Made by a program: the position numbers and the translations under genes. A stretch of DNA of 64,000 nucleotides from Parcubacteria group bacterium (GTDB lineage Bacteria; Patescibacteriota; Minisyncoccia; UBA10092). The stretch lies in contig JACPLW010000012.1 of assembly GCA_016186325.1 (NCBI GenBank), positions 18,644 through 82,643 of the forward strand. The letters are read 5' to 3'. A model generated the notes under the pieces. That model did not search any database. It saw nothing but the letters and a program-made list of their open reading frames with translations, and had not been told where the DNA came from. Position 1 is the first letter of the stretch; each line of letters starts with the position of its first letter. Shown piece after piece: positions 1-64,000 of the stretch.

Positions 1-431
1 TAAATTTACAATACTTGAATCAGAAAGGGGAGAAAGAAAAAGTTACTATGGGATCATACGGAATCGGCTTGGGACGGACTATGGGAACTATAGTGGAAAT
101 TTATAACGATGAACGGGGTATAATCTGGCCGGAAGCGGTGGCGCCTTTTAAAATTCATCTTATTGAGATAAAAAGTGACGAGCCGGATGTTAAAAAAGAA
201 GCAGAAAAAACTTATAAATTATTAGTTGCCAAAGGCTTTGAGGTGCTATACGATGATCGCGACGATAAGAGTGCCGGCGAAAAATTTACCGACGCCGATT
301 TGATCGGAATACCTTGGAGGCTTGTCGTAAGCCAAAAAACACTCGAGAAGGAATCGATTGAGTTAAAACGCCGTGATCAGCAAGAAGTGAAAATTATAAA
401 AATTTTACAATTAATAAATTATAAATTTTGA
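1..431 (+). CDS. proS: prolyl-tRNA synthetase, C-terminal fragment (5' end upstream of window)
   Basis: 'GSYGIGLGRTMGTIVEIYNDERGIIWPEAVAPF...LIGIPWRLVV' matches class II ProRS C-terminal anticodon-binding domain; reading frame open to window start. Confidence 0.85.
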   Translation, partial: NLQYLNQKGEKEKVTMGSYGIGLGRTMGTIVEIYNDERGIIWPEAVAPFKIHLIEIKSDEPDVKKEAEKTYKLLVAKGFEVLYDDRDDKSAGEKFTDADLIGIPWRLVVSQKTLEKESIELKRRDQQEVKIIKILQLINYKF

Positions 432-440
432 ATTTATTTT

Positions 441-1472
441 ATGTTTGATCGGTTGTTTAAATTTTTTTCCCGCGATGTCGGAATTGACCTTGGCACGGCC
501 AATACTTTAATTTACGTAAGAGGTAGGGGCATAATTATTAACGAACCGTCAATCGTTGCCATTAATAAAAAAACTAATCAAGTTCTAAGCGTCGGGATTG
601 AGGCCAAAAAAATGGTCGGCCGGACGCCATCTCACATTGTCGCGGTAAGACCCTTAATAGAAGGAGTAATTTCTGACTTCGAAGTCACCGAACAAATGCT
701 CCGTTATTTTTTCAATAAAGTCCATAAAGATTCTTATAGTTTTTTGGTACGGCCGAGAATTGTTATCGGCATTCCTTCCGGCGTAACAGAAGTTGAACGC
801 CGGGCAGTGGAAGATGCCGCTCGCAATGCCGGCGCGAGAGAGGTTTATCTTGTCGAAGAGCCAATGGCGGCGGCTATCGGAGCCCGCCTCCCGATTTCTG
901 AAGCCGTGGGTAATATGATTGTGGATATTGGCGGCGGCACTACCGATATTGCCGTAATTTCTTTGGGAGGCATTGTTGCTTCGCGTAATTTAAGGATTGC
1001 CGGTGATAGAATGAATGAAGATATTGTTCAATATGTCCGCGATAAATTCCAACTTCTTTTAGGAGAAAAAAGCGCTGAAGAAATAAAAATTTTAATAGGT
1101 TCCGTTATCCCCTTGAAAGAACAGCTAACCGCTGTGGTCAGAGGTCGCGATCTTATAAGCGGCCTACCGAAAGAAATAGTAATTAACGACTCAGAGGTTA
1201 GAGAAGCCTTATTGTCATCTACCAATGCTATTATTTCAGAAATCCGCGATGTTGTTGAAGAAACCCCGCCGGAACTTGTAGCGGATTTAATGACAAGAGG
1301 CATAATTTTAGCCGGGGGCGGCACCTTGCTTCGGGGCTTGTCGGAACTTGTTTGCCAAACAGTAGGCATACCAACGAGACTTTCGGAAGATCCTCTTACT
1401 GCCGTTGTTCGCGGCTGCGGTATAATTCTTGAAGACGTGAACTCCTTAAAAGAAATTTTAGTGAACAGCTAA
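441..1472 (+). CDS. mreB: rod shape-determining actin homolog MreB
   Basis: 343 aa; 'GIDLGTANTLIYV', 'DIGGGTTDIAVISLGG', 'ILAGGGTLLRGL' actin/MreB motifs. Confidence 0.95.
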   Translation: MFDRLFKFFSRDVGIDLGTANTLIYVRGRGIIINEPSIVAINKKTNQVLSVGIEAKKMVGRTPSHIVAVRPLIEGVISDFEVTEQMLRYFFNKVHKDSYSFLVRPRIVIGIPSGVTEVERRAVEDAARNAGAREVYLVEEPMAAAIGARLPISEAVGNMIVDIGGGTTDIAVISLGGIVASRNLRIAGDRMNEDIVQYVRDKFQLLLGEKSAEEIKILIGSVIPLKEQLTAVVRGRDLISGLPKEIVINDSEVREALLSSTNAIISEIRDVVEETPPELVADLMTRGIILAGGGTLLRGLSELVCQTVGIPTRLSEDPLTAVVRGCGIILEDVNSLKEILVNS

Positions 1473-1477
1473 TAAAA

Positions 1478-2275
1478 ATGGCGAGAGAGATTTTTACATT
1501 ATTTTTAATTCTTTTTTTTATAAGCCTGGTAATTATTTTTGCCGGTCAAACCCCGGCAGTTTTATTTTTAAAACAAATTTTTAGCGAAACACTGCGCCCA
1601 CTTGAAGTAATTTTGAGTGGTTTTAAAAATACTTTGTCTTTTTGGCAAACCGCAGTACTAAACATAAAACAACTTAAAGAATCAAACACCTCTTTAACCA
1701 ACGAAAATATTGAACTTTACGGTAAATTGGCAACGCTAAAAGAACTTGAGGAAGAAAATATTTTTTTAAGAGCGGGGCTTGACATTTCTAAAAAATTCAC
1801 CGAAATACGTCCGGCAGCCGTAATTGGACGAGATTTTGAAAATAATCGTTCATTCTTAATAAATAAGGGAAGCGATGACGGCATAGAGATTGGAATGATT
1901 GTTATCGGAATTGGAAAAACCGCCATAGGCAAAATAATTTACAGGAGCCGCAATACCGCCAAAGTCCAGACAATTTTAGATACTCAAAGCCAAATCGGCG
2001 CCGTAACTCTTAATACTAAAATTTTCGGCCTGGTTAGAGGCCTCGGTTCGGATATTGTTCTCGACTTAATCGCCAAAGATAAAAAGCCGGAAATGGACGA
2101 ATTGGTTATATCTTCGGGTACTGACGGCGTTTGGCCGCGAGGGCTTGTACTAGGAAAGGTAAAAAAAATAAAATCCGCAGATAATCAAATATTCAACTCT
2201 GCCGATTTGAAATTACCGATTGATTTCCAAAACTTTAACGATGTTTTCATCATAGTTAACGGGGAAAACCAATAA
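1478..2275 (+). CDS. mreC: rod shape-determining protein MreC
   Basis: 265 aa; N-terminal TM then coiled-coil then beta domain, immediately 3' of mreB. Confidence 0.8.
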   Translation: MAREIFTLFLILFFISLVIIFAGQTPAVLFLKQIFSETLRPLEVILSGFKNTLSFWQTAVLNIKQLKESNTSLTNENIELYGKLATLKELEEENIFLRAGLDISKKFTEIRPAAVIGRDFENNRSFLINKGSDDGIEIGMIVIGIGKTAIGKIIYRSRNTAKVQTILDTQSQIGAVTLNTKIFGLVRGLGSDIVLDLIAKDKKPEMDELVISSGTDGVWPRGLVLGKVKKIKSADNQIFNSADLKLPIDFQNFNDVFIIVNGENQ

Positions 2276-2802
2276 TGATTCCTTCAAAAAATAATTCCAA
2301 AAGTTTAAGGTCATTACTTTTGATTATATTGGCCTTATTGTTTTTAACGGCATTGCAAATTGCTTTTTTCAATCCGTCATCCTTTGGTTTAAATATTTTT
2401 TTAATTTTAATATTGGTTTTAGTTCTTATTAAACATAATAAAAGCGCGCTTTTCATCGGTTGGATATCGGGCCTTTTAATCGATACCGCGCGCTTTTCAA
2501 ATTTTGGAGAAAGCAGTTTGGTTTTTTTGATAACTATCCTCGCTCTTATTATAATTTTTAGAACGGTTTTTTTTATTTTAAAAACAGAAAATATTATTTT
2601 TATGGCATTTTTAACTGTTTTTTTATACCGCTTGATAGACTGGATTGTTTTAAACAGTTTTGCTTTATTAAAGCTCGGCGGTTTTGAAAATTTTAGTTAC
2701 TATTTTGTTCGCTGGAATTTTCCGATTGAAATTATTACAACAATTACTCTGACATTACTTATTTTTAAATCTTTTAATTTTGAAAATGGGAAAAAAATCT
2801 AA
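2275..2802 (+). CDS. mreD: rod shape-determining protein MreD (polytopic membrane)
   Basis: 175 aa all-hydrophobic ORF overlapping mreC stop, between mreC and pbp2. Confidence 0.6.
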   Translation: MIPSKNNSKSLRSLLLIILALLFLTALQIAFFNPSSFGLNIFLILILVLVLIKHNKSALFIGWISGLLIDTARFSNFGESSLVFLITILALIIIFRTVFFILKTENIIFMAFLTVFLYRLIDWIVLNSFALLKLGGFENFSYYFVRWNFPIEIITTITLTLLIFKSFNFENGKKI

Positions 2803-4693
2803 AATTTCTATCGCTCAAATTGAACCGGAAGAAATTCTCCTGGACAAAGAGTCGGTATCAAAGTTAGAAACGCCTTTAGAAAAAACCCGTGGAGCTATAA
2901 TTTTTTTTGTCGCTTTCATTATTCTGTCATCGTTTTTAAGCAGGGCTTTTTGGTTGCAAATTTGGCAAGGCGATTATTATGCGAGTCGCGCAATTAGAAA
3001 CAATGTCCGTCTTTATCCCATTCAGGCGCCGCGCGGCCTTATTTACGATAGGAATAATAAACTGCTTTTGGATAACGCGGCTAATTTTAACCTGCTTCTT
3101 GTTCCAGCTGACATTCCAAAAAAAGACGAAGCCTTGAAAAATTGGGTAAAAAAACTTTCCGAAATTTCAAATAAACGTGAGGATGAAATTTTCGATTTTC
3201 TCAAAACAGTAAACGTCGGGTCAACGGAGCCGGTTTCATTTTCTTCAAATTTAAATAAAGATGAACTGATCGCAATAGAAACGAAATTGAGAGACGCTCC
3301 CGGTATTTTTATCAGACGAGAAACAAAGCGCGACTATTTTGAAAATTACTATTTTTCTCATTTACTGGGATTCTTGGGAAAAGTTTCTGGCGCCGACCTT
3401 AAGTCCGATTCTTTTTACACGCCGCTAAATTTTATCGGTAAAACCGGACTTGAACTGCAATATGAAAACGATTTAAGAGGAAAGCCCGGTAAAACTGCCG
3501 TCATTGTGGATTCCGATAACACGGTCTTAAATATCTTAACCGCCGAAGAACCGATGCCGGGCAATAATTTAATTTTAAGCATAGATAAGGACCTTCAAAA
3601 ACTTTTAACCGACGCTTTGACGGAAAAAATGGCGGATACGATTTCGCCAGCCGCTGCCGCCGTTATAATAAATCCGAAATCCGGAGAAATTTTATCGCTT
3701 GTCAGCCTGCCTTCGTTTGACAGCAATCTTTTCAATAGCGGTCTAAGCGATAAAACATATGGCGCTTTGGCAAGCGATAAAAAGCAGCCGTTTTTTAATC
3801 GCGCTATCGGCGGTACCTACGCTTCCGGTTCAACGATAAAACCGTTTATGGCCGCCGCGGCTTTAAACGAAAATATTGTTTCTCCAGAATATAAAATTGA
3901 CGACACCTTAGGCTACATAACTATTCCCAACCAATATGACCCCGATATATCTTATATCTTTCGTGACTGGAAAGCGCACGGATTTGTTGATATGCGCCGC
4001 GCCATTGCCGTATCGGCCAATGTTTATTTTTATGTAATCGGCGGCGGTTATAAAAATATAAAAGGACTGGGAATTGACAGGATTGATAAATATTTTAAGC
4101 TTTTTGGATTTGGATCGTCTCTTGGCATTGATCTGCCGGGTGAAACTAATGGGCTAGTGCCAAATCCTGCTTGGAAAAAATCCTCAAAAAATGAAAGCTG
4201 GTTTACCGGCGATACTTACAATGTTTCCATCGGACAAGGCGATGTTTTAATAACACCTCTTCAGCTTGCTGCGGCGATTTCGGTAATTGCAAATAACGGA
4301 ACGCTTTACAAGCCAAAAATTGTTTCAAAAATAACCGATAATAATGGAAATACTATAGGAAAATTTGAGCCGGAAATAATAAGAAACGTTAATATCGATA
4401 AGGAGAAGCTTCAAATCGTAAGAGAGGGAATGAGAGGAGCCGTAACAGAAGGTTCGGCATATCTTTTAAACGATCTGTTAATTGAGGTGGCGGGAAAAAC
4501 CGGTACCGCCCAAGTAACCAATACGTTTAGAAAAACCAACGCTTGGTTTACCGGTTTTGCTCCTTATGACAACCCGGAAATTGCTCTGGCTATAGTTATT
4601 GAAGGCGCCGGCGAAGGCTCGTCGGCAGCCGTTCCGGTTGCTAAGAGAGTTTTTGAGTGGTATTACAACCAGAATTATGATAAACTAAAATGA
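2780..4693 (+). CDS. mrdA: penicillin-binding protein 2 (peptidoglycan D,D-transpeptidase)
   Basis: 637 aa; N-terminal TM, dimerisation domain, transpeptidase motifs 'ASGSTIKPF' (SxxK), 'SAN', 'KTGTAQ'. Confidence 0.9.
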   Translation: MKMGKKSKISIAQIEPEEILLDKESVSKLETPLEKTRGAIIFFVAFIILSSFLSRAFWLQIWQGDYYASRAIRNNVRLYPIQAPRGLIYDRNNKLLLDNAANFNLLLVPADIPKKDEALKNWVKKLSEISNKREDEIFDFLKTVNVGSTEPVSFSSNLNKDELIAIETKLRDAPGIFIRRETKRDYFENYYFSHLLGFLGKVSGADLKSDSFYTPLNFIGKTGLELQYENDLRGKPGKTAVIVDSDNTVLNILTAEEPMPGNNLILSIDKDLQKLLTDALTEKMADTISPAAAAVIINPKSGEILSLVSLPSFDSNLFNSGLSDKTYGALASDKKQPFFNRAIGGTYASGSTIKPFMAAAALNENIVSPEYKIDDTLGYITIPNQYDPDISYIFRDWKAHGFVDMRRAIAVSANVYFYVIGGGYKNIKGLGIDRIDKYFKLFGFGSSLGIDLPGETNGLVPNPAWKKSSKNESWFTGDTYNVSIGQGDVLITPLQLAAAISVIANNGTLYKPKIVSKITDNNGNTIGKFEPEIIRNVNIDKEKLQIVREGMRGAVTEGSAYLLNDLLIEVAGKTGTAQVTNTFRKTNAWFTGFAPYDNPEIALAIVIEGAGEGSSAAVPVAKRVFEWYYNQNYDKLK

Positions 4694-4712
4694 CGAATAT
4701 GTGGGCTGTCCC

Positions 4713-4750
4713 GCAGTTGCCTGCCTACCGCAGGCAGGCGGGATGCTCAT
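4713..4750 (+). terminator. GC-rich nested hairpin downstream of pbp2 (GTCCCGC..GCCTGCCtaccgcaGGCAGGC..GCGGGAT), weak T tract
   Basis: Inverted repeats read directly from sequence; shares the CCTGCC..GGCAGG and CCCGCAGTTG motifs repeated elsewhere in the window. Confidence 0.4.
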
Positions 4751-4797
4751 AAATTTAGCTAAAATTTATTCACTTCGTTCTAAATTATTAGAAATTT

Positions 4798-5265
4798 ATG
4801 GCAAATCAAACTTACTTAAGCCTTGAAGGCATTGAGACGCTTAAAAAAGAGCTTCAAGAACTAAAAACAAAAAAACGGCAAGAAATTGCCAAGCGCCTTC
4901 AGGAAGCTAAAGACTTGGGCGATCTTTCTGAAAACGCGGAATATTTTGAGGCCAAGGAAGCACAATCGTTAAATGAGTCGCGAATTGGAGAACTGGAAGA
5001 ACTTTTAAAAAACGCGGTTATTATTGAAGAACCCAGTGAAGAGAACACTGTTAATATTGGCTCAACAATTGAGGTAAAATCTACTACCAACGGCATAGAA
5101 CGTTTTAGTATTGTCGGTTCTGCCGAAGCCAGGCCACAAGAAGGAAAAATTTCAAATGAATCGCCGTTGGGACGCTCTTTTTTAAATCGGAAAATAGGTG
5201 AGGAAGTAGAAGTTAAAAGCCCCGGCGGAACTACGAAATATAAAATAATTAAAATTGAGAAATAA
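4798..5265 (+). CDS. greA: transcription elongation factor GreA
   Basis: 155 aa; N-terminal coiled coil 'LTLEGIETLKKELQELKTKKRQEIAKRLQEAKDLGDLSENAEY' and FKBP-like C-terminus typical of GreA. Confidence 0.9.
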   Translation: MANQTYLSLEGIETLKKELQELKTKKRQEIAKRLQEAKDLGDLSENAEYFEAKEAQSLNESRIGELEELLKNAVIIEEPSEENTVNIGSTIEVKSTTNGIERFSIVGSAEARPQEGKISNESPLGRSFLNRKIGEEVEVKSPGGTTKYKIIKIEK

Positions 5266-5270
5266 TCAGC

Positions 5271-6632
5271 ATGCCGACATTAGAAGAGCTTCGACAAACA
5301 AGAATCCAAAAGCTTGAAAACATCAGAGATGAAAAGAAAAATCCATATCCGTCACAGATTAAGCGCGATTATCGAATCAAGGAAGTTATTAATAAATTCT
5401 GGATTTGGCGTCTAACCAAAAAAGAATTTTATTTAACGGGAAGGATAAAAACTCAGCGTATTCACGGTCGGGTGGCATTTTTCGACCTTGAAGACGGTAG
5501 CGGGAAAATCCAAGGCCTTTTAAGCCCTGCCGACCTGGCCGATAAAAAATCTTACGATGAGTTTATTAGTGATTATGATATTGGCGATTTTGTTGAAATT
5601 AAAGGATCTCTTTTTAAAACTAAAAAATGTGAAAAAACAATCCGGATAAAAGAAATAAGAATGATCGCCAAGTCCCTACGGCCTTTGCCTGAAAAATGGC
5701 ATGGTCTGAAAGATACCGAGGAGCGCTACCGAAAAAGATATCTGGACCTCTTGATGAGTAGTGAGATAAGAGAAAAATTTTTAAAACGCTCTGAAATTAT
5801 CAGAGAAATTAGGAATTTTTTGGGTGAACGAGATTTTAATGAATTTGAAACCCCTATGCTCCAAATAATTCCCGGAGGCGCCTCGGCCAGGCCTTTTAAA
5901 ACACATTTAAACGCGCTTGATATGGACCTATATTTACGAATAGCGCCGGAACTTTATTTAAAACGGCTTTTAGTCGGAGGTTTTGAAAAAGTTTATGAAA
6001 TAGGCCGTAATTTCCGAAACGAAGGAATGGATGCCGCCCACAATCCCGAATTCACAATGCTTGAGACCTATATCGCCTACAAAGATTCTCGCTATTTAGA
6101 GTATTTTATTCAGGAATTATTTGAATACCTGATTAAAAAATTAAATAACGGCAATTTGGTCATAGAATATGAAAACAATCGTATTGATTTCAGTAAACCT
6201 TGGCACCAAAAAAATTACGATAAACTGATAAAAGAATACGGCGATTTTGACATCGCCAAGAAAAATCTTATCCAGCCAACTTTTGTTGTTGGCTTTCCGG
6301 CCGAACTTTTACCGCTTTCCAAAACAACGGAAAAAGATAGCTCCAAGGCCGACGCTTTTCAAGTTTTTATCGGAGGTTTAGAGTTGGTTAAGGGATACAG
6401 CGAGCTAAATGATCCTATAAAACAACAAAAAAGATTTGAAGAACAAGAAAACCTAAGATTAAATAACGAAGAAGCCCAACGACTTGATGAAGATTTTTTA
6501 GAATCTCTAGAATACGGAATGCCGCCGGCCGCTGGATTTGGAATGGGTATTGACAGATTGGCGATGCTACTCACAAATTCCCACACCGCGAGAGAAATCA
6601 TATTATTTCCAACAATGAAACCTAAGGAATAA
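5271..6632 (+). CDS. lysS: lysyl-tRNA synthetase (class II)
   Basis: 453 aa; OB-fold N-domain, motif 2 'FRNEGMDAAHNPEFTMLE', motif 3 'GMGIDRLAMLL'. Confidence 0.95.
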   Translation: MPTLEELRQTRIQKLENIRDEKKNPYPSQIKRDYRIKEVINKFWIWRLTKKEFYLTGRIKTQRIHGRVAFFDLEDGSGKIQGLLSPADLADKKSYDEFISDYDIGDFVEIKGSLFKTKKCEKTIRIKEIRMIAKSLRPLPEKWHGLKDTEERYRKRYLDLLMSSEIREKFLKRSEIIREIRNFLGERDFNEFETPMLQIIPGGASARPFKTHLNALDMDLYLRIAPELYLKRLLVGGFEKVYEIGRNFRNEGMDAAHNPEFTMLETYIAYKDSRYLEYFIQELFEYLIKKLNNGNLVIEYENNRIDFSKPWHQKNYDKLIKEYGDFDIAKKNLIQPTFVVGFPAELLPLSKTTEKDSSKADAFQVFIGGLELVKGYSELNDPIKQQKRFEEQENLRLNNEEAQRLDEDFLESLEYGMPPAAGFGMGIDRLAMLLTNSHTAREIILFPTMKPKE

Positions 6633-6637
6633 AATTT

Positions 6638-7852
6638 ATGCTTGATATAAAATACATAAAAGAAAATAAAAAGGAAACTATAAAAGGCATAAAAGCCAAA
6701 GGTTTTGATGCCGATATTGATTTGCTTTTGGAACTTAATGAAGAAAGGGGGATTTTTAGGAAAAAAATGGAAGAATTAAACACAGAGCGCAAAAAAGCCG
6801 CGGAAGTCAAAGGTATTGAACAAGGAAAACAAATTAAAATTTCGCTCGCGAAAATTGAGAGTGAAGAGAAAATTATTGATAAAAAAATTAATGACATTTT
6901 GAAAAAATTGCCTAATTTACCGTTGTCAGAAGTTCCGGTCGGTAAAGATGAAAGCGATAATATAGTTTTAAGAGAAATATGGGAAAAGACGGAATTTAAT
7001 TTTCCGGTCAAAGATTATATGGCTCTTAACGAAAAACTTGGTTGGATAGACACGGAACGGGCCGGTAAGGCCATCGGCAGTCGATTCGGGTATCTTTTGC
7101 GTGATGCCGTAGATTTAGAATTCGCCCTTATACGTTTTGCTTTTGACGTTTTAAAAAAAGAAAACTTTATTCCAATAGTGCCGCCGGTATTTCTAAAGCC
7201 GGAAGCAATGCGGGGGATGGGATATCTGGATTATAACGAAGACGAAGTTTATCACCTTGAAAAAGACGGTTTGTATTTAATAGGCACCTCGGAGCAAGCC
7301 ATCGGCGCGATGCATATGAATGAAATTTTTAGCGAAAAAGAATTACCTCTACGCTATGCCGGATTTTCTTCCTGTTTTAGGCGTGAAGCCGGTTCGTATG
7401 GCAAAGATACTAAGGGAATTTTGCGCGTCCATCAGTTTGATAAGATTGAAATGTTTAGTTTCACAAAACCGGAAGATTCGCGAAAAGAACACGAATTTCT
7501 TCTTTCAATGGAAGAGAAATTAATGCAGGCGCTCCAAATTCCTTATCGCGTGCTTCAGATTTGCACAGGCGATTTAGGTGTTCAGGCGGCTAATAAATAT
7601 GATATAGAAGCATGGCTTCCGGGCCAAAATCAGTATCGCGAAACTCATTCGACTTCAAATGACACAGATTTCCAATCGCGCCGTCTGGGAATAAAATATA
7701 AAAATTACGAAACGGGAAAGAATGAATTTGTCCACACTCTTAATGGCACGGCTTTTGCCATCGGCCGAATGATTATCGCCATAATGGAAAATTATCAGCA
7801 AGAAGACGGCAGTATAAAGATCCCGACGGTTCTGGAAGGATATATCAAATAA
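6638..7852 (+). CDS. serS: seryl-tRNA synthetase
   Basis: 404 aa; N-terminal coiled-coil arm, 'FRREAGSYGKDTKGILRVHQFDKIEMF', 'TLNGTAFAIGRMIIAIMENYQ'. Confidence 0.95.
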   Translation: MLDIKYIKENKKETIKGIKAKGFDADIDLLLELNEERGIFRKKMEELNTERKKAAEVKGIEQGKQIKISLAKIESEEKIIDKKINDILKKLPNLPLSEVPVGKDESDNIVLREIWEKTEFNFPVKDYMALNEKLGWIDTERAGKAIGSRFGYLLRDAVDLEFALIRFAFDVLKKENFIPIVPPVFLKPEAMRGMGYLDYNEDEVYHLEKDGLYLIGTSEQAIGAMHMNEIFSEKELPLRYAGFSSCFRREAGSYGKDTKGILRVHQFDKIEMFSFTKPEDSRKEHEFLLSMEEKLMQALQIPYRVLQICTGDLGVQAANKYDIEAWLPGQNQYRETHSTSNDTDFQSRRLGIKYKNYETGKNEFVHTLNGTAFAIGRMIIAIMENYQQEDGSIKIPTVLEGYIK

Positions 7853-7877
7853 ACTTCTCCATTAAAAGTACAAGCAC

Positions 7878-8669
7878 ATGCCTTCAAGCCGATACTACCG
7901 TTTCAAAACAGCAGACGAACAAGAAAAGAAAGAGAAATCTAAAACAAGGCTTTTTTGGAGCGCTTTTACGATTGCGTTACTTACAATAATCTGGTCGTTC
8001 TTCATGTCGCCATTTTTAAAAATTACCGAAATCCATATTCCCGAAAACGATGTTGTGACAAAAGAAGACATTAACAGATTAATAGCCGATAGTTTGCCGC
8101 TTAAAATCGGAATAAATATTTTACTTCTTCCGGGCGGCCGCCTTAAGGCGGATATGGCCGCTGCTTTTCCCACCATCACTAACTTAAAGATTAACAAAAA
8201 ATTATTCCACACTGTTGTAATCGGGTTCGAAAAAAGAGTGCAAATCGGATTCTGGTGTAATGAATTAAATTGCTATTCTTTTGATAAAGACGGAATTATT
8301 TTTAAAGAAGCGCCGATAAGCGAGGGATCGCTAATACTTAAAATAAAAGACTTCGAAAAAAAATCTGTTTCGATAGGCGATAAAATTTTGGATGATAGCA
8401 GTTTGAAATTCATTCTTTCTTTCAACGATACGGTGGAAAAATCCGGTCTTTTTAAAATTGGTGAATTTAAAATCAAACCGGCTTCCAATATTGATTTAGA
8501 AGCCGTAGTTGATGGCAATTGGTCTATTTATCTAGACTCGGCGCAAAGTCCGGAAATAGAGGCGTCAAACCTCTTCACGGTTGTAAACGAAGCGCTGAAA
8601 AATAAGTTAAATAGTTTATCCTACATTGACCTAAGAGTTCCCAGCCGGATTTTTTACAAATTAAAATAG
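7878..8669 (+). CDS. ftsQ: cell division protein FtsQ/DivIB-like (POTRA domain)
   Basis: 263 aa; basic N-terminus, single TM, then POTRA-like 'ITEIHIPENDVVTKEDINRLI...IGFEKRVQIGFWCNELNCYSFDKDGIIF'. Confidence 0.55.
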   Translation: MPSSRYYRFKTADEQEKKEKSKTRLFWSAFTIALLTIIWSFFMSPFLKITEIHIPENDVVTKEDINRLIADSLPLKIGINILLLPGGRLKADMAAAFPTITNLKINKKLFHTVVIGFEKRVQIGFWCNELNCYSFDKDGIIFKEAPISEGSLILKIKDFEKKSVSIGDKILDDSSLKFILSFNDTVEKSGLFKIGEFKIKPASNIDLEAVVDGNWSIYLDSAQSPEIEASNLFTVVNEALKNKLNSLSYIDLRVPSRIFYKLK

Positions 8670-8672
8670 CAT

Positions 8673-8700
8673 TTGACAAATCCTGTGGGTTTGATATAAT
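8673..8700 (+). promoter_or_regulatory. consensus sigma70-type promoter TTGACA-N16-TATAAT
   Basis: TTGACA 8673-8678, TATAAT 8695-8700, read directly; no downstream protein gene on this strand. Confidence 0.7.
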
Positions 8701-8706
8701 GAATAA

Positions 8707-8863
8707 TACCGGTTCGGGATGGTCTCGGCCGGATAGAAAAACCTCAGACTCAGAGGAGATCGCTATGAGGGCTCCGCCTTCGTTCGCGTTCGACGCGTCC
8801 CTTTCGTAACACACGTCGGCGCCGTCGGCTACACCCCGTCCCGCAACTGCGGGACGGGGCACT
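8707..8863 (+). ncRNA. candidate small RNA (unknown family), GC-rich, with embedded SD plus 14-codon sORF
   Basis: Bounded by consensus promoter and intrinsic terminator; ~55% GC in ~35% GC genome; GAGGAG then ATG (MRAPPSFAFDASLS*). Confidence 0.4.
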
Positions 8864-8870
8864 TTTTTTA
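8834..8870 (+). terminator. intrinsic terminator (CCCCGTCCCGC aact GCGGGACGGGG + T7)
   Basis: 11-bp perfect stem followed by TTTTTTT read directly. Confidence 0.8.
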
Positions 8871-10697
8871 TTTTAAATTATAAACAAAAATTGAATACCC
8901 AATTTTTACTACCGGCTTATACTGGTCAAGCCACGTATAAGAGCGTTCATTGTAAGAACAGGGGATTTTGTCGGCTTTGCAGGCGCCGCTGTAAATTGTC
9001 GCTGAAACTGCGAGCCACCCGGTTTGCGGCGCTTCGCGGTTGTAAGATTCAATCTTAACATTTTTAATATAATACTCCGCCGGAGCGCCGGAAAAATAAT
9101 CCATCTTAATTTCTTTGATATTATTTTTTTCTATAAAATCCGCTAGGCGCAAAATATCTTGCCCCCAATCTAAATTTGAATCAACAACCCATTTATGGCC
9201 ATTATTCGGTCCGCCGGCAATCTCGTTAAAGTAAGCAAGAAATGACGGATAAATAAAAAACACCGACAGAATCGCCCACGCGAAAAAAACTAAAATAACG
9301 AAGCTCCTCTTTATTCTTTTCCAATATAGACCGAATAGTTGCCAAAACCCGGAATAATTAGGAATTCTTTCGGTTATTCCTCCCTTAATCCAATTAGTAA
9401 TTTGACGCGCCGTGAGAGCGTAAATAAAAGGCAGTGTCGGCAGAATATGGCGTACGCCGATATTTAGCCGCGAATTTATTGAAAAAGCCCAATAAACTAT
9501 AATAATGGAAATCATTCCCGTTTCCACGGGGTTATTTTTTATTAAATCAATAAAATCCCGCCACCAGTGTTTTACCGATCGTTCACGGCAATGTCGAAAG
9601 CAGTGGTTTAACGCTAAAAGTAATCCAAAAACAACCATTAAAATATAAGCGAGCGGTTCTTTAATCAGATAAACGACGGGAAAATACGAGCGCGCTCCTT
9701 CCGCTGAAACTTCGCCAAGATAATAAGTCGTATTACCTCCTTCAGAACGCTGTAAAACCATCAAAAATCCTAAGAGATAGTGGCCCCAAGCTCTTAAATA
9801 TTGATTTGATGAAAGCCAAATATTAAAATCAGCAAGTGGCTTAATACCGAATGTGCTTAGTATAAATGTTGTGTCAACGGTTTGTTTTGAAGGCGGGTAA
9901 TTATAAATATGGAAGGCGTACACGGCGCCCACAAGTAAGAAAGATATAATCAAAGCAAAAATAAAACCTCCGACATACTTTTTTATCCAAAACCATTTTT
10001 TGTTTTGAATAAAAGCGTAAATTAAAGCAATCAACCCAAAAATCGGCATTAAAAGAAAGGTTGAAAATTTTGTAAGAAGCGCCAAACCAAGAACAACCCC
10101 GAAAACCCACAGATTTCTTTTTGTCGGCGTTTTAAGCCAGTGATATAAATAGTAAAAACTGATGAAAAACGCGGCTGCGGCGGCAACATCGGTGGTCACA
10201 AGCCGCGTATGCGCCAAAACGGTAGGGGAGAGAGAATAAAAGGCTAAAGCGATAATGCCGGCTAAATTACCCCACAATTCTTTGGTAAATCGCCAAATAT
10301 AAAATCCTAAAAGTAGCCCTATTAAAATTATAGGAATCCTCCCGTATCTCATCATTTTTTGCGCGTCGTTTCCGGAGTAATACAATAGATCGTTGCCAAA
10401 AGTAACATCTGTCTGCCAAGCCGGCGTTCTATTGATGTCCGACATCAATAGTGTGTTCCAGCCGGGACTTTGGTATGGAAATTTGATGTTTAAAAGTAAA
10501 AGCGGCAAGGCCGACAAATCTTTTACGAGAGGCGGATGTTCCGGATTTAGGCGCATATCTTGTTGCGTCAAATAAGAATAACCCGCCGGCAAGTGGATTC
10601 TTTCATCGTAATTGGCATTGTCATTCCACATGCTGGTTACGGCCAGCGCAGCAAAAACCACTAAAAGAATAAAAGCAATAATGTTGACAATTTTCAT
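8868..10697 (-). CDS. glycosyltransferase family 39 (PMT/ArnT-like) polytopic membrane protein
   Basis: 609 aa from ATG at 10697 (ORF-track N-terminal extension to 10844 overlaps tRNA-Leu on opposite strand and is rejected); 'DERIHLPAGYSYL' DE-motif after first TM, >10 TM, soluble C-terminal domain. Confidence 0.7.
   Translation of the reverse strand: MKIVNIIAFILLVVFAALAVTSMWNDNANYDERIHLPAGYSYLTQQDMRLNPEHPPLVKDLSALPLLLLNIKFPYQSPGWNTLLMSDINRTPAWQTDVTFGNDLLYYSGNDAQKMMRYGRIPIILIGLLLGFYIWRFTKELWGNLAGIIALAFYSLSPTVLAHTRLVTTDVAAAAAFFISFYYLYHWLKTPTKRNLWVFGVVLGLALLTKFSTFLLMPIFGLIALIYAFIQNKKWFWIKKYVGGFIFALIISFLLVGAVYAFHIYNYPPSKQTVDTTFILSTFGIKPLADFNIWLSSNQYLRAWGHYLLGFLMVLQRSEGGNTTYYLGEVSAEGARSYFPVVYLIKEPLAYILMVVFGLLLALNHCFRHCRERSVKHWWRDFIDLIKNNPVETGMISIIIVYWAFSINSRLNIGVRHILPTLPFIYALTARQITNWIKGGITERIPNYSGFWQLFGLYWKRIKRSFVILVFFAWAILSVFFIYPSFLAYFNEIAGGPNNGHKWVVDSNLDWGQDILRLADFIEKNNIKEIKMDYFSGAPAEYYIKNVKIESYNREAPQTGWLAVSATIYSGACKADKIPCSYNERSYTWLDQYKPVVKIGYSIFVYNLK
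10429..10451. repeat. 23-bp perfect palindrome CTATTGATGTC-C-GACATCAATAG inside GT39 gene, encodes 'LLMSDINR' in frame
   Basis: Read directly; same palindrome core recurs twice in the second GT39 gene at 12161-12213. Confidence 0.8.
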
Positions 10698-10712
10698 AAA
10701 ATATGATAAATT
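10684..10712 (+). promoter_or_regulatory. promoter of tRNA cluster: TTGACA-N17-TAAATT
   Basis: TTGACA 10684-10689, TAAATT 10707-10712, 11 nt upstream of tRNA-Leu. Confidence 0.55.
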
Positions 10713-10723
10713 AATAATGAGGT

Positions 10724-10808
10724 GCCGGCGTGGCGAAATGGCAGACGCGCTCCGCTTAAGATGGAGTGGGCAACTCCCGTGTCGGTTCAAGTCCGACCGC
10801 CGGTACCA
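10724..10808 (+). tRNA. tRNA-Leu (anticodon TAA), long variable arm, CCA encoded
   Basis: Acceptor GCCGGCG/CGCCGGT, anticodon loop CU-UAA-GA, T-arm GTCGGTTCAAGTCCGAC, 3' ACCA; folded by hand. Confidence 0.85.
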
Positions 10809-10829
10809 ATCTTTAAAAAACCAAGTGGC

Positions 10830-10904
10830 GCCGCCGTGACGCAATGGTAGCGTAGCGGCCTTTTAAGCCGAGAGTTGGAGGTTCAAGTCCTCCCGGCGGC
10901 ACCA
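10830..10904 (+). tRNA. tRNA-Lys (anticodon TTT), CCA encoded
   Basis: Acceptor GCCGCCG/CGGCGGC, anticodon loop CU-UUU-AA, T-arm GGAGGTTCAAGTCCTCC. Confidence 0.8.
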
Positions 10905-10916
10905 TCTTCGAATAGT

Positions 10917-10991
10917 GGGCCCGTAGCTCAACGGTAGAGCAGCCGGCTCATAACCGGTAGAGCGGAGGTTCAAATCCTCCCGGGCCCACCA
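10917..10991 (+). tRNA. tRNA-Met (anticodon CAT; elongator or tRNA-Ile2, not initiator)
   Basis: Acceptor GGGCCCG/CGGGCCC with paired 1:72, anticodon loop CU-CAU-AA, no GGG/CCC in anticodon stem, T-arm GGAGGTTCAAATCCTCC. Confidence 0.8.
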
Positions 10992-11023
10992 CTCCTTCGC
11001 TCAATGAGCTGCGGAGTGCAAGC

Positions 11024-11060
11024 ACCCCCCAACGCGAATGCGGTGGGGGACTTTATTTTT
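11024..11060 (+). terminator. intrinsic terminator after tRNA cluster (CCCCCCAACGC gaat GCGGTGGGGG + TTTATTTTT)
   Basis: Hairpin plus T-rich tract read directly. Confidence 0.7.
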
Positions 11061-12684
11061 ATGGAACTATTAAAATCGGGGTGTTTAAATAAATAAATTC
11101 AATTTTACCTTCCGATAATTTTTTATTTAATTCGTGAAGAAACGTTAAATCAAAATAAAGGGGAACAATAACGACATTATTTCTCTCTAATTTTATTTTA
11201 TCAACCCCGTTAGAAGTCGACAAGTCGTCAGACGCTGTCGGCGTCTTACTTCTAACGGGGTCAAATTCATCTGCTTTTACATAATTTACATTAGATTTTC
11301 CATAACTAAGAAAATATACCGTTTGCGCTGAAACTGGTAATCCGTTGCTTGTCTCTTTATCATCAGCGTGCCAAATAACATATTTAAAAACACTGTCCGG
11401 CAAACTATTTAAGTAGTTTGCGATTTCAATCTGGCCTTTGGAAAAAGCATCGGCAGTGCGAATATTTGAAGCCCACCTGATAAAATATTTGTTATATTCC
11501 GCGAATCCTATAAATAATAAAAAAACGATTAGCAATACAAAAATCTTTTTTTTAGTTCTTAAAAGCTGATGGTGATTCAAATATTTTTGGATTTTTTCCC
11601 AAACCCAAACTAATCCGATACCGGCAAAAACCATTGCCGCCGGCATAGAGCCTAAAGCTCGCAAAGCGTGAGGGTTGCCCTCGGTTGATAAAACATTTGG
11701 TAAAAGAAAAATCAAAAGCCATGCCAAAAGGAATTTTTCACCAAACCCCAAACGCTTAACACTAATACAGAATCCTATAAGAAACAGAATACCGACCAGC
11801 CAAAATAATTGCGGCGAACCGGCAAAATTATGCCGCCAGTTCAGGTCGCCGACAATATTAAACATTCCTATGGTTGCCACAGTGCTTATGGCCGCTGATT
11901 TGAGAGGACTATCTGCCGAAAAAATTGAAACTTGGCCGCTTCTTCCAAAAAAATCGCCCGGATTATTCAGAAAGTAAATTCCTATTGGCAGAGCAACAAT
12001 AAAAGCCGTAATCGTGAAAATCGCAAATCCCGGCCACATATTTTTTGCTCGGTGTTTTGTAAGATAAAGTATAAAAAATACCGCGGCTAAAACGGGCGCA
12101 AAGCGATATGAAATATAGGTATAAAACCCAAGACCAAACAAAGCTCCCGCTAAAACCAACATAATTATCGATGTCCGACATCGATAATTATTGATGTCCG
12201 ACATCGATAATTTAAATCCGCGTATTAAAAAATAGAAAGACCAGATTAAAAATGGCAGCATCAGGCCGGCGCGAAAACCCATACGGCTGAAATTTACGGC
12301 CCAAAAACCAACGGCCATAAAAAAACTTGAGGCCAGCGCTATTTCAACGCTAAATAGCAACTTAGTTAGAAAAAATAGCCCCAAAACTGCTAAAACGCCC
12401 GCTATAGCAGGGAATAGTCTTAGAACCCAGGATTCTATGCCAAAAAATTTTATTGCTAAAGCGTCAAGCCATATTATCATTCCTTCGCGGCCATTGTTAT
12501 TGGTATAAAAAACCTTAAATTCCCCGGTTTTAAGCGACAATAAGGCGTCGGCGCCATTCATCGCCTCATCTTGATAAAGGCCCGGCGGTATAACGTCAAA
12601 TTGCCAGAATCTGAAAAAAACCGCGATAGCGATAATTAACAATAAAATCGCCGCGTGCCTATGTTTATAAAATAATTTTGTCAT
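11059..12684 (-). CDS. glycosyltransferase family 39/83 (ArnT/PMT-like) polytopic membrane protein, paralog of 8868-10697
   Basis: 541 aa; 'YQDEAMNGADAL' after first TM, many TM helices; carries three in-frame repeat insertions (see repeats). Confidence 0.7.
   Translation of the reverse strand: MTKLFYKHRHAAILLLIIAIAVFFRFWQFDVIPPGLYQDEAMNGADALLSLKTGEFKVFYTNNNGREGMIIWLDALAIKFFGIESWVLRLFPAIAGVLAVLGLFFLTKLLFSVEIALASSFFMAVGFWAVNFSRMGFRAGLMLPFLIWSFYFLIRGFKLSMSDINNYRCRTSIIMLVLAGALFGLGFYTYISYRFAPVLAAVFFILYLTKHRAKNMWPGFAIFTITAFIVALPIGIYFLNNPGDFFGRSGQVSIFSADSPLKSAAISTVATIGMFNIVGDLNWRHNFAGSPQLFWLVGILFLIGFCISVKRLGFGEKFLLAWLLIFLLPNVLSTEGNPHALRALGSMPAAMVFAGIGLVWVWEKIQKYLNHHQLLRTKKKIFVLLIVFLLFIGFAEYNKYFIRWASNIRTADAFSKGQIEIANYLNSLPDSVFKYVIWHADDKETSNGLPVSAQTVYFLSYGKSNVNYVKADEFDPVRSKTPTASDDLSTSNGVDKIKLERNNVVIVPLYFDLTFLHELNKKLSEGKIEFIYLNTPILIVP
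11206..11260. repeat. 55-bp GC-rich palindromic element with CCCCGTTAGAAGT/ACTTCTAACGGGG termini, in frame in GT39 gene (encodes 'PVRSKTPTASDDLSTSNGV')
   Basis: Near-identical to tandem copies at 24924-25041; flanked by TCAA direct repeat. Confidence 0.8.
12161..12213. repeat. tandem 23-bp duplication of palindrome ATCGATGTCCGACATCGAT inside GT39 gene (encodes 'SMSDINNYRCRTSIIM')
   Basis: Units 12161-12183 and 12184-12206 differ at one base; period 23. Confidence 0.8.
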
Positions 12685-12713
12685 AATATGAGATGCTGGT
12701 ATAATGTTAACAT

Positions 12714-12911
12714 ATGAATACTGAACAAGAAAAACAACATGCCCCGGAAATCGAAGCTTTGGTCCAAATTGCTTTTGATAAGGGCATTGCCAAAGCTATT
12801 GAAGAGGCGAAAGCCAAAAATGATCCGCATCTCTTTGATGACTTTCACGACGCTTTGATTGACCGCTTTTATCAGAAGCTGGTTGAAGCGGGGAAAATAA
12901 CTAATAATTAA
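12714..12911 (+). CDS. hypothetical small protein (65 aa)
   Basis: ORF with TGgTATAAT extended -10 immediately upstream; no recognisable domain. Confidence 0.4.
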   Translation: MNTEQEKQHAPEIEALVQIAFDKGIAKAIEEAKAKNDPHLFDDFHDALIDRFYQKLVEAGKITNN

Positions 12912-12942
12912 CAGCTGGTAGTTTTATAGCTTACGGAATAAA

Positions 12943-15363
12943 ATGCTTTACTTATTTTTATTATTTATTTTCACAATCACCTTAATTTTGTGGCTGATTT
13001 GGTTTGTATGGAACAGAGCCTGGCAAAAGGGCATGATTTTTAGTTCATTAAACTATGTTTTGCTTGAAGTGCGCCTCCCAAAAATAATAGAAACTATTGA
13101 CAGCGCGAAAGAAAAAGAAAAATTGGCCGTAATGGAGCAATTCTATAATTCTTTAAACGCCATTCTGCCGCGAAAAAAAGGCTTTCTAAAGCCGAGGCCT
13201 TATTTGGTTTTTGAAATCGCGGTGCCGGAAAACGGCGAAGAAATCTTTTTTCACTTGGCAGTTCCCAAAAAATTCCTAAACACGATTCAAAGACAGCTTC
13301 AAGGATTCTTCCCGGAAGCAGAAATTAATGCCGTAAACGATTACAACATTTTTAACCGCAATGGGAAAAGCGTAGGATCAATCCTTAGGTTAAAACGGAA
13401 TTACGTTTTACCGTTTCAAACCTACAAAAAACTGGAAACCAGCACTTTGGGATTAATCACCAACGCCATTTCTCTGCTTGAGGCGAAAGGCGAGGGGGTT
13501 GCGATTCAAATTTTAGTGAGGCCGACAAGCGCTTCTTCAAAAAGCGATGCCTCAAAAATCATAAAACATTTATATTCCGGAAAACACCTGGACTCCGCTA
13601 TAGGCGAGTTGGATGACCCTCTCTCGTTTATAGACGCTATAAGAAATTTTTTTAATATAAAAAATTCCAAAGAAAAAGAAAAAAAACAAATACCGGAATC
13701 TCAAACTCCTTTAACGCCTCTTGCCAAGGATTTGATTGACGCCGTAGACAGCAAGGCAAAGCAACAGCTATTTGAAACTAATATCCGAGTTTTGGCGTCA
13801 GCCGAAACTGAAGAACGGGCCTTGCAGATTCTGTCAAACATAGAAAGCGCCTTTGCTCAATTTGAGGCGCCGGATTTAAATTATTTTTACAGTTACCGGC
13901 CCCAAAAAAATATATTAAAAAAATTAATTTATAACTTTTCATTCCGTTTATTCAACCCTCCGGAAACCGATTGGCTTTCCGGCGAGGAGTTAACCAGCGT
14001 ATTTCATCTGCCGATTGTAAAAATCGAAACTCCAAAAGTGAGGTTTCTTAAATCAAAAGCCGCGCCTCCGCCGGCAATTTTGCCGTCTGCCGGAGTAACT
14101 TTGGGCAAAAATGAATTCAGAGGCCAGGAGACGCTTATCAAATTAAGCCCGCTCGATAGAAGACGGCATTTATACGTTATCGGCCAGACCGGCACCGGCA
14201 AAAGCTATCTGTTAAGAAACCTCATCAAGCAAGACATCGACAGCGGTGCCGGCGTTGGCATAATCGACCCGCATGGCGATTTAGTAGAAGCAATTTTGGG
14301 GCTCGTGCCGCAATCGCGTCTTAATGATGTTATCCTGTTTGATCCTGCTGATACGGAATGGCCGATAGGTTTAAATCTTCTTGAAGCGTCTACGGCAACA
14401 GAAAAAGATTTCGCGATTCAGGAAATTATTGCCATTTTCCAAAAGCTTTTTTTGGCAGAACACCTGGGCCCTATTTTTGAACATTCAATGAGAAACGCGA
14501 TGCTTACTTTGATGGCCGATGGAGAAAATCCGGGCACTTTGGTTGATATCCCCAGAATTTTTACAGATCCGATTTTTGTCCGCCAGCTTCTTATAAAAGT
14601 AACCGATCCGTTGGTTCGCGATTACTGGGAAAAAGAAATGCTTAAAATGACGGAACAATATAAATCAGAGATGCTGGGATACTTAATTTCCAAAATCGGC
14701 CGTTTTGTTGAAAATTCAATGATGAGAAATATTATCGGCCAAACCCGGTCGGGTATTGATTTTGATGACGTGATAAATAACGGTAAAATTCTCCTGATTA
14801 ACCTTTCCAAAGGAAGATTGGGAGAAATAAATAGCGCGCTTTTGGGACTCATCATCACCGCCAAACTTCAAATGGCAGCATTTAAACGTGCCGAAGAAAA
14901 GAATGAGGAGATGAGGCGCGACTTCTACCTTTATATGGACGAATTCCAAAATTTCGCGACCGATTCTATTGCCACCACTCTTTCGGAAGCTCGAAAATAT
15001 CGCTTAAACCTTATTTTGGCGCATCAGTTCATTGCCCAGCTTACGGAAAAAATCCGCGATTCCGTATTTGGAAACGTAGGTTCAACCGTGTCTTTTCGAA
15101 TCGGACCCGATGACGCCAAATTTTTGGTCAAACAATTTGAGCCGGTATTTAACGAGTCAGATTTAATAAATATTGATAACCGCCATGCTTATGCCAAACT
15201 TCTTATCGGCGGCGCCACGACCACTCCCTTCAACTTTACAACCGAAACTGTCAAAGAAGGAAGTTTAGACGAAGCCGAGAAACTTAGGGAATTAAACCGG
15301 CAAAAATATGCCCGGCCTAGAACGGAAGTTGAAGAAATTATAAATAAGCGATTTAAACAATAG
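12943..15363 (+). CDS. VirD4/TraG/TraD-like type IV coupling-protein family ATPase (DUF87/TraM-recognition type)
   Basis: 806 aa; N-terminal TM, Walker A 'VIGQTGTGKSYLL', 'IIDPHGDL', Walker B 'FYLYMDEFQNF'. Confidence 0.6.
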   Translation: MLYLFLLFIFTITLILWLIWFVWNRAWQKGMIFSSLNYVLLEVRLPKIIETIDSAKEKEKLAVMEQFYNSLNAILPRKKGFLKPRPYLVFEIAVPENGEEIFFHLAVPKKFLNTIQRQLQGFFPEAEINAVNDYNIFNRNGKSVGSILRLKRNYVLPFQTYKKLETSTLGLITNAISLLEAKGEGVAIQILVRPTSASSKSDASKIIKHLYSGKHLDSAIGELDDPLSFIDAIRNFFNIKNSKEKEKKQIPESQTPLTPLAKDLIDAVDSKAKQQLFETNIRVLASAETEERALQILSNIESAFAQFEAPDLNYFYSYRPQKNILKKLIYNFSFRLFNPPETDWLSGEELTSVFHLPIVKIETPKVRFLKSKAAPPPAILPSAGVTLGKNEFRGQETLIKLSPLDRRRHLYVIGQTGTGKSYLLRNLIKQDIDSGAGVGIIDPHGDLVEAILGLVPQSRLNDVILFDPADTEWPIGLNLLEASTATEKDFAIQEIIAIFQKLFLAEHLGPIFEHSMRNAMLTLMADGENPGTLVDIPRIFTDPIFVRQLLIKVTDPLVRDYWEKEMLKMTEQYKSEMLGYLISKIGRFVENSMMRNIIGQTRSGIDFDDVINNGKILLINLSKGRLGEINSALLGLIITAKLQMAAFKRAEEKNEEMRRDFYLYMDEFQNFATDSIATTLSEARKYRLNLILAHQFIAQLTEKIRDSVFGNVGSTVSFRIGPDDAKFLVKQFEPVFNESDLINIDNRHAYAKLLIGGATTTPFNFTTETVKEGSLDEAEKLRELNRQKYARPRTEVEEIINKRFKQ

Positions 15364-15365
15364 AA

Positions 15366-16001
15366 ATGTTTTTTTCAAAAAAAGACTTTTGGTTAGCGGT
15401 TTTAGCCGGTGAAATTGTTGCCTGGCTCTCTTTACCAACTTTAAAAAATCTAAAAATTTTAGGCCTTCTTGCGGAGCGAGGAATTGGTTTAACCGGTTTT
15501 GTTTTTTTCTGGGCGATATTTATTCCGCTCTGTGCCATTGCCGGACTTGGCGCGTTTTATTTTTTAGCAAAATACAAAGAGCGGGTTGGTTTTTTTCAAC
15601 TTGGGAAATACGGCGTGATTGGGGTTTTAAACACTTTTCTTAACGCCGGAGTTTATAACCTTTTAATATTTATTACCGATACTTCAACCGGCATTACGGT
15701 TGATTTGTTTTTTGTGGCCGCCTTTATTGTCACCGTTATAAATAGTTTTATTTGGAACAAATACTGGTCATTTGAAGAACGGGGAACGGAAACAATTGCA
15801 AGTGAGGCATTAAGATTTTTTAGTGTTTCTGCCACCGTGGCGGTTATAAATATTGCCATTCTTCATGTGATTATAAACATTATTGGCACGCCAGCCGGAC
15901 TAGACTCCAAAATTTGGGCTAATATAGCGCTCGCTTTCACAATTGTTACGGCCTTCTTCGGCAACTTTTTCGGCTATAAATTCATCGTTTTTAAAAAATA
16001 A
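15366..16001 (+). CDS. GtrA-family membrane protein
   Basis: 211 aa, 4-6 TM; C-terminal half 'KYGVIGVLNTFLNAGVYNLLIF...SFIWNKYWSFEE...FGYKFIVFKK' resembles GtrA family. Confidence 0.55.
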   Translation: MFFSKKDFWLAVLAGEIVAWLSLPTLKNLKILGLLAERGIGLTGFVFFWAIFIPLCAIAGLGAFYFLAKYKERVGFFQLGKYGVIGVLNTFLNAGVYNLLIFITDTSTGITVDLFFVAAFIVTVINSFIWNKYWSFEERGTETIASEALRFFSVSATVAVINIAILHVIINIIGTPAGLDSKIWANIALAFTIVTAFFGNFFGYKFIVFKK

Positions 16002-16013
16002 CCCTAATAACCC

Positions 16014-17123
16014 TTGAACCAATCTTCTGATTTTTATAACCTCGGAATTGCGCCTAATATTTTAGAGGTGCTTAATAAACTTAACTTCAAGATTCCCACG
16101 CCTATCCAGGAAAAATCAATCCCCCTTGCAATAGAGGGAAAAGACATGATAGGTATTGCCCAAACAGGTACCGGGAAAACACTTGCTTTTGGCGTGCCAA
16201 TGATTCAAGCGGCCCTGCGCGGCAAAGAGGGACTCGTTGTACTGCCAACGCGAGAGCTGGCCTTCCAAGTAAATGAGGTCTTTCAAAAAATTGGGTTGCA
16301 TCTTGGTGTACGAACGGCAGTTTTAATCGGCGGCGAGTCAATCAACCGCCAGATTCAATCACTTCGCAAAAACCCGCAAATCGTAATCGGCACTCCGGGA
16401 CGGATTATTGACCATCTGGAACAAAAAACAATTTCGCTTGGATCGGTCGCTGTTTTGGTGTTAGACGAGGCAGACCGGATGCTTGATATGGGTTTTGCGC
16501 CGCAATTGAAACAGATACTTCAAACATTGCCGCAAAATCGGCAAACCATGCTTTTTTCGGCGACAATGCCCCAGGATATTTTTACTATAGCGCGAGCATA
16601 CATGAAACTTCCTGTTCGCGTTGAAGTGGCTCCGTCAGGCACTCCACCGGCAAAAATCACCCAAGAGCTTTTCTTTTTAGAGAAACAGGATAAACCGCGG
16701 CTTCTTAAAAAAATTCTTGATGAATATCGCGGATCAATACTGGTATTCGCACGCACAAAACACGGCGCCAGGAAAATTACGCAAGGTATTCGAACGCTTG
16801 GCCATACCGTGGCCGAAATTCATTCCAATAGATCGCTAAACCAACGCAGAGAGGCACTTAATGGATTTAGGAATGGGAAATATAGGATTCTTATCGCTAC
16901 CGACATTGCCGCCCGCGGCATAGATGTGAAGGGGATTGAACTTGTTTTAAACTATGACCTTCCTCAACATCCCGAAAATTATGTCCATCGCATCGGACGG
17001 ACCGGACGAGTAGGCGGCATCGGACATGCCATATCTTTCGCCACTCCAGATCAGAAAAATGACGTGAGGGGAATTGAGCGTCTCATTCGCGCAACACTGC
17101 CTGTCTCCAAACGCTACTCGTAA
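16014..17123 (+). CDS. DEAD-box ATP-dependent RNA helicase
   Basis: 369 aa; Q-motif 'FKIPTPIQ', 'AQTGTGKT', 'PTRELA', 'DEAD', 'SAT', 'ARGID', 'HRIGRTGR'. Confidence 0.9.
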   Translation: MNQSSDFYNLGIAPNILEVLNKLNFKIPTPIQEKSIPLAIEGKDMIGIAQTGTGKTLAFGVPMIQAALRGKEGLVVLPTRELAFQVNEVFQKIGLHLGVRTAVLIGGESINRQIQSLRKNPQIVIGTPGRIIDHLEQKTISLGSVAVLVLDEADRMLDMGFAPQLKQILQTLPQNRQTMLFSATMPQDIFTIARAYMKLPVRVEVAPSGTPPAKITQELFFLEKQDKPRLLKKILDEYRGSILVFARTKHGARKITQGIRTLGHTVAEIHSNRSLNQRREALNGFRNGKYRILIATDIAARGIDVKGIELVLNYDLPQHPENYVHRIGRTGRVGGIGHAISFATPDQKNDVRGIERLIRATLPVSKRYS

Positions 17124-17344
17124 GCAAACCTTAAATTGCCATCTTTGTTCAATCGAAAAAATAAGGTAATCGTAACCTTATTTTTATTTTTAAAAACTAA
17201 GCGAGAATTTCCAGCCAAGTTGGCTTTTTTACTGACAAACTTAACAATGCCTTCTTCTTTTGCCAGAACGAGACGTTTTGCTTCTACATCCAGTTTTTGA
17301 TTTAGCTCTTTTAGAGAAACGGGTAGAAACTTAGGTTTGTTCAT
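17114..17344 (-). CDS. hypothetical small protein (76 aa)
   Basis: ORF convergent with helicase; no recognisable domain. Confidence 0.35.
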   Translation of the reverse strand: MNKPKFLPVSLKELNQKLDVEAKRLVLAKEEGIVKFVSKKANLAGNSRLVFKNKNKVTITLFFRLNKDGNLRFAYE

Positions 17345-17399
17345 ATTGAAGCAATTTTACCACGCATTCATTAATAAAACAATTCCAAGGGCCTAATTT

Positions 17400-18362
17400 T
17401 TATTTCTTATTCTTAATGTCATTTAGGATCTTTTCTATATTTTTTATGCTTTTTTGGTCATTGATAGAGATCGCTATTGCATGAGGATCTATTTTTTTAA
17501 GCGCCAGTAATTTTTTATCAAGTTCTTCTGGTGTTACCAGGTCGCTCTTGGTAAGAAAAATGCGTTCTGGTTTTTTAAGAAGGGCCTTGTTCCAGGCGCC
17601 TAATTCTTTGCGGATTACCCTGTAGTCTTTTAAAGGAGCGGGGGATTCTGCTCTAATAAAATGGAAAAGAATATGTGTTCGCTCAATATGGCGCAGAAAC
17701 TTGATACCCAAGCCCCGGCCACTTGATGATCCCTCTATTAGCCCCGGAATATCCGCTAAGATAAGTTCGTAATATGCGCCTAAACTGGGTTCAAGCGTAG
17801 TAAATGGATAATTTGCTACTTTGCTTCTGGCATTAGTAAGCTTATTGAGCAGGCTTGATTTGCCGACATTTGGAAGCCCTATAAAACCGATATCGGCAAT
17901 GAACTTAAGCTCGAATCTGAACGCAAAACTCTCTCCCGGCGTACCCGGTTGAAATTGTGTCGGTGAAGTGTTGGTTGAAGAACGAAAATAAAAATTACCG
18001 TTTCCTCCAATTCCGCCTTTCGCGAGGATAATCCGCTCGCCGATCTTTTTAAAGTTAATTTCTTTGCCGCTTGTAAGATTGTGGGCCACGGTTCCTACCG
18101 GAAGTTTTAGGATGAGATCGCTTCCGTCGCGACCAACGCGAAATTGGTCACGGCCGGGACTGCCGTTTTCCGCGGAAAATTCTTTTTTAAAACGAAATTG
18201 CTGGAGCGCGGTAAGATCGGAGACGCCCATGCCCAAGACACTGCCGCCTTTACCGCCTCTGCCGCCAACCGGTCCCAAATTCATCTTATTTTTATTAAAC
18301 GCCACGGCGCCCTTCCCGCCATGTCCGGCGTTTATTTTTATTTCAACGTCATCAATAAGCAT
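17400..18362 (-). CDS. obg: GTPase Obg/CgtA
   Basis: 320 aa; Gly-rich Obg fold 'GGKGGSVLGMG...GGIGGNGN', G-domain 'GLPNVGKSSL', 'DIPGLIEG'. Confidence 0.95.
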   Translation of the reverse strand: MLIDDVEIKINAGHGGKGAVAFNKNKMNLGPVGGRGGKGGSVLGMGVSDLTALQQFRFKKEFSAENGSPGRDQFRVGRDGSDLILKLPVGTVAHNLTSGKEINFKKIGERIILAKGGIGGNGNFYFRSSTNTSPTQFQPGTPGESFAFRFELKFIADIGFIGLPNVGKSSLLNKLTNARSKVANYPFTTLEPSLGAYYELILADIPGLIEGSSSGRGLGIKFLRHIERTHILFHFIRAESPAPLKDYRVIRKELGAWNKALLKKPERIFLTKSDLVTPEELDKKLLALKKIDPHAIAISINDQKSIKNIEKILNDIKNKK

Positions 18363-18378
18363 TGATTTTAAATTCTAC

Positions 18379-18500
18379 AAAAAAACGGCGCGCCGGAAAC
18401 CGCTCGATGCGGTTTCCCGGCGCGCCTTGTTGCCGCGTTGCGCAGCGTTAGGAACTTTCCGGCATCATTATGGACAAGTCACCATGACCAGCCATTGATA
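18379..18500 (-). promoter_or_regulatory. GC-rich 5' leader of obg ending in a strong intrinsic terminator (candidate attenuator/riboswitch or sRNA)
   Basis: On minus strand: GGCGCGCCGGGAAACCGC aucgag GCGGUUUCCGGCGCGCC + U7 (plus 18379-18426) ~17 nt upstream of obg ATG; upstream CCGGAAAG can alternatively pair with terminator arm. Confidence 0.45.
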
Positions 18501-18536
18501 CCATCACTTATGATAAGTTAACATACACTATTATTT

Positions 18537-18565
18537 TTGTCAATATTTTCTTACTATGATATAGT
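18537..18565 (+). promoter_or_regulatory. promoter TTGTCA-N17-TATAGT for 18613 gene
   Basis: Hexamers at 18537-18542 and 18560-18565; GGGAGG SD precedes ATG. Confidence 0.5.
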
Positions 18566-18612
18566 ATGTATTAAAAAAAACAGCTCATTGAAATAGTTAT
18601 TGGGAGGCGACA

Positions 18613-19224
18613 ATGCGCGCAACCGTTTTCATTTTTGCTGTATTTATTTTTCTTGTAATCCCGCCTGTTTTCAGGCCTGAAATAGAAAATGCCGCCGATA
18701 TGCCGTATCGGCTTGACCAAAAATTTATTGAAGATATTTGGAAAAAAGTTATTCGGTTAACAAACGAAGAGGCAATAATTTTAAAAGTTGAGCCGGACAT
18801 TAAAGCGCCAAAAATAATATACATTAGCGAGCAACCGAGAGTTTCGAGACGGGGCCTACTTATTGCCGCAAAAATTACATATTATGTTGACAAAAAAATC
18901 TTGGATGAAGAAAAGATTCAAAAAGTGCTTCTGGACTATCCGAGGGTGATACGGATATATCCAGCGGCGTTTCTGCCGCTGGAAATGGCTGGCGAGCTGG
19001 TATATGGATTTATCGCTCAGGAATTCTTTCACGAAACATTGCTTCAACAATACGTTCTTCCGGATTATCACCATTGCGCGATGATTTATCGCGGCACGCT
19101 TCTTAAAGCGCTAATGTTTATAGACGGGCGCCTTGGTACGGGAAAGCGAATTACCGATACGGTTATCAAACATACCAAAGCTCAATGCGAAGAAGATTCC
19201 GGCGGCCGTATCCGTTTTAAATAA
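18613..19224 (+). CDS. hypothetical protein with N-terminal signal/TM
   Basis: 203 aa, hydrophobic N-terminus, good SD; no domain recognised. Confidence 0.5.
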   Translation: MRATVFIFAVFIFLVIPPVFRPEIENAADMPYRLDQKFIEDIWKKVIRLTNEEAIILKVEPDIKAPKIIYISEQPRVSRRGLLIAAKITYYVDKKILDEEKIQKVLLDYPRVIRIYPAAFLPLEMAGELVYGFIAQEFFHETLLQQYVLPDYHHCAMIYRGTLLKALMFIDGRLGTGKRITDTVIKHTKAQCEEDSGGRIRFK

Positions 19225-19284
19225 GCCCCAAATAATTTATATTTAGGGGATTTTTTTATATATAAATTATATTACTTAATTTAT

Positions 19285-19749
19285 TTATCTTCTAACGGGC
19301 CCCGGTTCTGAATAGGGGATTCTTTTTTCTGAATTCTCTAACGCGGTCTTAACATGATGCATCATGTTTTCAGGTAATTTTTTTATCGGGAACCATCGAA
19401 GGTCGTCGCATTTATCCGGCTCGTTTATTCTAACTTCTCCAAACCATTTTTTACACTTAAAAAATAAATCCAACCTTTCTCCGGTTTCATCGTGTTTTGT
19501 GCGATACATAGTATGAACCAGTATTAGATCTTTTGGGTTAATATCAATCCCTAATTCTTCTTTCATTTCCCTTACTAATCCACCGATAGGCAATTCTCCG
19601 GCTTCCACATGGCCAGCCGGAACAGAATACCAGCCATCATAGTAACCAGAACCTCGCCGTCGTCCAAGCAAAATTTCTTTTCCTTTTCGAAGGAACAAAT
19701 AAACCGCCGGCACTGCTTTATTTCTTTCTTTTGATATTTTTAAATCCAT
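19285..19749 (-). CDS. NUDIX hydrolase
   Basis: 154 aa; Nudix box 'GHVEAGELPIGGLVREMKEELGI'. Confidence 0.85.
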   Translation of the reverse strand: MDLKISKERNKAVPAVYLFLRKGKEILLGRRRGSGYYDGWYSVPAGHVEAGELPIGGLVREMKEELGIDINPKDLILVHTMYRTKHDETGERLDLFFKCKKWFGEVRINEPDKCDDLRWFPIKKLPENMMHHVKTALENSEKRIPYSEPGPVRR

Positions 19750-20348
19750 TGATTTTTAATTAAAAAATCCTTTACTTGAACAAAAACTTTTTCATGACCG
19801 GATGCATTAGGATGCAGGCCATCATCAAAATCCTCGTTTTCTAACAACTTGATATCTAAGAAAAGTATATTATTTTTATTGCAAACTTCTTTCATAATTT
19901 CGCTATATTTCTTTATATTTTCGTTAGTGTAGTAAATATCAATCCAGGGGACAGGCATTGTTTTAGATTCGTCACAATTCTTTAAATCCACAAAAACAAC
20001 ATTATTGGTTATTTTCTTAGCCCGCTTGATAATTTCTTCCAGGTTTTCTCTGAATTTTTCCGGAGTAACCAAGTAATTACCCGGTTTGTTTTCATAAGAT
20101 GCATCGTTTCCGCCTGTTTGGAATATTAAAGCATCTGCTTCTCTGATTTTTGCCTCATTTTCAAATCGTTCTAAAATTGTTTTGGTTGTTCCGCCGGAAA
20201 TACTGCAATTATAAACTTCTACATACTCGTCGCCGTCTCTTTTAGCGACATGAAACCATAGACGGTTTACCCAGCCGCCTTTTTCCAAATCCCACGCACC
20301 CCAAGCAGTGCTATCTCCGAATATACAAATTGATTTTGGTTTAGGCAT
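19740..20348 (-). CDS. SGNH/GDSL hydrolase family protein
   Basis: 202 aa; 'IFGDSTA' (GDS), 'QTGGND', 'DGLHPN' blocks. Confidence 0.8.
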   Translation of the reverse strand: MPKPKSICIFGDSTAWGAWDLEKGGWVNRLWFHVAKRDGDEYVEVYNCSISGGTTKTILERFENEAKIREADALIFQTGGNDASYENKPGNYLVTPEKFRENLEEIIKRAKKITNNVVFVDLKNCDESKTMPVPWIDIYYTNENIKKYSEIMKEVCNKNNILFLDIKLLENEDFDDGLHPNASGHEKVFVQVKDFLIKNQWI

Positions 20349-20373
20349 TGTTTTACGAGCTCAATTTTTATAT

Positions 20374-20781
20374 TTAAATTTTTGATAAATCGCCATTGAT
20401 TACACTTGGATTCATGCCGAGTAACTCATCAGTAAATATACAATCGGGAATTGGGTTAAAAAGAAAAATTTTTTTTCCACTATCAAAAGCCCGGAATACC
20501 TCAAGAAAAGTCGCGCCGCCAATATAATTTGATTGATTATTTTTATCAAAATTAAGCACTAAAATCGCATCATTTGCCAAAACTTTAGTATCTTGGTTTT
20601 TCAACATGTCGGCTTTCCATTTTTGATGCGCGTCGGGTCCGATTTCTTTCATTTCGTTTTCTTTCATAGGGTTGTCGTAACTGTTCGGTAATGTAACAAA
20701 GTGTCCTAGAGCTTCCAGTTTTTGTTTAATCAACCCAACCTTGTCGTAATTGTGTTTGCTGGCACAAATAAAAATTTTCAT
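20374..20781 (-). CDS. hypothetical protein (possibly nucleoside 2-deoxyribosyltransferase-like fold)
   Basis: 135 aa, overlaps SET gene stop by 4 nt; weak resemblance only. Confidence 0.4.
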   Translation of the reverse strand: MKIFICASKHNYDKVGLIKQKLEALGHFVTLPNSYDNPMKENEMKEIGPDAHQKWKADMLKNQDTKVLANDAILVLNFDKNNQSNYIGGATFLEVFRAFDSGKKIFLFNPIPDCIFTDELLGMNPSVINGDLSKI

Positions 20782-21311
20782 AGTTTATTGTTCATAATCA
20801 TTTTTTGAATTAGGGGATGAAAATGACCTTTGTATTTTTCTTGAACGCCAGGAATTTTCCAATCGTTTTCTGTTAGAATTTTTCGGCAATCTTTCGCACC
20901 GCAAAAACACGGCTCTTTATCGTCAGTGTATTCGCTATCTTCAAAATTCCAGGTACCTTGGTCTAAAGTTATTTCTTCTCCCGCTTCTATATCTCTTTTC
21001 GCGACAATTGTAACTTCGTCAATAAGCCAGGTATTGGCGTCGCAAGAATGATTAAGATTTTCGTCTAGGCTTTCTTGCGTATCGCTTTTTGGCAAAGCCA
21101 AATAGCTATTTTCATCCACTATCCAAACGGAACGGCTTCTGTAATTTCCAGAAAGTGCTTCTTCTTTTGAAATCAGCTCGCCTCCAAACTCCATAACCTT
21201 TTCTCCTTCCGAAATTTTTTCACCGGTAAAAACACCCTCGCCGTGAATAGGAGATTTGCCAGCTTTAAGTTTCGGATTGACCCAAGTGCGTGATAGATAT
21301 TGTTTTTTCAC
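20778..21311 (-). CDS. SET-domain protein (putative protein-lysine methyltransferase)
   Basis: 177 aa; 'NHSCDAN' (NHSCxPN motif), 'GEEITLDQG', post-SET Cys cluster 'CFCGAKDCR'. Confidence 0.8.
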   Translation of the reverse strand: MKKQYLSRTWVNPKLKAGKSPIHGEGVFTGEKISEGEKVMEFGGELISKEEALSGNYRSRSVWIVDENSYLALPKSDTQESLDENLNHSCDANTWLIDEVTIVAKRDIEAGEEITLDQGTWNFEDSEYTDDKEPCFCGAKDCRKILTENDWKIPGVQEKYKGHFHPLIQKMIMNNKL

Positions 21312-21721
21312 ATTTGTCGATTAATCATATCCGAATAATGTTCTATCATAAAATCGTGATAAAACTTATTATCGGAAATGTATTTGTAAACATTAGCCGT
21401 TTTTTCTGGCGATTCGTTGTTGAATTCGGCGCATAACTTATCAATTTCCTGCTCATTTTCAGGAGATAATCTATACTCTTTAATATTGCCGTCTTGGAAC
21501 TTAAATAAGAATATTATTTCCTTTTCGCCGATAATTTCGTTCCAAAAGCCATTTGTGAGTTTATTTTTTACAAGTTCAATATATTGAGGTAGTTTGTCCT
21601 CAGGAATTTTAAGCGAGCGATCGCCGTCAGTATCTATGTCTTCAATTTTAATATCCAAATCTTCCAATTCCTTATCTTCAATTTTTTCCGCTCCCATTAG
21701 ATAACTTAAATAATAAGACAT
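21308..21721 (-). CDS. hypothetical acidic protein (137 aa), first gene of the SET operon
   Basis: ORF overlapping SET gene by 4 nt. Confidence 0.45.
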   Translation of the reverse strand: MSYYLSYLMGAEKIEDKELEDLDIKIEDIDTDGDRSLKIPEDKLPQYIELVKNKLTNGFWNEIIGEKEIIFLFKFQDGNIKEYRLSPENEQEIDKLCAEFNNESPEKTANVYKYISDNKFYHDFMIEHYSDMINRQM

Positions 21722-21779
21722 GGTTTATTTTTTAATTTTATTACTAGGCATCTCAGTCATTTGACTTAGCATATGTTTG

Positions 21780-21850
21780 CTCGGGGACAGGGAATCGAAC
21801 CCCAATTAACGGCTTCAAAGGCCGCTGTCCGACCATTAGACGATCCCCGA
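21780..21850 (-). tRNA. tRNA-Gln (anticodon TTG)
   Basis: Minus-strand fold: acceptor TCGGGGA/TCCCCGA, anticodon loop CU-UUG-AA, T-loop TTCGATT, discriminator G; T-stem has two G-U pairs. Confidence 0.7.
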
Positions 21851-21884
21851 ATATTTATAAATTTTCAAACTTGTCTCTTATTTC

Positions 21885-22946
21885 TTACTTGCCCTCCGTA
21901 GCCTTGGCGAAGGAGAGTTCCTTACTACTTATTATCTCCACCGCCGCGAGTTCTATCGGCAAAGAGGGGATTGGTGAGCGCTTTATATCCTGCTGGGCGA
22001 TAAAAAGAATCTTAATCGCTTGGGCGGTTTTATCAAGCGGCCACGCTTCGGATTGTTTTTTTACCGTTTCAATTTGGTCCGGAGTGAGTTCTTGCACCAT
22101 TAGCTCTACAAGAGAAGAATCAACTTTAACAAGAAGAATTTTTCGGAAATGGTTTATTAACGATTTAGTAAATTCCTGAAGATCCGTTCCATCTTCGCAC
22201 AATTTTCCGACATAATCTATCGCTTCTTTGGGATTAACAGAGCAAAGGTGATCGGCCATTATTTTTACTTTTTCAAAATCAACCGCGCCTAAAAGTTCTT
22301 CTATATCTTGTTTCGTGATACTTTTTTCGCTCCAGTTTCTTAACTGTTCAAGCATTGATTCGGCATCACGATAGCTTCCTCCGGCATAATTGGCAATTAA
22401 CCTTATGGCATCATCATTAATTTTTATTTTTTCCGCTTCAATAATTTTTGAAAGTTTTTTCATGATTTCCAAAACCGTAAGCCGTCTGAAAGCAAACTGC
22501 TGGACGCGTGATAAAATGGTTTCCGGTACTTTGTGAGCTTCGGTTGTCGCCAGAACAAAAATTGCGTGAGCCGGCGGTTCTTCCAATGTCTTTAAAAGAG
22601 CGTTAAACGCTTCCTTAGTAAGCTGATGAACCTCATCAATAATAAAAACCTTATATTTTCCAGCAGTCGGCGCGAATTTTATTCCCTCCCGCAATTCTCT
22701 TATCTCATCAATGCCCCTGTTTGAAGCGGCATCAATTTCTATGAGGTCAAGGTCGGAACATTCAAGCGACTTTGCCAGAAGCCGGGCTATGGTGGTTTTC
22801 CCCGTGCCGCGCGGCCCGGAAAATAAATAAGCGTGGCCAACGCGATTAAGTTTCAAGGCATTGGTCAGAGTCCTTACGACATGCTCCTGCCCGATAACTT
22901 CACTCCATTCCTGCGGCCGATATTTTCTATATAAAACAAGATTCAT
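21885..22946 (-). CDS. dnaX: DNA polymerase III subunit gamma/tau (short form)
   Basis: 353 aa; 'YRPQEWSEVIGQEHV', Walker A 'GPRGTGKTT', 'IDEVHQL'; C-terminal tail 'SFAKATEGK' encoded by repeat element. Confidence 0.9.
   Translation of the reverse strand: MNLVLYRKYRPQEWSEVIGQEHVVRTLTNALKLNRVGHAYLFSGPRGTGKTTIARLLAKSLECSDLDLIEIDAASNRGIDEIRELREGIKFAPTAGKYKVFIIDEVHQLTKEAFNALLKTLEEPPAHAIFVLATTEAHKVPETILSRVQQFAFRRLTVLEIMKKLSKIIEAEKIKINDDAIRLIANYAGGSYRDAESMLEQLRNWSEKSITKQDIEELLGAVDFEKVKIMADHLCSVNPKEAIDYVGKLCEDGTDLQEFTKSLINHFRKILLVKVDSSLVELMVQELTPDQIETVKKQSEAWPLDKTAQAIKILFIAQQDIKRSPIPSLPIELAAVEIISSKELSFAKATEGK
21891..21917. repeat. GC-rich element GCCCTCCGTAGC..GCGAAGGAG(G) at 3' end of dnaX (encodes C-terminal 'FAKATEGK')
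   Basis: Family also at 25595-25630, 27070-27130, 36684-36710, 53349-53428. Confidence 0.7.
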
Positions 22947-22989
22947 ACGCGGTTTACTTTATCACAAAATTAGTATAAAGTAAAAAATA

Positions 22990-23283
22990 ATCCCCCACCC
23001 TTAAAGCATAGATTATGTTTTATGTTTATATATTAAAATCTAAAAAAGATGATAGTATCTATATTGGCTTTGCCCCAGATTTGAAAGCCAGATTTATAAA
23101 ACATAATCAAGGACTGGTTCAATCAACTAAAAATCTAAGACCATTGGAATTAGCATATTATGAAGCTTACAAATCTAAAAAAGACACTCTCATGAGAGAA
23201 AAAAGACTTAAACAATTTAAAAAAGGATATGCTTCGCTTAAAGGTCGAATAATAAACTCTTTAATGCTTTAAGGGTGGGGGAT
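22990..23283. mobile_element. 294-bp cassette: 20-bp perfect terminal inverted repeats (ATCCCCCACCCTTAAAGCAT / ATGCTTTAAGGGTGGGGGAT) flanking a GIY-YIG nuclease gene
   Basis: IRs at 22990-23009 and 23264-23283 read directly; miniature relative at 53936-54069 shares the outer 13 bp. Confidence 0.55.
23015..23272 (+). CDS. GIY-YIG nuclease family protein (YhbQ-like)
   Basis: 85 aa; 'FYVYILKSKKDDSIYIGFAPDLKARFIKH' GIY-YIG motif. Confidence 0.8.
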   Translation: MFYVYILKSKKDDSIYIGFAPDLKARFIKHNQGLVQSTKNLRPLELAYYEAYKSKKDTLMREKRLKQFKKGYASLKGRIINSLML

Positions 23284-23431
23284 GAAAAATTATTCGCGAA
23301 ACAACGCTGGAAAAGGCAAAACCGCTTTTAGGACAGGAGACAAATGGCGAGCAAGAAAAAATATAGTGGTAAGAGATATAAAAAGCATGCATAGAAGCAA
23401 GTCTCGACTGCCGCAATTAAAATCACAATAA
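23282..23431 (+). CDS. hypothetical very basic 49-aa protein; start codon overlaps right TIR (GGGTGGGGG acts as SD)
   Basis: MKNYSRNNAGKGKTAFRTGDKWRARKN...; below the ORF-track length cutoff. Confidence 0.3.
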   Translation: MKNYSRNNAGKGKTAFRTGDKWRARKNIVVRDIKSMHRSKSRLPQLKSQ

Positions 23432-23438
23432 AAATACC

Positions 23439-24290
23439 ATGGCTATCAAAAAAATAGGCCTAGCTTTAGGCGGCGGGGGAGCAAAAGGGTTTGCTCATAT
23501 TGGCGTTATTAAAGCGCTTGAAGCGGCAGGAATTAATATTGATTATATTGCCGGCACCAGTATGGGGGCTCTTATCGGAGGTTATTACGCCGCGACTAAA
23601 GATATTAAGACGCTTGAAGAATTGTCGCTCGGTATTAAAAAAAGCGACATTTTTCCCATCAGTGAAGTAATCCGCAGAAAAGACGGATCGCTGTTCCGGG
23701 GCGAATCAATAGTAAAACTCCTTGATCATCGCCTGTCTGGCATAAAAATTGAAGATTGTAAAATTCCTTTTACAGCCGTGGCTACTGATTTAAAAACTGG
23801 AGACGAAATAAAACTTAAAAGCGGAAGTTTAACAGACGCGATACGCGCAAGCATTGCCATACCTGTAGTTTTCAGTCCTGTAGAAATAGACGGGAGATTT
23901 CTTATGGACGGCGGCTTTTCAAATCCCGTTCCGGCCGATATCGTTAGAGAAATGGGGGCTGATATTGTAATCGCTGTTGATGTTTCCAGCCGTTGGATTA
24001 TGGCGCCTGACGAAATATTAAACACTCATGATATTTACTCTTTATTCAGTAATGCTTTATCGGTAATCGAGTATCAGCTTGCAAAAAACATTCTTAAAGA
24101 CGCGGATATTGTTATTCGCCCGCCGGTTTTAACCTACGACTGGATGGCATTTGATAAATCGGCCGAGATAATAAAAACCGGCCAAAAAGAACTGGAACTT
24201 AATCTTAAAGAAATAAGAAAAAAAACCGGTCATCATACCCCGCGCCGCACTACCCTTGAAAAGTTTTTTGACTTTATTATAAATAAATAA
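23439..24290 (+). CDS. patatin-like phospholipase
   Basis: 283 aa; 'GGGGAKG', 'GTSMG' (GxSxG), 'DGG'. Confidence 0.9.
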   Translation: MAIKKIGLALGGGGAKGFAHIGVIKALEAAGINIDYIAGTSMGALIGGYYAATKDIKTLEELSLGIKKSDIFPISEVIRRKDGSLFRGESIVKLLDHRLSGIKIEDCKIPFTAVATDLKTGDEIKLKSGSLTDAIRASIAIPVVFSPVEIDGRFLMDGGFSNPVPADIVREMGADIVIAVDVSSRWIMAPDEILNTHDIYSLFSNALSVIEYQLAKNILKDADIVIRPPVLTYDWMAFDKSAEIIKTGQKELELNLKEIRKKTGHHTPRRTTLEKFFDFIINK

Positions 24291-24302
24291 ATAACAATAA
24301 CT

Positions 24303-24917
24303 ATGAAATACGAACTGCCAAAACTGCCATATTCTTACGATGCACTAGAACCTTACATTGACACTAAGACAATGGAAATCCACCATGGAAAACACCATCA
24401 GTTTTATATTGATAAGCTCAACGCTGCTTTGGAAAAATATCCCGATTTAGCCGATAACCCCGCCCTTAAGCTTAAGAGCGGGGATAAAAAACTGGAGGAG
24501 CTTATAAAAGACCTGCCCAATTTAACTATGGTAGACGAAGCCGACAAAAAAGCGATTCATAACAACGGCGGGGGACACATAAACCATTCGTTTTTCTGGC
24601 AAATTATGGCGCCGCAAAAAGAAGTTGATGAAGCATTGTTTGAAGAGATTAAATCAACTTTCGGTTCGCCGGAAGAATTTAAAAAAATATTCAGCAACAC
24701 CGCCGCCACCCACTTTGGCAGCGGATGGGCTTGGCTGGCGCGCGACGAACAAAATAAACTTCAAATATATTCATTGCCAAATCATGATTTTCCTTATTTG
24801 AAAGGCCATCAGCCTCTTATAGTACTTGATCTCTGGGAACACGCCTATTATCTAAAATACCAGAACCGCCGGGCCGAATATATAGAAAATTGGTGGAATG
24901 TTTTGAAGTTATTATAG
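24303..24917 (+). CDS. sodA: Fe/Mn superoxide dismutase
   Basis: 204 aa; 'LPYSYDALEPYID..MEIHHGKHH', 'DLWEHAYY'. Confidence 0.95.
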   Translation: MKYELPKLPYSYDALEPYIDTKTMEIHHGKHHQFYIDKLNAALEKYPDLADNPALKLKSGDKKLEELIKDLPNLTMVDEADKKAIHNNGGGHINHSFFWQIMAPQKEVDEALFEEIKSTFGSPEEFKKIFSNTAATHFGSGWAWLARDEQNKLQIYSLPNHDFPYLKGHQPLIVLDLWEHAYYLKYQNRRAEYIENWWNVLKLL

Positions 24918-24923
24918 GGTTGG

Positions 24924-25041
24924 CCCCGTTAGAAGTCCGACAAGTCGGCAGACGTCGTCGGCGTCTTACTTCTAACGGGGTTGACCCCGTTAGAAGTCCG
25001 ACAAGTCGGCAGACGCCGTCGGCGTCTTACTTCTAACGGGG
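24924..25041. repeat. two tandem 57-bp GC-rich palindromic elements (CCCCGTTAGAAGT..ACTTCTAACGGGG) separated by TTGA
   Basis: Copies 24924-24980 and 24985-25041 differ at one base; second copy abuts the -35 TTGACA of the downstream promoter. Confidence 0.85.
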
Positions 25042-25069
25042 TTGACAGATTATGTAGATTTGATATAAT
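25042..25069 (+). promoter_or_regulatory. consensus promoter TTGACA-N16-TATAAT (near-twin of promoter at 8673)
   Basis: TTGACA 25042-25047, TATAAT 25064-25069; both promoters share 'tttgaTATAATg'. Confidence 0.7.
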
Positions 25070-25075
25070 GTAGGT

Positions 25076-25573
25076 AATGCTGGGAAACAGGCCGAATCCT
25101 GGTTGTAAGACAAGTTTCAGGTGCCTCGAAGAGCATGGACCTATCCCAGCAGCACATTTTTCCTTAACAAAGCCAAAAATCGGCGCGACAGTTCTGTAAC
25201 TGTCCAAATGTGCCGGAGACTAACCTTTGCGGTTTTGCCTCTGTCGCGCCGAACAAAATCCCGTTGCCACTGTCGCTGTCGCGACAGGGGAGACGCCTTC
25301 TTACCTAGCGTCTCGTGAAGCAACGGAACTAAAGTCCTGGCCACATGTCCATGCGGGGTTGGTGGTCCAGGAGCGGTGCCCTATCGCCACAAGTGAGATG
25401 GGCAAACCGATGGTAGTGAGCCTCTCGGTTAGTAATTCAACTCCTTCGCTGTTGACCTATGGTCCACGGTGAATGCGCCTCTTGGCACACCCGTGTAAAG
25501 GATGGCCGCCATGTGCCGTCTAACAGCGAAGATCGTTCCTGCCTGCGCGAGCTCACCGCGCAGGCCTTTTTTT
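25076..25573 (+). ncRNA. candidate ~500-nt structured non-coding RNA of unknown family
   Basis: GC-rich (~55%) island with multiple long-range complementary segments (TCGGCGCGACAG/CTGTCGCGCCGA, CCGTTGC/GCAACGG, GAGACGC/GCGTCTC), no convincing ORF, promoter and terminator on + strand. Confidence 0.5.
25541..25573 (+). terminator. intrinsic terminator GCCTGCGCG agctcacc GCGCAGGC + T7
   Basis: Read directly. Confidence 0.8.
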
Positions 25574-25633
25574 ATTCTTCTTAAAGAAGAATAACCCTTC
25601 CGTAGCCCCGCTTTTCGGGGCGAAGGAGGGTAC

Positions 25634-26491
25634 TCAACTATTTAATATACTTCCAACAAAATCTCTGTGGCCGTTTAGAAATTCTTCGGCAGTCAATATT
25701 TTTCCGCCCTCAAGTTGAAGTTTTTTTATAATTAAAATATTTTTGCCACATTTAATTATGATGTCGCTATTTTTCAGAAAAATTTCACCCTGCCTGCCGG
25801 CAGGCAGGCGATTTTTATTGTTACTATCATAAAAAATATCCGCTTCTATTATTTTTAAACTTTTACCATTCCACATTGTCCAAGCGCTTGGCCACGGATA
25901 ATAGCCCCTGGTCATTCTTTCAATCTCGCCTGCGCTTTTTGTCCAATCAATTTTTCCGTCTTCTTTTTTTATAATTTTAGTATAAGTCGCTTTCGAATGC
26001 TCTTGTTCAATCGGCTTAATTTTTCCTGAAATATAATCGGGAATAGTTTTTATCAAAAGCTCCGCCCCTATTTCGGCAAGTTTTTTAGAAAGAGTTTCAT
26101 AACTATCTGATTTAGAAATTAGAAATTTGGACTTAGAAATTATCGCCCCGTGGTCCATTTCTTCATCAATTTTTATTATAGTTACGCCCGTTTCTTTTTC
26201 ACCGTTTAAAATAGCCGACTGAATCGGCGAAGCGCCGCGGTATTTTGGAAGTAGCGATGGATGAACATTAATAAAACCATAGCGGGGGATATCTAAAATT
26301 TCTTTTGGCAAAATCTTTCCGTAAGCCGCTATTAAGCCCAGATCCGGCTTTAAATCTTTTAGTTTTTCTATTAAAACAGAAACCGATTCCTTAGGGTCGC
26401 GAAACATGGCTTGCGGTTCAAGCCCTGATTTTATTAACTTTTCCAAAATTATCGTCGCAAATTCCGGCGTCCCAAAAAATATAAATTTCAT
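25634..26491 (-). CDS. fmt: methionyl-tRNA formyltransferase
   Basis: 285 aa; 'FFGTPEFA', 'NVHPSLLPKYRGASPIQ'; contains 20-bp perfect palindrome CCTGCCTGCCGGCAGGCAGG at 25789-25808 (encodes 'LPAGRQG'). Confidence 0.9.
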   Translation of the reverse strand: MKFIFFGTPEFATIILEKLIKSGLEPQAMFRDPKESVSVLIEKLKDLKPDLGLIAAYGKILPKEILDIPRYGFINVHPSLLPKYRGASPIQSAILNGEKETGVTIIKIDEEMDHGAIISKSKFLISKSDSYETLSKKLAEIGAELLIKTIPDYISGKIKPIEQEHSKATYTKIIKKEDGKIDWTKSAGEIERMTRGYYPWPSAWTMWNGKSLKIIEADIFYDSNNKNRLPAGRQGEIFLKNSDIIIKCGKNILIIKKLQLEGGKILTAEEFLNGHRDFVGSILNS

Positions 26492-26586
26492 CCCGTTAGA
26501 AATCTATCTAGATTTTTCTTAATTATAAATACAATAGTAGTTGCTAATCTTAATTTAGTTTTATCTAATATAAAATTTCTAACGGG
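26492..26586. mobile_element. 95-bp AT-rich cassette with 12-bp TIRs CCCGTTAGAAAT/ATTTCTAACGGG between def stop and fmt start; flanking direct repeat ATGAA (start codon duplicated)
   Basis: TIRs read directly; same architecture at 29372-29471, 46605-46702, 49122-49218. Confidence 0.6.
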
Positions 26587-26591
26587 ATTCA

Positions 26592-27062
26592 TTATTTCTC
26601 CTCAACTACGTTAATCTTTTCCGCTTTATCAATAAACAAAATGCCGTTCAAATGGTCCATTTCATGCTGAATTACGCGAGCCAATAGTCCCTTGGCATGA
26701 ATTTTTATCGGCCTGCCGTTTTCATCCAGCGCTTTTATAGTTAGTTTTTTAGGACGAATTACCGGTCCCCAGGTTTTTTGAACCGACAAACAACCCTCTT
26801 CAAAAGGAACCAGCTCTTTTGAAAAATCCCTTATTTCCGGGTTGATGAAAACAAAAATACTACCCTCTATATCCGCGGTAAAAACCCGTAAAGAAACACC
26901 CACTTGAGGCGCCGCAAGGCCGAGGCCTTTAGCGCCTTTCATAGTTGCGACCATGTCTTTAATTAATTTCTGGATTTCCGGACTTTTTGGGTCTTTTACG
27001 ATTTCCGATTTTTTTCTTAGAACCGGATCGCCCTCTTGAATTATTTTTAACACTTTTGCCAT
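26592..27062 (-). CDS. def: peptide deformylase
   Basis: Start taken at ATG 27062 ('MAKVLKIIQEGDPVLRKKSE'); 'GLAAPQVG', 'EGCLS', 'HEMDHLNG'; the ORF-track extension to 27122 is translation through a repeat element. Confidence 0.85.
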   Translation of the reverse strand: MAKVLKIIQEGDPVLRKKSEIVKDPKSPEIQKLIKDMVATMKGAKGLGLAAPQVGVSLRVFTADIEGSIFVFINPEIRDFSKELVPFEEGCLSVQKTWGPVIRPKKLTIKALDENGRPIKIHAKGLLARVIQHEMDHLNGILFIDKAEKINVVEEK

Positions 27063-27345
27063 AGATTTGCTTGCCCTCCGTAGCTTTCTTGCCCGCCGAA
27101 GCTTTAGCGTAGGCGGGAGCAAAGGAGGATAATTCCTTTTTTAAAATCCCCATGAAATACTTGCCGCGGTCTTCGCTTTTGATTTTCCCTTGACGCCAGA
27201 CATCTTTTACCAAGCTTAGTATCCGCCTTAAAAATGATTCGTCATAGGTTTTTGCCAGACGAAAATATACCCCCTTATGCTTTTCGTCATCCAAACCCTC
27301 AACCAAATCCCACGCTAAAACTTGATGTTTTGTCGTTAAAGGCAT
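26959..27345 (-). CDS. hypothetical small protein; 3' end uncertain (reading frame runs through a GC-rich repeat and ~100 nt into def)
   Basis: Start at internal ATG 27345 ('MPLTTKHQVLAWDLVEGL...'); upstream part of track ORF overlaps ctpA start. Confidence 0.3.
   Translation of the reverse strand: MPLTTKHQVLAWDLVEGLDDEKHKGVYFRLAKTYDESFLRRILSLVKDVWRQGKIKSEDRGKYFMGILKKELSSFAPAYAKASAGKKATEGKQIYGKSVKNNSRGRSGSKKKIGNRKRPKKSGNPEIN
27070..27130. repeat. GC-rich composite hairpin element (TTGCCCTCCGTAGC..TGCCCGCC..GGCGGGAG..AAGGAGGA) immediately upstream of def
   Basis: Same family as 21891-21917; in the upstream ORF frame it encodes 'SSFAPAYAKASAGKKATEGK'. Confidence 0.7.
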
Positions 27346-27361
27346 AATATTAAAATACCAT

Positions 27362-28588
27362 ATGTTTGAGGAAAATAAAAAATATATATATTTAGCGGTT
27401 GTTACTATTGCCATAGTCGTGGCATTTGGGGCTGGTTTTGTTTTTGGATCGGTAGAGCGACTTCCTCGGCCGGTGCAGGGGATTATAAATAAAGAATTCG
27501 GCCAACCGAAAGAATTTGATTTTGGCTTATTTTGGGAAACTTTAGATAAACTTAATGAAAAGTACGTTGATAATGGCAAACTAAAAGACGACGAATTGCT
27601 TTACGGCGCTATTTCCGGATTGGTTAAAGGTGCCGGCGATCCTTACACGGTATTCTTTCCTCCGGTTGAATCAAAAAGTTTTAAGCAGGATGTTGGCGGC
27701 AGTTTTGGCGGTATCGGAGCCGAAATAGGTAAAAGAAATGGATTTTTGGTTATTATAGCGCCCCTTGAAGATACGCCTGCCCAAAAATCCGGGCTGCTCG
27801 CGGGTGATAAAATTTTAAAGATAAATAATGAACCGACCGACGATATAACCGTTGAAAAAGCGGTTACGAAAATACGCGGCGAGGTAGGCACCAAAGTAAC
27901 TCTAGCTATTTTAAGAGGTAATGACGGCACAAAAACGAAAGATATTGTCATTGAAAGAGCAATAATTAAAATCCCGATAACAAAACTTGAGGCGTTAGAA
28001 GATAACGCGATCGCTCATTTATCATTTTACAGCTTCACTTCAACAGCCCCATTTGAATTTCAAAAAGAGGCATCAAAAATTCTTGCCACTTCCGGCTATA
28101 AGGGTATAATTTTAGATTTGAGAAATAACCCAGGAGGTTACTTGGAAGTTGCGGTTGATATTGCCGGCTGGTTCCTTAATGCCGGAGATCTTGTTGCGAT
28201 TGAGGATTTCGGGAAAACCAGCGCAAAAACTGAATTTCGAGCAAGCGGCGTAGCCGCTCTTAAAAATTATCCGATGGTGGTTTTAGTTAATCAAGGCACG
28301 GCTTCGGCAGGCGAAATTTTAGCCGGCGCCCTAAGAGATAACCTAGGCATCAAATTAATAGGCGAAAAAACCTTCGGCAAGGGATCGGTGCAAGAACTGG
28401 TAAATTTTAAAGACGGCTCATCGCTCAAGGTTACCGTTGCCAAATGGCTCACGCCAAAAGGGATCTCAATTTCGGAACAAGGTTTGGAGCCAGACTTTAA
28501 GGTAGCTCCTACCGAAAAAGAACTAACAAACAAAAAAGATCCCCAGCTTGATAAAGCGGTGGAGATTCTCTTAAAAATGCTGAAATAA
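27362..28588 (+). CDS. ctpA: carboxyl-terminal processing protease (S41 family)
   Basis: 408 aa; TM anchor, PDZ, '[13 protein letters not shown]', '[11 protein letters not shown]'. Confidence 0.85.
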
Positions 28589-28610
28589 GAACGCGATACC
28601 AATATATTTT

Positions 28611-29066
28611 ATGAAAATAGTTTTACTTCAAGATGTTGATGGTTTGGGTAAAAAAGGAGACATTAAAAATGTCAGCGATGGCTACGGCCGTAATTTTCTT
28701 TTAAGAAAAGGGCTTGCTGAAATTTTAACGCCGGAAATAGAAAATCGGATAAAACTTGGGAAAGAAAAACAGGAAAAAGATGCAGTCAAACTAAAATCTC
28801 AAACAGCAATTTTAAAAGAAAATATTGAAAAACTAAAACTGGTAATTAAAACCAAAATAGGAAAAACAGGACAAGCATTTGGCTCAATAACTCCGGTAAA
28901 AATAGCAGCAGAACTTGAAAAACAGGGGATAGGGCTTCAAAAAGAGCAGATATTGTCTTCGCCGGTAAAAACCCTAGGCGAACATAAAATAAAAATAAAA
29001 CTGCCCCAAGGAATTGAGGCAGAATTGACAATTCTTATTGAATCGGAAGATACTAAAACTAAATAA
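28611..29066 (+). CDS. rplI: 50S ribosomal protein L9
   Basis: 151 aa; '[31 protein letters not shown]'. Confidence 0.9.
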
Positions 29067-29331
29067 CGTTTATTACTTTAAAAACTCTTCTGGAATTATC
29101 GTAACGTTTTGTCTTTTTATCGGTAAATTTTATGATTCCGGGACGCATGGCGTAAAGCGTGTCATCGCTGCCTTTTTTAACATTCTTTCCGGGAACCCAT
29201 TTAGTGCCCCTTTGACGCACCAAAATATTGCCCGCTTTTACCCGTTCGCCGTCAAAAAGTTTTATGCCTAATCGTTTTGATGCTGATTCTCGGCCTAATC
29301 TTGTTGAACCGGCCGATTTAGTAGTCGCCAT
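29059..29331 (-). CDS. rpmA: 50S ribosomal protein L27
   Basis: 90 aa; '[22 protein letters not shown]...[12 protein letters not shown]'. Confidence 0.9.
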
Positions 29332-29371
29332 AGATTTCTAATAGAATAACAAATTATGAATTATAAATCAA

Positions 29372-29471
29372 CCCCGTTAGAAATCTAATAAATCTTATGA
29401 GATTTAGCAGCATGTTTATATTTTATATTTAAACTATGTTTGATTGGTTAAAAAATAAATTTCTAACGGGG
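29372..29471. mobile_element. 100-bp AT-rich cassette with TIRs CCCCGTTAGAAAT/ATTTCTAACGGGG upstream of rpmA; flanking direct repeat TTGA
   Basis: Read directly; member of the CCCGTTAGAAAT TIR family. Confidence 0.6.
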
Positions 29472-29855
29472 TCAAGATACTCATACTTAATAAGGTGGGG
29501 GAAGGGGCATGAAAAAAACCTTTTAATCGGCTTAGTTTTAACGCTAGGATTTTTAATCGGACTGGGGACCGGTTTGCTTATGAATTCAAACCAAGTTTCA
29601 CCTATTATTATTGATAAAAATATCAAAGTCGGCCTGTTGGAGCCTGAAAATTACGGAACGGGGGATACAAATTCATCTAAAATAAACGCGAGTTTCGGCA
29701 ATTTTGTGGCTTCAATTAACGGCAAGGCTTATTACCCTAAAGATTGCAAATCCGCAAATGTAATTAAAGAAGAAAACAGGATCTGGTTTGAAAATGCAGA
29801 GGAAGCCGAAGCCGATGGTTATAGGCCGGCTCAAAATTGCCCTGTGAATAAATAA
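29436..29855 (+). CDS. small secreted/lipoprotein-like hypothetical; true start probably ATG 29509 with a +1 frame discrepancy in an A7 run
   Basis: Strong SD AAGGTGGGGGAAGGGG then ATG at 29509 is out of frame by one base with the long ORF; adding one A gives MKKNLLIGLVLTLGFLIGLGTGLL signal peptide. Confidence 0.4.
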   Translation: MFDWLKNKFLTGSRYSYLIRWGKGHEKNLLIGLVLTLGFLIGLGTGLLMNSNQVSPIIIDKNIKVGLLEPENYGTGDTNSSKINASFGNFVASINGKAYYPKDCKSANVIKEENRIWFENAEEAEADGYRPAQNCPVNK

Positions 29856-29913
29856 AGTGTTAAAATTATAATAGAAAAGTTAATATAGAAATATCTCAAA
29901 ATAATTTTTCACT

Positions 29914-30576
29914 ATGAAATTTTTATTTGACCTTTTGGCATCAATTTCAAGCTTGTTTGTTTTACAGGCAAATAAACCTGAAAATATCCATGTTCCGCCA
30001 TTAAATACGGCAATTATTTCTTTCCAAGACACTTATTATGCGTCTGCCGTAGCCGATCCCGATAACTTTCCGAAAACAAATTCTGTAACTATAGTTAAAA
30101 AATCGACGCCGGTTGTTGTTCCGCCGCCGGTTGCCCAACCAACGCCGCCGCCGCCTCCGCCACCGCCGCCAGCTCCAGTCGTTGTTTTACCGCCGGAAGA
30201 TCCGTATGTAGTAAAGACGGAACCTATAATTACCTGGCTTAATACGAATTTTGGTTTTACGGGAACAAGTTCCGAAGGCGATCGCACTCTTCCGGAACTT
30301 ACATTTGACAGAGAATATTGGCGAATAGAAATTTTTACGTACTGGGCTCCAACTGTGGTGCCGCCAAAACCGGCTTTAGAAAAAGATTATGTCAAAATAG
30401 AAGTTTATGAAGCGGGGACAAACAAACTTATCCATACAATAACATCGGGTAATGAAGAATCGTCTCATAAATTTCAAACATTTAGAAAACCGGGGAAATA
30501 CTACTTAAAAGTATATTCCAAATCGCCAAGCCAGTGGGAAATAGCTTTCACCGTTTCATCAAAAATTGCGCAATAA
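29914..30576 (+). CDS. secreted proline-rich hypothetical protein
   Basis: 220 aa; signal/TM, 'PTPPPPPPPPPAPVVVLPPE' linker, beta-rich C-domain; architecture like 62828-63568. Confidence 0.5.
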   Translation: MKFLFDLLASISSLFVLQANKPENIHVPPLNTAIISFQDTYYASAVADPDNFPKTNSVTIVKKSTPVVVPPPVAQPTPPPPPPPPPAPVVVLPPEDPYVVKTEPIITWLNTNFGFTGTSSEGDRTLPELTFDREYWRIEIFTYWAPTVVPPKPALEKDYVKIEVYEAGTNKLIHTITSGNEESSHKFQTFRKPGKYYLKVYSKSPSQWEIAFTVSSKIAQ

Positions 30577-30654
30577 ATAAGAAGGGGAGAAGAAGTTTTT
30601 AAATCAATACAACGTCGGACAAGATACCTTTTGCGACGTATCCCTTATTAAATA

Positions 30655-30690
30655 CCGGCCGGGCACTACCCTGGCCGGTATTTTTAATTT
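30655..30690 (+). terminator. intrinsic terminator ATACCGGCC gggcactaccct GGCCGGTAT + TTTTT
   Basis: Read directly. Confidence 0.65.
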
Positions 30691-31047
30691 TCACTTTACG
30701 GGGCAAAAAGTCTCAACAAGTTTATTTTCTACAGATCCTTTAATTAACCCCTTGGCTTTATCAATAACTATCGGAATTAGTTTGCTGGCCTCTGATCCAA
30801 CTGTTTCGGCCCCTGTTTTTATTTTATCCGTTATTTCCGAATAAGACGTATCCCCTATTTTTTCACCTGAAAGTTGGGGAAGACTATCAGTTTTAAAATT
30901 ATTAACCTTATTTAAAATAAATTTTGCGATATCGGTTCCTACCGGTAAAACCTCGCTTCCTTTTATAGTAAAGGATCTATCGGCATTTACGACAAAGTAG
31001 AGAGATAAAACCGCTAATATGATACCAATTATAATTAACGTTTTCAT
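30691..31047 (-). CDS. hypothetical membrane-anchored protein (118 aa)
   Basis: N-terminal TM helix; no domain recognised. Confidence 0.45.
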   Translation of the reverse strand: MKTLIIIGIILAVLSLYFVVNADRSFTIKGSEVLPVGTDIAKFILNKVNNFKTDSLPQLSGEKIGDTSYSEITDKIKTGAETVGSEASKLIPIVIDKAKGLIKGSVENKLVETFCPVK

Positions 31048-31081
31048 TAATTTAATAATACCACGCGCGGTGTTTTAACGC

Positions 31082-32312
31082 CTAAAATCCCATAGACAGA
31101 TAGTCGAAAGGATTAACCGAACCGCCAAACGGCAAAAGCCCGTACCAGCGATTTTCCACTCGGAAAGTGTTTGTTGAATACACCGTAAAATGCAGATGCG
31201 GGCCGGTGGTAAAACCGCTTGAGCCGACATAGCCGATAACTTGTCCCTGATTGACCGTTTCGCCTTTAGAAGCCGATTTTGACGATAAATGAGTATAAAG
31301 AGTAGTTAAACCGTTACTATGGCGAATAGATAGCCAAGAACCATAGGCGTACCGCCCATCATCGGCCGATGCCGACACAACGCCGCCTAAAGCCGCGTGA
31401 ACAGGTGTTCCATAATAAGCCGCAATATCAATGCCGTTATGAAACTTATAAGAATGATTGTAGAAACCGGTCACGGATGTCGGGCCGTAACCTTGGGTTA
31501 TCCGCCCCAATACGGGCCACATTAAAGCGCCGGGTTTGGGCTTGGGCAGTCCCCCCCACCTGCCCTCTTAATTTTTCTTCCAGATCAAAAATTTCTTTCT
31601 GAATTTCTGCCTGACGAATTTGAATTTTTGATATTATTTTCTGATACTCTATTTCCTGATTATTGGTCTGATTCAGTAATTCTTTTTTCTCGTTGTTTTG
31701 ATTTTTAACAAGCTGGTTTTTTACCAGAAGCTCTTTTTTAAGATTATTTAAATCTCCCTTTAATGTTTCCTGTGATTTAAGAAGGTCTTTAAGCTCTGCT
31801 TTTTCTTGAGCCAAAATTTTAAAATCCCTATAAAGACCGTTTTCAATATTTATAAGATACTCGCTCTGGTTAAGAAAATCCGAGAGTTGTTTACTTTCCA
31901 AAATCGCCGTAATAAAGCCCCGATTATCGGCATAGGCCAAAAATCTCAAAGATCTCGCCATTGCCGTTTGCCGCTCGGAAATTTTTTTGTCTTTTTCAAC
32001 TATCTGTTTTGAGGCCAATTTTATATTGAATTCTGTTTTTGAAATTTTTGCCTGGGTAATTTTTAAATCCGCGTTTAATTGCTTAAGCTGGGTTTCTATT
32101 TTTATAATTTGGCTTTTAAGGGTTTTTGATTCAAATTGCGTAGATTCTAGCGCCGTTTTATATTTATTTAACTCTGTTTCCAGTTTTTTTATCTCCTCTT
32201 CTTTTGTTTTTATTTGCGAAAATAGAACGTCATTCTCTGACTGCGCCAAAACAACCTGTTGCGCGTTAAGCAAAAGAACAAGCCCTGAAATTACAAAAAG
32301 GCAAAATTTCAT
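31082..32312 (-). pseudogene. M23 (LytM) peptidase with N-terminal coiled-coil (EnvC-like), split by 1-bp frameshift in a C7/G7 homopolymer (31551-31557)
   Basis: Upstream ORF (31446-32312) has signal peptide plus coiled coil; downstream ORF (31082-31522) has 'HNGIDIAA...GSSGFTTGPHLHF'; removing one G restores continuous '..GQVGGLPKPKPGALMWPVLGRITQGYGP..'. Confidence 0.6.
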
Positions 32313-32333
32313 GCTAATTAAATAATACCAGTT

Positions 32334-33824
32334 TTACACCAGGTTTTTTAGAGCGGCTTCAATTCGTTTAATGCTCTCTTTTTTGCCTAAAATCTCAAGA
32401 ATTTCAAATGGGCTTGGCGATGTTTGAAGGCCGGTCAGGGCAACTCGAAGCGGCCACAACAAGCGTCCCCTATCATTGTTTTTGGCTCTTGAAGCTTCTT
32501 TTAATAAAATATTTTCTAAATTACTGCGAGTAAAATCTTCTTCGCCAATTTCTATTAATGAATCTCGGGAAATTTTTAAAGAGATTCTTATATCTTTAAA
32601 CATCATATCGCGCCAAATTAAAAGATTAGAATCATATTTTGGAACCTGGAAAAAATAAGCTACCCTATCCCCTATCTCACCAAACTTCTTAAGTCGCGGC
32701 TGTTCTAGCGCCAATATTTTTTTAACATATCCCGAATCATAATTATTTTTTTCTACTAAATTGTCTTTTATTAAAAACGGAACGGCGTATTCTTTTAGTT
32801 TATCGAGCGATAATTGCTTTATATAATGGCCGTTCAGCCAATCCAGTTTTTCTATATTAAAAATCGCACCGGCTTTGTGAACTTTTTCAAGCGAAAAATC
32901 TTTAAGCAATTCTTTCATTGAATAAACCTCTTTTTCCCCGCCGGGGTTCCATCCCAAAAAAGCAAGAAAATTTACCATTGCTTCGGGAAGATAGCCCTTT
33001 TTTATATAATCATCAACAGAAACGTCCCCTTTGCGCTTGCTCATTTTCGTTTTATCGGGATTTAGCAAAAGAGGCAAATGAGCCCAGTAAGGTGCTTTCC
33101 AGCCAAAAAATTCATATAACAAAATATGTTTTGGCGTTGACGGCAACCATTCTTCCGAACGTATAACATGAGAAATTTCCATTAAATGATCGTCCACAAC
33201 TACCGCCAGATGATAGGTCGGATAGCCGTCTGATTTTAAAAGCACCTGATCGTCAAGTTCGCCAGAATTATATAAAATCTTTCCACGGACAATATCGTTT
33301 ATTTCTATAACCCGATTATCAGGAATTTTCATTCTTATTACGTAAGATTCGCCGGCATTAAGTTTTTTACCGATTTCTTCTTCGCTTAAAGAGCAGCACC
33401 GCCTGTCATATTTGGAAATCTGTTTTTTAGACGTTTGTTCTTGACGCATTTTTTCAAGCGTCTCTTCGGTGCAAAAGCAATAGTATGCATTATTGTTTTT
33501 AACTAATTCATCAGCATATTTTTTATAAATATCCAATCTTTCCGACTGAATATACGGGCCATATTGGCCATCGGCATCGGGGCCTTCGTCGTATTCCAAT
33601 CCGGCCCATTTTAAACCCGAATAAATTGCTTGCGCCGCTTTTTCAACATATCTTTCCTGGTCGGTATCTTCCAGGCGCAAAATAAATTTTCCGCCGTGTT
33701 GCTTGGCAAAAAGATAAGAATAAAGCGCAGTGCGCAAACCGCCGACGTGCAAAAAACCGGTCGGGCTTGGCGCAAACCGCGTTCTTATTTTTTCTTTTTT
33801 AAATAAGAATTTTAAAAATGTCAT
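32334..33824 (-). CDS. gltX: glutamyl-tRNA synthetase
   Basis: 496 aa; 'RFAPSPTGFLHVGGLRTAL' (HIGH-class), 'KMSKR'. Confidence 0.95.
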   Translation of the reverse strand: MTFLKFLFKKEKIRTRFAPSPTGFLHVGGLRTALYSYLFAKQHGGKFILRLEDTDQERYVEKAAQAIYSGLKWAGLEYDEGPDADGQYGPYIQSERLDIYKKYADELVKNNNAYYCFCTEETLEKMRQEQTSKKQISKYDRRCCSLSEEEIGKKLNAGESYVIRMKIPDNRVIEINDIVRGKILYNSGELDDQVLLKSDGYPTYHLAVVVDDHLMEISHVIRSEEWLPSTPKHILLYEFFGWKAPYWAHLPLLLNPDKTKMSKRKGDVSVDDYIKKGYLPEAMVNFLAFLGWNPGGEKEVYSMKELLKDFSLEKVHKAGAIFNIEKLDWLNGHYIKQLSLDKLKEYAVPFLIKDNLVEKNNYDSGYVKKILALEQPRLKKFGEIGDRVAYFFQVPKYDSNLLIWRDMMFKDIRISLKISRDSLIEIGEEDFTRSNLENILLKEASRAKNNDRGRLLWPLRVALTGLQTSPSPFEILEILGKKESIKRIEAALKNLV

Positions 33825-33825
33825 T

Positions 33826-34965
33826 TTATCGGGGGATTAAATTTAATAACGCTTGCGCGATTAATTTTGCCGCGTCGGGAGTGGCGAATTTTCTGGCTTT
33901 TTCCTCCATATTCTTCTTTTTTTCCGGATTACTCAATATAGCGCTGATTACCGACATCAGTAAGCGCGGCGTAAGATTGGACTCCTCAATTACTTCCGCT
34001 CTGCCGTCACCCCCGAAAATATAAGCGTTTTTGCGCTGGTGATTATTCGCCGAATCGGTTATCGGAATAATAATACTCGCTTTTCCCGATGCCGCTATTT
34101 CAAAAATACTGCCGGCGCCGGACCTTGAAATTATTAAATCAGCGCTGTGATAAGCCGCGATATATTCCGGTTCAACCAAAAAATTAACCGGATGATAAGA
34201 AGCAAACAGTTCGCCCGAAAGACCGGCAAGAGCTACTTTTGATTCACTAAGAACGCTCGAGTAATTTTCGTCTCCAGTTTGATGGATAACTTCGGCCGTG
34301 ATAAGTAAATCCGGTAAAATATCAAGAATCATGTCATTTATTTTTTGAGCGCCCTGCGAACCGCCAAGTATCAGCACCACCGGCTTTTGGGATGCTAAGT
34401 GAAGCATGGGCCGTTCTATTTCCGGATTGGGCGGCGCGAAAAACGCATCGCGTATCGCTTCGCCGGTAAAATAAGTTTTATTTTTCGGAAAATAATCTAC
34501 CGCTTCATTAAAAGATATGGCAACCAGCGAAGCAAAACGCGCTAAAATTTTATTGGTTAAACCCGGAATTGAATCTGAATCGTGAAGAATAATCGGGATT
34601 CTGTAAACCCAGCCGGCAATCACTACGCCAAAACTGCCGTAACCTCCTTTACTAAAAATTACGTCCGGCATAATTCGCCAAACCTCGTAAAGCGCCTGAA
34701 GAAGGCCGGCTCCGATTTTGAAAAGATCGGCAAAGTTTTGAAAAGAAAAATAACGGCGCCATTTGCCGGTTATAATAATTTTGTAATGAAAATTCATTTC
34801 TTCCCGCTCCAAACTTGATTCCAAAAAAAGTCCGGGACCCAAATAATAAATTTCCGGTTCTCCCATATCTGAAAATTGCGCCAGTTCGTTAAGTTTTCTT
34901 GAGACGGCAACTAAAGGAAACAGATGTCCTCCCGTCCCACCTCCAGTTAACACAATCTTTATCAT
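33826..34965 (-). CDS. murG: undecaprenyldiphospho-muramoylpentapeptide beta-N-acetylglucosaminyltransferase MurG
   Basis: 379 aa; 'LTGGGTGGHLFP', C-terminal 'GGSQGA' block. Confidence 0.9.
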   Translation of the reverse strand: MIKIVLTGGGTGGHLFPLVAVSRKLNELAQFSDMGEPEIYYLGPGLFLESSLEREEMNFHYKIIITGKWRRYFSFQNFADLFKIGAGLLQALYEVWRIMPDVIFSKGGYGSFGVVIAGWVYRIPIILHDSDSIPGLTNKILARFASLVAISFNEAVDYFPKNKTYFTGEAIRDAFFAPPNPEIERPMLHLASQKPVVLILGGSQGAQKINDMILDILPDLLITAEVIHQTGDENYSSVLSESKVALAGLSGELFASYHPVNFLVEPEYIAAYHSADLIISRSGAGSIFEIAASGKASIIIPITDSANNHQRKNAYIFGGDGRAEVIEESNLTPRLLMSVISAILSNPEKKKNMEEKARKFATPDAAKLIAQALLNLIPR

Positions 34966-34992
34966 TTGTTTAAAAATTTAAAATTTAAAATT

Positions 34993-36099
34993 TCAAGTAG
35001 TGTATCTTGAAATATTAGCCACAATCCCCGCTCCAATCATGTTAATAACAAGCCCGGAACTGCCATAGCTAACAAACGGCAAAGGCATGCCGGTAAGCGG
35101 CACTAATCCGGAAATTGCCGCGATGTTAGTGAAACTTTGAATTAAAATCCAGGAAGTTATACCAACAGCAAGAAGTTTGTTAAAAGAATTCTGACTTCTA
35201 ATAGCAATACTATAACCGAAAATCGCAAATAAAATATAAAGCGCTAACGCAAAACTAATGCCAAAAAGCCCCATTTTTTCGCCTAAAACCGCAAAAATTG
35301 AATCCCCTATCGGTTCCGGTAAATAAGCCGAATGTAAATTTTGATTTAGCCCAATGCCCGTAAGCCCTCCGACGCCGATTGAAGAAACTGCCTGATTTAT
35401 TTGGTAACCGGAACCGGCGGTGTCCATTCCGCCATTCAAAAATGCTTTAAATCTTTCCGCTCCGTAAGGCTTTAAAAATATAAAAATAAAAAATGTCGCC
35501 ACTCCTATAAAAGCAATTAAAGCGAGATGGCTTATTTTTCCGCCGGCTACAAAATAAACCGCCGCCGCGGAAAGCGCTATTACGGCAAATGTTCCAAAGT
35601 TCGGCTGCATTAAAAGTAGTAAGCCGATAATTCCGATTATCATAAGAAAAGGCAAAAAACCTCCGGAAAAATCTTTTAACTCTTTTTGCCTAGACTCAAA
35701 CCATGAAGCCAGATAAATTAAAAATGAAATTTTTAAAATTTCGCTAGGTTGAAAACTAACAGGTCCGATTGCAAGCCAGCGCGTTGAACCGGCGTGCGAA
35801 AGACCAAGTTGTGGAATAAAAACAAGCGTTAAAATGCCGATTGAAAAAATTAAGAACAAAAAGCTGTATTTTTTAAGAAAACCTAACGGCACTTTTAAAA
35901 AAACAAAAAAACCGGCAATTCCGATTAATACCCCCTTTAAAAGCTGCTCCCGCAAATAGTAGTTTTGATCGTTAAATTTTTTTTGCCCGGCAATAAATGA
36001 AGCGGAGGAAAGGATAAAAAGTCCAAACACCAAAAGAATGCCTACGATAACAACAAATTTGAAGTCAATACTTTTAAGTTTTACATTTTTAATTCCCAT
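34993..36099 (-). CDS. ftsW: SEDS-family peptidoglycan glycosyltransferase FtsW
   Basis: 368 aa, 10 TM, SEDS signature; adjacent to murG. Confidence 0.8.
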   Translation of the reverse strand: MGIKNVKLKSIDFKFVVIVGILLVFGLFILSSASFIAGQKKFNDQNYYLREQLLKGVLIGIAGFFVFLKVPLGFLKKYSFLFLIFSIGILTLVFIPQLGLSHAGSTRWLAIGPVSFQPSEILKISFLIYLASWFESRQKELKDFSGGFLPFLMIIGIIGLLLLMQPNFGTFAVIALSAAAVYFVAGGKISHLALIAFIGVATFFIFIFLKPYGAERFKAFLNGGMDTAGSGYQINQAVSSIGVGGLTGIGLNQNLHSAYLPEPIGDSIFAVLGEKMGLFGISFALALYILFAIFGYSIAIRSQNSFNKLLAVGITSWILIQSFTNIAAISGLVPLTGMPLPFVSYGSSGLVINMIGAGIVANISRYTT

Positions 36100-37688
36100 T
36101 ATAGTAGCCGGCCAAGGCCCTGGTTTTGTATTTTTCCTTCAGAAAAAGCCATTTTCCCGTTAATAATAACCGAATGAATTCCTCCGGAATACTGAAAAGG
36201 GTTTTCGTAAGTCGCCAGGTCTTTTACGGTCTCCGGGTTAAAAACGGTAATATCGGCAAAATACCCGTCTTTAATAACGCCGCAGTTTTTTAGGCCCATT
36301 TTAAGCGCCGGCAAAGCCGTCATTTTCTTTATCGCCTCTTCCCAGCTCAAAATGTTTTTTTCACGAACATAGCGGCCCAAAACTCTGGTAAAAGAGCCGA
36401 AAGAGCGGGGATGAAAAAGCTGATTTGATTGCGCGTCATCCAAATTGGCGGCAACGCCGTCGGAAACAATGATAGAAAACGGACTTTTTAACGATTCAAT
36501 TAAATTTTCTTCACTAAGAGAATTCCAAAAAACCATTAATCTTCCTTCCGCGGAAATCAAAAGATTAATTATCGCTTCGCAAACTCCTACGCCTTGATTC
36601 TTGGCGATATTGCCGATAGTTTTCCCGATATAAATTTTATCAATGTCTCCGGACGCGATTACAATATCTTTAAATTCATCCTTGCCCTCCATAGCTTTAG
36701 CGACGGAGGGTTGTTTCATCTCCGAAATAGCGCGAGCCCGCAGTTGTTGATTTTTTAAGTTTTCTACAAGTTTTGTTCTGCCGCCAACGGCAATCCAGTC
36801 GGGCAAAAGAGTATACAAAATGGTTGCGGTTGAAGCATACGGATAGACATCAAAATTAATATTCATCCCCGTTTCGGCCGCTTGGTGAATCTCGTCCAAG
36901 CTTTTTTTAAACAGCGGCCAATTATTTTTTCCGACAGCTTTAAAATGAGAAATCTCAAGATTTGTTTTATTTTTTCTTGCCGTTTCAATAGCCTCAACAA
37001 CACTTTCGTAAAGCTTGGCGCCTTCGTCTCTTAAATGCGTCGCGTAAATTTTTCCGGAATCTAAAATCGACAAAAGGCCGGATATTTCTTCGGACAAGAC
37101 TATCTTAGCGTGCGAATAGCTTAGTCCGGTTGAAAATCCAATCGCCCCGTCGTTTATAGAGGCCTCAAGCAGATGTTTCATTTGAGAAAATTCCTTTGAG
37201 TCCAAATCCCGAAATTCATCCTTTATAATCCCCCGCCGCAAGGTAGAATGACCAACTAAAGTACCGAAATTCAAAAGTAGTTTTCTTTTTTTTATTTCTT
37301 CAAAAAATTCACGGGTCGTCTGCCAGTTAACGTTAATTTTTTTGACATCGGCCCATTTTTGGATGCTTAAAATAATGTTGCCGGAGGTTAGCGGTGATAA
37401 AGAAGAACCGCAGTTTCCTCCGATAATCGTGGTAATCCCCTGGCGCACCAAACTTTCCGCGTTCGGATGGCTAAAAAGCGTCCAGTACCGGTCTGAGGCA
37501 TTGTTTATATCAATAAATCCGGGAGCAACAAAAAGACCGGTGGCATCAATGGTGGTTTTCGCGCTTGGCGTGCCTAAAAAACCGATTTTCTCTATCTTTC
37601 CGTCTTTTATTGCGATATCAGCATGATACGCCGGCGTCCCCACGCCATCTATCACCGTTCCGTTTTTAATTAAAATATCTAAGGCCAT
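36099..37688 (-). CDS. amidohydrolase, N-acyl-D-amino-acid deacylase (D-aminoacylase) family
   Basis: 529 aa; 'ILIKNGTVIDGVG..DIAIKDGKI', 'APGFID'; contains in-frame GC-rich repeat (36684-36710) encoding 'SVAKAMEGK'. Confidence 0.6.
   Translation of the reverse strand: MALDILIKNGTVIDGVGTPAYHADIAIKDGKIEKIGFLGTPSAKTTIDATGLFVAPGFIDINNASDRYWTLFSHPNAESLVRQGITTIIGGNCGSSLSPLTSGNIILSIQKWADVKKINVNWQTTREFFEEIKKRKLLLNFGTLVGHSTLRRGIIKDEFRDLDSKEFSQMKHLLEASINDGAIGFSTGLSYSHAKIVLSEEISGLLSILDSGKIYATHLRDEGAKLYESVVEAIETARKNKTNLEISHFKAVGKNNWPLFKKSLDEIHQAAETGMNINFDVYPYASTATILYTLLPDWIAVGGRTKLVENLKNQQLRARAISEMKQPSVAKAMEGKDEFKDIVIASGDIDKIYIGKTIGNIAKNQGVGVCEAIINLLISAEGRLMVFWNSLSEENLIESLKSPFSIIVSDGVAANLDDAQSNQLFHPRSFGSFTRVLGRYVREKNILSWEEAIKKMTALPALKMGLKNCGVIKDGYFADITVFNPETVKDLATYENPFQYSGGIHSVIINGKMAFSEGKIQNQGLGRLL
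36684..36710. repeat. GC-rich element GCCCTCCATAGCTTTAGCGACGGAGGG in frame inside amidohydrolase gene
   Basis: Same family as 21891-21917 and 27070-27130. Confidence 0.65.
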
Positions 37689-37854
37689 TACTCATATTAT
37701 ACAACAATGATAGTCAAAAACAAAAAACCGCTAAGGAGGCGAGCAATTTTGTGGCTGTGGACAACCTATTGACTTTTTATAAGCGCTTATGCTATACTTT
37801 TTCTATTCATAAGAAGAAGCACCTCCTTGGGTTTTGTCCCTCGGCGGTGCTTTT

Positions 37855-38343
37855 TCATTTATATTCAAGCTTTTTTCGCAAATTATCCATAAATACAACT
37901 CTCTCTTTTGCTTCCTTTTTCAGTAAAGTTGAACAGGTTTTAACATACGGACTCATCACAAATCGCAATTTATTATTTTGATAAAGATGTTTTACCAGAG
38001 AATAAAAATCTCCATCACTCGAAACAATGATTGCCTGATTATAGTTTGGAAAATCAATCATGGCCTGTAAAACGAGATCGGCATCTATATTGCCCTTTAC
38101 ATTCCCATCATCGTCCGGAATAGTTGGCTTAAAAACCAATACATAGCCAGCTTTTTGCAGCTCAGAATAAAGCGGCTGATTGCCAGCCACATAACCGATA
38201 AAGTAATACGCTGTTGCTACAGAATATTTTTCCGCAAGGTATTTTCTAAAACGCCAATAATTTAATTTCCAGCCCAAGCTTTGAATACCTAGATTAAGAT
38301 TCTGACCATCTATAAACGCAAAATTGTTTTCGTCTTTTTTCAT
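37855..38343 (-). CDS. NYN-domain (LabA/DUF88-like, PIN-fold) putative ribonuclease
   Basis: Start at internal ATG 38343 ('MKKDENNFAFIDGQNL'); 'IVSSDGDF'; the track N-terminal extension overlaps the upstream gene. Confidence 0.65.
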   Translation of the reverse strand: MKKDENNFAFIDGQNLNLGIQSLGWKLNYWRFRKYLAEKYSVATAYYFIGYVAGNQPLYSELQKAGYVLVFKPTIPDDDGNVKGNIDADLVLQAMIDFPNYNQAIIVSSDGDFYSLVKHLYQNNKLRFVMSPYVKTCSTLLKKEAKERVVFMDNLRKKLEYK

Positions 38344-38356
38344 AAATTTACCATGC

Positions 38357-38557
38357 CTAATTTTTTGTTGGCCAGTATTCAAATAATTCACCGCATTTAT
38401 TACATTCGTATTGATAAAAAACATTAGTAAATTTAGGATATTCTTGCATTAATCTTGGTCTAACTATTGCGTCTCCATTTTCAATTTTAGTAATTTCGTG
38501 AATGTTAGAACTTTTACATTTAAGATTAGGGCATTCCTTTTCATTAGTTTTTTTCAT
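38357..38557 (-). CDS. small zinc-ribbon protein (two CxxC pairs)
   Basis: 66 aa; 'CPNLKC' ... 'CNKCG'; 13 nt upstream of NYN gene. Confidence 0.45.
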   Translation of the reverse strand: MKKTNEKECPNLKCKSSNIHEITKIENGDAIVRPRLMQEYPKFTNVFYQYECNKCGELFEYWPTKN

Positions 38558-38602
38558 AAATTTATTTTTAATAATTTAAGTTGATCATATAACTAAAAAC
38601 GA

Positions 38603-39913
38603 CTACTTATCTGACAGGTCTTCGATAGCGCCCTCTTTAATACCTCTAGCAGCCTTCACTGATTGAATTATCTTGTCCAACATAGTTTCATCCTTCCCAT
38701 AGACTTGCCCTGGGTGGCGCGCTATTACCTTTATCAGTTGAACGTCAAGTTCTTTTCTTGCTCCGGGTGAAATTGGATACGAGCCTTGTGTCTCTCTTGA
38801 AGAGAAATTTAGATACATTTTAGTTACTTGTGCTTTGTGGTTATATTCTTCAGCCAATCGTCTTTTGTGCGAGATACTTCTTTGTCCAAACCATGAGATC
38901 CACCATAAAGGTAAGCTAATAATTAGGCGGCCGTAAAAATTTAATCCACTTAGGTGACTTGCAATAATACTACTCGGATCTTGAGAACCCACTGCCCGAG
39001 CAAACCATTCAGGCTGAATAAAAATAGAGACAGAAATTAAGAGTGGCAATACAAAAAATACATAATCAAGAAGAACCATTATTATACTAATCACAAACAT
39101 TAAGATATTGGAAAAAATCGAGCCTACATTTTGGCCCAGTGTTCCATCTAATTTTTTGTATTCAGGTTCTTGTTTGTACTCTTTTTTTGATTTTAAAAAA
39201 CCTTCAACCAAAGAACCTCCAGAAGCCCCGACTAGCAACGCCTTAACATCCTTCGCCTTATTTACTATGTCGTCCTTAGTTTCTTTTAGAAATGGTGAGA
39301 TATCATTGTCGACATTAGCTCGAAAAGTTCTTATACGCTCAATATCCTTATTTAGTTTAGAAACCTTATTGTCTCCCTGCTCATCTTTAGCATATAGATC
39401 CTCATGAGATTTAATAACCTCTGCATGAGCAGACTCAATGGCTTTTGCGTACCCACCATCTTTCGTAAGATCAGAGTGGAATTTAGTAATATCCTCTATT
39501 ACTGTCTTTATTTTCTTCTCTTCTCCCTCTCCTTCTGTTCCACCAAAAAGATAAACATAAAAATCCGTAATATTATCTTGAGACTCCCGTATATCAGATT
39601 TAATAGACTCATCGCCTTCGAGTAAATCTTTATGATACTTTCGTATATCATCTAATTTTGTATTTAGTTCTGAAATCTTTGAAACACCAGATTCATTACT
39701 AACAAACAAATCACTGTATAGCTTTATAATATCTTCTAGGTGTGTTTCTACCTCGACAATAAGAGATTTCTTACCATCCTCACTTTCAAATAGCTTTTTA
39801 TAAGCTTCATTTATTTTTTTAATTTGAGATAAAGCATCTTTAACAAAGTTATCAAACTCTTTTTTACTAAAAGAATCTTCCGATTGAATATTTTGATTAT
39901 TTACATCTTCCAT
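38603..39913 (-). CDS. hypothetical protein: ~230-aa acidic cytoplasmic domain with internal ~45-aa repeats, then C-terminal membrane domain
   Basis: Repeated 'K(Y/F)H.DL..G' / 'DLYAKDEQG' units; TM segments 'ILMFVISIIMVLLDYVFFVLPLLI' and 'LIISLPLWWISWF'. Confidence 0.5.
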   Translation of the reverse strand: MEDVNNQNIQSEDSFSKKEFDNFVKDALSQIKKINEAYKKLFESEDGKKSLIVEVETHLEDIIKLYSDLFVSNESGVSKISELNTKLDDIRKYHKDLLEGDESIKSDIRESQDNITDFYVYLFGGTEGEGEEKKIKTVIEDITKFHSDLTKDGGYAKAIESAHAEVIKSHEDLYAKDEQGDNKVSKLNKDIERIRTFRANVDNDISPFLKETKDDIVNKAKDVKALLVGASGGSLVEGFLKSKKEYKQEPEYKKLDGTLGQNVGSIFSNILMFVISIIMVLLDYVFFVLPLLISVSIFIQPEWFARAVGSQDPSSIIASHLSGLNFYGRLIISLPLWWISWFGQRSISHKRRLAEEYNHKAQVTKMYLNFSSRETQGSYPISPGARKELDVQLIKVIARHPGQVYGKDETMLDKIIQSVKAARGIKEGAIEDLSDK

Positions 39914-40058
39914 AAATTTAATATTTTAATTCTGGCAAATATTTGGAGACTGATTTAAGACTAATTTTCCGGCTACATTTTATCTCTTTTATACTTTTTT
40001 GGCAAATTAAAAACTACCTCCGCCTGAATGGAGTCGGATTGGTAATTTGTAACTATTT

Positions 40059-40277
40059 TCATTTCGTATGTTTTTCTAGCGCTTCTCTTATAGACTCGAC
40101 TTCGTATTCTCTCTTGAACGTATCCCAACGCATATCTTTGCGCACGTTGAAATCAACGTTGTAGCGTTTCTCTAGTGTTTCTATCTTAGTATCACCGCGA
40201 ATTTTTTTAAGACGACCTCCTTGTGTCCTTGCTGCATGACCGGGCATATTTGGTGCGTTAGTATCTAGTTTTGGCAT
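40059..40277 (-). CDS. hypothetical small basic protein (72 aa)
   Basis: ORF preceded by GC-rich leader with terminator (40322-40342). Confidence 0.4.
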   Translation of the reverse strand: MPKLDTNAPNMPGHAARTQGGRLKKIRGDTKIETLEKRYNVDFNVRKDMRWDTFKREYEVESIREALEKHTK

Positions 40278-40321
40278 GATATCTTTTAATACTTAATTTT
40301 TATATTCGACCTTTAAGCAAC

Positions 40322-40420
40322 AAAAAACGCGGCTTTCCCGCGATTCATTTCTGAAACACCACCGAACAGCGGAGCTGTCGGGAAAGTATTTTTATGTGAA
40401 TCGGGGCGATAATGATTGAG
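40322..40420 (-). promoter_or_regulatory. candidate attenuator leader: CCGACAGC-ucc-GCUGUUCGG hairpin then CGCGG-gaaag-CCGCG + U6 terminator upstream of 40059-40277
   Basis: Upstream CUUUCCCG can pair with the terminator 5' arm CGGGAAAG (alternative antiterminator). Confidence 0.35.
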
Positions 40421-40573
40421 ATTTAATAAATTTAAAATTTTATAAATCCCCGATTGATGGATGCCGATTTTTAGTTGTTATTTAGATTTTAACAAATGTA
40501 TTACGTATGTCAATACAATATGTGGATAACTTTCGGTTTATTTTCGGTATCAGAAGTTTTATAATTAATATAT

Positions 40574-41167
40574 ATGTTAACAAAACGCCAAAAACAAATT
40601 TTAGATTTTTATAACAAGTTTTCTAAGAAACATGAATATTCCCCTTCTCTAGAAGAAACGGCAAAACACTTTCACCTATCGTCGGTTTCTGGTATCCACC
40701 AACATATTCAGGCACTTATAGAAAAGGGATGCTTAAGTAGGCAAAAAAATAAGCCGCGAGGAATTGAAATAGAAAAATCGGAAAAGCTTGTAAAAATTCC
40801 CTTGCTTGGCACAATCGCGGCTGGTGGCCCCATTGAAGCAATTAGAAGCCCCGAGATTATAGAAGTTATGCGCAGCATGCTCTCAAGTGGCGCTAATCAC
40901 TATGCCCTAAAAGTGTTGGGAGTAAGTATGATAGAAGAAGGTATTTCTGACGGCGATATTGTGATTGTTCGTGAACAATCGGCCGTCAATGACGGTGAAA
41001 AAGCAGTTGCGTATCTTCCCGACAAAAATACGGTTACTTTAAAAAAGATTTATAGAGAGCAAAATCGTATAAAACTTGTTCCGACAAATAAAACGATGAA
41101 GCCGTTTTACGAAAAAAATATTGAAGTTCAGGGCAAGGTAGTTGGAGTTTTAAGAAAGGAAATTTAG
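40574..41167 (+). CDS. lexA: LexA-family repressor (wHTH + S24 peptidase)
   Basis: 197 aa; 'GTIAAGGPIEA', catalytic Ser in 'LGVSMIEEGI', Lys in 'VTLKKI'. Confidence 0.8.
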   Translation: MLTKRQKQILDFYNKFSKKHEYSPSLEETAKHFHLSSVSGIHQHIQALIEKGCLSRQKNKPRGIEIEKSEKLVKIPLLGTIAAGGPIEAIRSPEIIEVMRSMLSSGANHYALKVLGVSMIEEGISDGDIVIVREQSAVNDGEKAVAYLPDKNTVTLKKIYREQNRIKLVPTNKTMKPFYEKNIEVQGKVVGVLRKEI

Positions 41168-41179
41168 TAAAATTACATT

Positions 41180-42721
41180 ATGAGTGGAAGCAAATCAATA
41201 ATAAATAATCTGCCAATACAAGATTTTAATTTAGTGCTTGACCGCCTTGGATTAGAAAAGGCATGGTATTCAATTTTAGCGACTAACTTAAGTAAAAATA
41301 ACAGAGACGACTTAAGATACATTTTTGACGAAAAAGAATTTAGAAATAACGAAATTCAAAACTTTGATTTTATTGGAGGCCTTACCATTGGTGAAATTTC
41401 GGTACTTTATGAATATTCTCTTGCTTATACAGATCGCGACAAGCGAAAACAAGAGGGACAATATTTTACTCCGGACGACGTTGCACAAATCATGGCAAAA
41501 AAGGTCTCCTCTTTTCCAAAAAATAAATTATGGATAGACCCGTGTTCTGGTGTCGGAAATTTGTCTTATTGGCTTATTCAACATCAAGAAAATAAGGAGA
41601 ATTTTTTAAAAAATAATATATTTCTTATTGATCGTGATAAATTAGCCTTATTTATTGCGCGATTTGTTTTAACAGTTAATTTTCAGAAAAAAGATAAAAA
41701 ATTATTTAAAAATATAAAATCCCGCTTTATCGTTTCTGACTTCTTGCTTTCTGATAATATACCAAAATATGATTATGCAATTCTTAACCCGCCCTATGTA
41801 GTTGTAGAACCCGATATGCGATTTGAAACAAGTACAACAAGAGATCTTTATGCTTATTTTTTAGAAAAAGTTATAAAAACTTCTATCGGTTTTGTTTCAA
41901 TCACGCCGCAAACATTTACAAATGGTCAAAAATTTAATCCTTTAAGGAAACTACTTCTAAATAACTTCGGTGACATTAGTGTTTATTGTTTTGACAATGT
42001 ACCTGATAACATTTTTCGCGGGATCAAATTTGGTTCAAAGAATACAAACAAAGCGAATAGTACAAGAGCAGGTATTATAGTTGCAAAACAAAATGATAAG
42101 GAACAAATTTTTAGAATAACCCCACTTCTCCGATGGCGTGTTAAAGATAGACAAAAACTTCTTAACTCTGTTGATGAATTTTTGGTTCAAATTAAACCAA
42201 AGGAAGATATTTTCCCGAAACTACAAAAGAATTTATTACCTCTTTACGATTTCGCGAAGAGACAAGAAAAAGTATTGGCCCACTTTGTGTCACAACGGCC
42301 AACACAATATAAGTTGATCGTTCCATCTACGCCAAGATACTTTATCTCCGCCCTCAAAAGGTCAGTGGAGCGATCTTCGTTCAAAACACTTTATTTTTAT
42401 AGCGAACAAGAAAGAGACACTGCGTATCTATTACTAAATAGCAGTTATATGTACTGGTGGTGGCGAGTTAATGATGGAGGAATGACGATATCAGAAAGAA
42501 CATTACTGACATTACCTATCATTAATAAAATTTCAATTGATAAAAACCTTTTGTTAAAAATCGAGCAATCAGAACGAACAAATTGTGTAGTTAAAAGAAA
42601 TGCAGGTAAAGATAATGAAAATGTAAAACATGACCCGTCATTAATAAAAGAAATTAACCAATGCCTTTTCCCGCGCTTTGCAAATGCACTAGAAATGTTA
42701 CATAATAATTCTGTAATTTAA
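41180..42721 (+). CDS. N6-adenine DNA methyltransferase (gamma-class), type II R-M
   Basis: 513 aa; 'GQYFTPDDVAQIM', motif I 'IDPCSGVGNL', motif IV 'AILNPPYVV', ~280-aa C-terminal putative TRD. Confidence 0.75.
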   Translation: MSGSKSIINNLPIQDFNLVLDRLGLEKAWYSILATNLSKNNRDDLRYIFDEKEFRNNEIQNFDFIGGLTIGEISVLYEYSLAYTDRDKRKQEGQYFTPDDVAQIMAKKVSSFPKNKLWIDPCSGVGNLSYWLIQHQENKENFLKNNIFLIDRDKLALFIARFVLTVNFQKKDKKLFKNIKSRFIVSDFLLSDNIPKYDYAILNPPYVVVEPDMRFETSTTRDLYAYFLEKVIKTSIGFVSITPQTFTNGQKFNPLRKLLLNNFGDISVYCFDNVPDNIFRGIKFGSKNTNKANSTRAGIIVAKQNDKEQIFRITPLLRWRVKDRQKLLNSVDEFLVQIKPKEDIFPKLQKNLLPLYDFAKRQEKVLAHFVSQRPTQYKLIVPSTPRYFISALKRSVERSSFKTLYFYSEQERDTAYLLLNSSYMYWWWRVNDGGMTISERTLLTLPIINKISIDKNLLLKIEQSERTNCVVKRNAGKDNENVKHDPSLIKEINQCLFPRFANALEMLHNNSVI

Positions 42722-42726
42722 TCCTT

Positions 42727-43383
42727 ATGATCTCAAAAGGTTTAGCTATACAATTAGAAAAATTGCTTAAAAAAATACCGGCCTTTTGGGACGGCCGCAA
42801 AGCAATCCTTGAAATGAAAGGGACGGGTTATTCGCACTGGAAACAAATGGAGTGGATAGGTTTCTATTTTCAATTTCTTTGTGATACAAAATTATCTCCG
42901 TTGGTAAAAATACCCGGTCCCAAGTACAATAGAGTAGAGTTTGATGGATTTGCCGAAATACCTTGGGATTTTAAAGCACACCCGAACAAAAACGCTACTG
43001 GTCAGGAGAACAAAAGTATTATTATCAATGATCGATTGGCCACCATAAAAGCAATTAAGCAATTCGGAGAAGCCGGACTTATACTAGCAATTGGGGATGC
43101 AGAATATAATGATGAAAATAGAAGCTTCCAAATTTGGCATAAAAAATTAAAGGGTGGGTTGTCTAATTACGAGAAACAAAGAATTTTGCGTAAAGCGCCT
43201 TCACGCTTGAGAAAAACCGCCTTCAAGTTGAAAGAAATTAAATTGGTTTTGATGAATAATAATATGATTCGAAAACTAAGTTCATTTCAAGAAGGTTTTA
43301 GAAATTCTGATGGAAGCCCAAGAAACGCGAAGTTACTTTTGGACTTAGATAAGATTGTTGCTGCCAAAACAATCCGATTTTAA
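42727..43383 (+). CDS. putative restriction endonuclease partner (PD-(D/E)xK-like)
   Basis: 218 aa directly 3' of MTase; 'VEFDGFAEIPWDFKAH' fits D...E.K spacing; weak. Confidence 0.4.
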   Translation: MISKGLAIQLEKLLKKIPAFWDGRKAILEMKGTGYSHWKQMEWIGFYFQFLCDTKLSPLVKIPGPKYNRVEFDGFAEIPWDFKAHPNKNATGQENKSIIINDRLATIKAIKQFGEAGLILAIGDAEYNDENRSFQIWHKKLKGGLSNYEKQRILRKAPSRLRKTAFKLKEIKLVLMNNNMIRKLSSFQEGFRNSDGSPRNAKLLLDLDKIVAAKTIRF

Positions 43384-43577
43384 AAAATTTTATTCTAATC
43401 TTCTTTTTCAAAATTAAGGCAAACGGAGTTTATGCAATACCTTTTTCCTTGCATTTGTACACCCCCTTTTCATGAGTATCCCAATATTTCCCGGAAAAAG
43501 GCGCTTCCGTATTATTTAAATCTTTATCTTTTTGATCGTAGGGCATTTAATCAATTAATGCATATTTTATTAAATAT

Positions 43578-43937
43578 TTATTGTCGTTTTTTATACTCTC
43601 CGAAAACGTGTACCCAGCCTTTTCTTTTGCGCTGCGTTTTTTCCGTTAATTCTCTTGTCTCGGCATCGTAGTATATGTTTTTTACTTCTTCGTCGGTTAT
43701 TGTTTCTTGAATTCGATCAAGCGCATCAACATTCACGTCATATTTTTTAACCAACTCAAAATCGCCTAAGTTTAATTGCGCCGTCTCGTTGTTATTAAGA
43801 TAGTTTACAGATATATATTCGGGGCCACTGCTATATGCTTGCGCCCAGCGACCATCAATTTTAATAATATCAAGCGTTGGCGGATATTCCGCTTTCTGTT
43901 CAGTTTCTCTTTTTATACTTTCTTCATTTTTCATTTC
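43578..43937 (-). CDS. hypothetical protein (start at internal ATG 43937)
   Basis: 'MKNEESIKRETEQ...'; the longer track ORF overlaps mraY. Confidence 0.4.
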   Translation of the reverse strand, partial: EMKNEESIKRETEQKAEYPPTLDIIKIDGRWAQAYSSGPEYISVNYLNNNETAQLNLGDFELVKKYDVNVDALDRIQETITDEEVKNIYYDAETRELTEKTQRKRKGWVHVFGEYKKRQ

Positions 43938-44964
43938 ATTTACCAAGTAGACCGATGACAAGGCCGATGGTGGCGGTAACGGCGGAAATAATCCAAAAGC
44001 GCATTGTAACTTTTGTTTCCGGCCAGCCCATTGCCTCAAAATGGTGATGAATGGGCGTTGAAAGAAAGATTTTTTTTCCGCGGAATTTTTTTGAAATCAT
44101 CTGAACGATTACCGAACCGGATTCCAAAACAAGAATAAAAGCGATAAGCGGCAAAAGAAGCGCGGCGTTAGTAAGCATGGCAACAATGCCAAGCGTTACT
44201 CCAAGCGACATCGCACCAGTGTCCCCCATAAAAAACCGCGCCGGATGAATATTAAACCACAAAAATGCCAATAGGGCGCCCACGATAACGCCGGTAAATG
44301 CCGCCAAATCATAATGTTCTTGAGTGAAGGCTAGGGCGCCCAAAGCGGCAAAAGCGAATAAAAGAACTCCGCCCGCAAGGCCGTCCAAACCGTCGGTTTC
44401 ATTGGTAGAAAAAGCAGTGGCAACAATTATAAAAATAAAAATCGGCAAATACCAAAAGCCGACACTAAAATCCCCTAAAAATGGAATATAAAAAACATCA
44501 AAGCCAAGTTTGAAATAAAACCACCACGCGCCTATGGCCGCCACGGCAGTATAAAGAAAAATCTTATGTTTCATTGACAATCCCCCGCCCTTTGGACCTA
44601 TCCGAAAAATACCAAGTAAATCATCGGCAAATCCTAAGATTGCCGAAAAAACTAAGGCGCCTAGCGGCAAAAATGTCTGTGAACGGCTTAAAAAATTAAA
44701 ACGGTTGAAAATGCCGTCAAAAAACAAAGAAAATAACCAGAAGCCGATAGCTAAAACCAGGGTTGTCCCCCAAACCAAGATTCCACCCATAGTCGGCGTG
44801 CCTTCTTTGCTTCCATGAATTTTGGCAAAAATTGGAGCGCCCTCGGTTCTTATCTGCTTTCCAAGCCTATATTTAAACAAAAAATGCGTTAAAAGCGGAG
44901 TTAAAGAAAACGCCACCAAAAACGAAACTGAAGTTAAAATTAAAAGTCGTGTTATCTCGCTCAT
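43936..44964 (-). CDS. mraY: phospho-N-acetylmuramoyl-pentapeptide transferase MraY
   Basis: Start at ATG 44964 ('MSEITRLLILTSV'); 'DDLLGIF', 'NETDGLDGLAGG', 'MGDTGA'. Confidence 0.9.
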   Translation of the reverse strand: MSEITRLLILTSVSFLVAFSLTPLLTHFLFKYRLGKQIRTEGAPIFAKIHGSKEGTPTMGGILVWGTTLVLAIGFWLFSLFFDGIFNRFNFLSRSQTFLPLGALVFSAILGFADDLLGIFRIGPKGGGLSMKHKIFLYTAVAAIGAWWFYFKLGFDVFYIPFLGDFSVGFWYLPIFIFIIVATAFSTNETDGLDGLAGGVLLFAFAALGALAFTQEHYDLAAFTGVIVGALLAFLWFNIHPARFFMGDTGAMSLGVTLGIVAMLTNAALLLPLIAFILVLESGSVIVQMISKKFRGKKIFLSTPIHHHFEAMGWPETKVTMRFWIISAVTATIGLVIGLLGK

Positions 44965-44983
44965 ATGAATATTAGCATCGCAC

Positions 44984-45949
44984 TTACCAGATATATGCCT
45001 CTCGTAACCAATTAATAAGTTTTTCCGATTCGCCAAAACGATCGGGAGATCCCAAAATTACCGTTATTACATTTTCTTCACTTCCAAAGTTTAGGCTGGA
45101 AATCAAAAGCATCAGCGAGCCGCCAGCGTTGTCGGTATAGCCAGTCTTACCGGCCACTACTTCGCTTATGTGTCTCAAAAGTTCATTGGTATTTTTAAGA
45201 CGGTGTTCAATTTTTCCGTTATTAGAATAAACTACCATATTTTGGGTTTTTAAAATATCCAATATTTCCGGATAAGTATTTATTAGATAACTAAAAATTT
45301 TGGCCATATCAAGCGCGGAAGAATAATTTCCATCTTCATCTAGTCCGTCGGCATTTACAAAATTAGTATTTTTGAGGCCAAGATTGCTAGCCTTTTTATT
45401 CATCAGCAAAATGAAATCTATTCTATATTCGGCCAGCGCTGAAGCGGCATCATTTGAGGAACTAATAAGCATTATGGCTAGAAGAGATCTTACTGTTATT
45501 TCTTCGTTTAAATATAAGCCGCCTTGCGATCCTTCTCTTTTTATATTATCTTCGGAGATTTTAATTATATCGTTTAAATTGTAATTTTCCAAAACAACTA
45601 TCGCCGTCATCAGTTTAGTAAGAGAGGCAATCGGCCGCCGAACTTCCATATTTTTATTGTAATAGATTCTTAGGGCATCAGGTCTCATAGCAACAGCCGC
45701 TTCCGCTTGGATTTCTAATGCCTGTATTGACCAATTTCTTTTTGGCAAAACGTTTTCCGAATCATCAAAAACAACTAGCTTCGGCGGCGCGAAATTTGTA
45801 AATGCCAATGGCGTTCCTTTAAGCTGAAATTTCGGCCCTTCGTCAGCGGTTGTTGGCCTGTCTTTAAACGGCGCGCCAAAAACCCAAATCAAAAAAGCGA
45901 TACCCAAAACGGCAGACATTTTAAAATAAAAATTTTCAGTGGAGTCCAT
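44984..45949 (-). CDS. dacA: D-alanyl-D-alanine carboxypeptidase (S11, PBP5-like)
   Basis: 321 aa; 'IASLTKLMT' (SxxK), 'SSNDAA' (SxN), 'AGKTGYT' (KTG). Confidence 0.8.
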   Translation of the reverse strand: MDSTENFYFKMSAVLGIAFLIWVFGAPFKDRPTTADEGPKFQLKGTPLAFTNFAPPKLVVFDDSENVLPKRNWSIQALEIQAEAAVAMRPDALRIYYNKNMEVRRPIASLTKLMTAIVVLENYNLNDIIKISEDNIKREGSQGGLYLNEEITVRSLLAIMLISSSNDAASALAEYRIDFILLMNKKASNLGLKNTNFVNADGLDEDGNYSSALDMAKIFSYLINTYPEILDILKTQNMVVYSNNGKIEHRLKNTNELLRHISEVVAGKTGYTDNAGGSLMLLISSLNFGSEENVITVILGSPDRFGESEKLINWLREAYIW

Positions 45950-45985
45950 GTAGTATAAAAATAAATATAAATTATTTTCCGAAGC

Positions 45986-46047
45986 TTATGAAAGCGTTTT
46001 AGCATGGTTCCCCCGCAACTGCGGGGAATAAAACGCTTTCATCGGAC
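45986..46047. repeat. compound hairpin ATGAAAGCGTTTTA-[..CCCCCGCAACTGCGGGG..]-TAAAACGCTTTCAT then GTCCCGCgctgGCGGGACGAGCGCGCGAG
   Basis: 14-bp IR flanking the recurrent CCCGCAACTGCGGG core; related GTCCCGCG..GCGGGACGAGCG motif at 47585-47625. Confidence 0.6.
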
Positions 46048-46097
46048 AATGAGTCCCGCGCTGGCGGGACGAGCGCGCGAGAAAAATGATTTAAATT

Positions 46098-46604
46098 TTA
46101 ATTTTTTAATTCGTTATAATTCGGCAAATCTTCTAACTTATTTAAACCCAAATGTTTTAAAAAATCAAAAGATACCTTGTAAATATAAGAGCGGCCGTCT
46201 TCCGGATTATTTTTTTTCTCTACAAGGCCGCGAATGGCCAAGTTCTGTAAAATAAAGCTGCAATTGACGCCGCGTAAATTTTCAATTACCGCGCGGCTTA
46301 CTGGGCCGCGATAAGCAATAATCGCCAAAGTTTCCAAAGCGGCTTGGGATAGGTCTTCCTCAAAATCGCTCTTAATCAATTTTTTAACCGCTTCTTCCGA
46401 TTCCGGCGCCGTTACCAGCTGAACTTTATTATCGGAAAAAACCAAACGAAAGCCGCGATTGTTTGTTTCGTAATCGCTTGCTAATATGTTTAATTCATTT
46501 TCCAGTTCTTTTTCAGGAATCTCTAAAATTTCTGATAATTTTTTAAAACCGATAGGATGTCCGGAAGTAAACAACAAACTTTCTATTATTGAAATAAGAT
46601 TCAT
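46098..46604 (-). CDS. scpB: segregation and condensation protein B
   Basis: 168 aa; 'IIESLLF', 'AALETLAIIAYRGPVSRAVIENLRGV'. Confidence 0.85.
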   Translation of the reverse strand: MNLISIIESLLFTSGHPIGFKKLSEILEIPEKELENELNILASDYETNNRGFRLVFSDNKVQLVTAPESEEAVKKLIKSDFEEDLSQAALETLAIIAYRGPVSRAVIENLRGVNCSFILQNLAIRGLVEKKNNPEDGRSYIYKVSFDFLKHLGLNKLEDLPNYNELKN

Positions 46605-46702
46605 CCCGTTAGAAATTTAATAAAATTATAATTAACTAAATTATTATTAAGCAATTGTTTTTGCAATGCGATATTAAATGAGAAAAATAGATTTCTAACG
46701 GG
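46605..46702. mobile_element. 98-bp AT-rich cassette with TIRs CCCGTTAGAAAT/ATTTCTAACGGG between scpA stop and scpB start; ATGAAT duplicated on both sides
   Basis: Upstream ATGAAT contains scpA TGA stop; downstream ATGAAT is scpB M-N. Confidence 0.65.
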
Positions 46703-46704
46703 AT

Positions 46705-47508
46705 TCATAAATTATCGCTGACTTTTTTTACTTTAATCTCTCCGAATAATTTATCTTGGGAAATTTCTAAAACTCTTTTTCTAAAAAGCATTAAAATCGC
46801 AATAAACGCCAAAACAACATTAATCTTTTCTGCTTTTGAGGTCGAACCACTTGTGGTGAGCAAAGTCGAACCACTTGTGGTGAGCAAAGTCGAACCACTT
46901 GTGGTGAGCAAAGTCGAACCAGAAATTTCGTTAAATGACGCTTCGGCCGCCGTACTTACTCTGCCCATAAGTTCTTCAATTTTTTCTTCCAAACTCATTA
47001 TTCTAACAAGGCCTTTTTCTTCCAATTTTTCAATCTGGGGCAGAGTCTTTAAAAATAGTTCGTAGATGTTTTTGAGATCTTCTATCGTAATACTTTTAGG
47101 CGGATAGAAGGTGGTTTGTAGGTTTAAAAAGTATTCTCTTGAAAAATAAGAATTGCGGCCCTTTGTCCATTTTCCCAGCATCTTCGCCATTGTTTTGATT
47201 TCCTGATACGCCTTTAACCGATTTTGCAGGTCTTTTATATCATCTTCTTCTTCAACGCTTAAAACAAGATTGGGCAAAAGCGAACGCGATTTTATAAGAA
47301 TCAGGCGGCTTGCAACAACCAAAAAATCAGCAAGTATTCTTTGATACTCGCTAGATACATCGCTTTTTATTTTTTTTAGATATTCCAAAAACTGATCCGT
47401 AACCTGTGCCAAAGAAATTTCGCCTATGGCCATCTTTTTTTCTTCTATTAAAGAAATTAGAAGATCTAACGGACCGGTAAATTTTTCTAAACTGACTTTA
47501 TATTCCAT
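46705..47508 (-). CDS. scpA: segregation and condensation protein A
   Basis: 267 aa; 'FTGPLDLLISLIEEKK'; C-terminal region contains a tandem octapeptide repeat. Confidence 0.85.
   Translation of the reverse strand: MEYKVSLEKFTGPLDLLISLIEEKKMAIGEISLAQVTDQFLEYLKKIKSDVSSEYQRILADFLVVASRLILIKSRSLLPNLVLSVEEEDDIKDLQNRLKAYQEIKTMAKMLGKWTKGRNSYFSREYFLNLQTTFYPPKSITIEDLKNIYELFLKTLPQIEKLEEKGLVRIMSLEEKIEELMGRVSTAAEASFNEISGSTLLTTSGSTLLTTSGSTLLTTSGSTSKAEKINVVLAFIAILMLFRKRVLEISQDKLFGEIKVKKVSDNL
46841..46922. repeat. 24-bp tandem repeat x3.4 (GTCGAACCACTTGTGGTGAGCAAA) inside scpA, encoding (TTSGSTLL)x3
   Basis: Perfect copies at 46841, 46865, 46889 read directly. Confidence 0.85.
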
Positions 47509-47539
47509 AATTTATTGCTAGAAAAAATAATTACATATT

Positions 47540-47655
47540 TATTCTCTAAGCGGGTTATGAGCGCGAAGCGGGCATGGTGTCCCGCGAAGCGGGACGAGCG
47601 AGCGCGAATCCCTGAGCGAGCACGCTGGGCGAGCGAGGAAAGCGAGAGAATAAAT
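47540..47655. repeat. GC-rich repeat-laden intergenic block (GCGCGAAGCGGG, GTCCCGCgaaGCGGGACGAGCGAGCGCGAA, GAGCGAG repeats) bounded by IR TATTCTCT/AGAGAATA
   Basis: Between aspS stop and scpA start. Confidence 0.5.
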
Positions 47656-47678
47656 ATGGAATTATTGTTGTATTTTGA

Positions 47679-49121
47679 TTATTTTTTTACAGAAATATGT
47701 AATTCTTTTAACTGTTTTTCGTTAACTTCTGATGGTGCGCCCATCAGCAAATCTCTATCATCGCCGGTTTTGGGAAACGCAATAACTTCCCTAATTGACT
47801 GCTCATTCATTAAAATCATCATGAGCCGATCAAGCCCAAGCGCAATGCCCCCATGCGGTGGAGCGCCATATTCAAAAGCGCGAAGCATATGGCCAAAACG
47901 CGCCTCAATGTCTTTTTTCTCAACTCCTAAAACTTCAAACATTTTATTTTGCAATTCTCTTTTATGGATTCTGATGCTTCCACCGCCTATTTCACTGCCA
48001 TTCAAAACCAAGTCATATGCTTTTGCTTTTAATTTTTCCGGATGAGTCATGTCGATATCAGCGGGTTTGCCCGCCAAAATTTCTTCGAAATTTCCGGCGG
48101 GCGCAGTAAACGGATGGTGCGATGAAACCCATTTTTTTTCGGTTTTGGAATATTCCAATAACGGCATATTCACTACCCAGGCGAAAGCCAATTCATCGGG
48201 ATTATTTTTACCTGCCCCGTAGGGTCGCGAAGCGACTCCTTCGGGGTCTTCGCGCAAATCCGGTTTATCGGAATTATATCTTGCCATTACTTCATCATAA
48301 TCCATTCTCGGAAACGGCTTCTTCCAAATTTTCTTTTCTGGAAAAATTGTTTCAACAAGTTTAATCATCATTCCTTCAATCAAATCCAAGACGTCGTCTT
48401 CCTCAACAAAACTCATTTCAACATCAAGCTGGGTAAATTCCGGCTGGCGGTCTCCCCTGCTATCTTCATCTCTAAAACAGCGAGCAATTTGAAAATATCT
48501 CTCCAAACCGGCGACCATTAAAAGCTGTTTGAATTGCTGGGGCGACTGGGGTAAAACATAAAAATTACCCGGGTGCTTTCTGGAAGGCACAACAAATTCC
48601 CGCGCTCCTTCGGGCGTGCCCTTGGTTAAATCCGGTGTTTCAACTTCTATAAATTTTTGTTCTTTTAGATAATTATTTAAAAATCTTAAAACTTCAGAGC
48701 GCTTCGTTAAGTTTTTCTGCATTTTTGGGTCGCGCAAATCAAGATAGCGATATTCCATCCGCAACTCCTCCCCTACTTTATCTTTTTCTCCAATTTCAAA
48801 AGGTGGAGTTTTGGCCTCATTTAAAACTTCCAGTTCTTCGGCGGCAAGTTCAATTTCGCCGGTTTCCAGTTTTGGGTTTTTCAGATTTTCCGGCCGCTCT
48901 TTTACCGTGCCTTCAATTGAAACAACCCACTCGGAGCGAAGCTGGTCGGCTTGTTTTCGCAAATCTTCGTTTCCTGCAAAAACAACCTGGAGCAAGCCGG
49001 AGCGGTCTCTTAAATCAATAAAAATAATCTTGCCGTGGTCGCGGCGCACATGAACCCAGCCGGAAACCTTAACCTTCTCTCCCACTTTTGAAATTGTTTC
49101 GTTTATAAATATGCGTTTCAT
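47679..49121 (-). CDS. aspS: aspartyl-tRNA synthetase (short, non-GAD type)
   Basis: 480 aa; OB fold, motif 2 'FRDEDSRGDRQPEFTQLDVEMSF', motif 3 'GGIALGLDRLMMIL'. Confidence 0.9.
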   Translation of the reverse strand: MKRIFINETISKVGEKVKVSGWVHVRRDHGKIIFIDLRDRSGLLQVVFAGNEDLRKQADQLRSEWVVSIEGTVKERPENLKNPKLETGEIELAAEELEVLNEAKTPPFEIGEKDKVGEELRMEYRYLDLRDPKMQKNLTKRSEVLRFLNNYLKEQKFIEVETPDLTKGTPEGAREFVVPSRKHPGNFYVLPQSPQQFKQLLMVAGLERYFQIARCFRDEDSRGDRQPEFTQLDVEMSFVEEDDVLDLIEGMMIKLVETIFPEKKIWKKPFPRMDYDEVMARYNSDKPDLREDPEGVASRPYGAGKNNPDELAFAWVVNMPLLEYSKTEKKWVSSHHPFTAPAGNFEEILAGKPADIDMTHPEKLKAKAYDLVLNGSEIGGGSIRIHKRELQNKMFEVLGVEKKDIEARFGHMLRAFEYGAPPHGGIALGLDRLMMILMNEQSIREVIAFPKTGDDRDLLMGAPSEVNEKQLKELHISVKK

Positions 49122-49218
49122 CCCGTTAGAAATTTATTTAAATAAATAATGTTAATTTTTAATCAATATCCGACATTTGGCATATCCCGCAGACTAATAT
49201 TTATAGATTTCTAACGGG
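49122..49218. mobile_element. 97-bp AT-rich cassette with TIRs CCCGTTAGAAAT/ATTTCTAACGGG abutting aspS start; ATGAA duplicated
   Basis: Read directly. Confidence 0.6.
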
Positions 49219-49268
49219 ATTCATAATAGACAAATTCTACCATATCAAATAATAAAAATTCAAATCGC

Positions 49269-49296
49269 TTGACAAAAAACCAAAAGATTGTAACAT
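49269..49296 (+). promoter_or_regulatory. promoter TTGACA-N16-TAACAT then SD TAAGGAGG for 49347 gene
   Basis: Read directly. Confidence 0.5.
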
Positions 49297-49346
49297 AGAA
49301 CCCGTCGATAGTAGGTCCCTTCACAATTAAAGTTAAGGAGGCGGTA

Positions 49347-50318
49347 ATGAATAAATTCACAGCGTATTTCTTTCTGTTTGTTACCCTACTTCTGCCAAAT
49401 CTCACGCAAGCCAGCTCTTTTGATGCAAAAATCGAGTTTAGCAACGCTAAAAAACTTTGTCTCGCAAAGCTCGGGGAAGATAACCTAAATCAATGGGAAA
49501 AAATCACCCTTGAGGACGGTACAATCATTGTCTGTGGAAAAGGTGAGAAAACGCCGTGGAGTGAGACAACCGGCCCAGAAATTACGGTACTTACTGAAAC
49601 CGGAGGTCGTACCTGCGCCTCAACGGCTTATAACCTCTCTGGAAATTTGCAGACCCTTGGCATATCTGCCGGAGAAACCGCGAGAACACTCATTGTCATT
49701 ATGGGTAGTGTTCTTGAAAAGATGAAGGAAACCGGTAGGTATGATTACGAAATTACTGACGCGCTTTTCCGCCAAATAAACGAACTTCTGCCGTCTCTTG
49801 ATTGGATAGTCAAAGACAGCGGCTGGTATATTTTGGGTGAAGCAGATAGTGCGCTCTCGCGGCTCTCATACATGGGACGTCTTTACGGCAAGCGTTACGG
49901 CATGCAAGTCATATCACTTTTCAACCAACTCATAGTAGATGGCAATGCGCGCTACCGAGATAACGAAGCGTGGTCGTTGTATTATAGAAAAGAAATCCTA
50001 AAGAATTTATACTATGCGATTAACGGCCTGATTCTTATTTCGGATACATTGCCGGACTGGGAAAAACCCACAAAACAGGAAATGAAAGAACTTGCCAAGA
50101 CATACCTTGAGTTTATAAAAGCTTACCCAGAAAAACACGGCTGGCTTTCAAAAAAAGAAATAGAAGTATTGGCCGATACCGACCCAGACATTCTTGCGGA
50201 AATTAGGAAGCTGGAAACGAAACGTGAAGAGACGGCTAACCTGAAAAACGTTACGGAAGAAGCAGAAAAAGAGTGGCAGAAAAAACAACCGGACATCATT
50301 GATACCGTTGAAAATTAA
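49347..50318 (+). CDS. secreted hypothetical protein (323 aa), visibly higher GC than neighbours
   Basis: Signal peptide 'MNKFTAYFFLFVTLLLPNLTQASS'; canonical SD; terminator hairpin AACCGCCTCGCAAGGCGGTT follows. Confidence 0.55.
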   Translation: MNKFTAYFFLFVTLLLPNLTQASSFDAKIEFSNAKKLCLAKLGEDNLNQWEKITLEDGTIIVCGKGEKTPWSETTGPEITVLTETGGRTCASTAYNLSGNLQTLGISAGETARTLIVIMGSVLEKMKETGRYDYEITDALFRQINELLPSLDWIVKDSGWYILGEADSALSRLSYMGRLYGKRYGMQVISLFNQLIVDGNARYRDNEAWSLYYRKEILKNLYYAINGLILISDTLPDWEKPTKQEMKELAKTYLEFIKAYPEKHGWLSKKEIEVLADTDPDILAEIRKLETKREETANLKNVTEEAEKEWQKKQPDIIDTVEN

Positions 50319-50326
50319 ATTTAAAA

Positions 50327-50352
50327 AAATAACCGCCTCGCAAGGCGGTTTA
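50327..50352 (+). terminator. hairpin AACCGCCTCGCAAGGCGGTT + TATCTT
   Basis: Read directly; weak T tract. Confidence 0.45.
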
Positions 50353-50521
50353 TCTTATGTACCTAAACTATCAAGAAGCTTTCTTAACCAGCTCTCATCT
50401 TCGGCCTTCTTTTTGTTAAACAGTAGTTACTTCACCCTCTGTAAATTTTCTATCACAATTATCGCAAGCGGTTTTATCGCCCCCATATCCTTCCAAGTCC
50501 TCGTAGTCCATTTTTTCCTCC

Positions 50522-51022
50522 TTACCGCTCCTCAAACTGTCTGCCAACGATATTTTCCGGATGCTCTTTATTAAAAAGCTTTTCACTGTCACAAAGTAAA
50601 TAAACATTCGCTATCCCAGCTTCAATCATCTTATCCCAACAATCCTTACAACACCACCAATGGCCCCAGAGATAAAGATCGGCATCGATCGTTTCATCAA
50701 CTCTTTGTCGCTTAACATCTGCGATCGCCTTTGCTTCGCTGTGATTTTTAGGATGACAACCTTCACATAATTCGTAACCCTCGCCGCTCTTACAACCCAA
50801 AAGTACTCTCTGGCATTGATGCTTTTTATGATAATCGCTGCCGTTTGCTCCCATGCCAATCATTACATTGTTTTTAACAATAACCGCCGCTCCGGGCATC
50901 GTTTTATCCAGCGAATACCTTTTAGCAAACATCCGCACACACGCCATATATTTGTCATCGTCGGACACGTATCTTATTTCTTTTCCTTCAGGTAAATATG
51001 GATATTGAATTTTATTTTCCAT
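50522..51022 (-). CDS. CMP/dCMP deaminase family zinc-binding protein
   Basis: 166 aa; 'HSEAKAI' (H.E), 'CKDCWDKM' (C..C). Confidence 0.75.
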   Translation of the reverse strand: MENKIQYPYLPEGKEIRYVSDDDKYMACVRMFAKRYSLDKTMPGAAVIVKNNVMIGMGANGSDYHKKHQCQRVLLGCKSGEGYELCEGCHPKNHSEAKAIADVKRQRVDETIDADLYLWGHWWCCKDCWDKMIEAGIANVYLLCDSEKLFNKEHPENIVGRQFEER

Positions 51023-51112
51023 TAGCTGATCCTTCTCATTGAAATAAAAAAGAACTAGTATTAAAATACTACAATATGACGACGTCTTGACACAATAAGA
51101 AATTTTGTGTCT

Positions 51113-52199
51113 TTATTTTTTTAACTCTGCTTCTATAAATTCGTCTAAATCGCCGTCTAAAACTTTTTCAACTTGGGAAGTTTCATAATCGGTGCGATGG
51201 TCTTTTACCATTTGATAAGGATGAAACACATAGGAACGGATTTGGGCACCCCATTCGGCTGATTTTTTAATTTTTTTAACTTTAGCTAATTCCACTTCTT
51301 CTTTCTTTATTTGTAGCGCGTGAAGCTTGGAAGCTAAAAGCTGCATGGCTTTATCGTGATTTTTCGATTGGGAACGTTCTGTTTGGACAGCCACGGCAAT
51401 TCCGGTTGGTAAATGAGTAATTCTGACCGCTGTCTCGCGCTTATTTACGTTTTGCCCGCCGGCACCGGAAGATCGGAATGTATCAACTCTTAAGTCCTCT
51501 GTCTTTATATTAATATCTTTAGATTCAATTTCAGGCACTACTTCCAAAGCGGCAAAAGAAGTGTGGCGCAATTTATTTGGTGAAAATGGAGAAATCCTCA
51601 CGAGGCGATGAACACCGGCTTCATTTTTTAAATACCCGTAAGCGTAAGAACCGCGCACTTCAATAGTGGCGCTTTTTACTCCGCCTTCTTCACCTAAAGA
51701 TTCGCTAAGAATGCCGGATTCCCATCCTCGAGATTCCACAAACCGGCTGTACATTCTTAGTAACATCGATGCCCAATCTTGGGCATCGCGGCCTCCAACT
51801 CCTGCCGAAATTGTTAGAATGGCGTTATTTTTATCGTATTTTCCAGAAAGAAAAACTTGAAGTTCCGCTTTAGAAAATCTTGCTTCAAGAGCGGCAAATT
51901 TTTCCGCAGTTTCGTTTAAAAGTTTTTTGTCGGATTCTTTTTCTCCCAAAGTGGCAAGTTCCAAAATTTCAACGGCTTCGGTTTCAAAATCGCTCCAAGC
52001 GTGGATTTCTTTTTCAAGTTCCGAAATTTCTTTTTGAACCAATTTGGCTTTATCCTGATTTTTCCAAAAATCAGATTTTTCGGTTTCTTTTTTTAATTCT
52101 TCAATCCTGGATTTCTTTCCGGGTAAATCAAAGACGGTCCGCAGTAATGCGGGATTTAGTGAGTAATCCTTGAATTTTTTCTTTTAAGTTCTCTATCAT
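51113..52199 (-). CDS. prfB: peptide chain release factor 2 with programmed +1 frameshift
   Basis: Frame 0: MIENLKEKIQGLLTKSRITADRL then CTT-TGA-T (plus 52128-52133); +1 frame continues DLPGKKSRIEELKKE.. into the 309-aa ORF containing 'GGQNVNK'. Confidence 0.85.
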
Positions 52200-52295
52200 A
52201 TTGCAATTATATTATCACAAAATTGATAAAATTACAAATAATGGTTCGGCTTCTTTCAACTCCACTCAGAACAAGTTACTCACCACAAATAAAAT

Positions 52296-52330
52296 CCCTC
52301 CCGCAATGCGGGAGGGATTTTATTTAAAAT
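52296..52330. terminator. bidirectional terminator TCCCTCCCGC aat GCGGGAGGGA flanked by A/T runs
   Basis: Read directly. Confidence 0.7.
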
Positions 52331-52339
52331 ATCTTGTTA

Positions 52340-53128
52340 TTACTTTGCCCAAATGACAAATGTGAAGAGTTTTTCACCGTTGCCGAGATTTCGCTCGTAT
52401 AGAGAATTATTGCCTCGCGCGTCTTGTTTCACTGCCTTGCCCCAAGCTGACGGGTCGTTAAGGTCTATATCCTGACCGACAGTTGCGGGCTTACCATTGC
52501 CTCCGCCGTCAACTGAAAAAAGAGCTGTATCAAAGCCGTCTAGATGGGCGTAGATTTCTGCGAGCTCATCATAATCGTGCTGATTCGGATGTTGGTTGGT
52601 TGACGGATCACTGGTGTAATCCATGCAAGTGCCGAGATTGGGATTGTCAAAAATTTCATCCTGATGGTCAAGCCCCAAAGTGTGGCCGACTTCCTGGCAC
52701 ATGACTAAATTTCTCCATTCCGGAGTATTGTAGGTGGCAGTATTAAAATAAGAATCATTTACTTTTACCGCACCTTTAGTTATATGCTCGCCATTTACCC
52801 AAATCTGGGCAACGCCGAGCCAGCCATTAAATCCATATTTTTCACTGCACACTTCTACCCTGCCGGTGGTTGCCTTGCAGGTGCGCGGCTTTGTTTTGCC
52901 CAAATCAACAACGGTATCAAGAACGTCAGAAATACTCCAATCGCTTGCAGTTGTTGCAAGATAGCTGTCCCATGCCAAAGAAACATTATCGCCGAGTTTC
53001 AATGTGAACGGATTTGAAGTGCGCGCCCAGTGGTATCCATTCCAAGAATGAGTTGCGCTTACAACTGACACCGCAACAAAAACTGCCACAAGAACCGAAA
53101 AGACTATTACATATTTTCTTATATTCAT
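52340..53128 (-). CDS. secreted zinc metalloprotease (metzincin-type HExxHxxGxxH)
   Basis: 262 aa; signal peptide; 'MCQEVGHTLGLDHQDE'; higher GC than genome. Confidence 0.7.
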   Translation of the reverse strand: MNIRKYVIVFSVLVAVFVAVSVVSATHSWNGYHWARTSNPFTLKLGDNVSLAWDSYLATTASDWSISDVLDTVVDLGKTKPRTCKATTGRVEVCSEKYGFNGWLGVAQIWVNGEHITKGAVKVNDSYFNTATYNTPEWRNLVMCQEVGHTLGLDHQDEIFDNPNLGTCMDYTSDPSTNQHPNQHDYDELAEIYAHLDGFDTALFSVDGGGNGKPATVGQDIDLNDPSAWGKAVKQDARGNNSLYERNLGNGEKLFTFVIWAK

Positions 53129-53202
53129 AATAATTTATTTAATTTAATTACATAATAATATTAAAAAGAAAGACTGTCAAAAATGGGAAAGTCTAATCTT
53201 AG

Positions 53203-53274
53203 AGCCGCCCCTCGGAATCGAACCGAGGACCTACTGTTTACGAAACAGTTGCTCTACCACTGAGCTAGGGCGGC
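53203..53274 (-). tRNA. tRNA-Thr (anticodon CGT)
   Basis: Minus fold: GCCGCCC/GGGCGGC acceptor, D-arm GCTCAGTGGTAGAGC, anticodon loop UU-CGU-AA, T-arm CTCGGTTCGATTCCGAG. Confidence 0.85.
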
Positions 53275-53277
53275 ATA

Positions 53278-53348
53278 AGCGGGTAAGGAGAATCGGACTC
53301 CTGTCTCAACCTTGGGAAGGTCGTATACTACCATTGTACTATACCCGC
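53278..53348 (-). tRNA. tRNA-Gly (anticodon CCC)
   Basis: Minus fold: GCGGGTA/TACCCGC acceptor, anticodon loop UU-CCC-AA, T-arm AGGAGTCCGATTCTCCT. Confidence 0.8.
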
Positions 53349-53520
53349 CTTCGCCCTCCGAAGCTAAAGCTTCTGCGGGCTACGGCGGGCAAAGCCCGCT
53401 ATAACCCATTTTAGCGAAGGAGGGTTCGTCCCGCCTCGGCGGGGCTTCGGTCGCACGCCGCCATAGCTTTGGCGACGGCGCGCGGACAAGCCCGCTAAGA
53501 TCACGAAGGCGAGATTTTCA
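53349..53520. repeat. GC-rich block of nested hairpins upstream of tRNA-Gly/Thr (GCCCTCCGAAGC..GCGAAGGAGGG, GGGCTACGGCGGGCAAAGCCC, CCCGCCTCGGCGGGG)
   Basis: Shares motifs with 27070-27130 family. Confidence 0.5.
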
Positions 53521-53523
53521 ATT

Positions 53524-53934
53524 TTATTTACCGAAAAAATAATACCACCATTGTTTGTAATTAGGTAAGTTTGTGTTGCTAACGGGCGATGCGGAGATTG
53601 TTTCACTGCCCGACGACGTTGCGGCGGTCGGCAAAATGACAACAACTTTCTCACCTTCTTTTTTATAATTTAACCTCACCCGCGCTTCTTTTTCTAAATT
53701 TGAAGAGCTCTTATAATAATCGAGTAATTTATCCATATCTTCTTTTTGTTTATTAAGACTCATAATTTCCGCGTTGAGCCGATCCAGGTCTATTTTAACT
53801 TGATAGCGGTGATAAAGGTTCTGAAAAATACCGATAATTAACGCGATTGAAATCGGAACAAGAAAAATAAAAAATATCTTTGATTTTATAAGACGCTTAT
53901 AAATTGAAATATTGTCTTTTTCTATTATTTTCAT
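53524..53934 (-). CDS. septum formation initiator FtsB/DivIC-like
   Basis: 136 aa; TM, coiled coil, 'EKEARVRLNYKKEGEKVVVI'. Confidence 0.6.
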   Translation of the reverse strand: MKIIEKDNISIYKRLIKSKIFFIFLVPISIALIIGIFQNLYHRYQVKIDLDRLNAEIMSLNKQKEDMDKLLDYYKSSSNLEKEARVRLNYKKEGEKVVVILPTAATSSGSETISASPVSNTNLPNYKQWWYYFFGK

Positions 53935-53935
53935 T

Positions 53936-54069
53936 ATCCCCCACCCTTTGTGGATTTGCTTTATTAATTATAAATTTGTATAATTCAAGTCAACCGTTTT
54001 ATTTATTAGATTTTTTAAGAGATAGTATAACTACTAAGCAATTATAATTATCCACAAAGGGTGGGGGAT
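53936..54069. mobile_element. 134-bp miniature element: 20-bp perfect TIRs ATCCCCCACCCTTTGTGGAT/ATCCACAAAGGGTGGGGGAT around ~95 bp AT-rich core; outer 13 bp identical to the GIY-YIG cassette TIR
   Basis: Read directly; abuts the ftsB-like start codon. Confidence 0.55.
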
Positions 54070-54175
54070 GGGCAATAAAAACAAAAAAATAGTTAATATG
54101 CTGTGGCTTATAATCACTATTTTAGCCGTTATTTCAATGGTGGCGTTTATGTTTATTCCTCTATTGAGATTTTAG
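54068..54175 (+). CDS. 35-aa single-TM micro-ORF whose SD/ATG is formed by the right TIR (GGGTGGGGGATG)
   Basis: MGNKNKKIVNMLWLIITILAVISMVAFMFIPLLRF*. Confidence 0.3.
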   Translation: MGNKNKKIVNMLWLIITILAVISMVAFMFIPLLRF

Positions 54176-54291
54176 CATTGAAATTGAACTGTTGACAAAG
54201 TTGTTATTTGTTGTTATTCTATTAAAGTAAATCGGGCCTTTTCAAGCACGGCCCATCATCAAGCAATGGGCCGTCTACGGACGGCCTGTTT

Positions 54292-56184
54292 CTATTCTCC
54301 GCTTCTAAACATTTTCAAATAAACATCGCTATCAAGCTCAACATGGCCGAAAACGCCTCTTTTTTTCTTACCCTTTTTCTGTTTTTCTAATAACTTCTTT
54401 TTTCTTGTTACGTCGCCGCCGTAAAGATATCCGGTTACATCTTTTCTCATAGCAGGAATGGTTTCCCGCGCGATTACTTTTCCGCCTATTGCCGCCTGAA
54501 GCGCCACGGCAAAATTTTGTTTTGGGACAATTTCCTTAAGTTTTTTTACTAATTCGCTTCCCTCACGATAAGCCCTTTCTTTTGGCACAATTTTTGAAAA
54601 AGCTTCAACCGGCTTATCGGCGATAAGAATCTGCAGTTTAATTAAGTTACCCTTCTTAAATCCCAAAAGTTCATAATTCATTGAAGCATAACCCTCGGAA
54701 ACACTCTTCAGCCGGTCATGAAAATCAACAAGAATCTCCGAAAGAGGCATTTCAAAGTTCAACATTAAATGGTCTAAGCCCAAATAATCGGTGTGGTTGT
54801 AAATACTGCGAAAATTCCCCGTAAGTTTCATCACATTTCCCAAATATTTTGTCGGCAAAAGTATTCCCAATTTAACCCACGGCTCTTCAACTGACTCAAT
54901 AAATGAAGAGTCGGGCCAATCGGCTGGTGTGAAGATTTCTTTAACTCCGCCTTTCCTGTCTATTATCCTATAAGAAACAGTAGGGGTAGTTATCACCACG
55001 CTTATGCTATGTTCCCGTTTAAGCCGCTCGGCGGTAATATCAAGGTGAAGCATGCCCAAAAAACCGACTCGGAAACCGCGCCCTAGCGCTTCCTGCGTTT
55101 CCGGCTCATAGTGAAGCGCGGCGTCGTTTAACTTAAGTTTTGAGAGCGCGTCTTTTAATAAATCAAAATCGTCGGCAGATTCGGGATAAAAACTCGCCCA
55201 AACCATAGGTTGTGGTTCGGTGTATCCGGAAAGCGGCTCCGCACTGGCATCGGAAGCCAAAGTATCACCTACCCTGATAAGTTGGGTATTTTTAAGGCCC
55301 GTGGCGATATAGCCGATTTCTCCCGATAATAGCTTTTCCGATGGCGTAAGCTCCGGCTTAAATATGCCGACTTCAATGATTTGGGCTTTAGACTTTGTCG
55401 CTAAAGCATGAATCAATTGTTGTTTTGAAATTTCGCCCTCAATCACTCTAATATAAGCGACAACTCCTTTATAAGCATCAAAATGGGAATCAAAAACCAA
55501 TGCCCTGAAAGGTTTTACTGAATTAATTTCTGGCGCAGGAAATTCTGTAACAACTTTTTCTAAGATTTTATCAACATTACGGCCGGTTTTTGCCGAAACC
55601 ATTAAAATCTCCTCCGGTTTTTGATCTGTTAGTTTGGCGACTTCTTGTTTTAAACTTTCCAACTTTTCCGTATCGTTCACAAGGTCAACTTTATTTATTA
55701 CGCCGATAATTTTTAAATTTTCTTTCTTAGCCAAATGAAGGTTGGCCAATGTCTGTGCTTGAATGCCTTGGGTTGCGTCAACTAAAAGAATCGCGCCTTC
55801 AACAGCCGCGAGCGCTCTTGAAACTTCGTAAGTAAAATCAATATGGCCCGGAGTATCAATCAAATTCAAAACAAATTCTTGTTCTGAATTTGCAATTTCT
55901 AATTTCGAATTTCTAATTTCTAAACCGTTTTGGTTATTAGAATTTGAGATTTGGGATTTGTTTAGAGATTCGGATTTAGGATTTATAGATTTCGCATGGT
56001 ATATCATGCGGACCGGCTGCATTTTTATGGTGATTCCTCTTTCCCTTTCCAGATCCATTTGGTCTAAAAATTGCTCTCTCATTTTTCTTTGCGTAATAGT
56101 TTGGGTCAATTCCAAAAGCCGATCCGCAAGAGTGGACTTTCCGTGATCTATATGCGCGATAATGACAAAATTACGTATATTCAT
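54292..56184 (-). CDS. lepA: elongation factor 4 (LepA) with ~40-aa low-complexity insertion in the G domain
   Basis: 630 aa; 'AHIDHGKST', 'DTPGH', 'NKVD'; insertion 'SINPKSESLNKSQISNSNNQNGLEIRNSKLEIANSEQ' from repetitive DNA 55868-55995. Confidence 0.95.
   Translation of the reverse strand: MNIRNFVIIAHIDHGKSTLADRLLELTQTITQRKMREQFLDQMDLERERGITIKMQPVRMIYHAKSINPKSESLNKSQISNSNNQNGLEIRNSKLEIANSEQEFVLNLIDTPGHIDFTYEVSRALAAVEGAILLVDATQGIQAQTLANLHLAKKENLKIIGVINKVDLVNDTEKLESLKQEVAKLTDQKPEEILMVSAKTGRNVDKILEKVVTEFPAPEINSVKPFRALVFDSHFDAYKGVVAYIRVIEGEISKQQLIHALATKSKAQIIEVGIFKPELTPSEKLLSGEIGYIATGLKNTQLIRVGDTLASDASAEPLSGYTEPQPMVWASFYPESADDFDLLKDALSKLKLNDAALHYEPETQEALGRGFRVGFLGMLHLDITAERLKREHSISVVITTPTVSYRIIDRKGGVKEIFTPADWPDSSFIESVEEPWVKLGILLPTKYLGNVMKLTGNFRSIYNHTDYLGLDHLMLNFEMPLSEILVDFHDRLKSVSEGYASMNYELLGFKKGNLIKLQILIADKPVEAFSKIVPKERAYREGSELVKKLKEIVPKQNFAVALQAAIGGKVIARETIPAMRKDVTGYLYGGDVTRKKKLLEKQKKGKKKRGVFGHVELDSDVYLKMFRSGE
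55868..55995. repeat. in-frame repetitive DNA inside lepA (ATTTCTAA x3; GATTTGGGATTTG/GATTCGGATTTAGGATTTATAGATTTCG)
   Basis: Read directly. Confidence 0.6.
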
Positions 56185-56247
56185 TAACTTTGGTATTCTT
56201 TCTTTATAGACTGTAATTCTTGCTATAGCAAGAATTAGTGACCTTAA

Positions 56248-56802
56248 TTAAATTAGGTCAAATTGTTTACGCAATTGATATTCTCTGTTTCCTACATTTT
56301 CTGTAATTATAACATCAAGCCAAAAATCTGAAAGGTTAAACGCACTTTTAATAAGAATAACTTCTTCTTCGCAAGGAAATGGCGTCACCCAAATGCTGTC
56401 TTGAAGTTTTATTAAACCCAAATCTTTTAATTTTTGGCGCAACGCTTCGCGTGCCAGTTTTTTACGTTCAGGGATATCAAAAATAACCAGGCGCCATTTT
56501 TTATCCCAAACATCGGGTTTTATCAGCGACAGGTTGTCAAAATCAAATTTTTTAAGATAATTTTTTCCTTTTTCGGTAATTTTGGCAACAATAACATTAT
56601 TCTTTTCTATATATTGAATTCTATCTTGTGTTTTCAGATACAACAAAGCGCGTCGTAATTTCAATCTTTTATATCGCTTTAATTCTTTTGGTATTTCTTT
56701 TAGAAACCTTCTTGTTCCGGATGGCGAAGATAAAATTAATAAAATTGCCCCGCCAATTACAAGGTATTTCAAAATGTCTTTTATAATTATCTCTTTTTTC
56801 AT
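56248..56802 (-). CDS. membrane-anchored protein with PaaX-like C-terminal domain
   Basis: 184 aa; TM; 'WDKKWRLVIFDIPERKKLAREALRQKLKDLGLIKLQDSIWV'. Confidence 0.5.
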   Translation of the reverse strand: MKKEIIIKDILKYLVIGGAILLILSSPSGTRRFLKEIPKELKRYKRLKLRRALLYLKTQDRIQYIEKNNVIVAKITEKGKNYLKKFDFDNLSLIKPDVWDKKWRLVIFDIPERKKLAREALRQKLKDLGLIKLQDSIWVTPFPCEEEVILIKSAFNLSDFWLDVIITENVGNREYQLRKQFDLI

Positions 56803-56982
56803 TATATTTTCTATTTTTATTATAGTATGTAGTTTTTGCTATAGCAAGTTTTAGTGTTCTTAGTAGTAACTACTAATTAAAAGGTAAAAATAAAAGCGCG
56901 TTGCCGCGCTGAAGAACAGATTTTGATAAAAAAAACCCCACACCTAATATGAGTGTGGGATACAAAAAATATTAAATTACTT

Positions 56983-57333
56983 TTATTCTTGATCGCTTGT
57001 TGATAGCCGTTGCCCGAAGATACAAACACAAGCCGATAGGATTAAAGTAAAAAGAGATATTGGCCAAACTAAGATATTAATCAAAAATAGCAAACCAAGT
57101 TTTAATTGGAAGATTACATTAAAACCATTAATCGCAAACTCATCGTCTACATCAGCTAATACGACGGTAATAGATGATAAACTAAAAATAAAAACTGATT
57201 TTTCACTAGTGATAATAATACTAATTTCGCCTTTATCCAATGACTTTTTTAAAACCAACATCTTTGTAAAGAAACAAGCAAAAATAAAAGCAATTACGAA
57301 TCCCACCGATAGATACCATTCTAAATAACCCAT
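56983..57333 (-). CDS. hypothetical membrane protein (116 aa)
   Basis: 3-4 TM segments. Confidence 0.4.
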   Translation of the reverse strand: MGYLEWYLSVGFVIAFIFACFFTKMLVLKKSLDKGEISIIITSEKSVFIFSLSSITVVLADVDDEFAINGFNVIFQLKLGLLFLINILVWPISLFTLILSACVCIFGQRLSTSDQE

Positions 57334-57391
57334 CTGCCCCTCCTTGGGTGCTTAAAAGTTATAGACAAGAATTAAGCTTAATGTACCATAT

Positions 57392-59092
57392 TTAATACTG
57401 ATCGTCAAGGGATTCGCCGGCCGGTACCAGTTCAGGCTTTTTAATGCCATGCCAATTTAAAAGCGTCGCGGGCATATTAAGCATCAGCATTTCTTCGGAT
57501 TTTAAAATAAACGCAGTTACTAAGTATCCAGATACCGCCATAATAAATGCCCCGAAAGTCTGAAAAAATAATCCGAAAACGGTACCGGTATTAAAAATAT
57601 TGTTAAAGATATTCAGCCCGGCATAAGCCAGAATAATGCTAACGGCGCTGGCAATAATAATTTTAAAAACCGATTTTTTTATTTCCGAAATTCCGAAATC
57701 GCCGACATGACGCTTTAAATCAATCCAGTGCCAAATAATATTTATAATCGAAGCGGTGGTAATTGCAAGCGGCAGTCCTAAAATAGCCGCGCCGCTAATA
57801 TTGCCCACTTTCAGAAAACTCGCCAAAATGTTGCCTAATAAGGGAATTTTTATAAAAGCGATTACGAATAAAAAACTTAAAAATACGCTTACTGCCATAG
57901 AAACAACATTTATAAAAACCGGGGTTTTGGTGTTGTGAAAAACAAAAAAAGCGCGGGTAAAAAGCGGTAATAGAGCCGCGGCAAAAATTCCAAAAGAAAA
58001 AAGTCCTAAAACCGCGGCGGTAAGCCGCGTCGCATCCCAGTCAAACTGTCCGGTGCCTAAAATTATCCTTACAATTTGAGCTCTAAAAACAAAAAATAAA
58101 AGAGAAAGAGGAATAATAATAAAAAGAGTTTGACGTACGGCAAGAGAAAATCTTTTTAAAAACAAATCTTTTTTGCCTTGCGCGTAGGCAATGCTCATCG
58201 CCGGAAAAGCGGCTGTAGAAAATGCTACTCCAAAAATCCCTATCGGAACAAAGCGGAGATTATCGGCAAAGTTAAATATCGCGATACTTCCGGTTGAAAT
58301 AACGGAGGCAATAGCCGTCATTACTATGCTGTTAACCTGCAAAGCCGCAAGACTTACGGTTCTGGGCAACCACAGTTTCGCGGTTTTAATTAAACCTGCA
58401 TCTTTAAGATTAAGACCCTTAAAAGGTCTAAAACCAATACTATAGAGAGACGGCAGTTGAATCAATAAATGTAATAATGCTCCCAAAACAACGCCGTAAG
58501 CCAGACCCCAAATCCCGAATTTTGGCGTTAAAAATACAATGCCAAAAATGATTCCTAAATTATAAAAAATAGGGGCAAGCGATGTAATAAGAAACCGGGA
58601 GAATGCCTGAAGAAGAGCCGAAGCAAATGCCGAAATTCCCAATAAGAGCGGGCTTAAAAACAATACGCGGCTTATTTTTACCGTAATATCATGAGAGGCT
58701 TTATCAAAGCCGGGCGCTACAAGATAAATCAGAAAAGGAGCAAATAAAACCAATAACGCGGAAAATAATATTAGCGCCATAAGCAAAACATTAAGAATGT
58801 TGCCGGAAAACCGCCAAGCCTCATCTTTATCTTTTGTTGAATATTCATAAAAAACCGGCAAAAAAACAGAGGAAATTATACCTACGATTAAAAGATTATA
58901 AACCAGGTCGGGAATTTTAAAAGCGGCATAATAAATATCAAGCGTTCTTGTCGCTCCGAATTGGCCGGCCAGCATCCGATCGCGCCAAAGGCCAAAAAGG
59001 CGGCTGACTAAGCCAAAAGCGGCAATCGTTAAGGCAGCCGAAGATATTTTTTCCGACCTATTATTTAAAAATTTTCCTATGACTGCAAACAT
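57392..59092 (-). CDS. murJ: lipid II flippase MurJ
   Basis: 566 aa, 14 TM, 'GLWRDRMLAGQFGATRTLDIYYAAFKIPDLVYNLL'. Confidence 0.9.
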   Translation of the reverse strand: MFAVIGKFLNNRSEKISSAALTIAAFGLVSRLFGLWRDRMLAGQFGATRTLDIYYAAFKIPDLVYNLLIVGIISSVFLPVFYEYSTKDKDEAWRFSGNILNVLLMALILFSALLVLFAPFLIYLVAPGFDKASHDITVKISRVLFLSPLLLGISAFASALLQAFSRFLITSLAPIFYNLGIIFGIVFLTPKFGIWGLAYGVVLGALLHLLIQLPSLYSIGFRPFKGLNLKDAGLIKTAKLWLPRTVSLAALQVNSIVMTAIASVISTGSIAIFNFADNLRFVPIGIFGVAFSTAAFPAMSIAYAQGKKDLFLKRFSLAVRQTLFIIIPLSLLFFVFRAQIVRIILGTGQFDWDATRLTAAVLGLFSFGIFAAALLPLFTRAFFVFHNTKTPVFINVVSMAVSVFLSFLFVIAFIKIPLLGNILASFLKVGNISGAAILGLPLAITTASIINIIWHWIDLKRHVGDFGISEIKKSVFKIIIASAVSIILAYAGLNIFNNIFNTGTVFGLFFQTFGAFIMAVSGYLVTAFILKSEEMLMLNMPATLLNWHGIKKPELVPAGESLDDQY

Positions 59093-59119
59093 TACCGCTA
59101 TATGATAACTTAAATAATA

Positions 59120-59158
59120 CTAAAAATGAACACCACCCTTGCATGCAAGGGTGGTGTT
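59120..59158 (-). terminator. terminator of rnpB: perfect palindrome AACACCACCCTTGCA|TGCAAGGGTGGTGTT then U-run on minus strand
   Basis: Read directly. Confidence 0.7.
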
Positions 59159-59204
59159 CTATTGATCTTATTTACCCGCCTAAATTTTGCGAAAGCAAAA
59201 CTTT

Positions 59205-59540
59205 GGCAGGTGAAAGGAAACTATAAGCCGGATTCTGTCCCCGCAACTGCGGGGGACGATTATCTATCTGAGCTCTGCATTGCTGCCGAGCTTTAGCCCT
59301 CATAACGAGGTTGCACCCAGTAAGGATTTAGCCGTTTCACTTCCATATTTCTATGGAATTCACCCTGCAAATGCGGGGTGCCTTGCGCCTTTCGGCGCCC
59401 GGCGTCGCTGTTCGCACCTCTCGCGTTATTTATTTCGCGGCGGGTCGTTAACCCGTACGCTTTTCCCCCGCAACTGCGGGGTGGTGTCCGGACTTTCCTC
59501 CCCTCGATAAACTCAGGGCAATCGTCCGTTTCCTTAATTA
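59205..59540 (-). ncRNA. rnpB: RNase P RNA (bacterial type A)
   Basis: Minus strand shows CR-I 'GGAGGAAAGUCCGGAC' and CR-V 'ACAGAAUCCGGCUUAUAG' (P4 halves complementary), 3' tail 'GUUUCCUUUCACCU' pairing with 5' 'AGGAAAC'. Confidence 0.85.
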
Positions 59541-59667
59541 AATTCTTAAGACCAACGCTTCCTTTAGGGAAGCGTTTTAATGCTATCAAATTTTTAGTGT
59601 TTTGTCAATATTATAAAAAATGAGCCGCGTCATAAAGACTGCGGCCCTAAAACTAAAGATTGAAATC

Positions 59668-59961
59668 TTATTTACGCTTACATAATGTAAGTACAGTCGT
59701 CAAAACGACTACAGCAACTAACTGAGACCATGAATTGTCTAGAGCCAAAACCCACCGTTCTTTTCCTGTGATTGCCTCATAAAGGAAGTTACTCGATATC
59801 ATTCCCAGAAAAACAACGATAGAAGTTACCCACAATTCACCTGTCTTAAACTTAACCATCGTCCACTCCCCTCTCGAATTGTGTGGAACAATTGGAAAAT
59901 GACCCCATGCCACTTCCCAAGTCTTAATTTTTATATTATCAATTTTCGGCGTAAAAGTCAA
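59668..59961 (-). CDS. hypothetical membrane protein (97 aa)
   Basis: ORF with TM segments. Confidence 0.35.
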   Translation of the reverse strand: MTFTPKIDNIKIKTWEVAWGHFPIVPHNSRGEWTMVKFKTGELWVTSIVVFLGMISSNFLYEAITGKERWVLALDNSWSQLVAVVVLTTVLTLCKRK

Positions 59962-59983
59962 TAGAGCGTTGCATTTCTAAAGT

Positions 59984-60586
59984 CTATCTTCTATGAAACC
60001 CCAGATCGGCAGGGTTGTCGTCGCCGGAAATATATTCTATTTTTCCGCCTTGTTCTTCAAATATTTTTCTTAAACGCGATACTGATTTTATCAACCTTTT
60101 AGTTTTTAACGGTAGCTTGTCTTTATTCATATATCCTTTGGACCAATAATTTATTACCAGTTTGCTGTCACCGAAAATTTTTTTAATTTCTTCCTTAGCC
60201 GCTATTTTTAAGGCGTGATAACAAGCCAATAGTTCGCCATAGTTATTGGAAACATCTTGCAATATAAAATGACCGGCTTTATCCAGGTGTTTCTTAAATT
60301 TCTTTTCTGATAGTAAATTACTGCCGTTTTCATCAGTAACGCTAATCTCAACGCCGAGCCCCCTTCCGGTACCGGAATCAAAATAAATACCGGATTTTAA
60401 TTTTTTCCTAAAACCATAAATAGCTCCCGCTTTTAGCCACTCTTCCGCTTCTTTAAGTGTTTTAAAACCTTTAAATCTTGAATTTATTTCTCCGTGAATT
60501 ATTTTTTCGCACTCTTTCCAATTTTCGGTTATTCCTTTTTTGTTGCTCCGAGGCACAAAATAAGCATAGTATTTGCGTTTTTCCAT
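59984..60586 (-). CDS. rnhA: ribonuclease HI with N-terminal hybrid-binding domain
   Basis: 200 aa; HBD-like 'YYAYFVPRSNKKGITENWKECEKIIHGEINSRFKGFKTLKEAEEWL'; RNase H DEDD 'YFDSG','GEL','GDSKLV','GDDNPADL'. Confidence 0.8.
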   Translation of the reverse strand: MEKRKYYAYFVPRSNKKGITENWKECEKIIHGEINSRFKGFKTLKEAEEWLKAGAIYGFRKKLKSGIYFDSGTGRGLGVEISVTDENGSNLLSEKKFKKHLDKAGHFILQDVSNNYGELLACYHALKIAAKEEIKKIFGDSKLVINYWSKGYMNKDKLPLKTKRLIKSVSRLRKIFEEQGGKIEYISGDDNPADLGFHRR

Positions 60587-60595
60587 AATCAGATA

Positions 60596-61144
60596 TTAGT
60601 AGGTTATCAGCTTAACAAAAAGTTCATAAGTAGCGCGGGCGTCGTCTAGAGCCCTGTGAGCGCGCGCCCGATTAATGCCAAAATATTTAGTAAGTTCGTC
60701 CAAACTAAATTTTTCTATTCCCGGGACATTTCGCAGTTTTGAGTAAGCTAAAGAAACCGTGTCAAAACCCTGATAATAAAACTTTCCCGATTCAAATTTC
60801 ATACTGGGCAATAAACCATTTTCAAAAAGCGACCGGTGGAGCCACAGCCAGTCAACACTCAAATTATGGCCGACTAAAACTTTATTGGAAGTTTTTTCCA
60901 AAAACATTTGAAGAGCCGGATTAATTTCTAAAGCGTCGGCCCATTCGACGTCGTTATATCCGTTAATCGCAAGAGACTCCGGATCGGCTTTATTCAAATA
61001 TTTAGGTTTTATTTTAACAGACCATTCTTCCAATACTTCCAGACTTTCATGACTTACCGTAATAACTGCCATTTCTATTATTTCGCTGTCAAAACCAAGG
61101 CCGGTCGTTTCAAAATCAATAAAAGCCAAATCAAAATTTCTCAT
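60596..61144 (-). CDS. DnaQ-like 3'-5' exonuclease (DEDDh)
   Basis: 182 aa; Exo I 'FIDFETTGL', Exo II 'VGHNLSVDW', Exo III 'HRALDDA'. Confidence 0.8.
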   Translation of the reverse strand: MRNFDLAFIDFETTGLGFDSEIIEMAVITVSHESLEVLEEWSVKIKPKYLNKADPESLAINGYNDVEWADALEINPALQMFLEKTSNKVLVGHNLSVDWLWLHRSLFENGLLPSMKFESGKFYYQGFDTVSLAYSKLRNVPGIEKFSLDELTKYFGINRARAHRALDDARATYELFVKLITY

Positions 61145-61153
61145 TTGTTATGT

Positions 61154-61723
61154 TTAATTTTTTTCCGTACTGCCACAGCCAATCTTTACTTTAAATTTGC
61201 CCGTTTGGGGTTCTAACTCCATTTCCAGAAAAATTTCTTTACCTATTGGATCGCACTCGGCGCCTTGCTGTTTGTTAAAAAAATTTATTAAAGCCCCTCC
61301 ATCGTATTTATCCGGAATAATGGCAATTTTATAAGCATTTTTAATTCCGATTAATGATTTTATGCGCACCACTGTTTCCGCCGGCGTCGTAATTCCTTGA
61401 ATAATAAAATCATCAACATTCATTTTTTGAGCCAACTCTTGATCTTCCGGCCGACCCCTATGGGAGTTGATCGCTACCGGAATTTTAGCCAGCTCTTCGT
61501 CCGCCTGCATTTTGGCAATAAGCTCAAAGCCGGTCATTTTAGGCATAGTGATACCGGTGAAAACTACGTCGGGAGTATTACCGGATTTTATAATATCCCA
61601 CGCCTCTTGACCATCATGTGCCGTAAAAACTTCAAATCCTTCATCTCTAAAATTTTTTGCATAAATCCCTAGAATAAACTCATCGTCATCAACTATTAAA
61701 ATCTTCTTTGATTGGTTGTTCAT
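61154..61723 (-). CDS. response regulator (CheY-like receiver + ~60-aa C-terminal domain of unknown type)
   Basis: 189 aa; 'KKILIVDDDEF', phospho-acceptor Asp region 'VFTGITMPKMTG', conserved K in 'PVAINS'. Confidence 0.7.
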   Translation of the reverse strand: MNNQSKKILIVDDDEFILGIYAKNFRDEGFEVFTAHDGQEAWDIIKSGNTPDVVFTGITMPKMTGFELIAKMQADEELAKIPVAINSHRGRPEDQELAQKMNVDDFIIQGITTPAETVVRIKSLIGIKNAYKIAIIPDKYDGGALINFFNKQQGAECDPIGKEIFLEMELEPQTGKFKVKIGCGSTEKN

Positions 61724-62826
61724 ATATCTTGAGAGCTAATTTTAATGTTTTGAATAACTCCGAAAGCAATAAATGTTGTAATTAAATTTGAGCCGCCGTA
61801 ACTTAAAAACGGCAAGGGAATACCGGTTACCGGTATAAAACCTATGTTCATTCCAATGTTAATAGATATGTGACTTAAAAGCAAAATCATAAATCCCGCG
61901 ATAAAAAGGCGGGCAAAATTAGTTTCGGCATTAAATCCAATAATAAAAAGCCGCCAAAAAATTATCGTCCACAGGATTAATAAAAAAGATACGCCAAGAA
62001 ACCCCCATTCCTCGGCAATGGTAGCGAAAATAAAGTCTGTATGCTGTTCCGGCAAAAAATTCAGCTGCGACTGGCTGCCATGCCCCAACCCTTTGCCCCA
62101 AAATCCTCCCGATCCGACGGCAATAATGGATTGTAAAACATTATAGCCGCTTCCCAAGGGATCGTTTTGGGGTTTTAAAAAAGTTGTAATCCGCGATTTT
62201 TGATAATCTTCCAAAAAAAATTGCCAAGCCGAACCTGTCAAAATCAAAAAAATTAAAAATAACGCCAGAAGATGCCGCACTCTTATTCCGGAAACAAACA
62301 TAATGCCGGCCCATATCGCGATCATCAAAACCGCCGATCCCAAATCCGGCTGAAGCAAAACTAAAATTACGGGAATTAAAACATAAATACCGGAAATGAT
62401 AATGTGCCTAAAAAGTCCGAAATCAACATGCCGGCTTGAAAAATATTTCGCCAAAAGCGCGATTAAAATAAATTTTGTTATTTCTACGGGTTCAAAACCT
62501 AATTTGCCGCCTTCGCCGAACCTAAACCATGAGGTTGAACCCCTGATTTGGCTTCCAAAAAAAAGAAGTAGAATTAAAAGTGCAACGGACAAAGCATAAA
62601 GAGACAAGACCACAACCGGATAATTTCTTAAAAAACGGTAATCCGTAAAACCGAATAAAAAAAGCAAAGATAAACCGAGAAAACTAAAAATTAGCTGTTT
62701 TTTAAAAACACTGAAGGTGCCCGTTCTGGCTTGAGAAGTAGAGGCAATGCTTAAAAGGCCGATGGCTAAAAGCAGGATAATGGCACCGATTAAAATCCAA
62801 TCGAATTTTTTTAAAGCCTGAAACAT
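61720..62826 (-). CDS. rodA: SEDS-family protein RodA
   Basis: 368 aa, 10 TM; second SEDS paralog. Confidence 0.75.
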   Translation of the reverse strand: MFQALKKFDWILIGAIILLLAIGLLSIASTSQARTGTFSVFKKQLIFSFLGLSLLFLFGFTDYRFLRNYPVVVLSLYALSVALLILLLFFGSQIRGSTSWFRFGEGGKLGFEPVEITKFILIALLAKYFSSRHVDFGLFRHIIISGIYVLIPVILVLLQPDLGSAVLMIAIWAGIMFVSGIRVRHLLALFLIFLILTGSAWQFFLEDYQKSRITTFLKPQNDPLGSGYNVLQSIIAVGSGGFWGKGLGHGSQSQLNFLPEQHTDFIFATIAEEWGFLGVSFLLILWTIIFWRLFIIGFNAETNFARLFIAGFMILLLSHISINIGMNIGFIPVTGIPLPFLSYGGSNLITTFIAFGVIQNIKISSQDI

Positions 62827-62827
62827 G

Positions 62828-63568
62828 TCATTGTCCGAGCAGTTCCGGCCGATTAAAAAGATTAGTTGAAATGCTCAGGTCAACCGAAGTTGGAATGCCG
62901 GAAAATGGAGAAAACCAAGGCATGCTAAAAGGCCGACGTTCTTTTGATTTGAGATTCTCAAAAATTGTTGAATTAACTGCAATGGGAAGATTGCCCCTGC
63001 CAAAAAGTACGGCTGAAACATAAACTTTACTTAGGTCGTAAGAAGTGCCATTAAATGCCGTAGCATTAACTTCATAAAATTTTCCGGAACCGGCCTTTCC
63101 TTGGCCGTAAAAAATGTTGCTAACCGTCAAATCAATGCTTTTAAAATCTTTAACTTCCCGCCATGTCGGCTCGCCGAGTTGAAGTTTAACTGAAACTGGC
63201 GCCTTTAAAAGTTCAATTCCGGCTTCTATAAGGTACTTTGACTCCCCCGGCCAAATAAACGACTCGCCGGGTTTGTTTGAGAGCAAATTTCCGCTGGCAT
63301 CGTATAAATAAAAAGTATAAGTGAAAAAACTCGCGCCGAAACCGGTGTTAGGATTGCGTATTTTAGCTCCGATGGAATACAGGTCTTGGCCCGAAACAAA
63401 CACTTGTGACCAAATTATTTCAACCGGATCTACGACAGGTGCAGGTGGCGGAGGCGGCACGGGTGTGGGCCGCACTAAAAAATAAATCCCCGTTCCGACA
63501 CCGGAAAAAATCGCTAAGTAAATAACAGCAATAAATATTCTTTTAAATATTCGTCGACGATCGTTCAT
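62828..63568 (-). CDS. membrane-anchored proline-rich hypothetical
   Basis: 246 aa; TM, 'PTPVPPPPPAPVVDP' linker, beta-rich domain; architecture like 29914-30576. Confidence 0.5.
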   Translation of the reverse strand: MNDRRRIFKRIFIAVIYLAIFSGVGTGIYFLVRPTPVPPPPPAPVVDPVEIIWSQVFVSGQDLYSIGAKIRNPNTGFGASFFTYTFYLYDASGNLLSNKPGESFIWPGESKYLIEAGIELLKAPVSVKLQLGEPTWREVKDFKSIDLTVSNIFYGQGKAGSGKFYEVNATAFNGTSYDLSKVYVSAVLFGRGNLPIAVNSTIFENLKSKERRPFSMPWFSPFSGIPTSVDLSISTNLFNRPELLGQ

Positions 63569-63607
63569 ATAATTATATTATAGCAATATTAAAGAAAAAT
63601 TAAAACT

Positions 63608-63644
63608 AAACCCCGCCCTTCAGCTGAAGGGCGGGGTTTTTATT
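63608..63644. terminator. palindromic terminator CCCCGCCCTTCAGCTGAAGGGCGGGG with T/A runs both sides (ends rRNA operon)
   Basis: Read directly. Confidence 0.8.
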
Positions 63645-63651
63645 AACCCCA

Positions 63652-63774
63652 TTGTCCCGGCGATAACTACTTTCCCCGACCATCGAGGGCCGAGTATCAT
63701 CGTCGACACGGTGTTTCACTTCTCTGTTCGGAATGGGAAGAGGTGGTACCACCGCGCTGTTGTCACCAGGACAA
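63652..63774 (-). rRNA. rrf: 5S ribosomal RNA
   Basis: Minus strand 'GUCCUGGUGACAACAGCGCGGUGGUACCACCUCUUCCCAUUCCGAACAGAGAAGUGAAAC..' matches 5S consensus. Confidence 0.9.
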
Positions 63775-63847
63775 CGGGGTTAATGGTGAGCTTTGTCGAA
63801 CCATTAATTTCAGGTTTCAAAATTAAAAACTCATGCTCATATAAGGG

Positions 63848-64000
63848 ATGAGTAGATTTCGCTTTATTAGTACGACTTGGCTCAACGCGTTACCGCGCTT
63901 ACACCTGTCGCCTATCAACCTCGTAATCTTCGAGGAAGCTCTTGGGACTTTCGTCCCATCGATACCTAATCTTGGAGATTGCTTCGCGCTTAGATGCTTT
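63848..64000 (-). rRNA. rrl: 23S ribosomal RNA, 3'-terminal fragment (continues beyond window)
   Basis: Minus strand 'AAAGCAUCUAAGCGCGAAGC..GGUUGAUAGGCGACAGGUGUAAGCGCGGUAACGCGUUGAGCCAAGUCGUACUAAUAAAGCG' matches 23S domain VI/3' end. Confidence 0.85.

Follow-up and report, generated by a model that had tools for sequence, protein, structure and literature searches.

Short non-autonomous repeats offer the closest described comparisons for the element reported here. Bacterial MITEs such as Correia/NEMIS of Neisseria, ERIC and RUP are, like it, about 50-130 bp long and flanked by terminal inverted repeats and a target duplication; they are likewise transposase-free, multicopy, able to form hairpins in transcripts and often co-transcribed with their neighbours. 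REPINs also have a pair of conserved inverted arms separated by a spacer of low conservation, which together make a hairpin of some 100 nt; their mobilisation is attributed to an enzyme acting in trans from another locus (RAYT), as would be the case here. Among transposons, piggyBac has ends reading TTAA followed by CCCTAGAAAGATA and excises seamlessly, leaving 4-nt overhangs, while IS1380 elements in the ISfinder table produce a 4(-5)-bp duplication and have ends that begin with CC(C). Rickettsia palindromic elements (RPEs) were reportedly described by Ogata et al. in 2000 and 2002. In a published summary, RPEs are palindromic selfish DNA, found in frame in unrelated protein genes as well as in non-coding DNA, with no transposase known (PMC10969869).

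Within the window, that is, the whole 64-kb stretch of DNA analysed here, seven copies of the element were identified, four AT-rich and three GC-rich (Table 1). The 12-mer CCCGTTAGAAAT has eight exact matches, arranged as four facing pairs with 0 mismatches, and the arms read exactly CCCGTTAGAAAT / ATTTCTAACGGG in all four AT-rich copies. The 9-mer CCGTTAGAA occurs 15 times in the window against 0.68 expected, and the four-cassette pattern is not a product of chance. An earlier sequence-only reading had described four AT-rich copies with conserved inverted termini and unrelated cores; all four were found in place, the arms were exact over 12 nt in 8/8 cases, and the four cores could not be aligned with one another. 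Unrelated cores between perfect arms require either that the genome holds several source copies at other sites or that selection acts on the arms in place. Next to the target duplication, the outermost bases of the element complement each other as a terminal pair, T..A or C..G. The terminal inverted repeat is (T/C)CCCGTTAGAAAT, and each copy has (T/C)CCCGTTAGAA(A/G)T with a core that is free to vary. Arms reach 14-18 bp once flanking bases are counted (13-18 nt with the terminal pair). Element lengths range from 27 to 223 nt, mostly 84-128 nt, and the minimal copies (27 and 45 nt) are barely more than two arms. GC-rich subterminal hairpins are present in some families, and some copies have decayed arms, as expected of selfish DNA. 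The elements are small, carry no transposase gene and are found many times over, at loci unrelated to one another. Folding predicts stable stems in the mRNA, with arm-pairing z-scores of -2.8 to -5.5, which agrees with the earlier suggestion that the arms could pair there.

Table 1. Copies of the element and adjoining open reading frames in the 64-kb window (positions on the + strand).
Feature	Interval	Strand	Target duplication	Terminal pair	Arms or element	Location or identity
AT-rich copy 1	26487..26591	-	TTCA 26487-26490, 26588-26591	T26491/A26587	26492-26503, 26575-26586	def/fmt junction
AT-rich copy 2	29368..29475	.	TCAA 29368-29371, 29472-29475 (minus strand TTGA)	C29372/G29471	29373-29384, 29459-29470	-35 region of rpmA (L27) promoter
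AT-rich copy 3	46600..46707	-	TTCA 46600-46603, 46704-46707	T46604/A46703	46605-46616, 46691-46702	scpA/scpB junction
AT-rich copy 4	49117..49223	-	TTCA 49117-49120, 49220-49223	T49121/A49219	49122-49133, 49207-49218	aspS start
All three GC-rich relatives (also listed below), 54-55 bp			TTGA/TCAA flanks		11206-11259, 24925-24979, 24986-25040	
GC-rich relative, AGAAGT arms	11201..11264	-	TCAA 11201-11204, 11261-11264		11206-11259	In frame in GT39/PMT_2 glycosyltransferase gene (11059-12684, minus)
Tandem GC-rich pair	24920..25045	.	One TTGA common to both		24925-24979, 24986-25040	
Fmt ORF	25634-26491					Fmt (Pfam or homology)
ScpB ORF	46098-46604					ScpB (Pfam or homology)
AspRS ORF	47679-49121					AspRS (Pfam or homology)

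Three AT-rich copies abut the starts of fmt, scpB and aspS, as had been proposed; the adjoining ORFs were confirmed by Pfam or homology, and Fmt, ScpB and AspRS are each full length when read from the downstream ATG. On the gene strand, copy 1 reads GAGGAGAAATAATGAA-T-[CCCG..CGGG]-A-TGAA-ATTT and contains a uORF of 34 codons (MNPVRN..RFLTG) whose TGA stop overlaps the fmt ATG. This uORF is annotated as a gene in public assemblies. In copy 3, the scpA TGA stop sits inside the upstream ATGAAT and the downstream duplicate supplies the ATG of a full-length scpB, so the undamaged scpA/scpB split claimed earlier stands; the uORF here (MNPVRN..KFLTG, 35 codons) ends on ATGA. The uORF of copy 4 has only 7 codons and stops 82 nt ahead of the downstream ATG, which has no Shine-Dalgarno nearby. 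The predicted aspS promoter (TTGAAT-18-TAGAAT with an upstream TG) ends at 49234, which places the upstream ATG (49224) a few nt from the likely transcript start. All three genes are evidently expressed with a Shine-Dalgarno or leaderless 5' end about 100 nt away across a stem-loop. The ATGAA start codon, previously read as duplicated, does form a direct repeat, but the duplication proper is TGAA, to which the element adds its terminal A. For copy 2 (29372-29471), the TTGA flanks shared with the GC-rich relatives (TTGA/TCAA) were confirmed. The TTGA shared within the tandem pair is what a later insertion into the first copy's duplication should leave, and with the last TTGA of the pair (25042-25045) begins a consensus promoter, TTGACA-16-TATAAT (promoter scan at 25042-25069, score 12/12).

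Comparison with relatives revealed the corresponding empty sites. The def-fmt junction is uninterrupted (..AATAATGAAATTT..) in four relatives (L123, L125-L127) and the rpmA promoter (..atcTTGAtttataat..) in three, with the empty rpmA site atcTTGAtttataat..tattct..ATG conserved in L125 and L127. At both loci, the gain relative to the empty site is exactly the element, its terminal pair and 4 bp, and the empty-site relatives lack the arms over 20 kb. Judged from these alignments, the window cassettes are true insertions. The sequence-only reading had interpreted them as inserted cassettes that split junctions harmlessly, and had pointed to orthologous junctions and to recurrence of the termini as the places to look; the def-fmt and rpmA promoter sites are empty in relatives, the arms recur in at least 120 genomes, and the reading is supported on both counts.

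These genomes belong to Patescibacteria, Deltaproteobacteria, Planctomycetes, Omnitrophota and others, and the recurrence is a lower bound, with 120 or more loci in genomes and 120 or more in metagenomes. Near-identical cores were observed at unrelated loci, indicating mobility. The target duplications in the window are 4 bp, TGAA or TTGA, and the family-wide target is T-R-A-A-like (TGAA, TAAA, TTGA). Of 135 elements, 83 are flanked by a 4-bp direct repeat without mismatch, and in 11 more 3 of 4 bases match; TGAA (34) and TAAA (22) predominate, followed by TGGA (6), TTGA (6) and TGAG (4). Variable target bases are duplicated exactly, as in ATGAGT..ATGAG and ATGCGT..ATGCG, and also in TGGA, TAGA and CAAA. 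The 20 elements without a direct repeat are patterned, six with an ACTTGT left flank and fourteen with inverted-type flanks. In a deltaproteobacterial family, 120 metagenome loci seeded with the family's left end yielded 110 unique insertions, all 110 in a single orientation at an AG-TAAA target and 91 of them flanked by TAAA/TAAA, the right-hand TAAA being more constant than the left. In the CGCGGAC family, polarity relative to the gene is fixed (16/16).

The insertions are strongly enriched at start codons and in the 25 nt upstream. Of the 135 elements, 65 adjoin an ORF of 60 aa or more, and about half of the copies across genomes touch a start codon. Among TGAA-duplicated elements, 29 of 34 lie at starts, although starts make up only 76 of the roughly 500 TGAA sites that are non-coding or at a start. 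When elements were oriented by their target, a start was abutted on one side in 42/81 cases and on the other in 2/81. The element ends in A or G, by which a start-codon TGAA is rebuilt as ATGAA or GTGAA; a C/G terminal pair thus gives a GTG downstream start, and a -35 box TTGA is rebuilt as TTGAnn. Of the two wrong frames, one meets in the 3' arm a TAA stop 7 nt ahead of the ATG and the other a TGA that overlaps it. A Shine-Dalgarno and an ATG are kept upstream of the stem. Only about one uORF in three extends to the 3' arm, and uORF length and frame are unconstrained. Reversing the core leaves the predicted accessibility of the start codon unchanged. Survival of copies at start codons would result from a sequence-specific target (xATGAA, AGTAAA) together with purifying selection in very compact genomes. 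Downstream translation may proceed because the 14-bp stem folds away roughly 100 nt, or a ribosome from the upstream Shine-Dalgarno and ATG may melt the stem and terminate at or near the real ATG.

Some copies are located within genes. Translated in frame 0, the arms give PVRN and ISNG and remain open, so copies with a length that is a multiple of three can stay inside reading frames; all in-gene copies have such lengths and are open (87+6, 90+6, 69+6 and 54+6 nt). The GT39 copy adds 20 residues (..EF D-PVRSKTPTASDDLSTSNG-VD KI..), which are absent from nine orthologues and present in one (P0242). DNA comparison of the two orthologous copies showed the arms and target duplication to be identical at 36/36 positions, the flanks to be 75-83% identical, and the inner hairpin to carry compensatory changes. 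In UvrC (L019), the in-frame insert lies between conserved blocks in an alignment with PDB sequences, and further in-frame copies were found in an oxidoreductase (L015) and a radical SAM protein (L060).

The cassettes are probably widespread non-autonomous, hairpin-forming MITE-type elements that behave like RPEs, an apparently undescribed mobile hairpin that hits start codons, -35 boxes and reading frames, rebuilds the signal and leaves the gene intact. No literature mention of the arm sequence was found, and Rfam 15 returned nothing at the gathering threshold, the sole element match being a chance-level miRNA (E = 2.2). A rather unlikely alternative is that the hairpin, having spread as mobile DNA, was domesticated, with start-region copies kept since the stem controls or couples translation; this might operate through uORF-dependent melting, ATGA termination-reinitiation, a leaderless mRNA produced by RNase processing or a switch of the thermometer type. 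The excess at and just upstream of starts, the retained upstream Shine-Dalgarno and ATG, the stops beside the real ATG, the stable predicted stems, and the identity and compensatory changes of the orthologous GT39 copies are all consistent with such a role. However, the element also occurs upstream of promoters and within ORFs, where the role cannot apply, and close relatives that lack it still express these essential genes. The unconstrained uORFs, the arm decay in some copies and the deltaproteobacterial family, which gave no covariation signal beyond sequence conservation, also argue against it.

Regarding mobilisation of these MITE-type elements, no transposase or autonomous element with these ends was detected in about 0.9 Mb of flanking DNA or in the annotated window segments, and no parent insertion sequence in the flanks of 120 genome, 240 viral and 120 metagenome loci. 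No Y1, PF13701 or PF13843 transposase gene was found near any copy. The mobiliser would be a cut-and-paste transposase making 4-bp staggered cuts, which we assume could be of the IS1380/piggyBac type. The 4-bp duplication and CCCG ends are compatible with that type, the features in common being a T..A duplication of 4(-5) bp, CC(C) ends and TAGAA in the terminal repeat; this is a statement of compatibility only. ISEcp1 ends (CCTAGATTCTACGT) share only the initial CC with those of the element, and the homologue list contained close ISEcp1 relatives only. We know of no bacterial MITE that combines a cross-phylum 12-nt end with family-specific, orientation-specific targets, a combination that points to an unidentified transposase. 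Palindromic arms with a fixed polarity toward an asymmetric target are unusual for a simple DDE element. By analogy, piggyBac-like seamless excision could explain the inherited target and polarity. It is conceivable, though quite unlikely, that the elements move as folded stem-loops or by piggyBac-like seamless cut-and-paste, with a 4-nt "memory" of the previous flank dictating the next target and orientation. If so, this would be a mode of transposition, and possibly an enzyme, new to bacteria, with exact excision, with insertion that restores the signal at start codons, at -35 boxes and within reading frames, and with cross-phylum, perhaps phage-borne, spread.

Similarly unlikely is single-strand hairpin transposition by an HUH/Y1 enzyme (IS200/IS605-derived PATEs, or REPINs via RAYT), in which the enzyme would act on the folded stem and use the flanking TRAA for cleavage or as its target. 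The fixed polarity toward an asymmetric penta- or hexanucleotide target, the GC-rich subterminal hairpins, the minimal 27- and 45-nt copies, the steadier right-hand TAAA and the REPIN-like combination of variable cores with conserved arms would fit, but such systems make no target duplication, whereas variable tetranucleotides (TGAG, TGCG, TGGA, TAGA, CAAA) are duplicated here. Together with the 4-bp net gain at both verified empty sites, this rules against REPIN/REP-RAYT and IS200/IS605 PATE systems, and the lack of a Y1 transposase near any copy weighs in the same direction.

Removal or bypass at the RNA level, with the element acting as a very small intron or as a cassette over which ribosomes "hop" (take-off at AUGAAU, landing at AUGAA), is very improbable. 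A stable stem between direct repeats, the Shine-Dalgarno found only upstream and the aspS arrangement would suit it; however, copies within genes are always open multiples of three, a constraint that removal or skipping would make needless, other copies are found in promoter DNA that is not transcribed, and no ribozyme or intron family matched. Integron attC-like sites or paired operators of a DNA-looping regulator, both raised in the sequence-only reading, are the least probable: attC sites share the general shape, with conserved ends flanking a variable centre over some 60-130 bp, but the flanks are direct target duplications instead of inverted RYYYAAC/GTTRRRY boxes, housekeeping junctions and reading frames are interrupted with no placement after cassette ORFs, the sites are absent from close relatives carrying the same genes, some copies lie inside coding sequence, and no integrase was found among the 10 of about 63 window ORFs scanned against Pfam.

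For annotation, hundreds of gene starts in Patescibacteria and several other uncultured phyla come after this hairpin of about 100 nt. Gene prediction yields spurious "MNPVRN..FLTG" peptides and may pick wrong starts, and inserts of 20-30 residues are reported in conserved proteins. The element ends appear built to be harmless, with one frame open, two stopping beside the ATG, and ATG/GTG and TTGA regenerated. The fmt, scpB and aspS genes offer a natural test case for hairpin-bridged or reinitiation-type starts in not-yet-cultured organisms.

Compared with known systems, the element differs from Correia, which duplicates TA, in duplicating 4 bp of the T-R-A-A type. To our knowledge, MITE families are confined to a genus or family, whereas the arms here, only 13-17 bp, are identical across phyla; the cores, in contrast to those of known MITEs, are unrelated even within one genome, and the start-codon bias, regenerated ATG/GTG and fixed polarity in some families are further differences. 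REPINs lack a target duplication, are extragenic and have arms that are each palindromic with a GTAG motif, whereas here neither arm is a palindrome by itself and the duplicated target bases vary. The piggyBac target TTAA is palindromic, unlike the asymmetric target of the element. The RPEs resemble it in behaviour, being palindromic with in-frame, peptide-adding copies, as observed here in GT39, UvrC, the oxidoreductase and the radical SAM protein. The element differs from them in hosts and apparently in sequence family, and in its clear 4-bp duplications, verified empty sites and preference for start codons over ORF interiors.

The cassettes are copies of a mobile palindromic mini-element with ends conserved across phyla, whose family appears undescribed. 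At each kind of site it occupies (start codons, -35 boxes and reading frames), the ends of the element restore what the insertion interrupted. Eight perfect matches to the 12-mer CCCGTTAGAAAT are present in the window and form four pairs facing each other, which confirms the positions of the four AT-rich copies given by the sequence-only reading (see table). The 9-mer CCGTTAGAA was found 15 times, compared with 0.68 expected from shuffles, and the surplus corresponds to three GC-rich relatives and one solo match. The arm pair is written CCCGTTAGAA..TTCTAACGGG, the inverted repeats reach 14-18 nt once flanking bases are counted, and the cores of the four AT-rich copies could not be aligned with one another. 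The genes following the three start-codon copies encode Fmt, ScpB and AspRS. The Fmt of the window is 100% identical to a protein of a Parcubacteria-group MAG; exact-protein look-ups for ScpB and AspRS returned no record. The downstream ATGs of scpB and aspS are authentic starts, because the Pfam domains of both proteins begin a few residues past them.

Coordinates of element copies and other features in the window and in loci fetched for comparison (L numbers)
Feature	Sequence	Position	Remark
AT-rich copy 1	window	26492-26586	def/fmt
AT-rich copy 2	window	29372-29471	rpmA promoter
AT-rich copy 3	window	46605-46702	scpA/scpB
AT-rich copy 4	window	49122-49218	aspS
GC-rich relative, AGAAGT arms	window	11206-11259	
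GC-rich tandem pair, AGAAGT arms	window	24925-24979 + 24986-25040	
Solo 9-mer match	window	about 19290	within 3' end of an ORF; probably chance
Second, unrelated palindromic repeat	window	12161-12212	minus-strand GT39 ORF; two ~25-bp tandem copies
Inverted-repeat pair	window	53917-54088	~95-nt spacing
Inverted-repeat pair	window	47523-47669	~95-nt spacing
26-nt inverted repeat	window	63642-63784	simply brackets 5S gene
RNase P RNA	window	59208-59537	
5S rRNA	window	63655-63770	
23S rRNA, 3' end	window	63847-64000	
Seven tRNA genes	window	10724-10988, 21780-21850, 53203-53348	
Low-GC stretch	window	38000-44000	GC 0.335-0.35
GC-rich element in GT39 orthologue	L489	2880-2945	
Element in radical SAM gene	L060	907-996	
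Minimal element, 27 nt	L362	3963-3989	IMG/VR contig
Minimal element, 45 nt	L163	10173-10217	IMG/VR contig
uORF of copy 1, annotated as gene	L121	526-630	
uORF of copy 1, annotated as gene	L122	447-551	
ACTTGT-flanked element	L017	4806	
ACTTGT-flanked element	L040	6256	
ACTTGT-flanked element	L041	5095	
ACTTGT-flanked element	L046 (minus)	1709	
ACTTGT-flanked element	L106	6803	
ACTTGT-flanked element	L110	7874	

The def-fmt junction was retrieved from four relatives, which share 71-77% Fmt identity with the window. All four junctions are empty, reading ..GA(A/G)(A/G)AAATAATGAAATTT.. without a cassette, and the def TAA overlaps the fmt ATG. The window reads ..GAGGAGAAATAATGAA-T-[CCCG...CGGG]-A-TGAA-ATTT.., for which the exact empty-site form is ..AATAATGAAATTT.. 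The same loci of the relatives hold rpmA (L27), preceded by the uninterrupted sequence ..atcTTGAtttataat(c/t)cat(a/t)atttgttattct..ATG; the corresponding point in the window is TTGA-C-[CCCG...CGGG]-G-TTGA-tttataat. No arm was present anywhere in the 20-kb loci of the relatives. Both junctions support the insertion proposed from the sequence. What each insertion added is therefore the element plus two complementary terminal bases (T..A or C..G) plus a duplicated 4-bp target (TGAA or TTGA). The flanking direct repeat had been read as ATGAA(T): its TGAA part stands as the duplication, and the extra A is the element's terminal A on the right and a native A on the left.

An exact search for both arms 60-90 nt apart, with one genome per species, yielded at least 120 loci, so the termini recur in other genomes. 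Patescibacteria form the majority among the matches listed (Saccharibacteria, Doudna-, Yanofsky-, Kaiser-, Campbell-, Nomurabacteria and others), together with many from Deltaproteobacteria/Thermodesulfobacteriota, including contigs of 0.3-1.2 Mb, and from Planctomycetes, Omnitrophota, Nitrospirae and Stahlbacteria. Carriers include Candidatus Campbellbacteria CP011215.1 and two long-read deltaproteobacterial MAGs from Microflora Danica, CAWHBU01 and CAWGWZ01. These matches, the AGAAGT variants and the window copies were combined into a set of 135 elements. A perfect 4-bp direct repeat flanks 83 of them, with three of four bases repeated in 11 more; 75 elements end in a C/G pair and 55 in a T/A pair. 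Among the duplicated tetranucleotides are TGAA (34), TAAA (22), TGGA (6), TTGA (6), TGAG (4), TGTA (2) and TGCG (2). Rare, variable tetranucleotides are also copied exactly (ATGAGT..ATGAG, ATGCGT..ATGCG), so this is true target duplication and not sequence carried by the element. Where a C/G-ended element lies on a start codon (ATGAAC..GTGAA), the start of the gene is now GTG.

Copies without a direct repeat fall into two classes, one with ACTTGT flanks and one with inverted-type flanks. In six elements from unrelated genomes, the left flank is ACTTGT and the right flank opens with the ATG of a gene, with no 4-bp duplication; such flanks could have arisen if the gene originally began with TTG and 2 bp were duplicated, or could reflect pairing between UUGU and AUGA in RNA. 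In 14-mer scans of viral contigs, nearly all matches were single and attributable to chance. Both a forward and a reverse arm were present in 5 of 240 viral loci, as close pairs in three (L163, L171 and L362). The element in L362 consists of two arms and a CCA loop, and that in L163 lies on a GGAG..ATGAAT start. Such minimal elements in putative viral contigs hint at a route between phyla.

Association with start codons is pronounced. Almost half of the elements (65 of 135) adjoin, with zero spacing, an ATG or GTG opening an ORF of at least 60 codons. In the 32 loci holding TGAA-duplicated elements, we counted 3,280 TGAA sites: ORFs of 100 aa or more contain 2,780, another 424 are outside such ORFs and 76 are at ATGAA starts. 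Against this background, 29 of the 34 TGAA-duplicated elements are at starts. With the purine-rich strand of the duplication used to orient 81 elements, 42 touched a start and 7 more lay at most 25 nt upstream of one, compared with 2 and 4, respectively, on the opposite side. Non-start sites follow the consensus A-A-G|TAAA, often between a Shine-Dalgarno-like sequence and an ATG. The GC-rich tandem pair of the window ends on a perfect TTGACA-16-TATAAT promoter, and its duplicated TTGA is the first four bases of the -35 box. At aspS, a predicted extended -10 promoter ends some 10 nt short of the upstream copy of the ATG; until it acquired the element, the gene probably had little or no leader.

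The remaining GC-rich copy (11206-11259) lies in frame within a GT39/PMT_2 glycosyltransferase gene, a position that rules out a -35/promoter insertion, and adds ..D-PVRSKTPTASDDLSTSNG-VD... The 20 added residues are missing from nine orthologues that are 67-74% identical over the whole alignment, and one orthologue, P0242, has them at the same site. In the DNA of this 71%-identical orthologue (locus L489), the same GC-rich element occupies the same codon position. Arms and duplications are identical (36/36) between the window and L489, compared with 75-83% for the flanking coding DNA, and one inner hairpin carries a double compensatory substitution (AGACGC/GCGTCT to AGTTGC/GCAACT). Orthologues closer or equally close to the window than that of L489 are without the element. 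In a neighbour-joining tree, the two insert-bearing proteins are not exclusive sisters, so the site may have been hit twice or the element precisely lost in at least one lineage, which the poorly resolved tree makes only suggestive. Further in-frame copies were identified in UvrC (L019; a 23-residue insert between conserved blocks in a PDB alignment to 2nrr), a pyruvate/indolepyruvate-type oxidoreductase (L015) and a radical SAM protein (L060). All four in-gene insertions have a length (element + 2 + 4 nt) divisible by three, and the arms are translated as PVR(N/S) and (I/T)SNG. The radical SAM copy has an inner, arm-like second pair with two compensated changes (CCCATTACAAAT..ATTTGTAACGGGG). 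The unrelated tandem repeat in the minus-strand GT39 ORF of the window has the unit AATTATCGATGTCGGACATC(A/G)ATAATTAT, read in frame as ..SMSDINNYRCRTSII.., and the orthologue alignment varies in length exactly there.

Clustering of the cores revealed many singletons, several small families and a deltaproteobacterial family with 18 members, whose cores contain two GC-rich inner hairpins. An extended stem, CGCGGAC..GTCCGCG, is common to about 16 elements from Saccharibacteria, Kaiserbacteria and others. This stem has a 4-nt TCCT bulge which, taking the downstream gene as reference, is on the 3' side every time, despite the genes being different. In a metagenome scan, the first 30 nt (left end) of the deltaproteobacterial family matched at least 120 loci. 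Those listed are all MITEs, 66 of them 93 nt long, some with mutated right arms; longer variants (125-223 nt) contain extra GC hairpins. Size variants of 125, 158, 191 and 223 nt occur in L369-L488 (e.g., L397, L427), in which further GC-rich palindromes, for example CCCTCCGGGGTGGAACCCCCTACGGGGCGGAACCC, enlarge the inner hairpins, as though other palindromic elements of small size had nested there. Among the matches listed, 110 unique insertions show TAAA/TAAA in 91 cases, a G before the duplication in 104 and an A ahead of that G in 81, and all 110 are oriented the same way with respect to the core. As for the first downstream ORF of 100 aa or more, 55 insertions have it on their own strand and 34 on the other, a weak bias; therefore, polarity in this family follows the target sequence and not transcription. 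Unlike this family, the GC-rich copies of the window display both polarities relative to TTGA. Covariation in the deltaproteobacterial hairpins is weak (covariation term +0.4).

The pairing of the arms envisaged for the mRNA was reproduced in predicted folds: AT-rich copies gave z-scores of -2.8 to -5.5, and GC-rich copies gave -7 to -10. On the gene strand, a Shine-Dalgarno sequence and an ATG are kept upstream of the stem, and codons 3-6 from this ATG (CCC GUU AGA AAU) are the 5' arm itself. In frame, the 3' arm is translated as ISNG-M; the other two frames give FLTG-stop, whose TGA overlaps the ATG, and F-stop, whose TAA lies 7 nt ahead of the ATG. Copies 1 and 3 contain open uORFs of 34 and 35 codons ending on ATGA, and the uORF of copy 4 stops after 7 codons. 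Across the 65 start-associated elements, the uORF reaches the 3' arm in only about one third and the three frames are used equally, which rules out a requirement for reading to that arm. A core orientation that keeps the start codon accessible was also rejected (predicted values for native vs reversed cores, 0.175 vs 0.177; p = 0.6). We infer two plausible mechanisms: the start may be bridged by the hairpin, or the stem may be melted by an upstream ribosome. The 34-codon uORF of copy 1 (MNPVRN..RFLTG) is annotated as a gene in public assemblies, so such peptides are probably among database hypothetical proteins.

Elsewhere in the window, two more inverted-repeat pairs, one with 39-nt arms containing ATCCACAAAGGGTGGGGGAT and the other with 25-nt AT-rich arms, may be small palindromic elements of different families. 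The low-GC stretch, which may be an island, encodes an NYN-domain protein, LexA, an Eco57I-type N6 methylase and two ORFs without a Pfam match; no transposase was detected among the ORFs scanned.

A parent insertion sequence was not found among long-spaced arm pairs, solo arms or proteins recurring across loci. The ORFs beside solo arms are ordinary housekeeping or phage genes only, and the listed metagenome matches to the deltaproteobacterial left end include no longer, gene-bearing element. A plasmid BLAST gave no match, Rfam gave no family for the element at gathering or permissive thresholds, and a literature search with the arm sequence returned unrelated primers only. Nothing relevant emerged from literature searches on MITEs at start codons or in CPR bacteria. 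The resemblance to attC sites noted in the sequence-only reading is contradicted by the direct-repeat flanks and genomic positions, and mobilization of the REPIN/RAYT or IS200/IS605 type by the duplicated variable target bases. In its 4-bp T..A duplication and its ends beginning with CCC, the element is reminiscent of IS1380 and piggyBac. The ends of ISEcp1, the one IS1380 member compared, are dissimilar to those of the element, and the homologues listed are all close ISEcp1 relatives. The defining features of MITEs are all present here: inverted repeats, target duplication, small size, many copies and empty sites. In-frame insertion in genes is described for Rickettsia palindromic elements in PMC10969869, and the in-frame gene copies of the present element behave as those elements do.

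Follow-up and report, generated by a model that had tools for sequence, protein, structure and literature searches.

A mosaic insertion hot spot between mraY and an amidohydrolase gene in a Parcubacteria lineage, with a membrane protein family linked to restriction-modification

The interval between mraY and the gene of a D-aminoacylase-like amidohydrolase is an insertion and replacement hot spot specific to one Parcubacteria (Azambacteria-like) lineage. In the 64,000-nucleotide stretch of DNA from a Parcubacteria group bacterium that we analyzed (referred to as the window), this interval is a patchwork of four or more defence-type units that are unrelated and separately mobile and appear to come from a gene pool common to CPR bacteria. 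These units are the NYN and zinc-ribbon genes, a gene for a 436-aa protein with a 72-aa ORF upstream, lexA, and a compact type II restriction-modification (R-M) cassette of two genes. Judged jointly as one explanation that includes the hot spot, the mosaic, and the roles proposed below for its genes, we regard this reading as probable. The gene identities, the mosaic with its breakpoints, and the link of the 436-aa family to R-M are shown by the sequences, and the roles are proposed. The 436-aa protein is a membrane protein. Its family is undescribed and usually resides in type I R-M operons.

The hot spot and its contents

All genes that an earlier note had placed in this region were recovered as open reading frames at the same positions, and profile and motif matches confirmed that the NYN nuclease, LexA, and the gamma-class m6A methyltransferase had been correctly identified. 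The features of the interval are as follows:

Left flank: MurG, FtsW, amidohydrolase
37855..38343 (-), stand-alone NYN (LabA-like, PIN-related) nuclease, 162 aa, Pfam NYN
38357..38557 (-), zinc-ribbon-like ORF, 66 aa, 13 nt upstream of the NYN gene
38603..39913 (-), 436-aa membrane protein of an undescribed family with repeats, two membrane helices, and the motif EEYNHK
40059..40277 (-), 72-aa hypothetical ORF, upstream of the 436-aa gene and divergent from lexA
40320..40513 (-), candidate promoter and structured leader with intrinsic terminator, upstream of the 72-aa ORF
40574..41167 (+), LexA repressor (TIGR00498)
41180..42721 (+), gamma-class N6-adenine DNA methyltransferase, 513 aa (PADLOC MTase_II 5e-141; N6_Mtase and Eco57I domains)
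42727..43383 (+), 218-aa candidate PD-(D/E)xK restriction endonuclease, EcoRV-like, 5 nt after the methyltransferase gene
43401..43510 (-), msrB remnant with residues 32-99 deleted
43578..43904 (-), 108-aa hypothetical ORF, flanked by the msrB remnant and mraY
Right flank: MraY, S11 carboxypeptidase, ScpB, ScpA

The backbone aspS-scpA-scpB-dacA-mraY-[X]-amidohydrolase-ftsW-murG is common to the relatives compared, and it is slot X that differs among them. The slot is empty in L106, with only 165 nt from mraY to the amidohydrolase gene, and contains msrB alone in L105. In L104, it is occupied by NUDIX, msrB::GIY-YIG, MazG-like, and HipA_C genes, and in the nearest relative, L024, by msrB, a DpnI-like gene, the zinc ribbon, and NYN. 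The view that this region is an accessory island is thus borne out. Its previously assigned extent of 37700-43383 was essentially correct but slightly too small, as backbone DNA homology to the relatives ends at about 37701-37732 and picks up again at 43934, which gives a variable interval of about 37702-43933. Within this interval, the GC content is 0.31-0.36, compared to 0.39-0.43 in the flanks. The NYN, zinc-ribbon, and 436-aa genes are not kept in synteny with the dcw cluster across the lineage, contrary to what would be expected if they belonged to the housekeeping genes, and their accessory status therefore stands.

In its conserved flanks, its cargo that varies between relatives, its empty site, and its lower GC content, the interval resembles the defence-island hot spots known from between core genes, and the R-M, toxin-antitoxin, and nuclease genes found here fit this type. 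It differs from them in that we found no tRNA, no convincing flanking or att repeats, and no integrase or recombinase gene in the window island, and in that the streamlined CPR genome has this site within its dcw cell-wall cluster.

The msrB remnant, which had been overlooked in the earlier note, marks the hot spot. Residues 12-31 of the L105 MsrB align in tblastn with 43510-43451 and residues 100-115 with 43448-43401, and blastn agrees. Probably, the two-gene R-M cassette landed beside msrB, which is now left as a deleted remnant. The 108-aa ORF next to it has no family matches and was not found in the relatives compared, which makes it window-specific. Likewise, the 72-aa ORF has no significant family match in profile searches and no homologue in any fetched locus. 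It is preceded by a promoter-like TTGACA-16-TAAAAT with TG extension at 40513-40486 (consensus scan) and by an intrinsic terminator at 40342-40328 that is followed by T6. The RNA fold of this leader has a z-score of -3.45, with none of 200 shuffles being equally stable, and an Rfam search gave no match.

NYN nuclease, zinc ribbon, and their neighbor

The NYN protein matches Pfam PF01936 with E=5.4e-14 and 53.4 bits (cut-off 24.2) over profile positions 5-139 of 145. Its acidic residues D12 (FIDGQN), D87/D89 (IDADL), and D110/D112 (SSDGDF) are at positions which, from general knowledge of the fold, we take to be the PIN-like catalytic ones. Copies of the protein with 66-96% identity occur at 80 metagenome loci in unrelated contexts, and the gene is common to the window and its close relative L024. 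Weak matches to the PADLOC models NYN (9e-9) and HEC-09 (2.6e-5) are reminiscent of embedded NYN/MARF1-like RNases, as is one locus (L093) in which NYN sits between hsdS and hsdR. The window protein differs from these systems in that it covers only the C-terminal NYN part and lacks the N-terminal HTH-like domain. Type I R-M parts are near NYN in just 4 of the 80 loci, and the window NYN probably acts alone as an RNase. In tests against phages, HEC-09 itself was not protective (Payne et al., bioRxiv 10.1101/2024.01.29.577857).

The 66-aa ORF had been described as a double-CxxC zinc ribbon. This holds for the second pair (C52-x2-C55), but the first pair (C9-x4-C14) is not a true CxxC, and all zinc-ribbon profile matches to this ORF were below cut-off. 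The only homologue found, with 76% identity, is again directly upstream of NYN in L024 (1 of 80 NYN loci), and the 64 further loci with enough sequence on that side of NYN have none. Zinc ribbon and NYN probably constitute an older unit that the window has in common with its nearest relative.

According to the earlier note, these two genes and the 436-aa gene had the look of a single defence or toxin-like module. In favor of such a co-functional operon are the location of all three genes on one strand with short gaps of 45 and 13 nt, the weak NYN and HEC-09 matches mentioned above, and a NYN fragment about 7 kb away from the 436-aa homologue in L013. However, a 436-aa homologue occurs in none of the 80 NYN loci, and the zinc ribbon accompanies NYN just in L024. 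Among 18 independent 436-aa loci (window counted), the trio does not occur beyond the window, and neither the zinc ribbon nor an adjacent NYN is present elsewhere. Moreover, L024 retains the order zinc ribbon-NYN-amidohydrolase with the DpnI-like gene in the place of the 436-aa gene, and its homology to the window ends at 38577, inside the 45-nt gap between the stop of the 436-aa gene (38603) and the start of the zinc-ribbon ORF (38557). The neighborhood counts and this breakpoint between the genes largely refute the trio as a module, and we regard a common operon function as very improbable. The arrangement is better described as a juxtaposition of separately mobile units and would then be an accident of neighborhood.

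The type II R-M cassette and lexA

In the methyltransferase, the motif DPCSGVG at residue 120 precedes NPPY at residue 203, which is the order of the gamma class. The 218-aa protein encoded downstream has more than 1000 homologues, no sequence-profile match, and no detectable sequence similarity to any solved restriction endonuclease. Its AlphaFold2 model (pLDDT 89.6, pTM 0.87) gave EcoRV (E 5.5e-3), DpnI, HincII, NhoI, SwaI, and SfiI as best Foldseek matches in the PDB, and nearly all of the top 49 PDB matches were type II restriction endonucleases or Hjc, albeit marginal ones with a TM of about 0.3. D73 and K83 are invariant among the homologues, and E42 and D81 are present in at least 90% of the sequences. 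The resulting pattern E42...D73...D81-x-K83 resembles E45/D74/D90-x-K92 of EcoRV. Fold matches and residue conservation together give reasonable support to the predicted PD-(D/E)xK nuclease that had been suggested for this ORF. Similar to EcoRV-type type IIP systems, a methyltransferase gene is followed by a nuclease gene, here after a 5-nt gap, and the fold matches include EcoRV, HincII, SwaI, and DpnI. The difference is that the window methyltransferase, at 513 aa, belongs to the gamma class and has a domain of the Eco57I type.

At two unrelated sites in other CPR genomes, L010 and L011, a methyltransferase with 78-81% identity is paired with the same 218-aa gene at the same 5-nt spacing, and the homology to these loci is confined to 41162/41195-43381. 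In the loci compared (L010 and L011), the 218-aa gene always directly follows the methyltransferase gene. As far as can be judged from these sequences, the two genes form a self-contained type II R-M cassette that is inherited as a unit, and this cassette probably restricts unmethylated DNA. Among 4-mer palindromes, TCGA and GATC show the strongest avoidance in the window, from which the recognition site is not deducible.

LexA scored 176.6 bits against TIGR00498 (cut-off 110.95) and contains the Pfam domains LexA_DNA_bind (PF01726) and Peptidase_S24 (PF00717). As the cleavage site A83-G84 and the dyad S118 (GVSM) and K157 (TLKK) are all present, the repressor is predicted to be intact and competent for self-cleavage. 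Its gene is not at this locus in the relatives L024, L104, L105, and L106. The earlier note had grouped lexA with the type II R-M genes, but the homology to L010 and L011 begins at the methyltransferase start codon and excludes lexA. In principle, the two could nevertheless be a regulatory unit in the window, with read-through from the lexA promoter resulting in LexA-repressed, DNA-damage-induced restriction and modification. The co-directional arrangement with a 12-nt gap, in which a consensus scan detected no promoter- or terminator-like site, and the intactness of LexA by profile score and catalytic residues would suit such a coupling. We consider it rather doubtful, as scans for a promoter consensus are not reliable in CPR bacteria, we could not define a LexA box, and the same cassette occurs without lexA in L010 and L011, which implies that any coupling would have to be local and recent.

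The 436-aa membrane protein family

The 436-aa protein has the following regions:

Residues 1-250, helical repeats
Residues 261-305 (by hydropathy) and 326-345 (start of the model helix 326-371), membrane helices
Residues 355-360, EEYNHK in the predicted C-terminal cytoplasmic domain

Four acidic repeats of about 45 aa had been noted before. The repeats are real, with ungapped 22-mer self-matches of 55, 47, and 47 in comparison to a mean shuffled maximum of 29.7 (highest 42), but their offsets of 28, 52, and 104 aa correspond to about eight helices of ~26 aa or four hairpins of ~52 aa. The N-terminal domain contains 56 D/E and 42 K/R residues. Even in members with overall identities of no more than 16-23%, P335, Y357, and K360 never vary, and at least 90% of the sequences retain E355, E356, N358, and H359. 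We found 75 close homologues and 927 cluster representatives at E<1e-3. There was no Pfam, NCBIfam, PADLOC, or PDB match to the family, nothing beyond coiled-coil noise in a comparison of the protein with 5027 PADLOC models, and no significant match in fold searches with its model, the pTM of which is just 0.39.

We also compared the protein with known families. R352-x6-H359 fits the spacing of a HEPN Rx4-6H motif. It directly follows a membrane helix, which is atypical for HEPN, R352 is conserved (~90%) only in close members and less so in distant ones, and neither the window protein nor 52 family members matched a HEPN profile. The protein is similar to SLATT 2TM effectors of abortive-infection or CBASS-like systems in its defence context and in its overall layout, which combines two membrane helices with a cytoplasmic region and a short conserved tail on the cytoplasmic side. 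Two SLATT-annotated viral BFVD proteins were among the weak Foldseek matches (ranks 8 and 33; E 0.27 and 1.1), which are non-significant and were obtained with the model of pTM 0.39. On the other hand, no Pfam SLATT match was obtained with the window protein (E<=0.1), with 10 distant members, or with 52 members (E<=0.001), and EEYNHK is, to our knowledge, not a SLATT feature.

In its genomic context, the family shows a strong linkage to type I R-M that the earlier note had overlooked. The 18 independent loci compared are a small sample made up of contigs that were long enough or matched peptide patterns. In 11 of them (L003, L007, L009, L013, L014, L016, L017, L018, L020, L022, and L107), a type I R-M operon contains the 436-aa homologue, with hsdM on one side and hsdS on the other. 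The homologue closely abuts hsdS, which it overlaps by 4 nt in L007 and from which it is separated by 2 nt in L003. The remaining seven (the window, L001, L005, L008, L019, L021, and L023) have no embedding type I R-M; among these, the gene adjoins type III R-M in L005 and lies amid housekeeping genes in L008, L019, L021, and L023. The window copy is beside lexA and the type II R-M genes, and tblastn with HsdM, HsdS, and HsdR detected no type I genes in the 64 kb; the single match, of HsdM to the type II methyltransferase, was weak.

This distribution bears on the question of whether the protein is a housekeeping division or envelope protein of the DivIVA/EzrA type that belongs with the dcw genes. 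Its location between mraY and ftsW and weak coiled-coil matches to DivIVA (E=0.022, window protein) and EzrA (2 of 52 distant members) might point in this direction. However, these matches are below cut-off (15.1 bits versus 28 for DivIVA) and lie within the low-complexity helical region, the gene is not at this locus in four relatives (L024 and L104-L106), and the usual home of the family is the R-M operon. A division protein is thus disfavored, to a degree that makes it hardly credible.

Defence functions, including second-line defences, are enriched among the genes that lie within type I R-M loci (Payne et al., bioRxiv 10.1101/2024.01.29.577857), and TgvAB in Vibrio VPI-2 is a precedent for such an embedding (PMC11411939). 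Like PrrC/RloC and other embedded genes, the 436-aa family is an extra gene inside the hsdM-hsdS-hsdR operon that is apparently co-expressed. It differs from these systems by the lack of an ATPase, a HEPN anticodon-nuclease domain, or a GmrSD domain, and by being a two-pass membrane protein with helical repeats. Architecture and context suggest a candidate R-M-linked membrane effector, which may act as a second line of defence. The helical repeats in the cytoplasm would serve as a sensor for a trigger, e.g., an R-M complex that has been disabled or a protein of a phage, and the conserved module of two membrane helices and EEYNHK would respond by acting at the membrane, in the manner of abortive infection.

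Alternatively, the protein could be a structural accessory of type I R-M that, e.g., tethers the restriction complex to the membrane at the site of DNA entry. The constant position between hsdM and hsdS and the close abutment to hsdS would agree with this, and the long helical cytoplasmic domain of the model would be suited for protein binding. We nevertheless consider a structural role unlikely, since most type I R-M systems have no 436-aa homologue, the seven loci listed above have the gene without neighboring type I R-M, and the conservation of the charged EEYNHK in highly divergent members is more suggestive of an active site or a gating site than of a passive anchor.

Returning to the effector reading, we tentatively propose as a possibility that the family represents a new class of membrane-acting immune effectors that guard R-M systems, a membrane counterpart of PrrC. 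Co-expressed with type I R-M, the repeat domain would monitor either the R-M complex or an anti-restriction factor of the phage, and the 2TM/EEYNHK module would, once triggered, collapse the membrane. Most of the copies examined belong to CPR bacteria, in which CRISPR is largely absent, and the outliers are from Bacteroidota and Marinamargulisbacteria. If the proposal is true, this immune-effector class would span at least about 900 sequence clusters.

A variable interval inside the cell-wall cluster

The window belongs to the metagenome-assembled genome of a Parcubacteria-group (CPR) bacterium. Its interval between mraY and the amidohydrolase gene is an island with a GC content of 0.31-0.36, vs 0.39-0.43 outside; MurG, FtsW and the amidohydrolase flank it to the left, and MraY, an S11 carboxypeptidase, ScpB and ScpA to the right. 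All genes that the earlier note had named there were found where it had located them. Its "double CxxC" Zn ribbon has one such pair, whereas the other pair is Cx4C.

Features of the interval (window positions)
37855-38343, minus strand: NYN nuclease (Pfam NYN, E=5.4e-14)
38357-38557, minus strand: Zn-ribbon-like ORF, 66 aa, 13 nt upstream of NYN; cysteine pairs Cx4C and CxxC
38603-39913, minus strand: 436-aa protein
40574-41167, plus strand: LexA (NCBIfam LexA equivalog, 176.6 bits, cut-off 111; A-G cleavage site and Ser/Lys dyad intact)
41180-42721, plus strand: gamma-class N6-adenine methyltransferase (PADLOC MTase_II, E=5e-141; motif I before NPPY)
42727-43383, plus strand: 218-aa ORF, 5 nt past the methyltransferase
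about 43401-43510, minus strand: msrB remnant (codons of MsrB residues 12-31 and 100-115)

Relatives of the site were located via amidohydrolase homologues, and their neighborhoods were then read. They have a common backbone, aspS-scpA-scpB-dacA-mraY-[X]-amidohydrolase-ftsW-murG-gltX-M23 peptidase, in which slot X differs from genome to genome. DNA homology between the backbones of the window and its relatives stops at about 37701-37732 and restarts at 43934. As the trio of NYN, Zn ribbon and 436-aa protein is not syntenic with the cell-wall (dcw) cluster across the lineage, the relatives' slots being empty or otherwise filled, the reading of the interval as an accessory island stands. No tRNA or Rfam family was detected within 37000-44500, and a search for flanking repeats around the island found none.

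Slot X in the relatives (identity of the amidohydrolase to that of the window)
L106 (Azambacteria), 69%: empty; mraY-amidohydrolase gap 165 nt
L105, 76%: msrB only
L104, 86%: NUDIX, two small ORFs, msrB interrupted by a GIY-YIG domain, MazG-like, 368-aa ORF, HipA_C, 103-aa ORF
L024, 89%: msrB, 143-aa DpnI-family gene, Zn ribbon, NYN

The DpnI-like gene that L024, the closest relative, has in place of the 436-aa gene is 68-71% identical to DpnI-like genes of two type I restriction-modification (R-M) islands with 436-aa homologues, so a single common pool of defense genes supplies the hot spot. As a whole, the island is an ordinary defense hot spot, with LexA, the type II R-M genes and NYN belonging to known families.

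Several further features of the site were observed. DpnI-family proteins of 139-145 aa that consist of the catalytic domain only recur at the mraY hot spot (L024, 1353-1784) and at the edges of type I R-M islands bearing 436-aa homologues (L107, 47-484; L007, 13708-14127). The msrB remnant of the window, within 43381-43525 on the minus strand, has lost the Zn-binding and catalytic core but kept its two ends, and the end of the methyltransferase/218-aa cassette lies 18 nt away. The same gene is a 211-aa fusion in L104 (6091-6726), with its SelR domain split by a GIY-YIG nuclease domain, as if a homing-endonuclease-like domain had inserted in frame. Directly downstream of msrB in the hot spots of L024 (1122-1232) and L104 (6752-6875) lies a GC-rich element of about 110 nt with inverted repeats of about 25 nt at both ends, which is also present, at 82-88% identity, in the scpA-aspS spacer of the window (47523-47669) and may be a small mobile (MITE-like) or structured element. 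ScpA itself (46705-47508, minus strand) carries the octapeptide SGSTLLTT as a perfect triple tandem repeat near its C-terminal third, that is, an in-frame 24-nt tandem repeat in a housekeeping gene.

Two putative ORFs of 108 aa (43578-43904, minus strand) and 72 aa (40059-40277, minus strand) matched none of the searched families significantly and have no homologue among the loci fetched; locus-tag spacing suggests that the 72-aa ORF is annotated at NCBI. The stretch ahead of the latter, 40320-40513 (minus strand), combines a strong promoter-like site, TTGACA-16-TAAAAT with TG, and, about 140 nt further on, an intrinsic terminator, about 50 nt before the ORF. The leader of about 200 nt has an unusually stable fold (z=-3.45), in which one pairing competes with the terminator stem. 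No Rfam family matched it; among the fetched loci, none has a full-length homologue, and L083 alone contains a related stretch, of 33 nt with 91% identity. Its role may be that of an attenuator, of a riboswitch-like leader or of a small RNA.

The type II cassette, lexA and the NYN gene

The earlier note had described a LexA-family repressor followed by a methyltransferase and a putative PD-(D/E)xK nuclease. The order of these genes and the identity of LexA and the methyltransferase hold, but lexA as a part of the R-M unit does not, as copies of the cassette elsewhere lack it. The 218-aa protein (100% identical to NCBI entry HYW79_03965) has more than 1000 homologues with 64-82% identity in several CPR groups, and in both of the contexts examined its gene follows a 503-513-aa methyltransferase with the same 5-nt spacing, without lexA and at unrelated chromosomal sites. 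DNA homology of the window to other cassette copies is confined to 41162/41195-43381, precisely the extent of the two genes. LexA is genuine, yet it is missing from slot X in all four relatives (L024 and L104-L106), and lexA is outside the cassette; across the 12-nt gap to the methyltransferase gene there may be local read-through. The search for LexA operators returned AT-rich palindromes only and was uninterpretable.

AlphaFold modeled the 218-aa protein from 37 sequences with confidence (pLDDT 89.6, pTM 0.87), and nearly all of the model's best PDB matches come from the EcoRV branch of type II restriction enzymes (EcoRV, DpnI, HincII, NhoI, SwaI, SfiI). Within the family, every sequence has D73 and K83, and at least 90% have E42 and D81. 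As the fold matches are marginal (best E 5.5e-3, TM about 0.3) beside the confident model and the conserved residues, the assignment as a PD-(D/E)xK restriction endonuclease is probable but falls short of proof. Neither this protein nor the methyltransferase has a sequence relative in the PDB, and the 218-aa protein had no match in PLSDB plasmids. The most under-represented 4-bp palindromes of the whole window are TCGA (91 observed vs 174 expected) and GATC (118 vs 196), a depletion that is compatible with restriction avoidance but that general avoidance or other R-M systems could also explain; it could not be assigned to the cassette as its target.

The NYN, Zn-ribbon and 436-aa genes had been proposed to form one module, a proposal that the neighborhoods contradict. 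A metagenome scan with the NYN protein yielded 80 loci with 66-96% identity, none of which contained a 436-aa homologue and only one of which, L024, had the Zn ribbon. Where the upstream sequence sufficed, in 65 loci, almost every locus has a different gene before NYN, among them HsdM, HsdS, HicA-like and Bro-N-like genes, further NYN copies and housekeeping genes. Conversely, neither NYN nor the Zn ribbon lies beside the 436-aa homologue in any of the 17 other independent loci of that family, one of which has an NYN fragment about 7 kb off. Homology between the window and L024 ends at 38577, within the 45-nt spacer that separates the stop codon of the 436-aa gene from the start codon of the Zn-ribbon ORF. 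The trio is thus not a module: Zn ribbon and NYN are one unit, the older one at the site, and the 436-aa gene came separately.

The 162-aa NYN gene shows unusual conservation, with 66-96% amino-acid identity on 80 contigs from many environments, in unrelated neighborhoods, and a second, more divergent copy adjoins it in several contigs (NYN loci L041, L049, L076, L080, L082, L096 and L098). Such a pattern suggests a selfish or often-transferred gene. NYN had no match in INPHARED phages.

The 436-aa family and its genomic context

The 436-aa protein (100% identical to NCBI entry HYW79_03945) contains internal repeats that are real, as its ungapped self-matches of 55, 47 and 47, at offsets of 28, 52 and 104 residues, exceed the highest shuffled maximum of 42 (mean 29.7). 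Hydrophobic segments lie at 261-305, by hydropathy, and at 326-345, the start of model helix 326-371. The AlphaFold model (pLDDT 74.7, pTM 0.39) is all-helical: seven N-terminal helices are followed by a long one that spans the first hydrophobic segment, and the second membrane helix runs on into the cytoplasm, ahead of three short C-terminal helices. The predicted topology is two-pass, with both termini inside and a cytoplasmic repeat domain. The N-terminal repeats differ among members of the family. Its conserved core comprises LLPxA just ahead of the first membrane helix, F287 and P290 in the first, P335 in the second, and the EEYNHK motif at 355-360. At 16-23% overall identity, P335, Y357 and K360 are invariant and E355, E356, N358 and H359 are conserved in at least 90% of the sequences; a charged motif is strongly constrained at the predicted membrane-cytoplasm boundary.

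A database search found 75 close homologues, and a profile run against 1.84 billion cluster representatives gave 927 matches at E<1e-3 and 286 at E<1e-10. The members are mostly from CPR, with one Polaribacter and one Marinamargulisbacteria genome as outliers. No resource searched describes this protein family: nothing scored above the cut-off in Pfam-A or NCBIfam, no PADLOC model matched, and there was no match to PDB sequences (E<=0.001), PLSDB plasmids, INPHARED phages or, for the family, IMG/VR. Among 52 members, phrog_30912 matched 14 (best 3e-6) and phrog_34659 matched 17, which did not help with function because both are unannotated. PDB sequence and profile matches of the family (myosin, syntaxin, designed bundles) were compositional coiled-coil matches to the N-terminal half only, and the weak matches to HOOK, DivIVA, Fib_alpha, LmuB, JetC and ZorA were dismissed as coiled-coil noise.

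The strongest evidence on the family comes from its context. In 11 of 18 independent loci, a small sample of long contigs or pattern matches that includes the window, the homologue (X) lies within a type I R-M operon of the order (RadC)-half-hsdS-hsdM-[Bro-N or RhuM]-X-hsdS-hsdR-ygjP. L107, where the copy shares 63% identity with the protein of the window, is one of these loci. The gene sits tight against hsdS: the two overlap by 4 nt in L007 and are 2 nt apart in L003. One further locus lies directly upstream of a type III R-M system, one homologue is behind a DUF4145 gene, and four of the 18 loci sit amid housekeeping genes; in the window, the gene is two genes from the type II R-M system.

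The CPR type I operons of L003, L007, L009, L013, L014, L016, L020 and L107 have an unusual layout in common, with a half-size hsdS (about 192 aa) upstream of hsdM and a full-size hsdS downstream, often RadC upstream, a YgjP/WLM-like metallopeptidase after hsdR, and often an embedded Bro-N/RhuM gene.

A candidate role for the 436-aa protein

The 436-aa family is linked to R-M and embedded in its operons. Loci of BREX, DISARM and type I R-M contain embedded genes among which defense systems are enriched (bioRxiv 10.1101/2024.01.29.577857; PMC11411939); the 436-aa family resembles such accessory, embedded genes in kind but differs in effector type. Because of this enrichment and by analogy with PrrC, we infer that the protein may be a second-line effector tied to R-M. 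Sensing or binding would fall to its repeat domain, and execution, probably by action on the membrane, to the module of two membrane helices and EEYNHK. We lean slightly towards a defense-related protein, and a specific membrane abortive-infection mechanism is a tentative, rather unlikely option. The main rival, for a gene so closely built into type I operons, is that the protein is a passive tether for the type I enzyme, which we consider improbable. R352 and H359 have an R-x6-H spacing like that of HEPN nucleases; neither profile nor fold evidence for a HEPN reading was found.

CPR/Patescibacteria make up a large share of bacterial diversity. As most of them lack CRISPR-Cas and they are thought to depend on R-M systems (PMC12455944), the extra parts of their R-M loci are a likely place for unknown immunity. 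The site described here shows a streamlined genome swapping defense genes inside its cell-wall cluster, and its empty, minimal and differently filled versions offer a clean natural comparison. LexA, the type II R-M system and NYN are ordinary; the part worth following is the 436-aa family of membrane proteins, which is widespread and unannotated and is tightly integrated into type I R-M operons. If it is a defense effector or an R-M accessory, it would be a new component of one of the best-studied bacterial immune systems and would also provide a family definition that current annotation resources lack.
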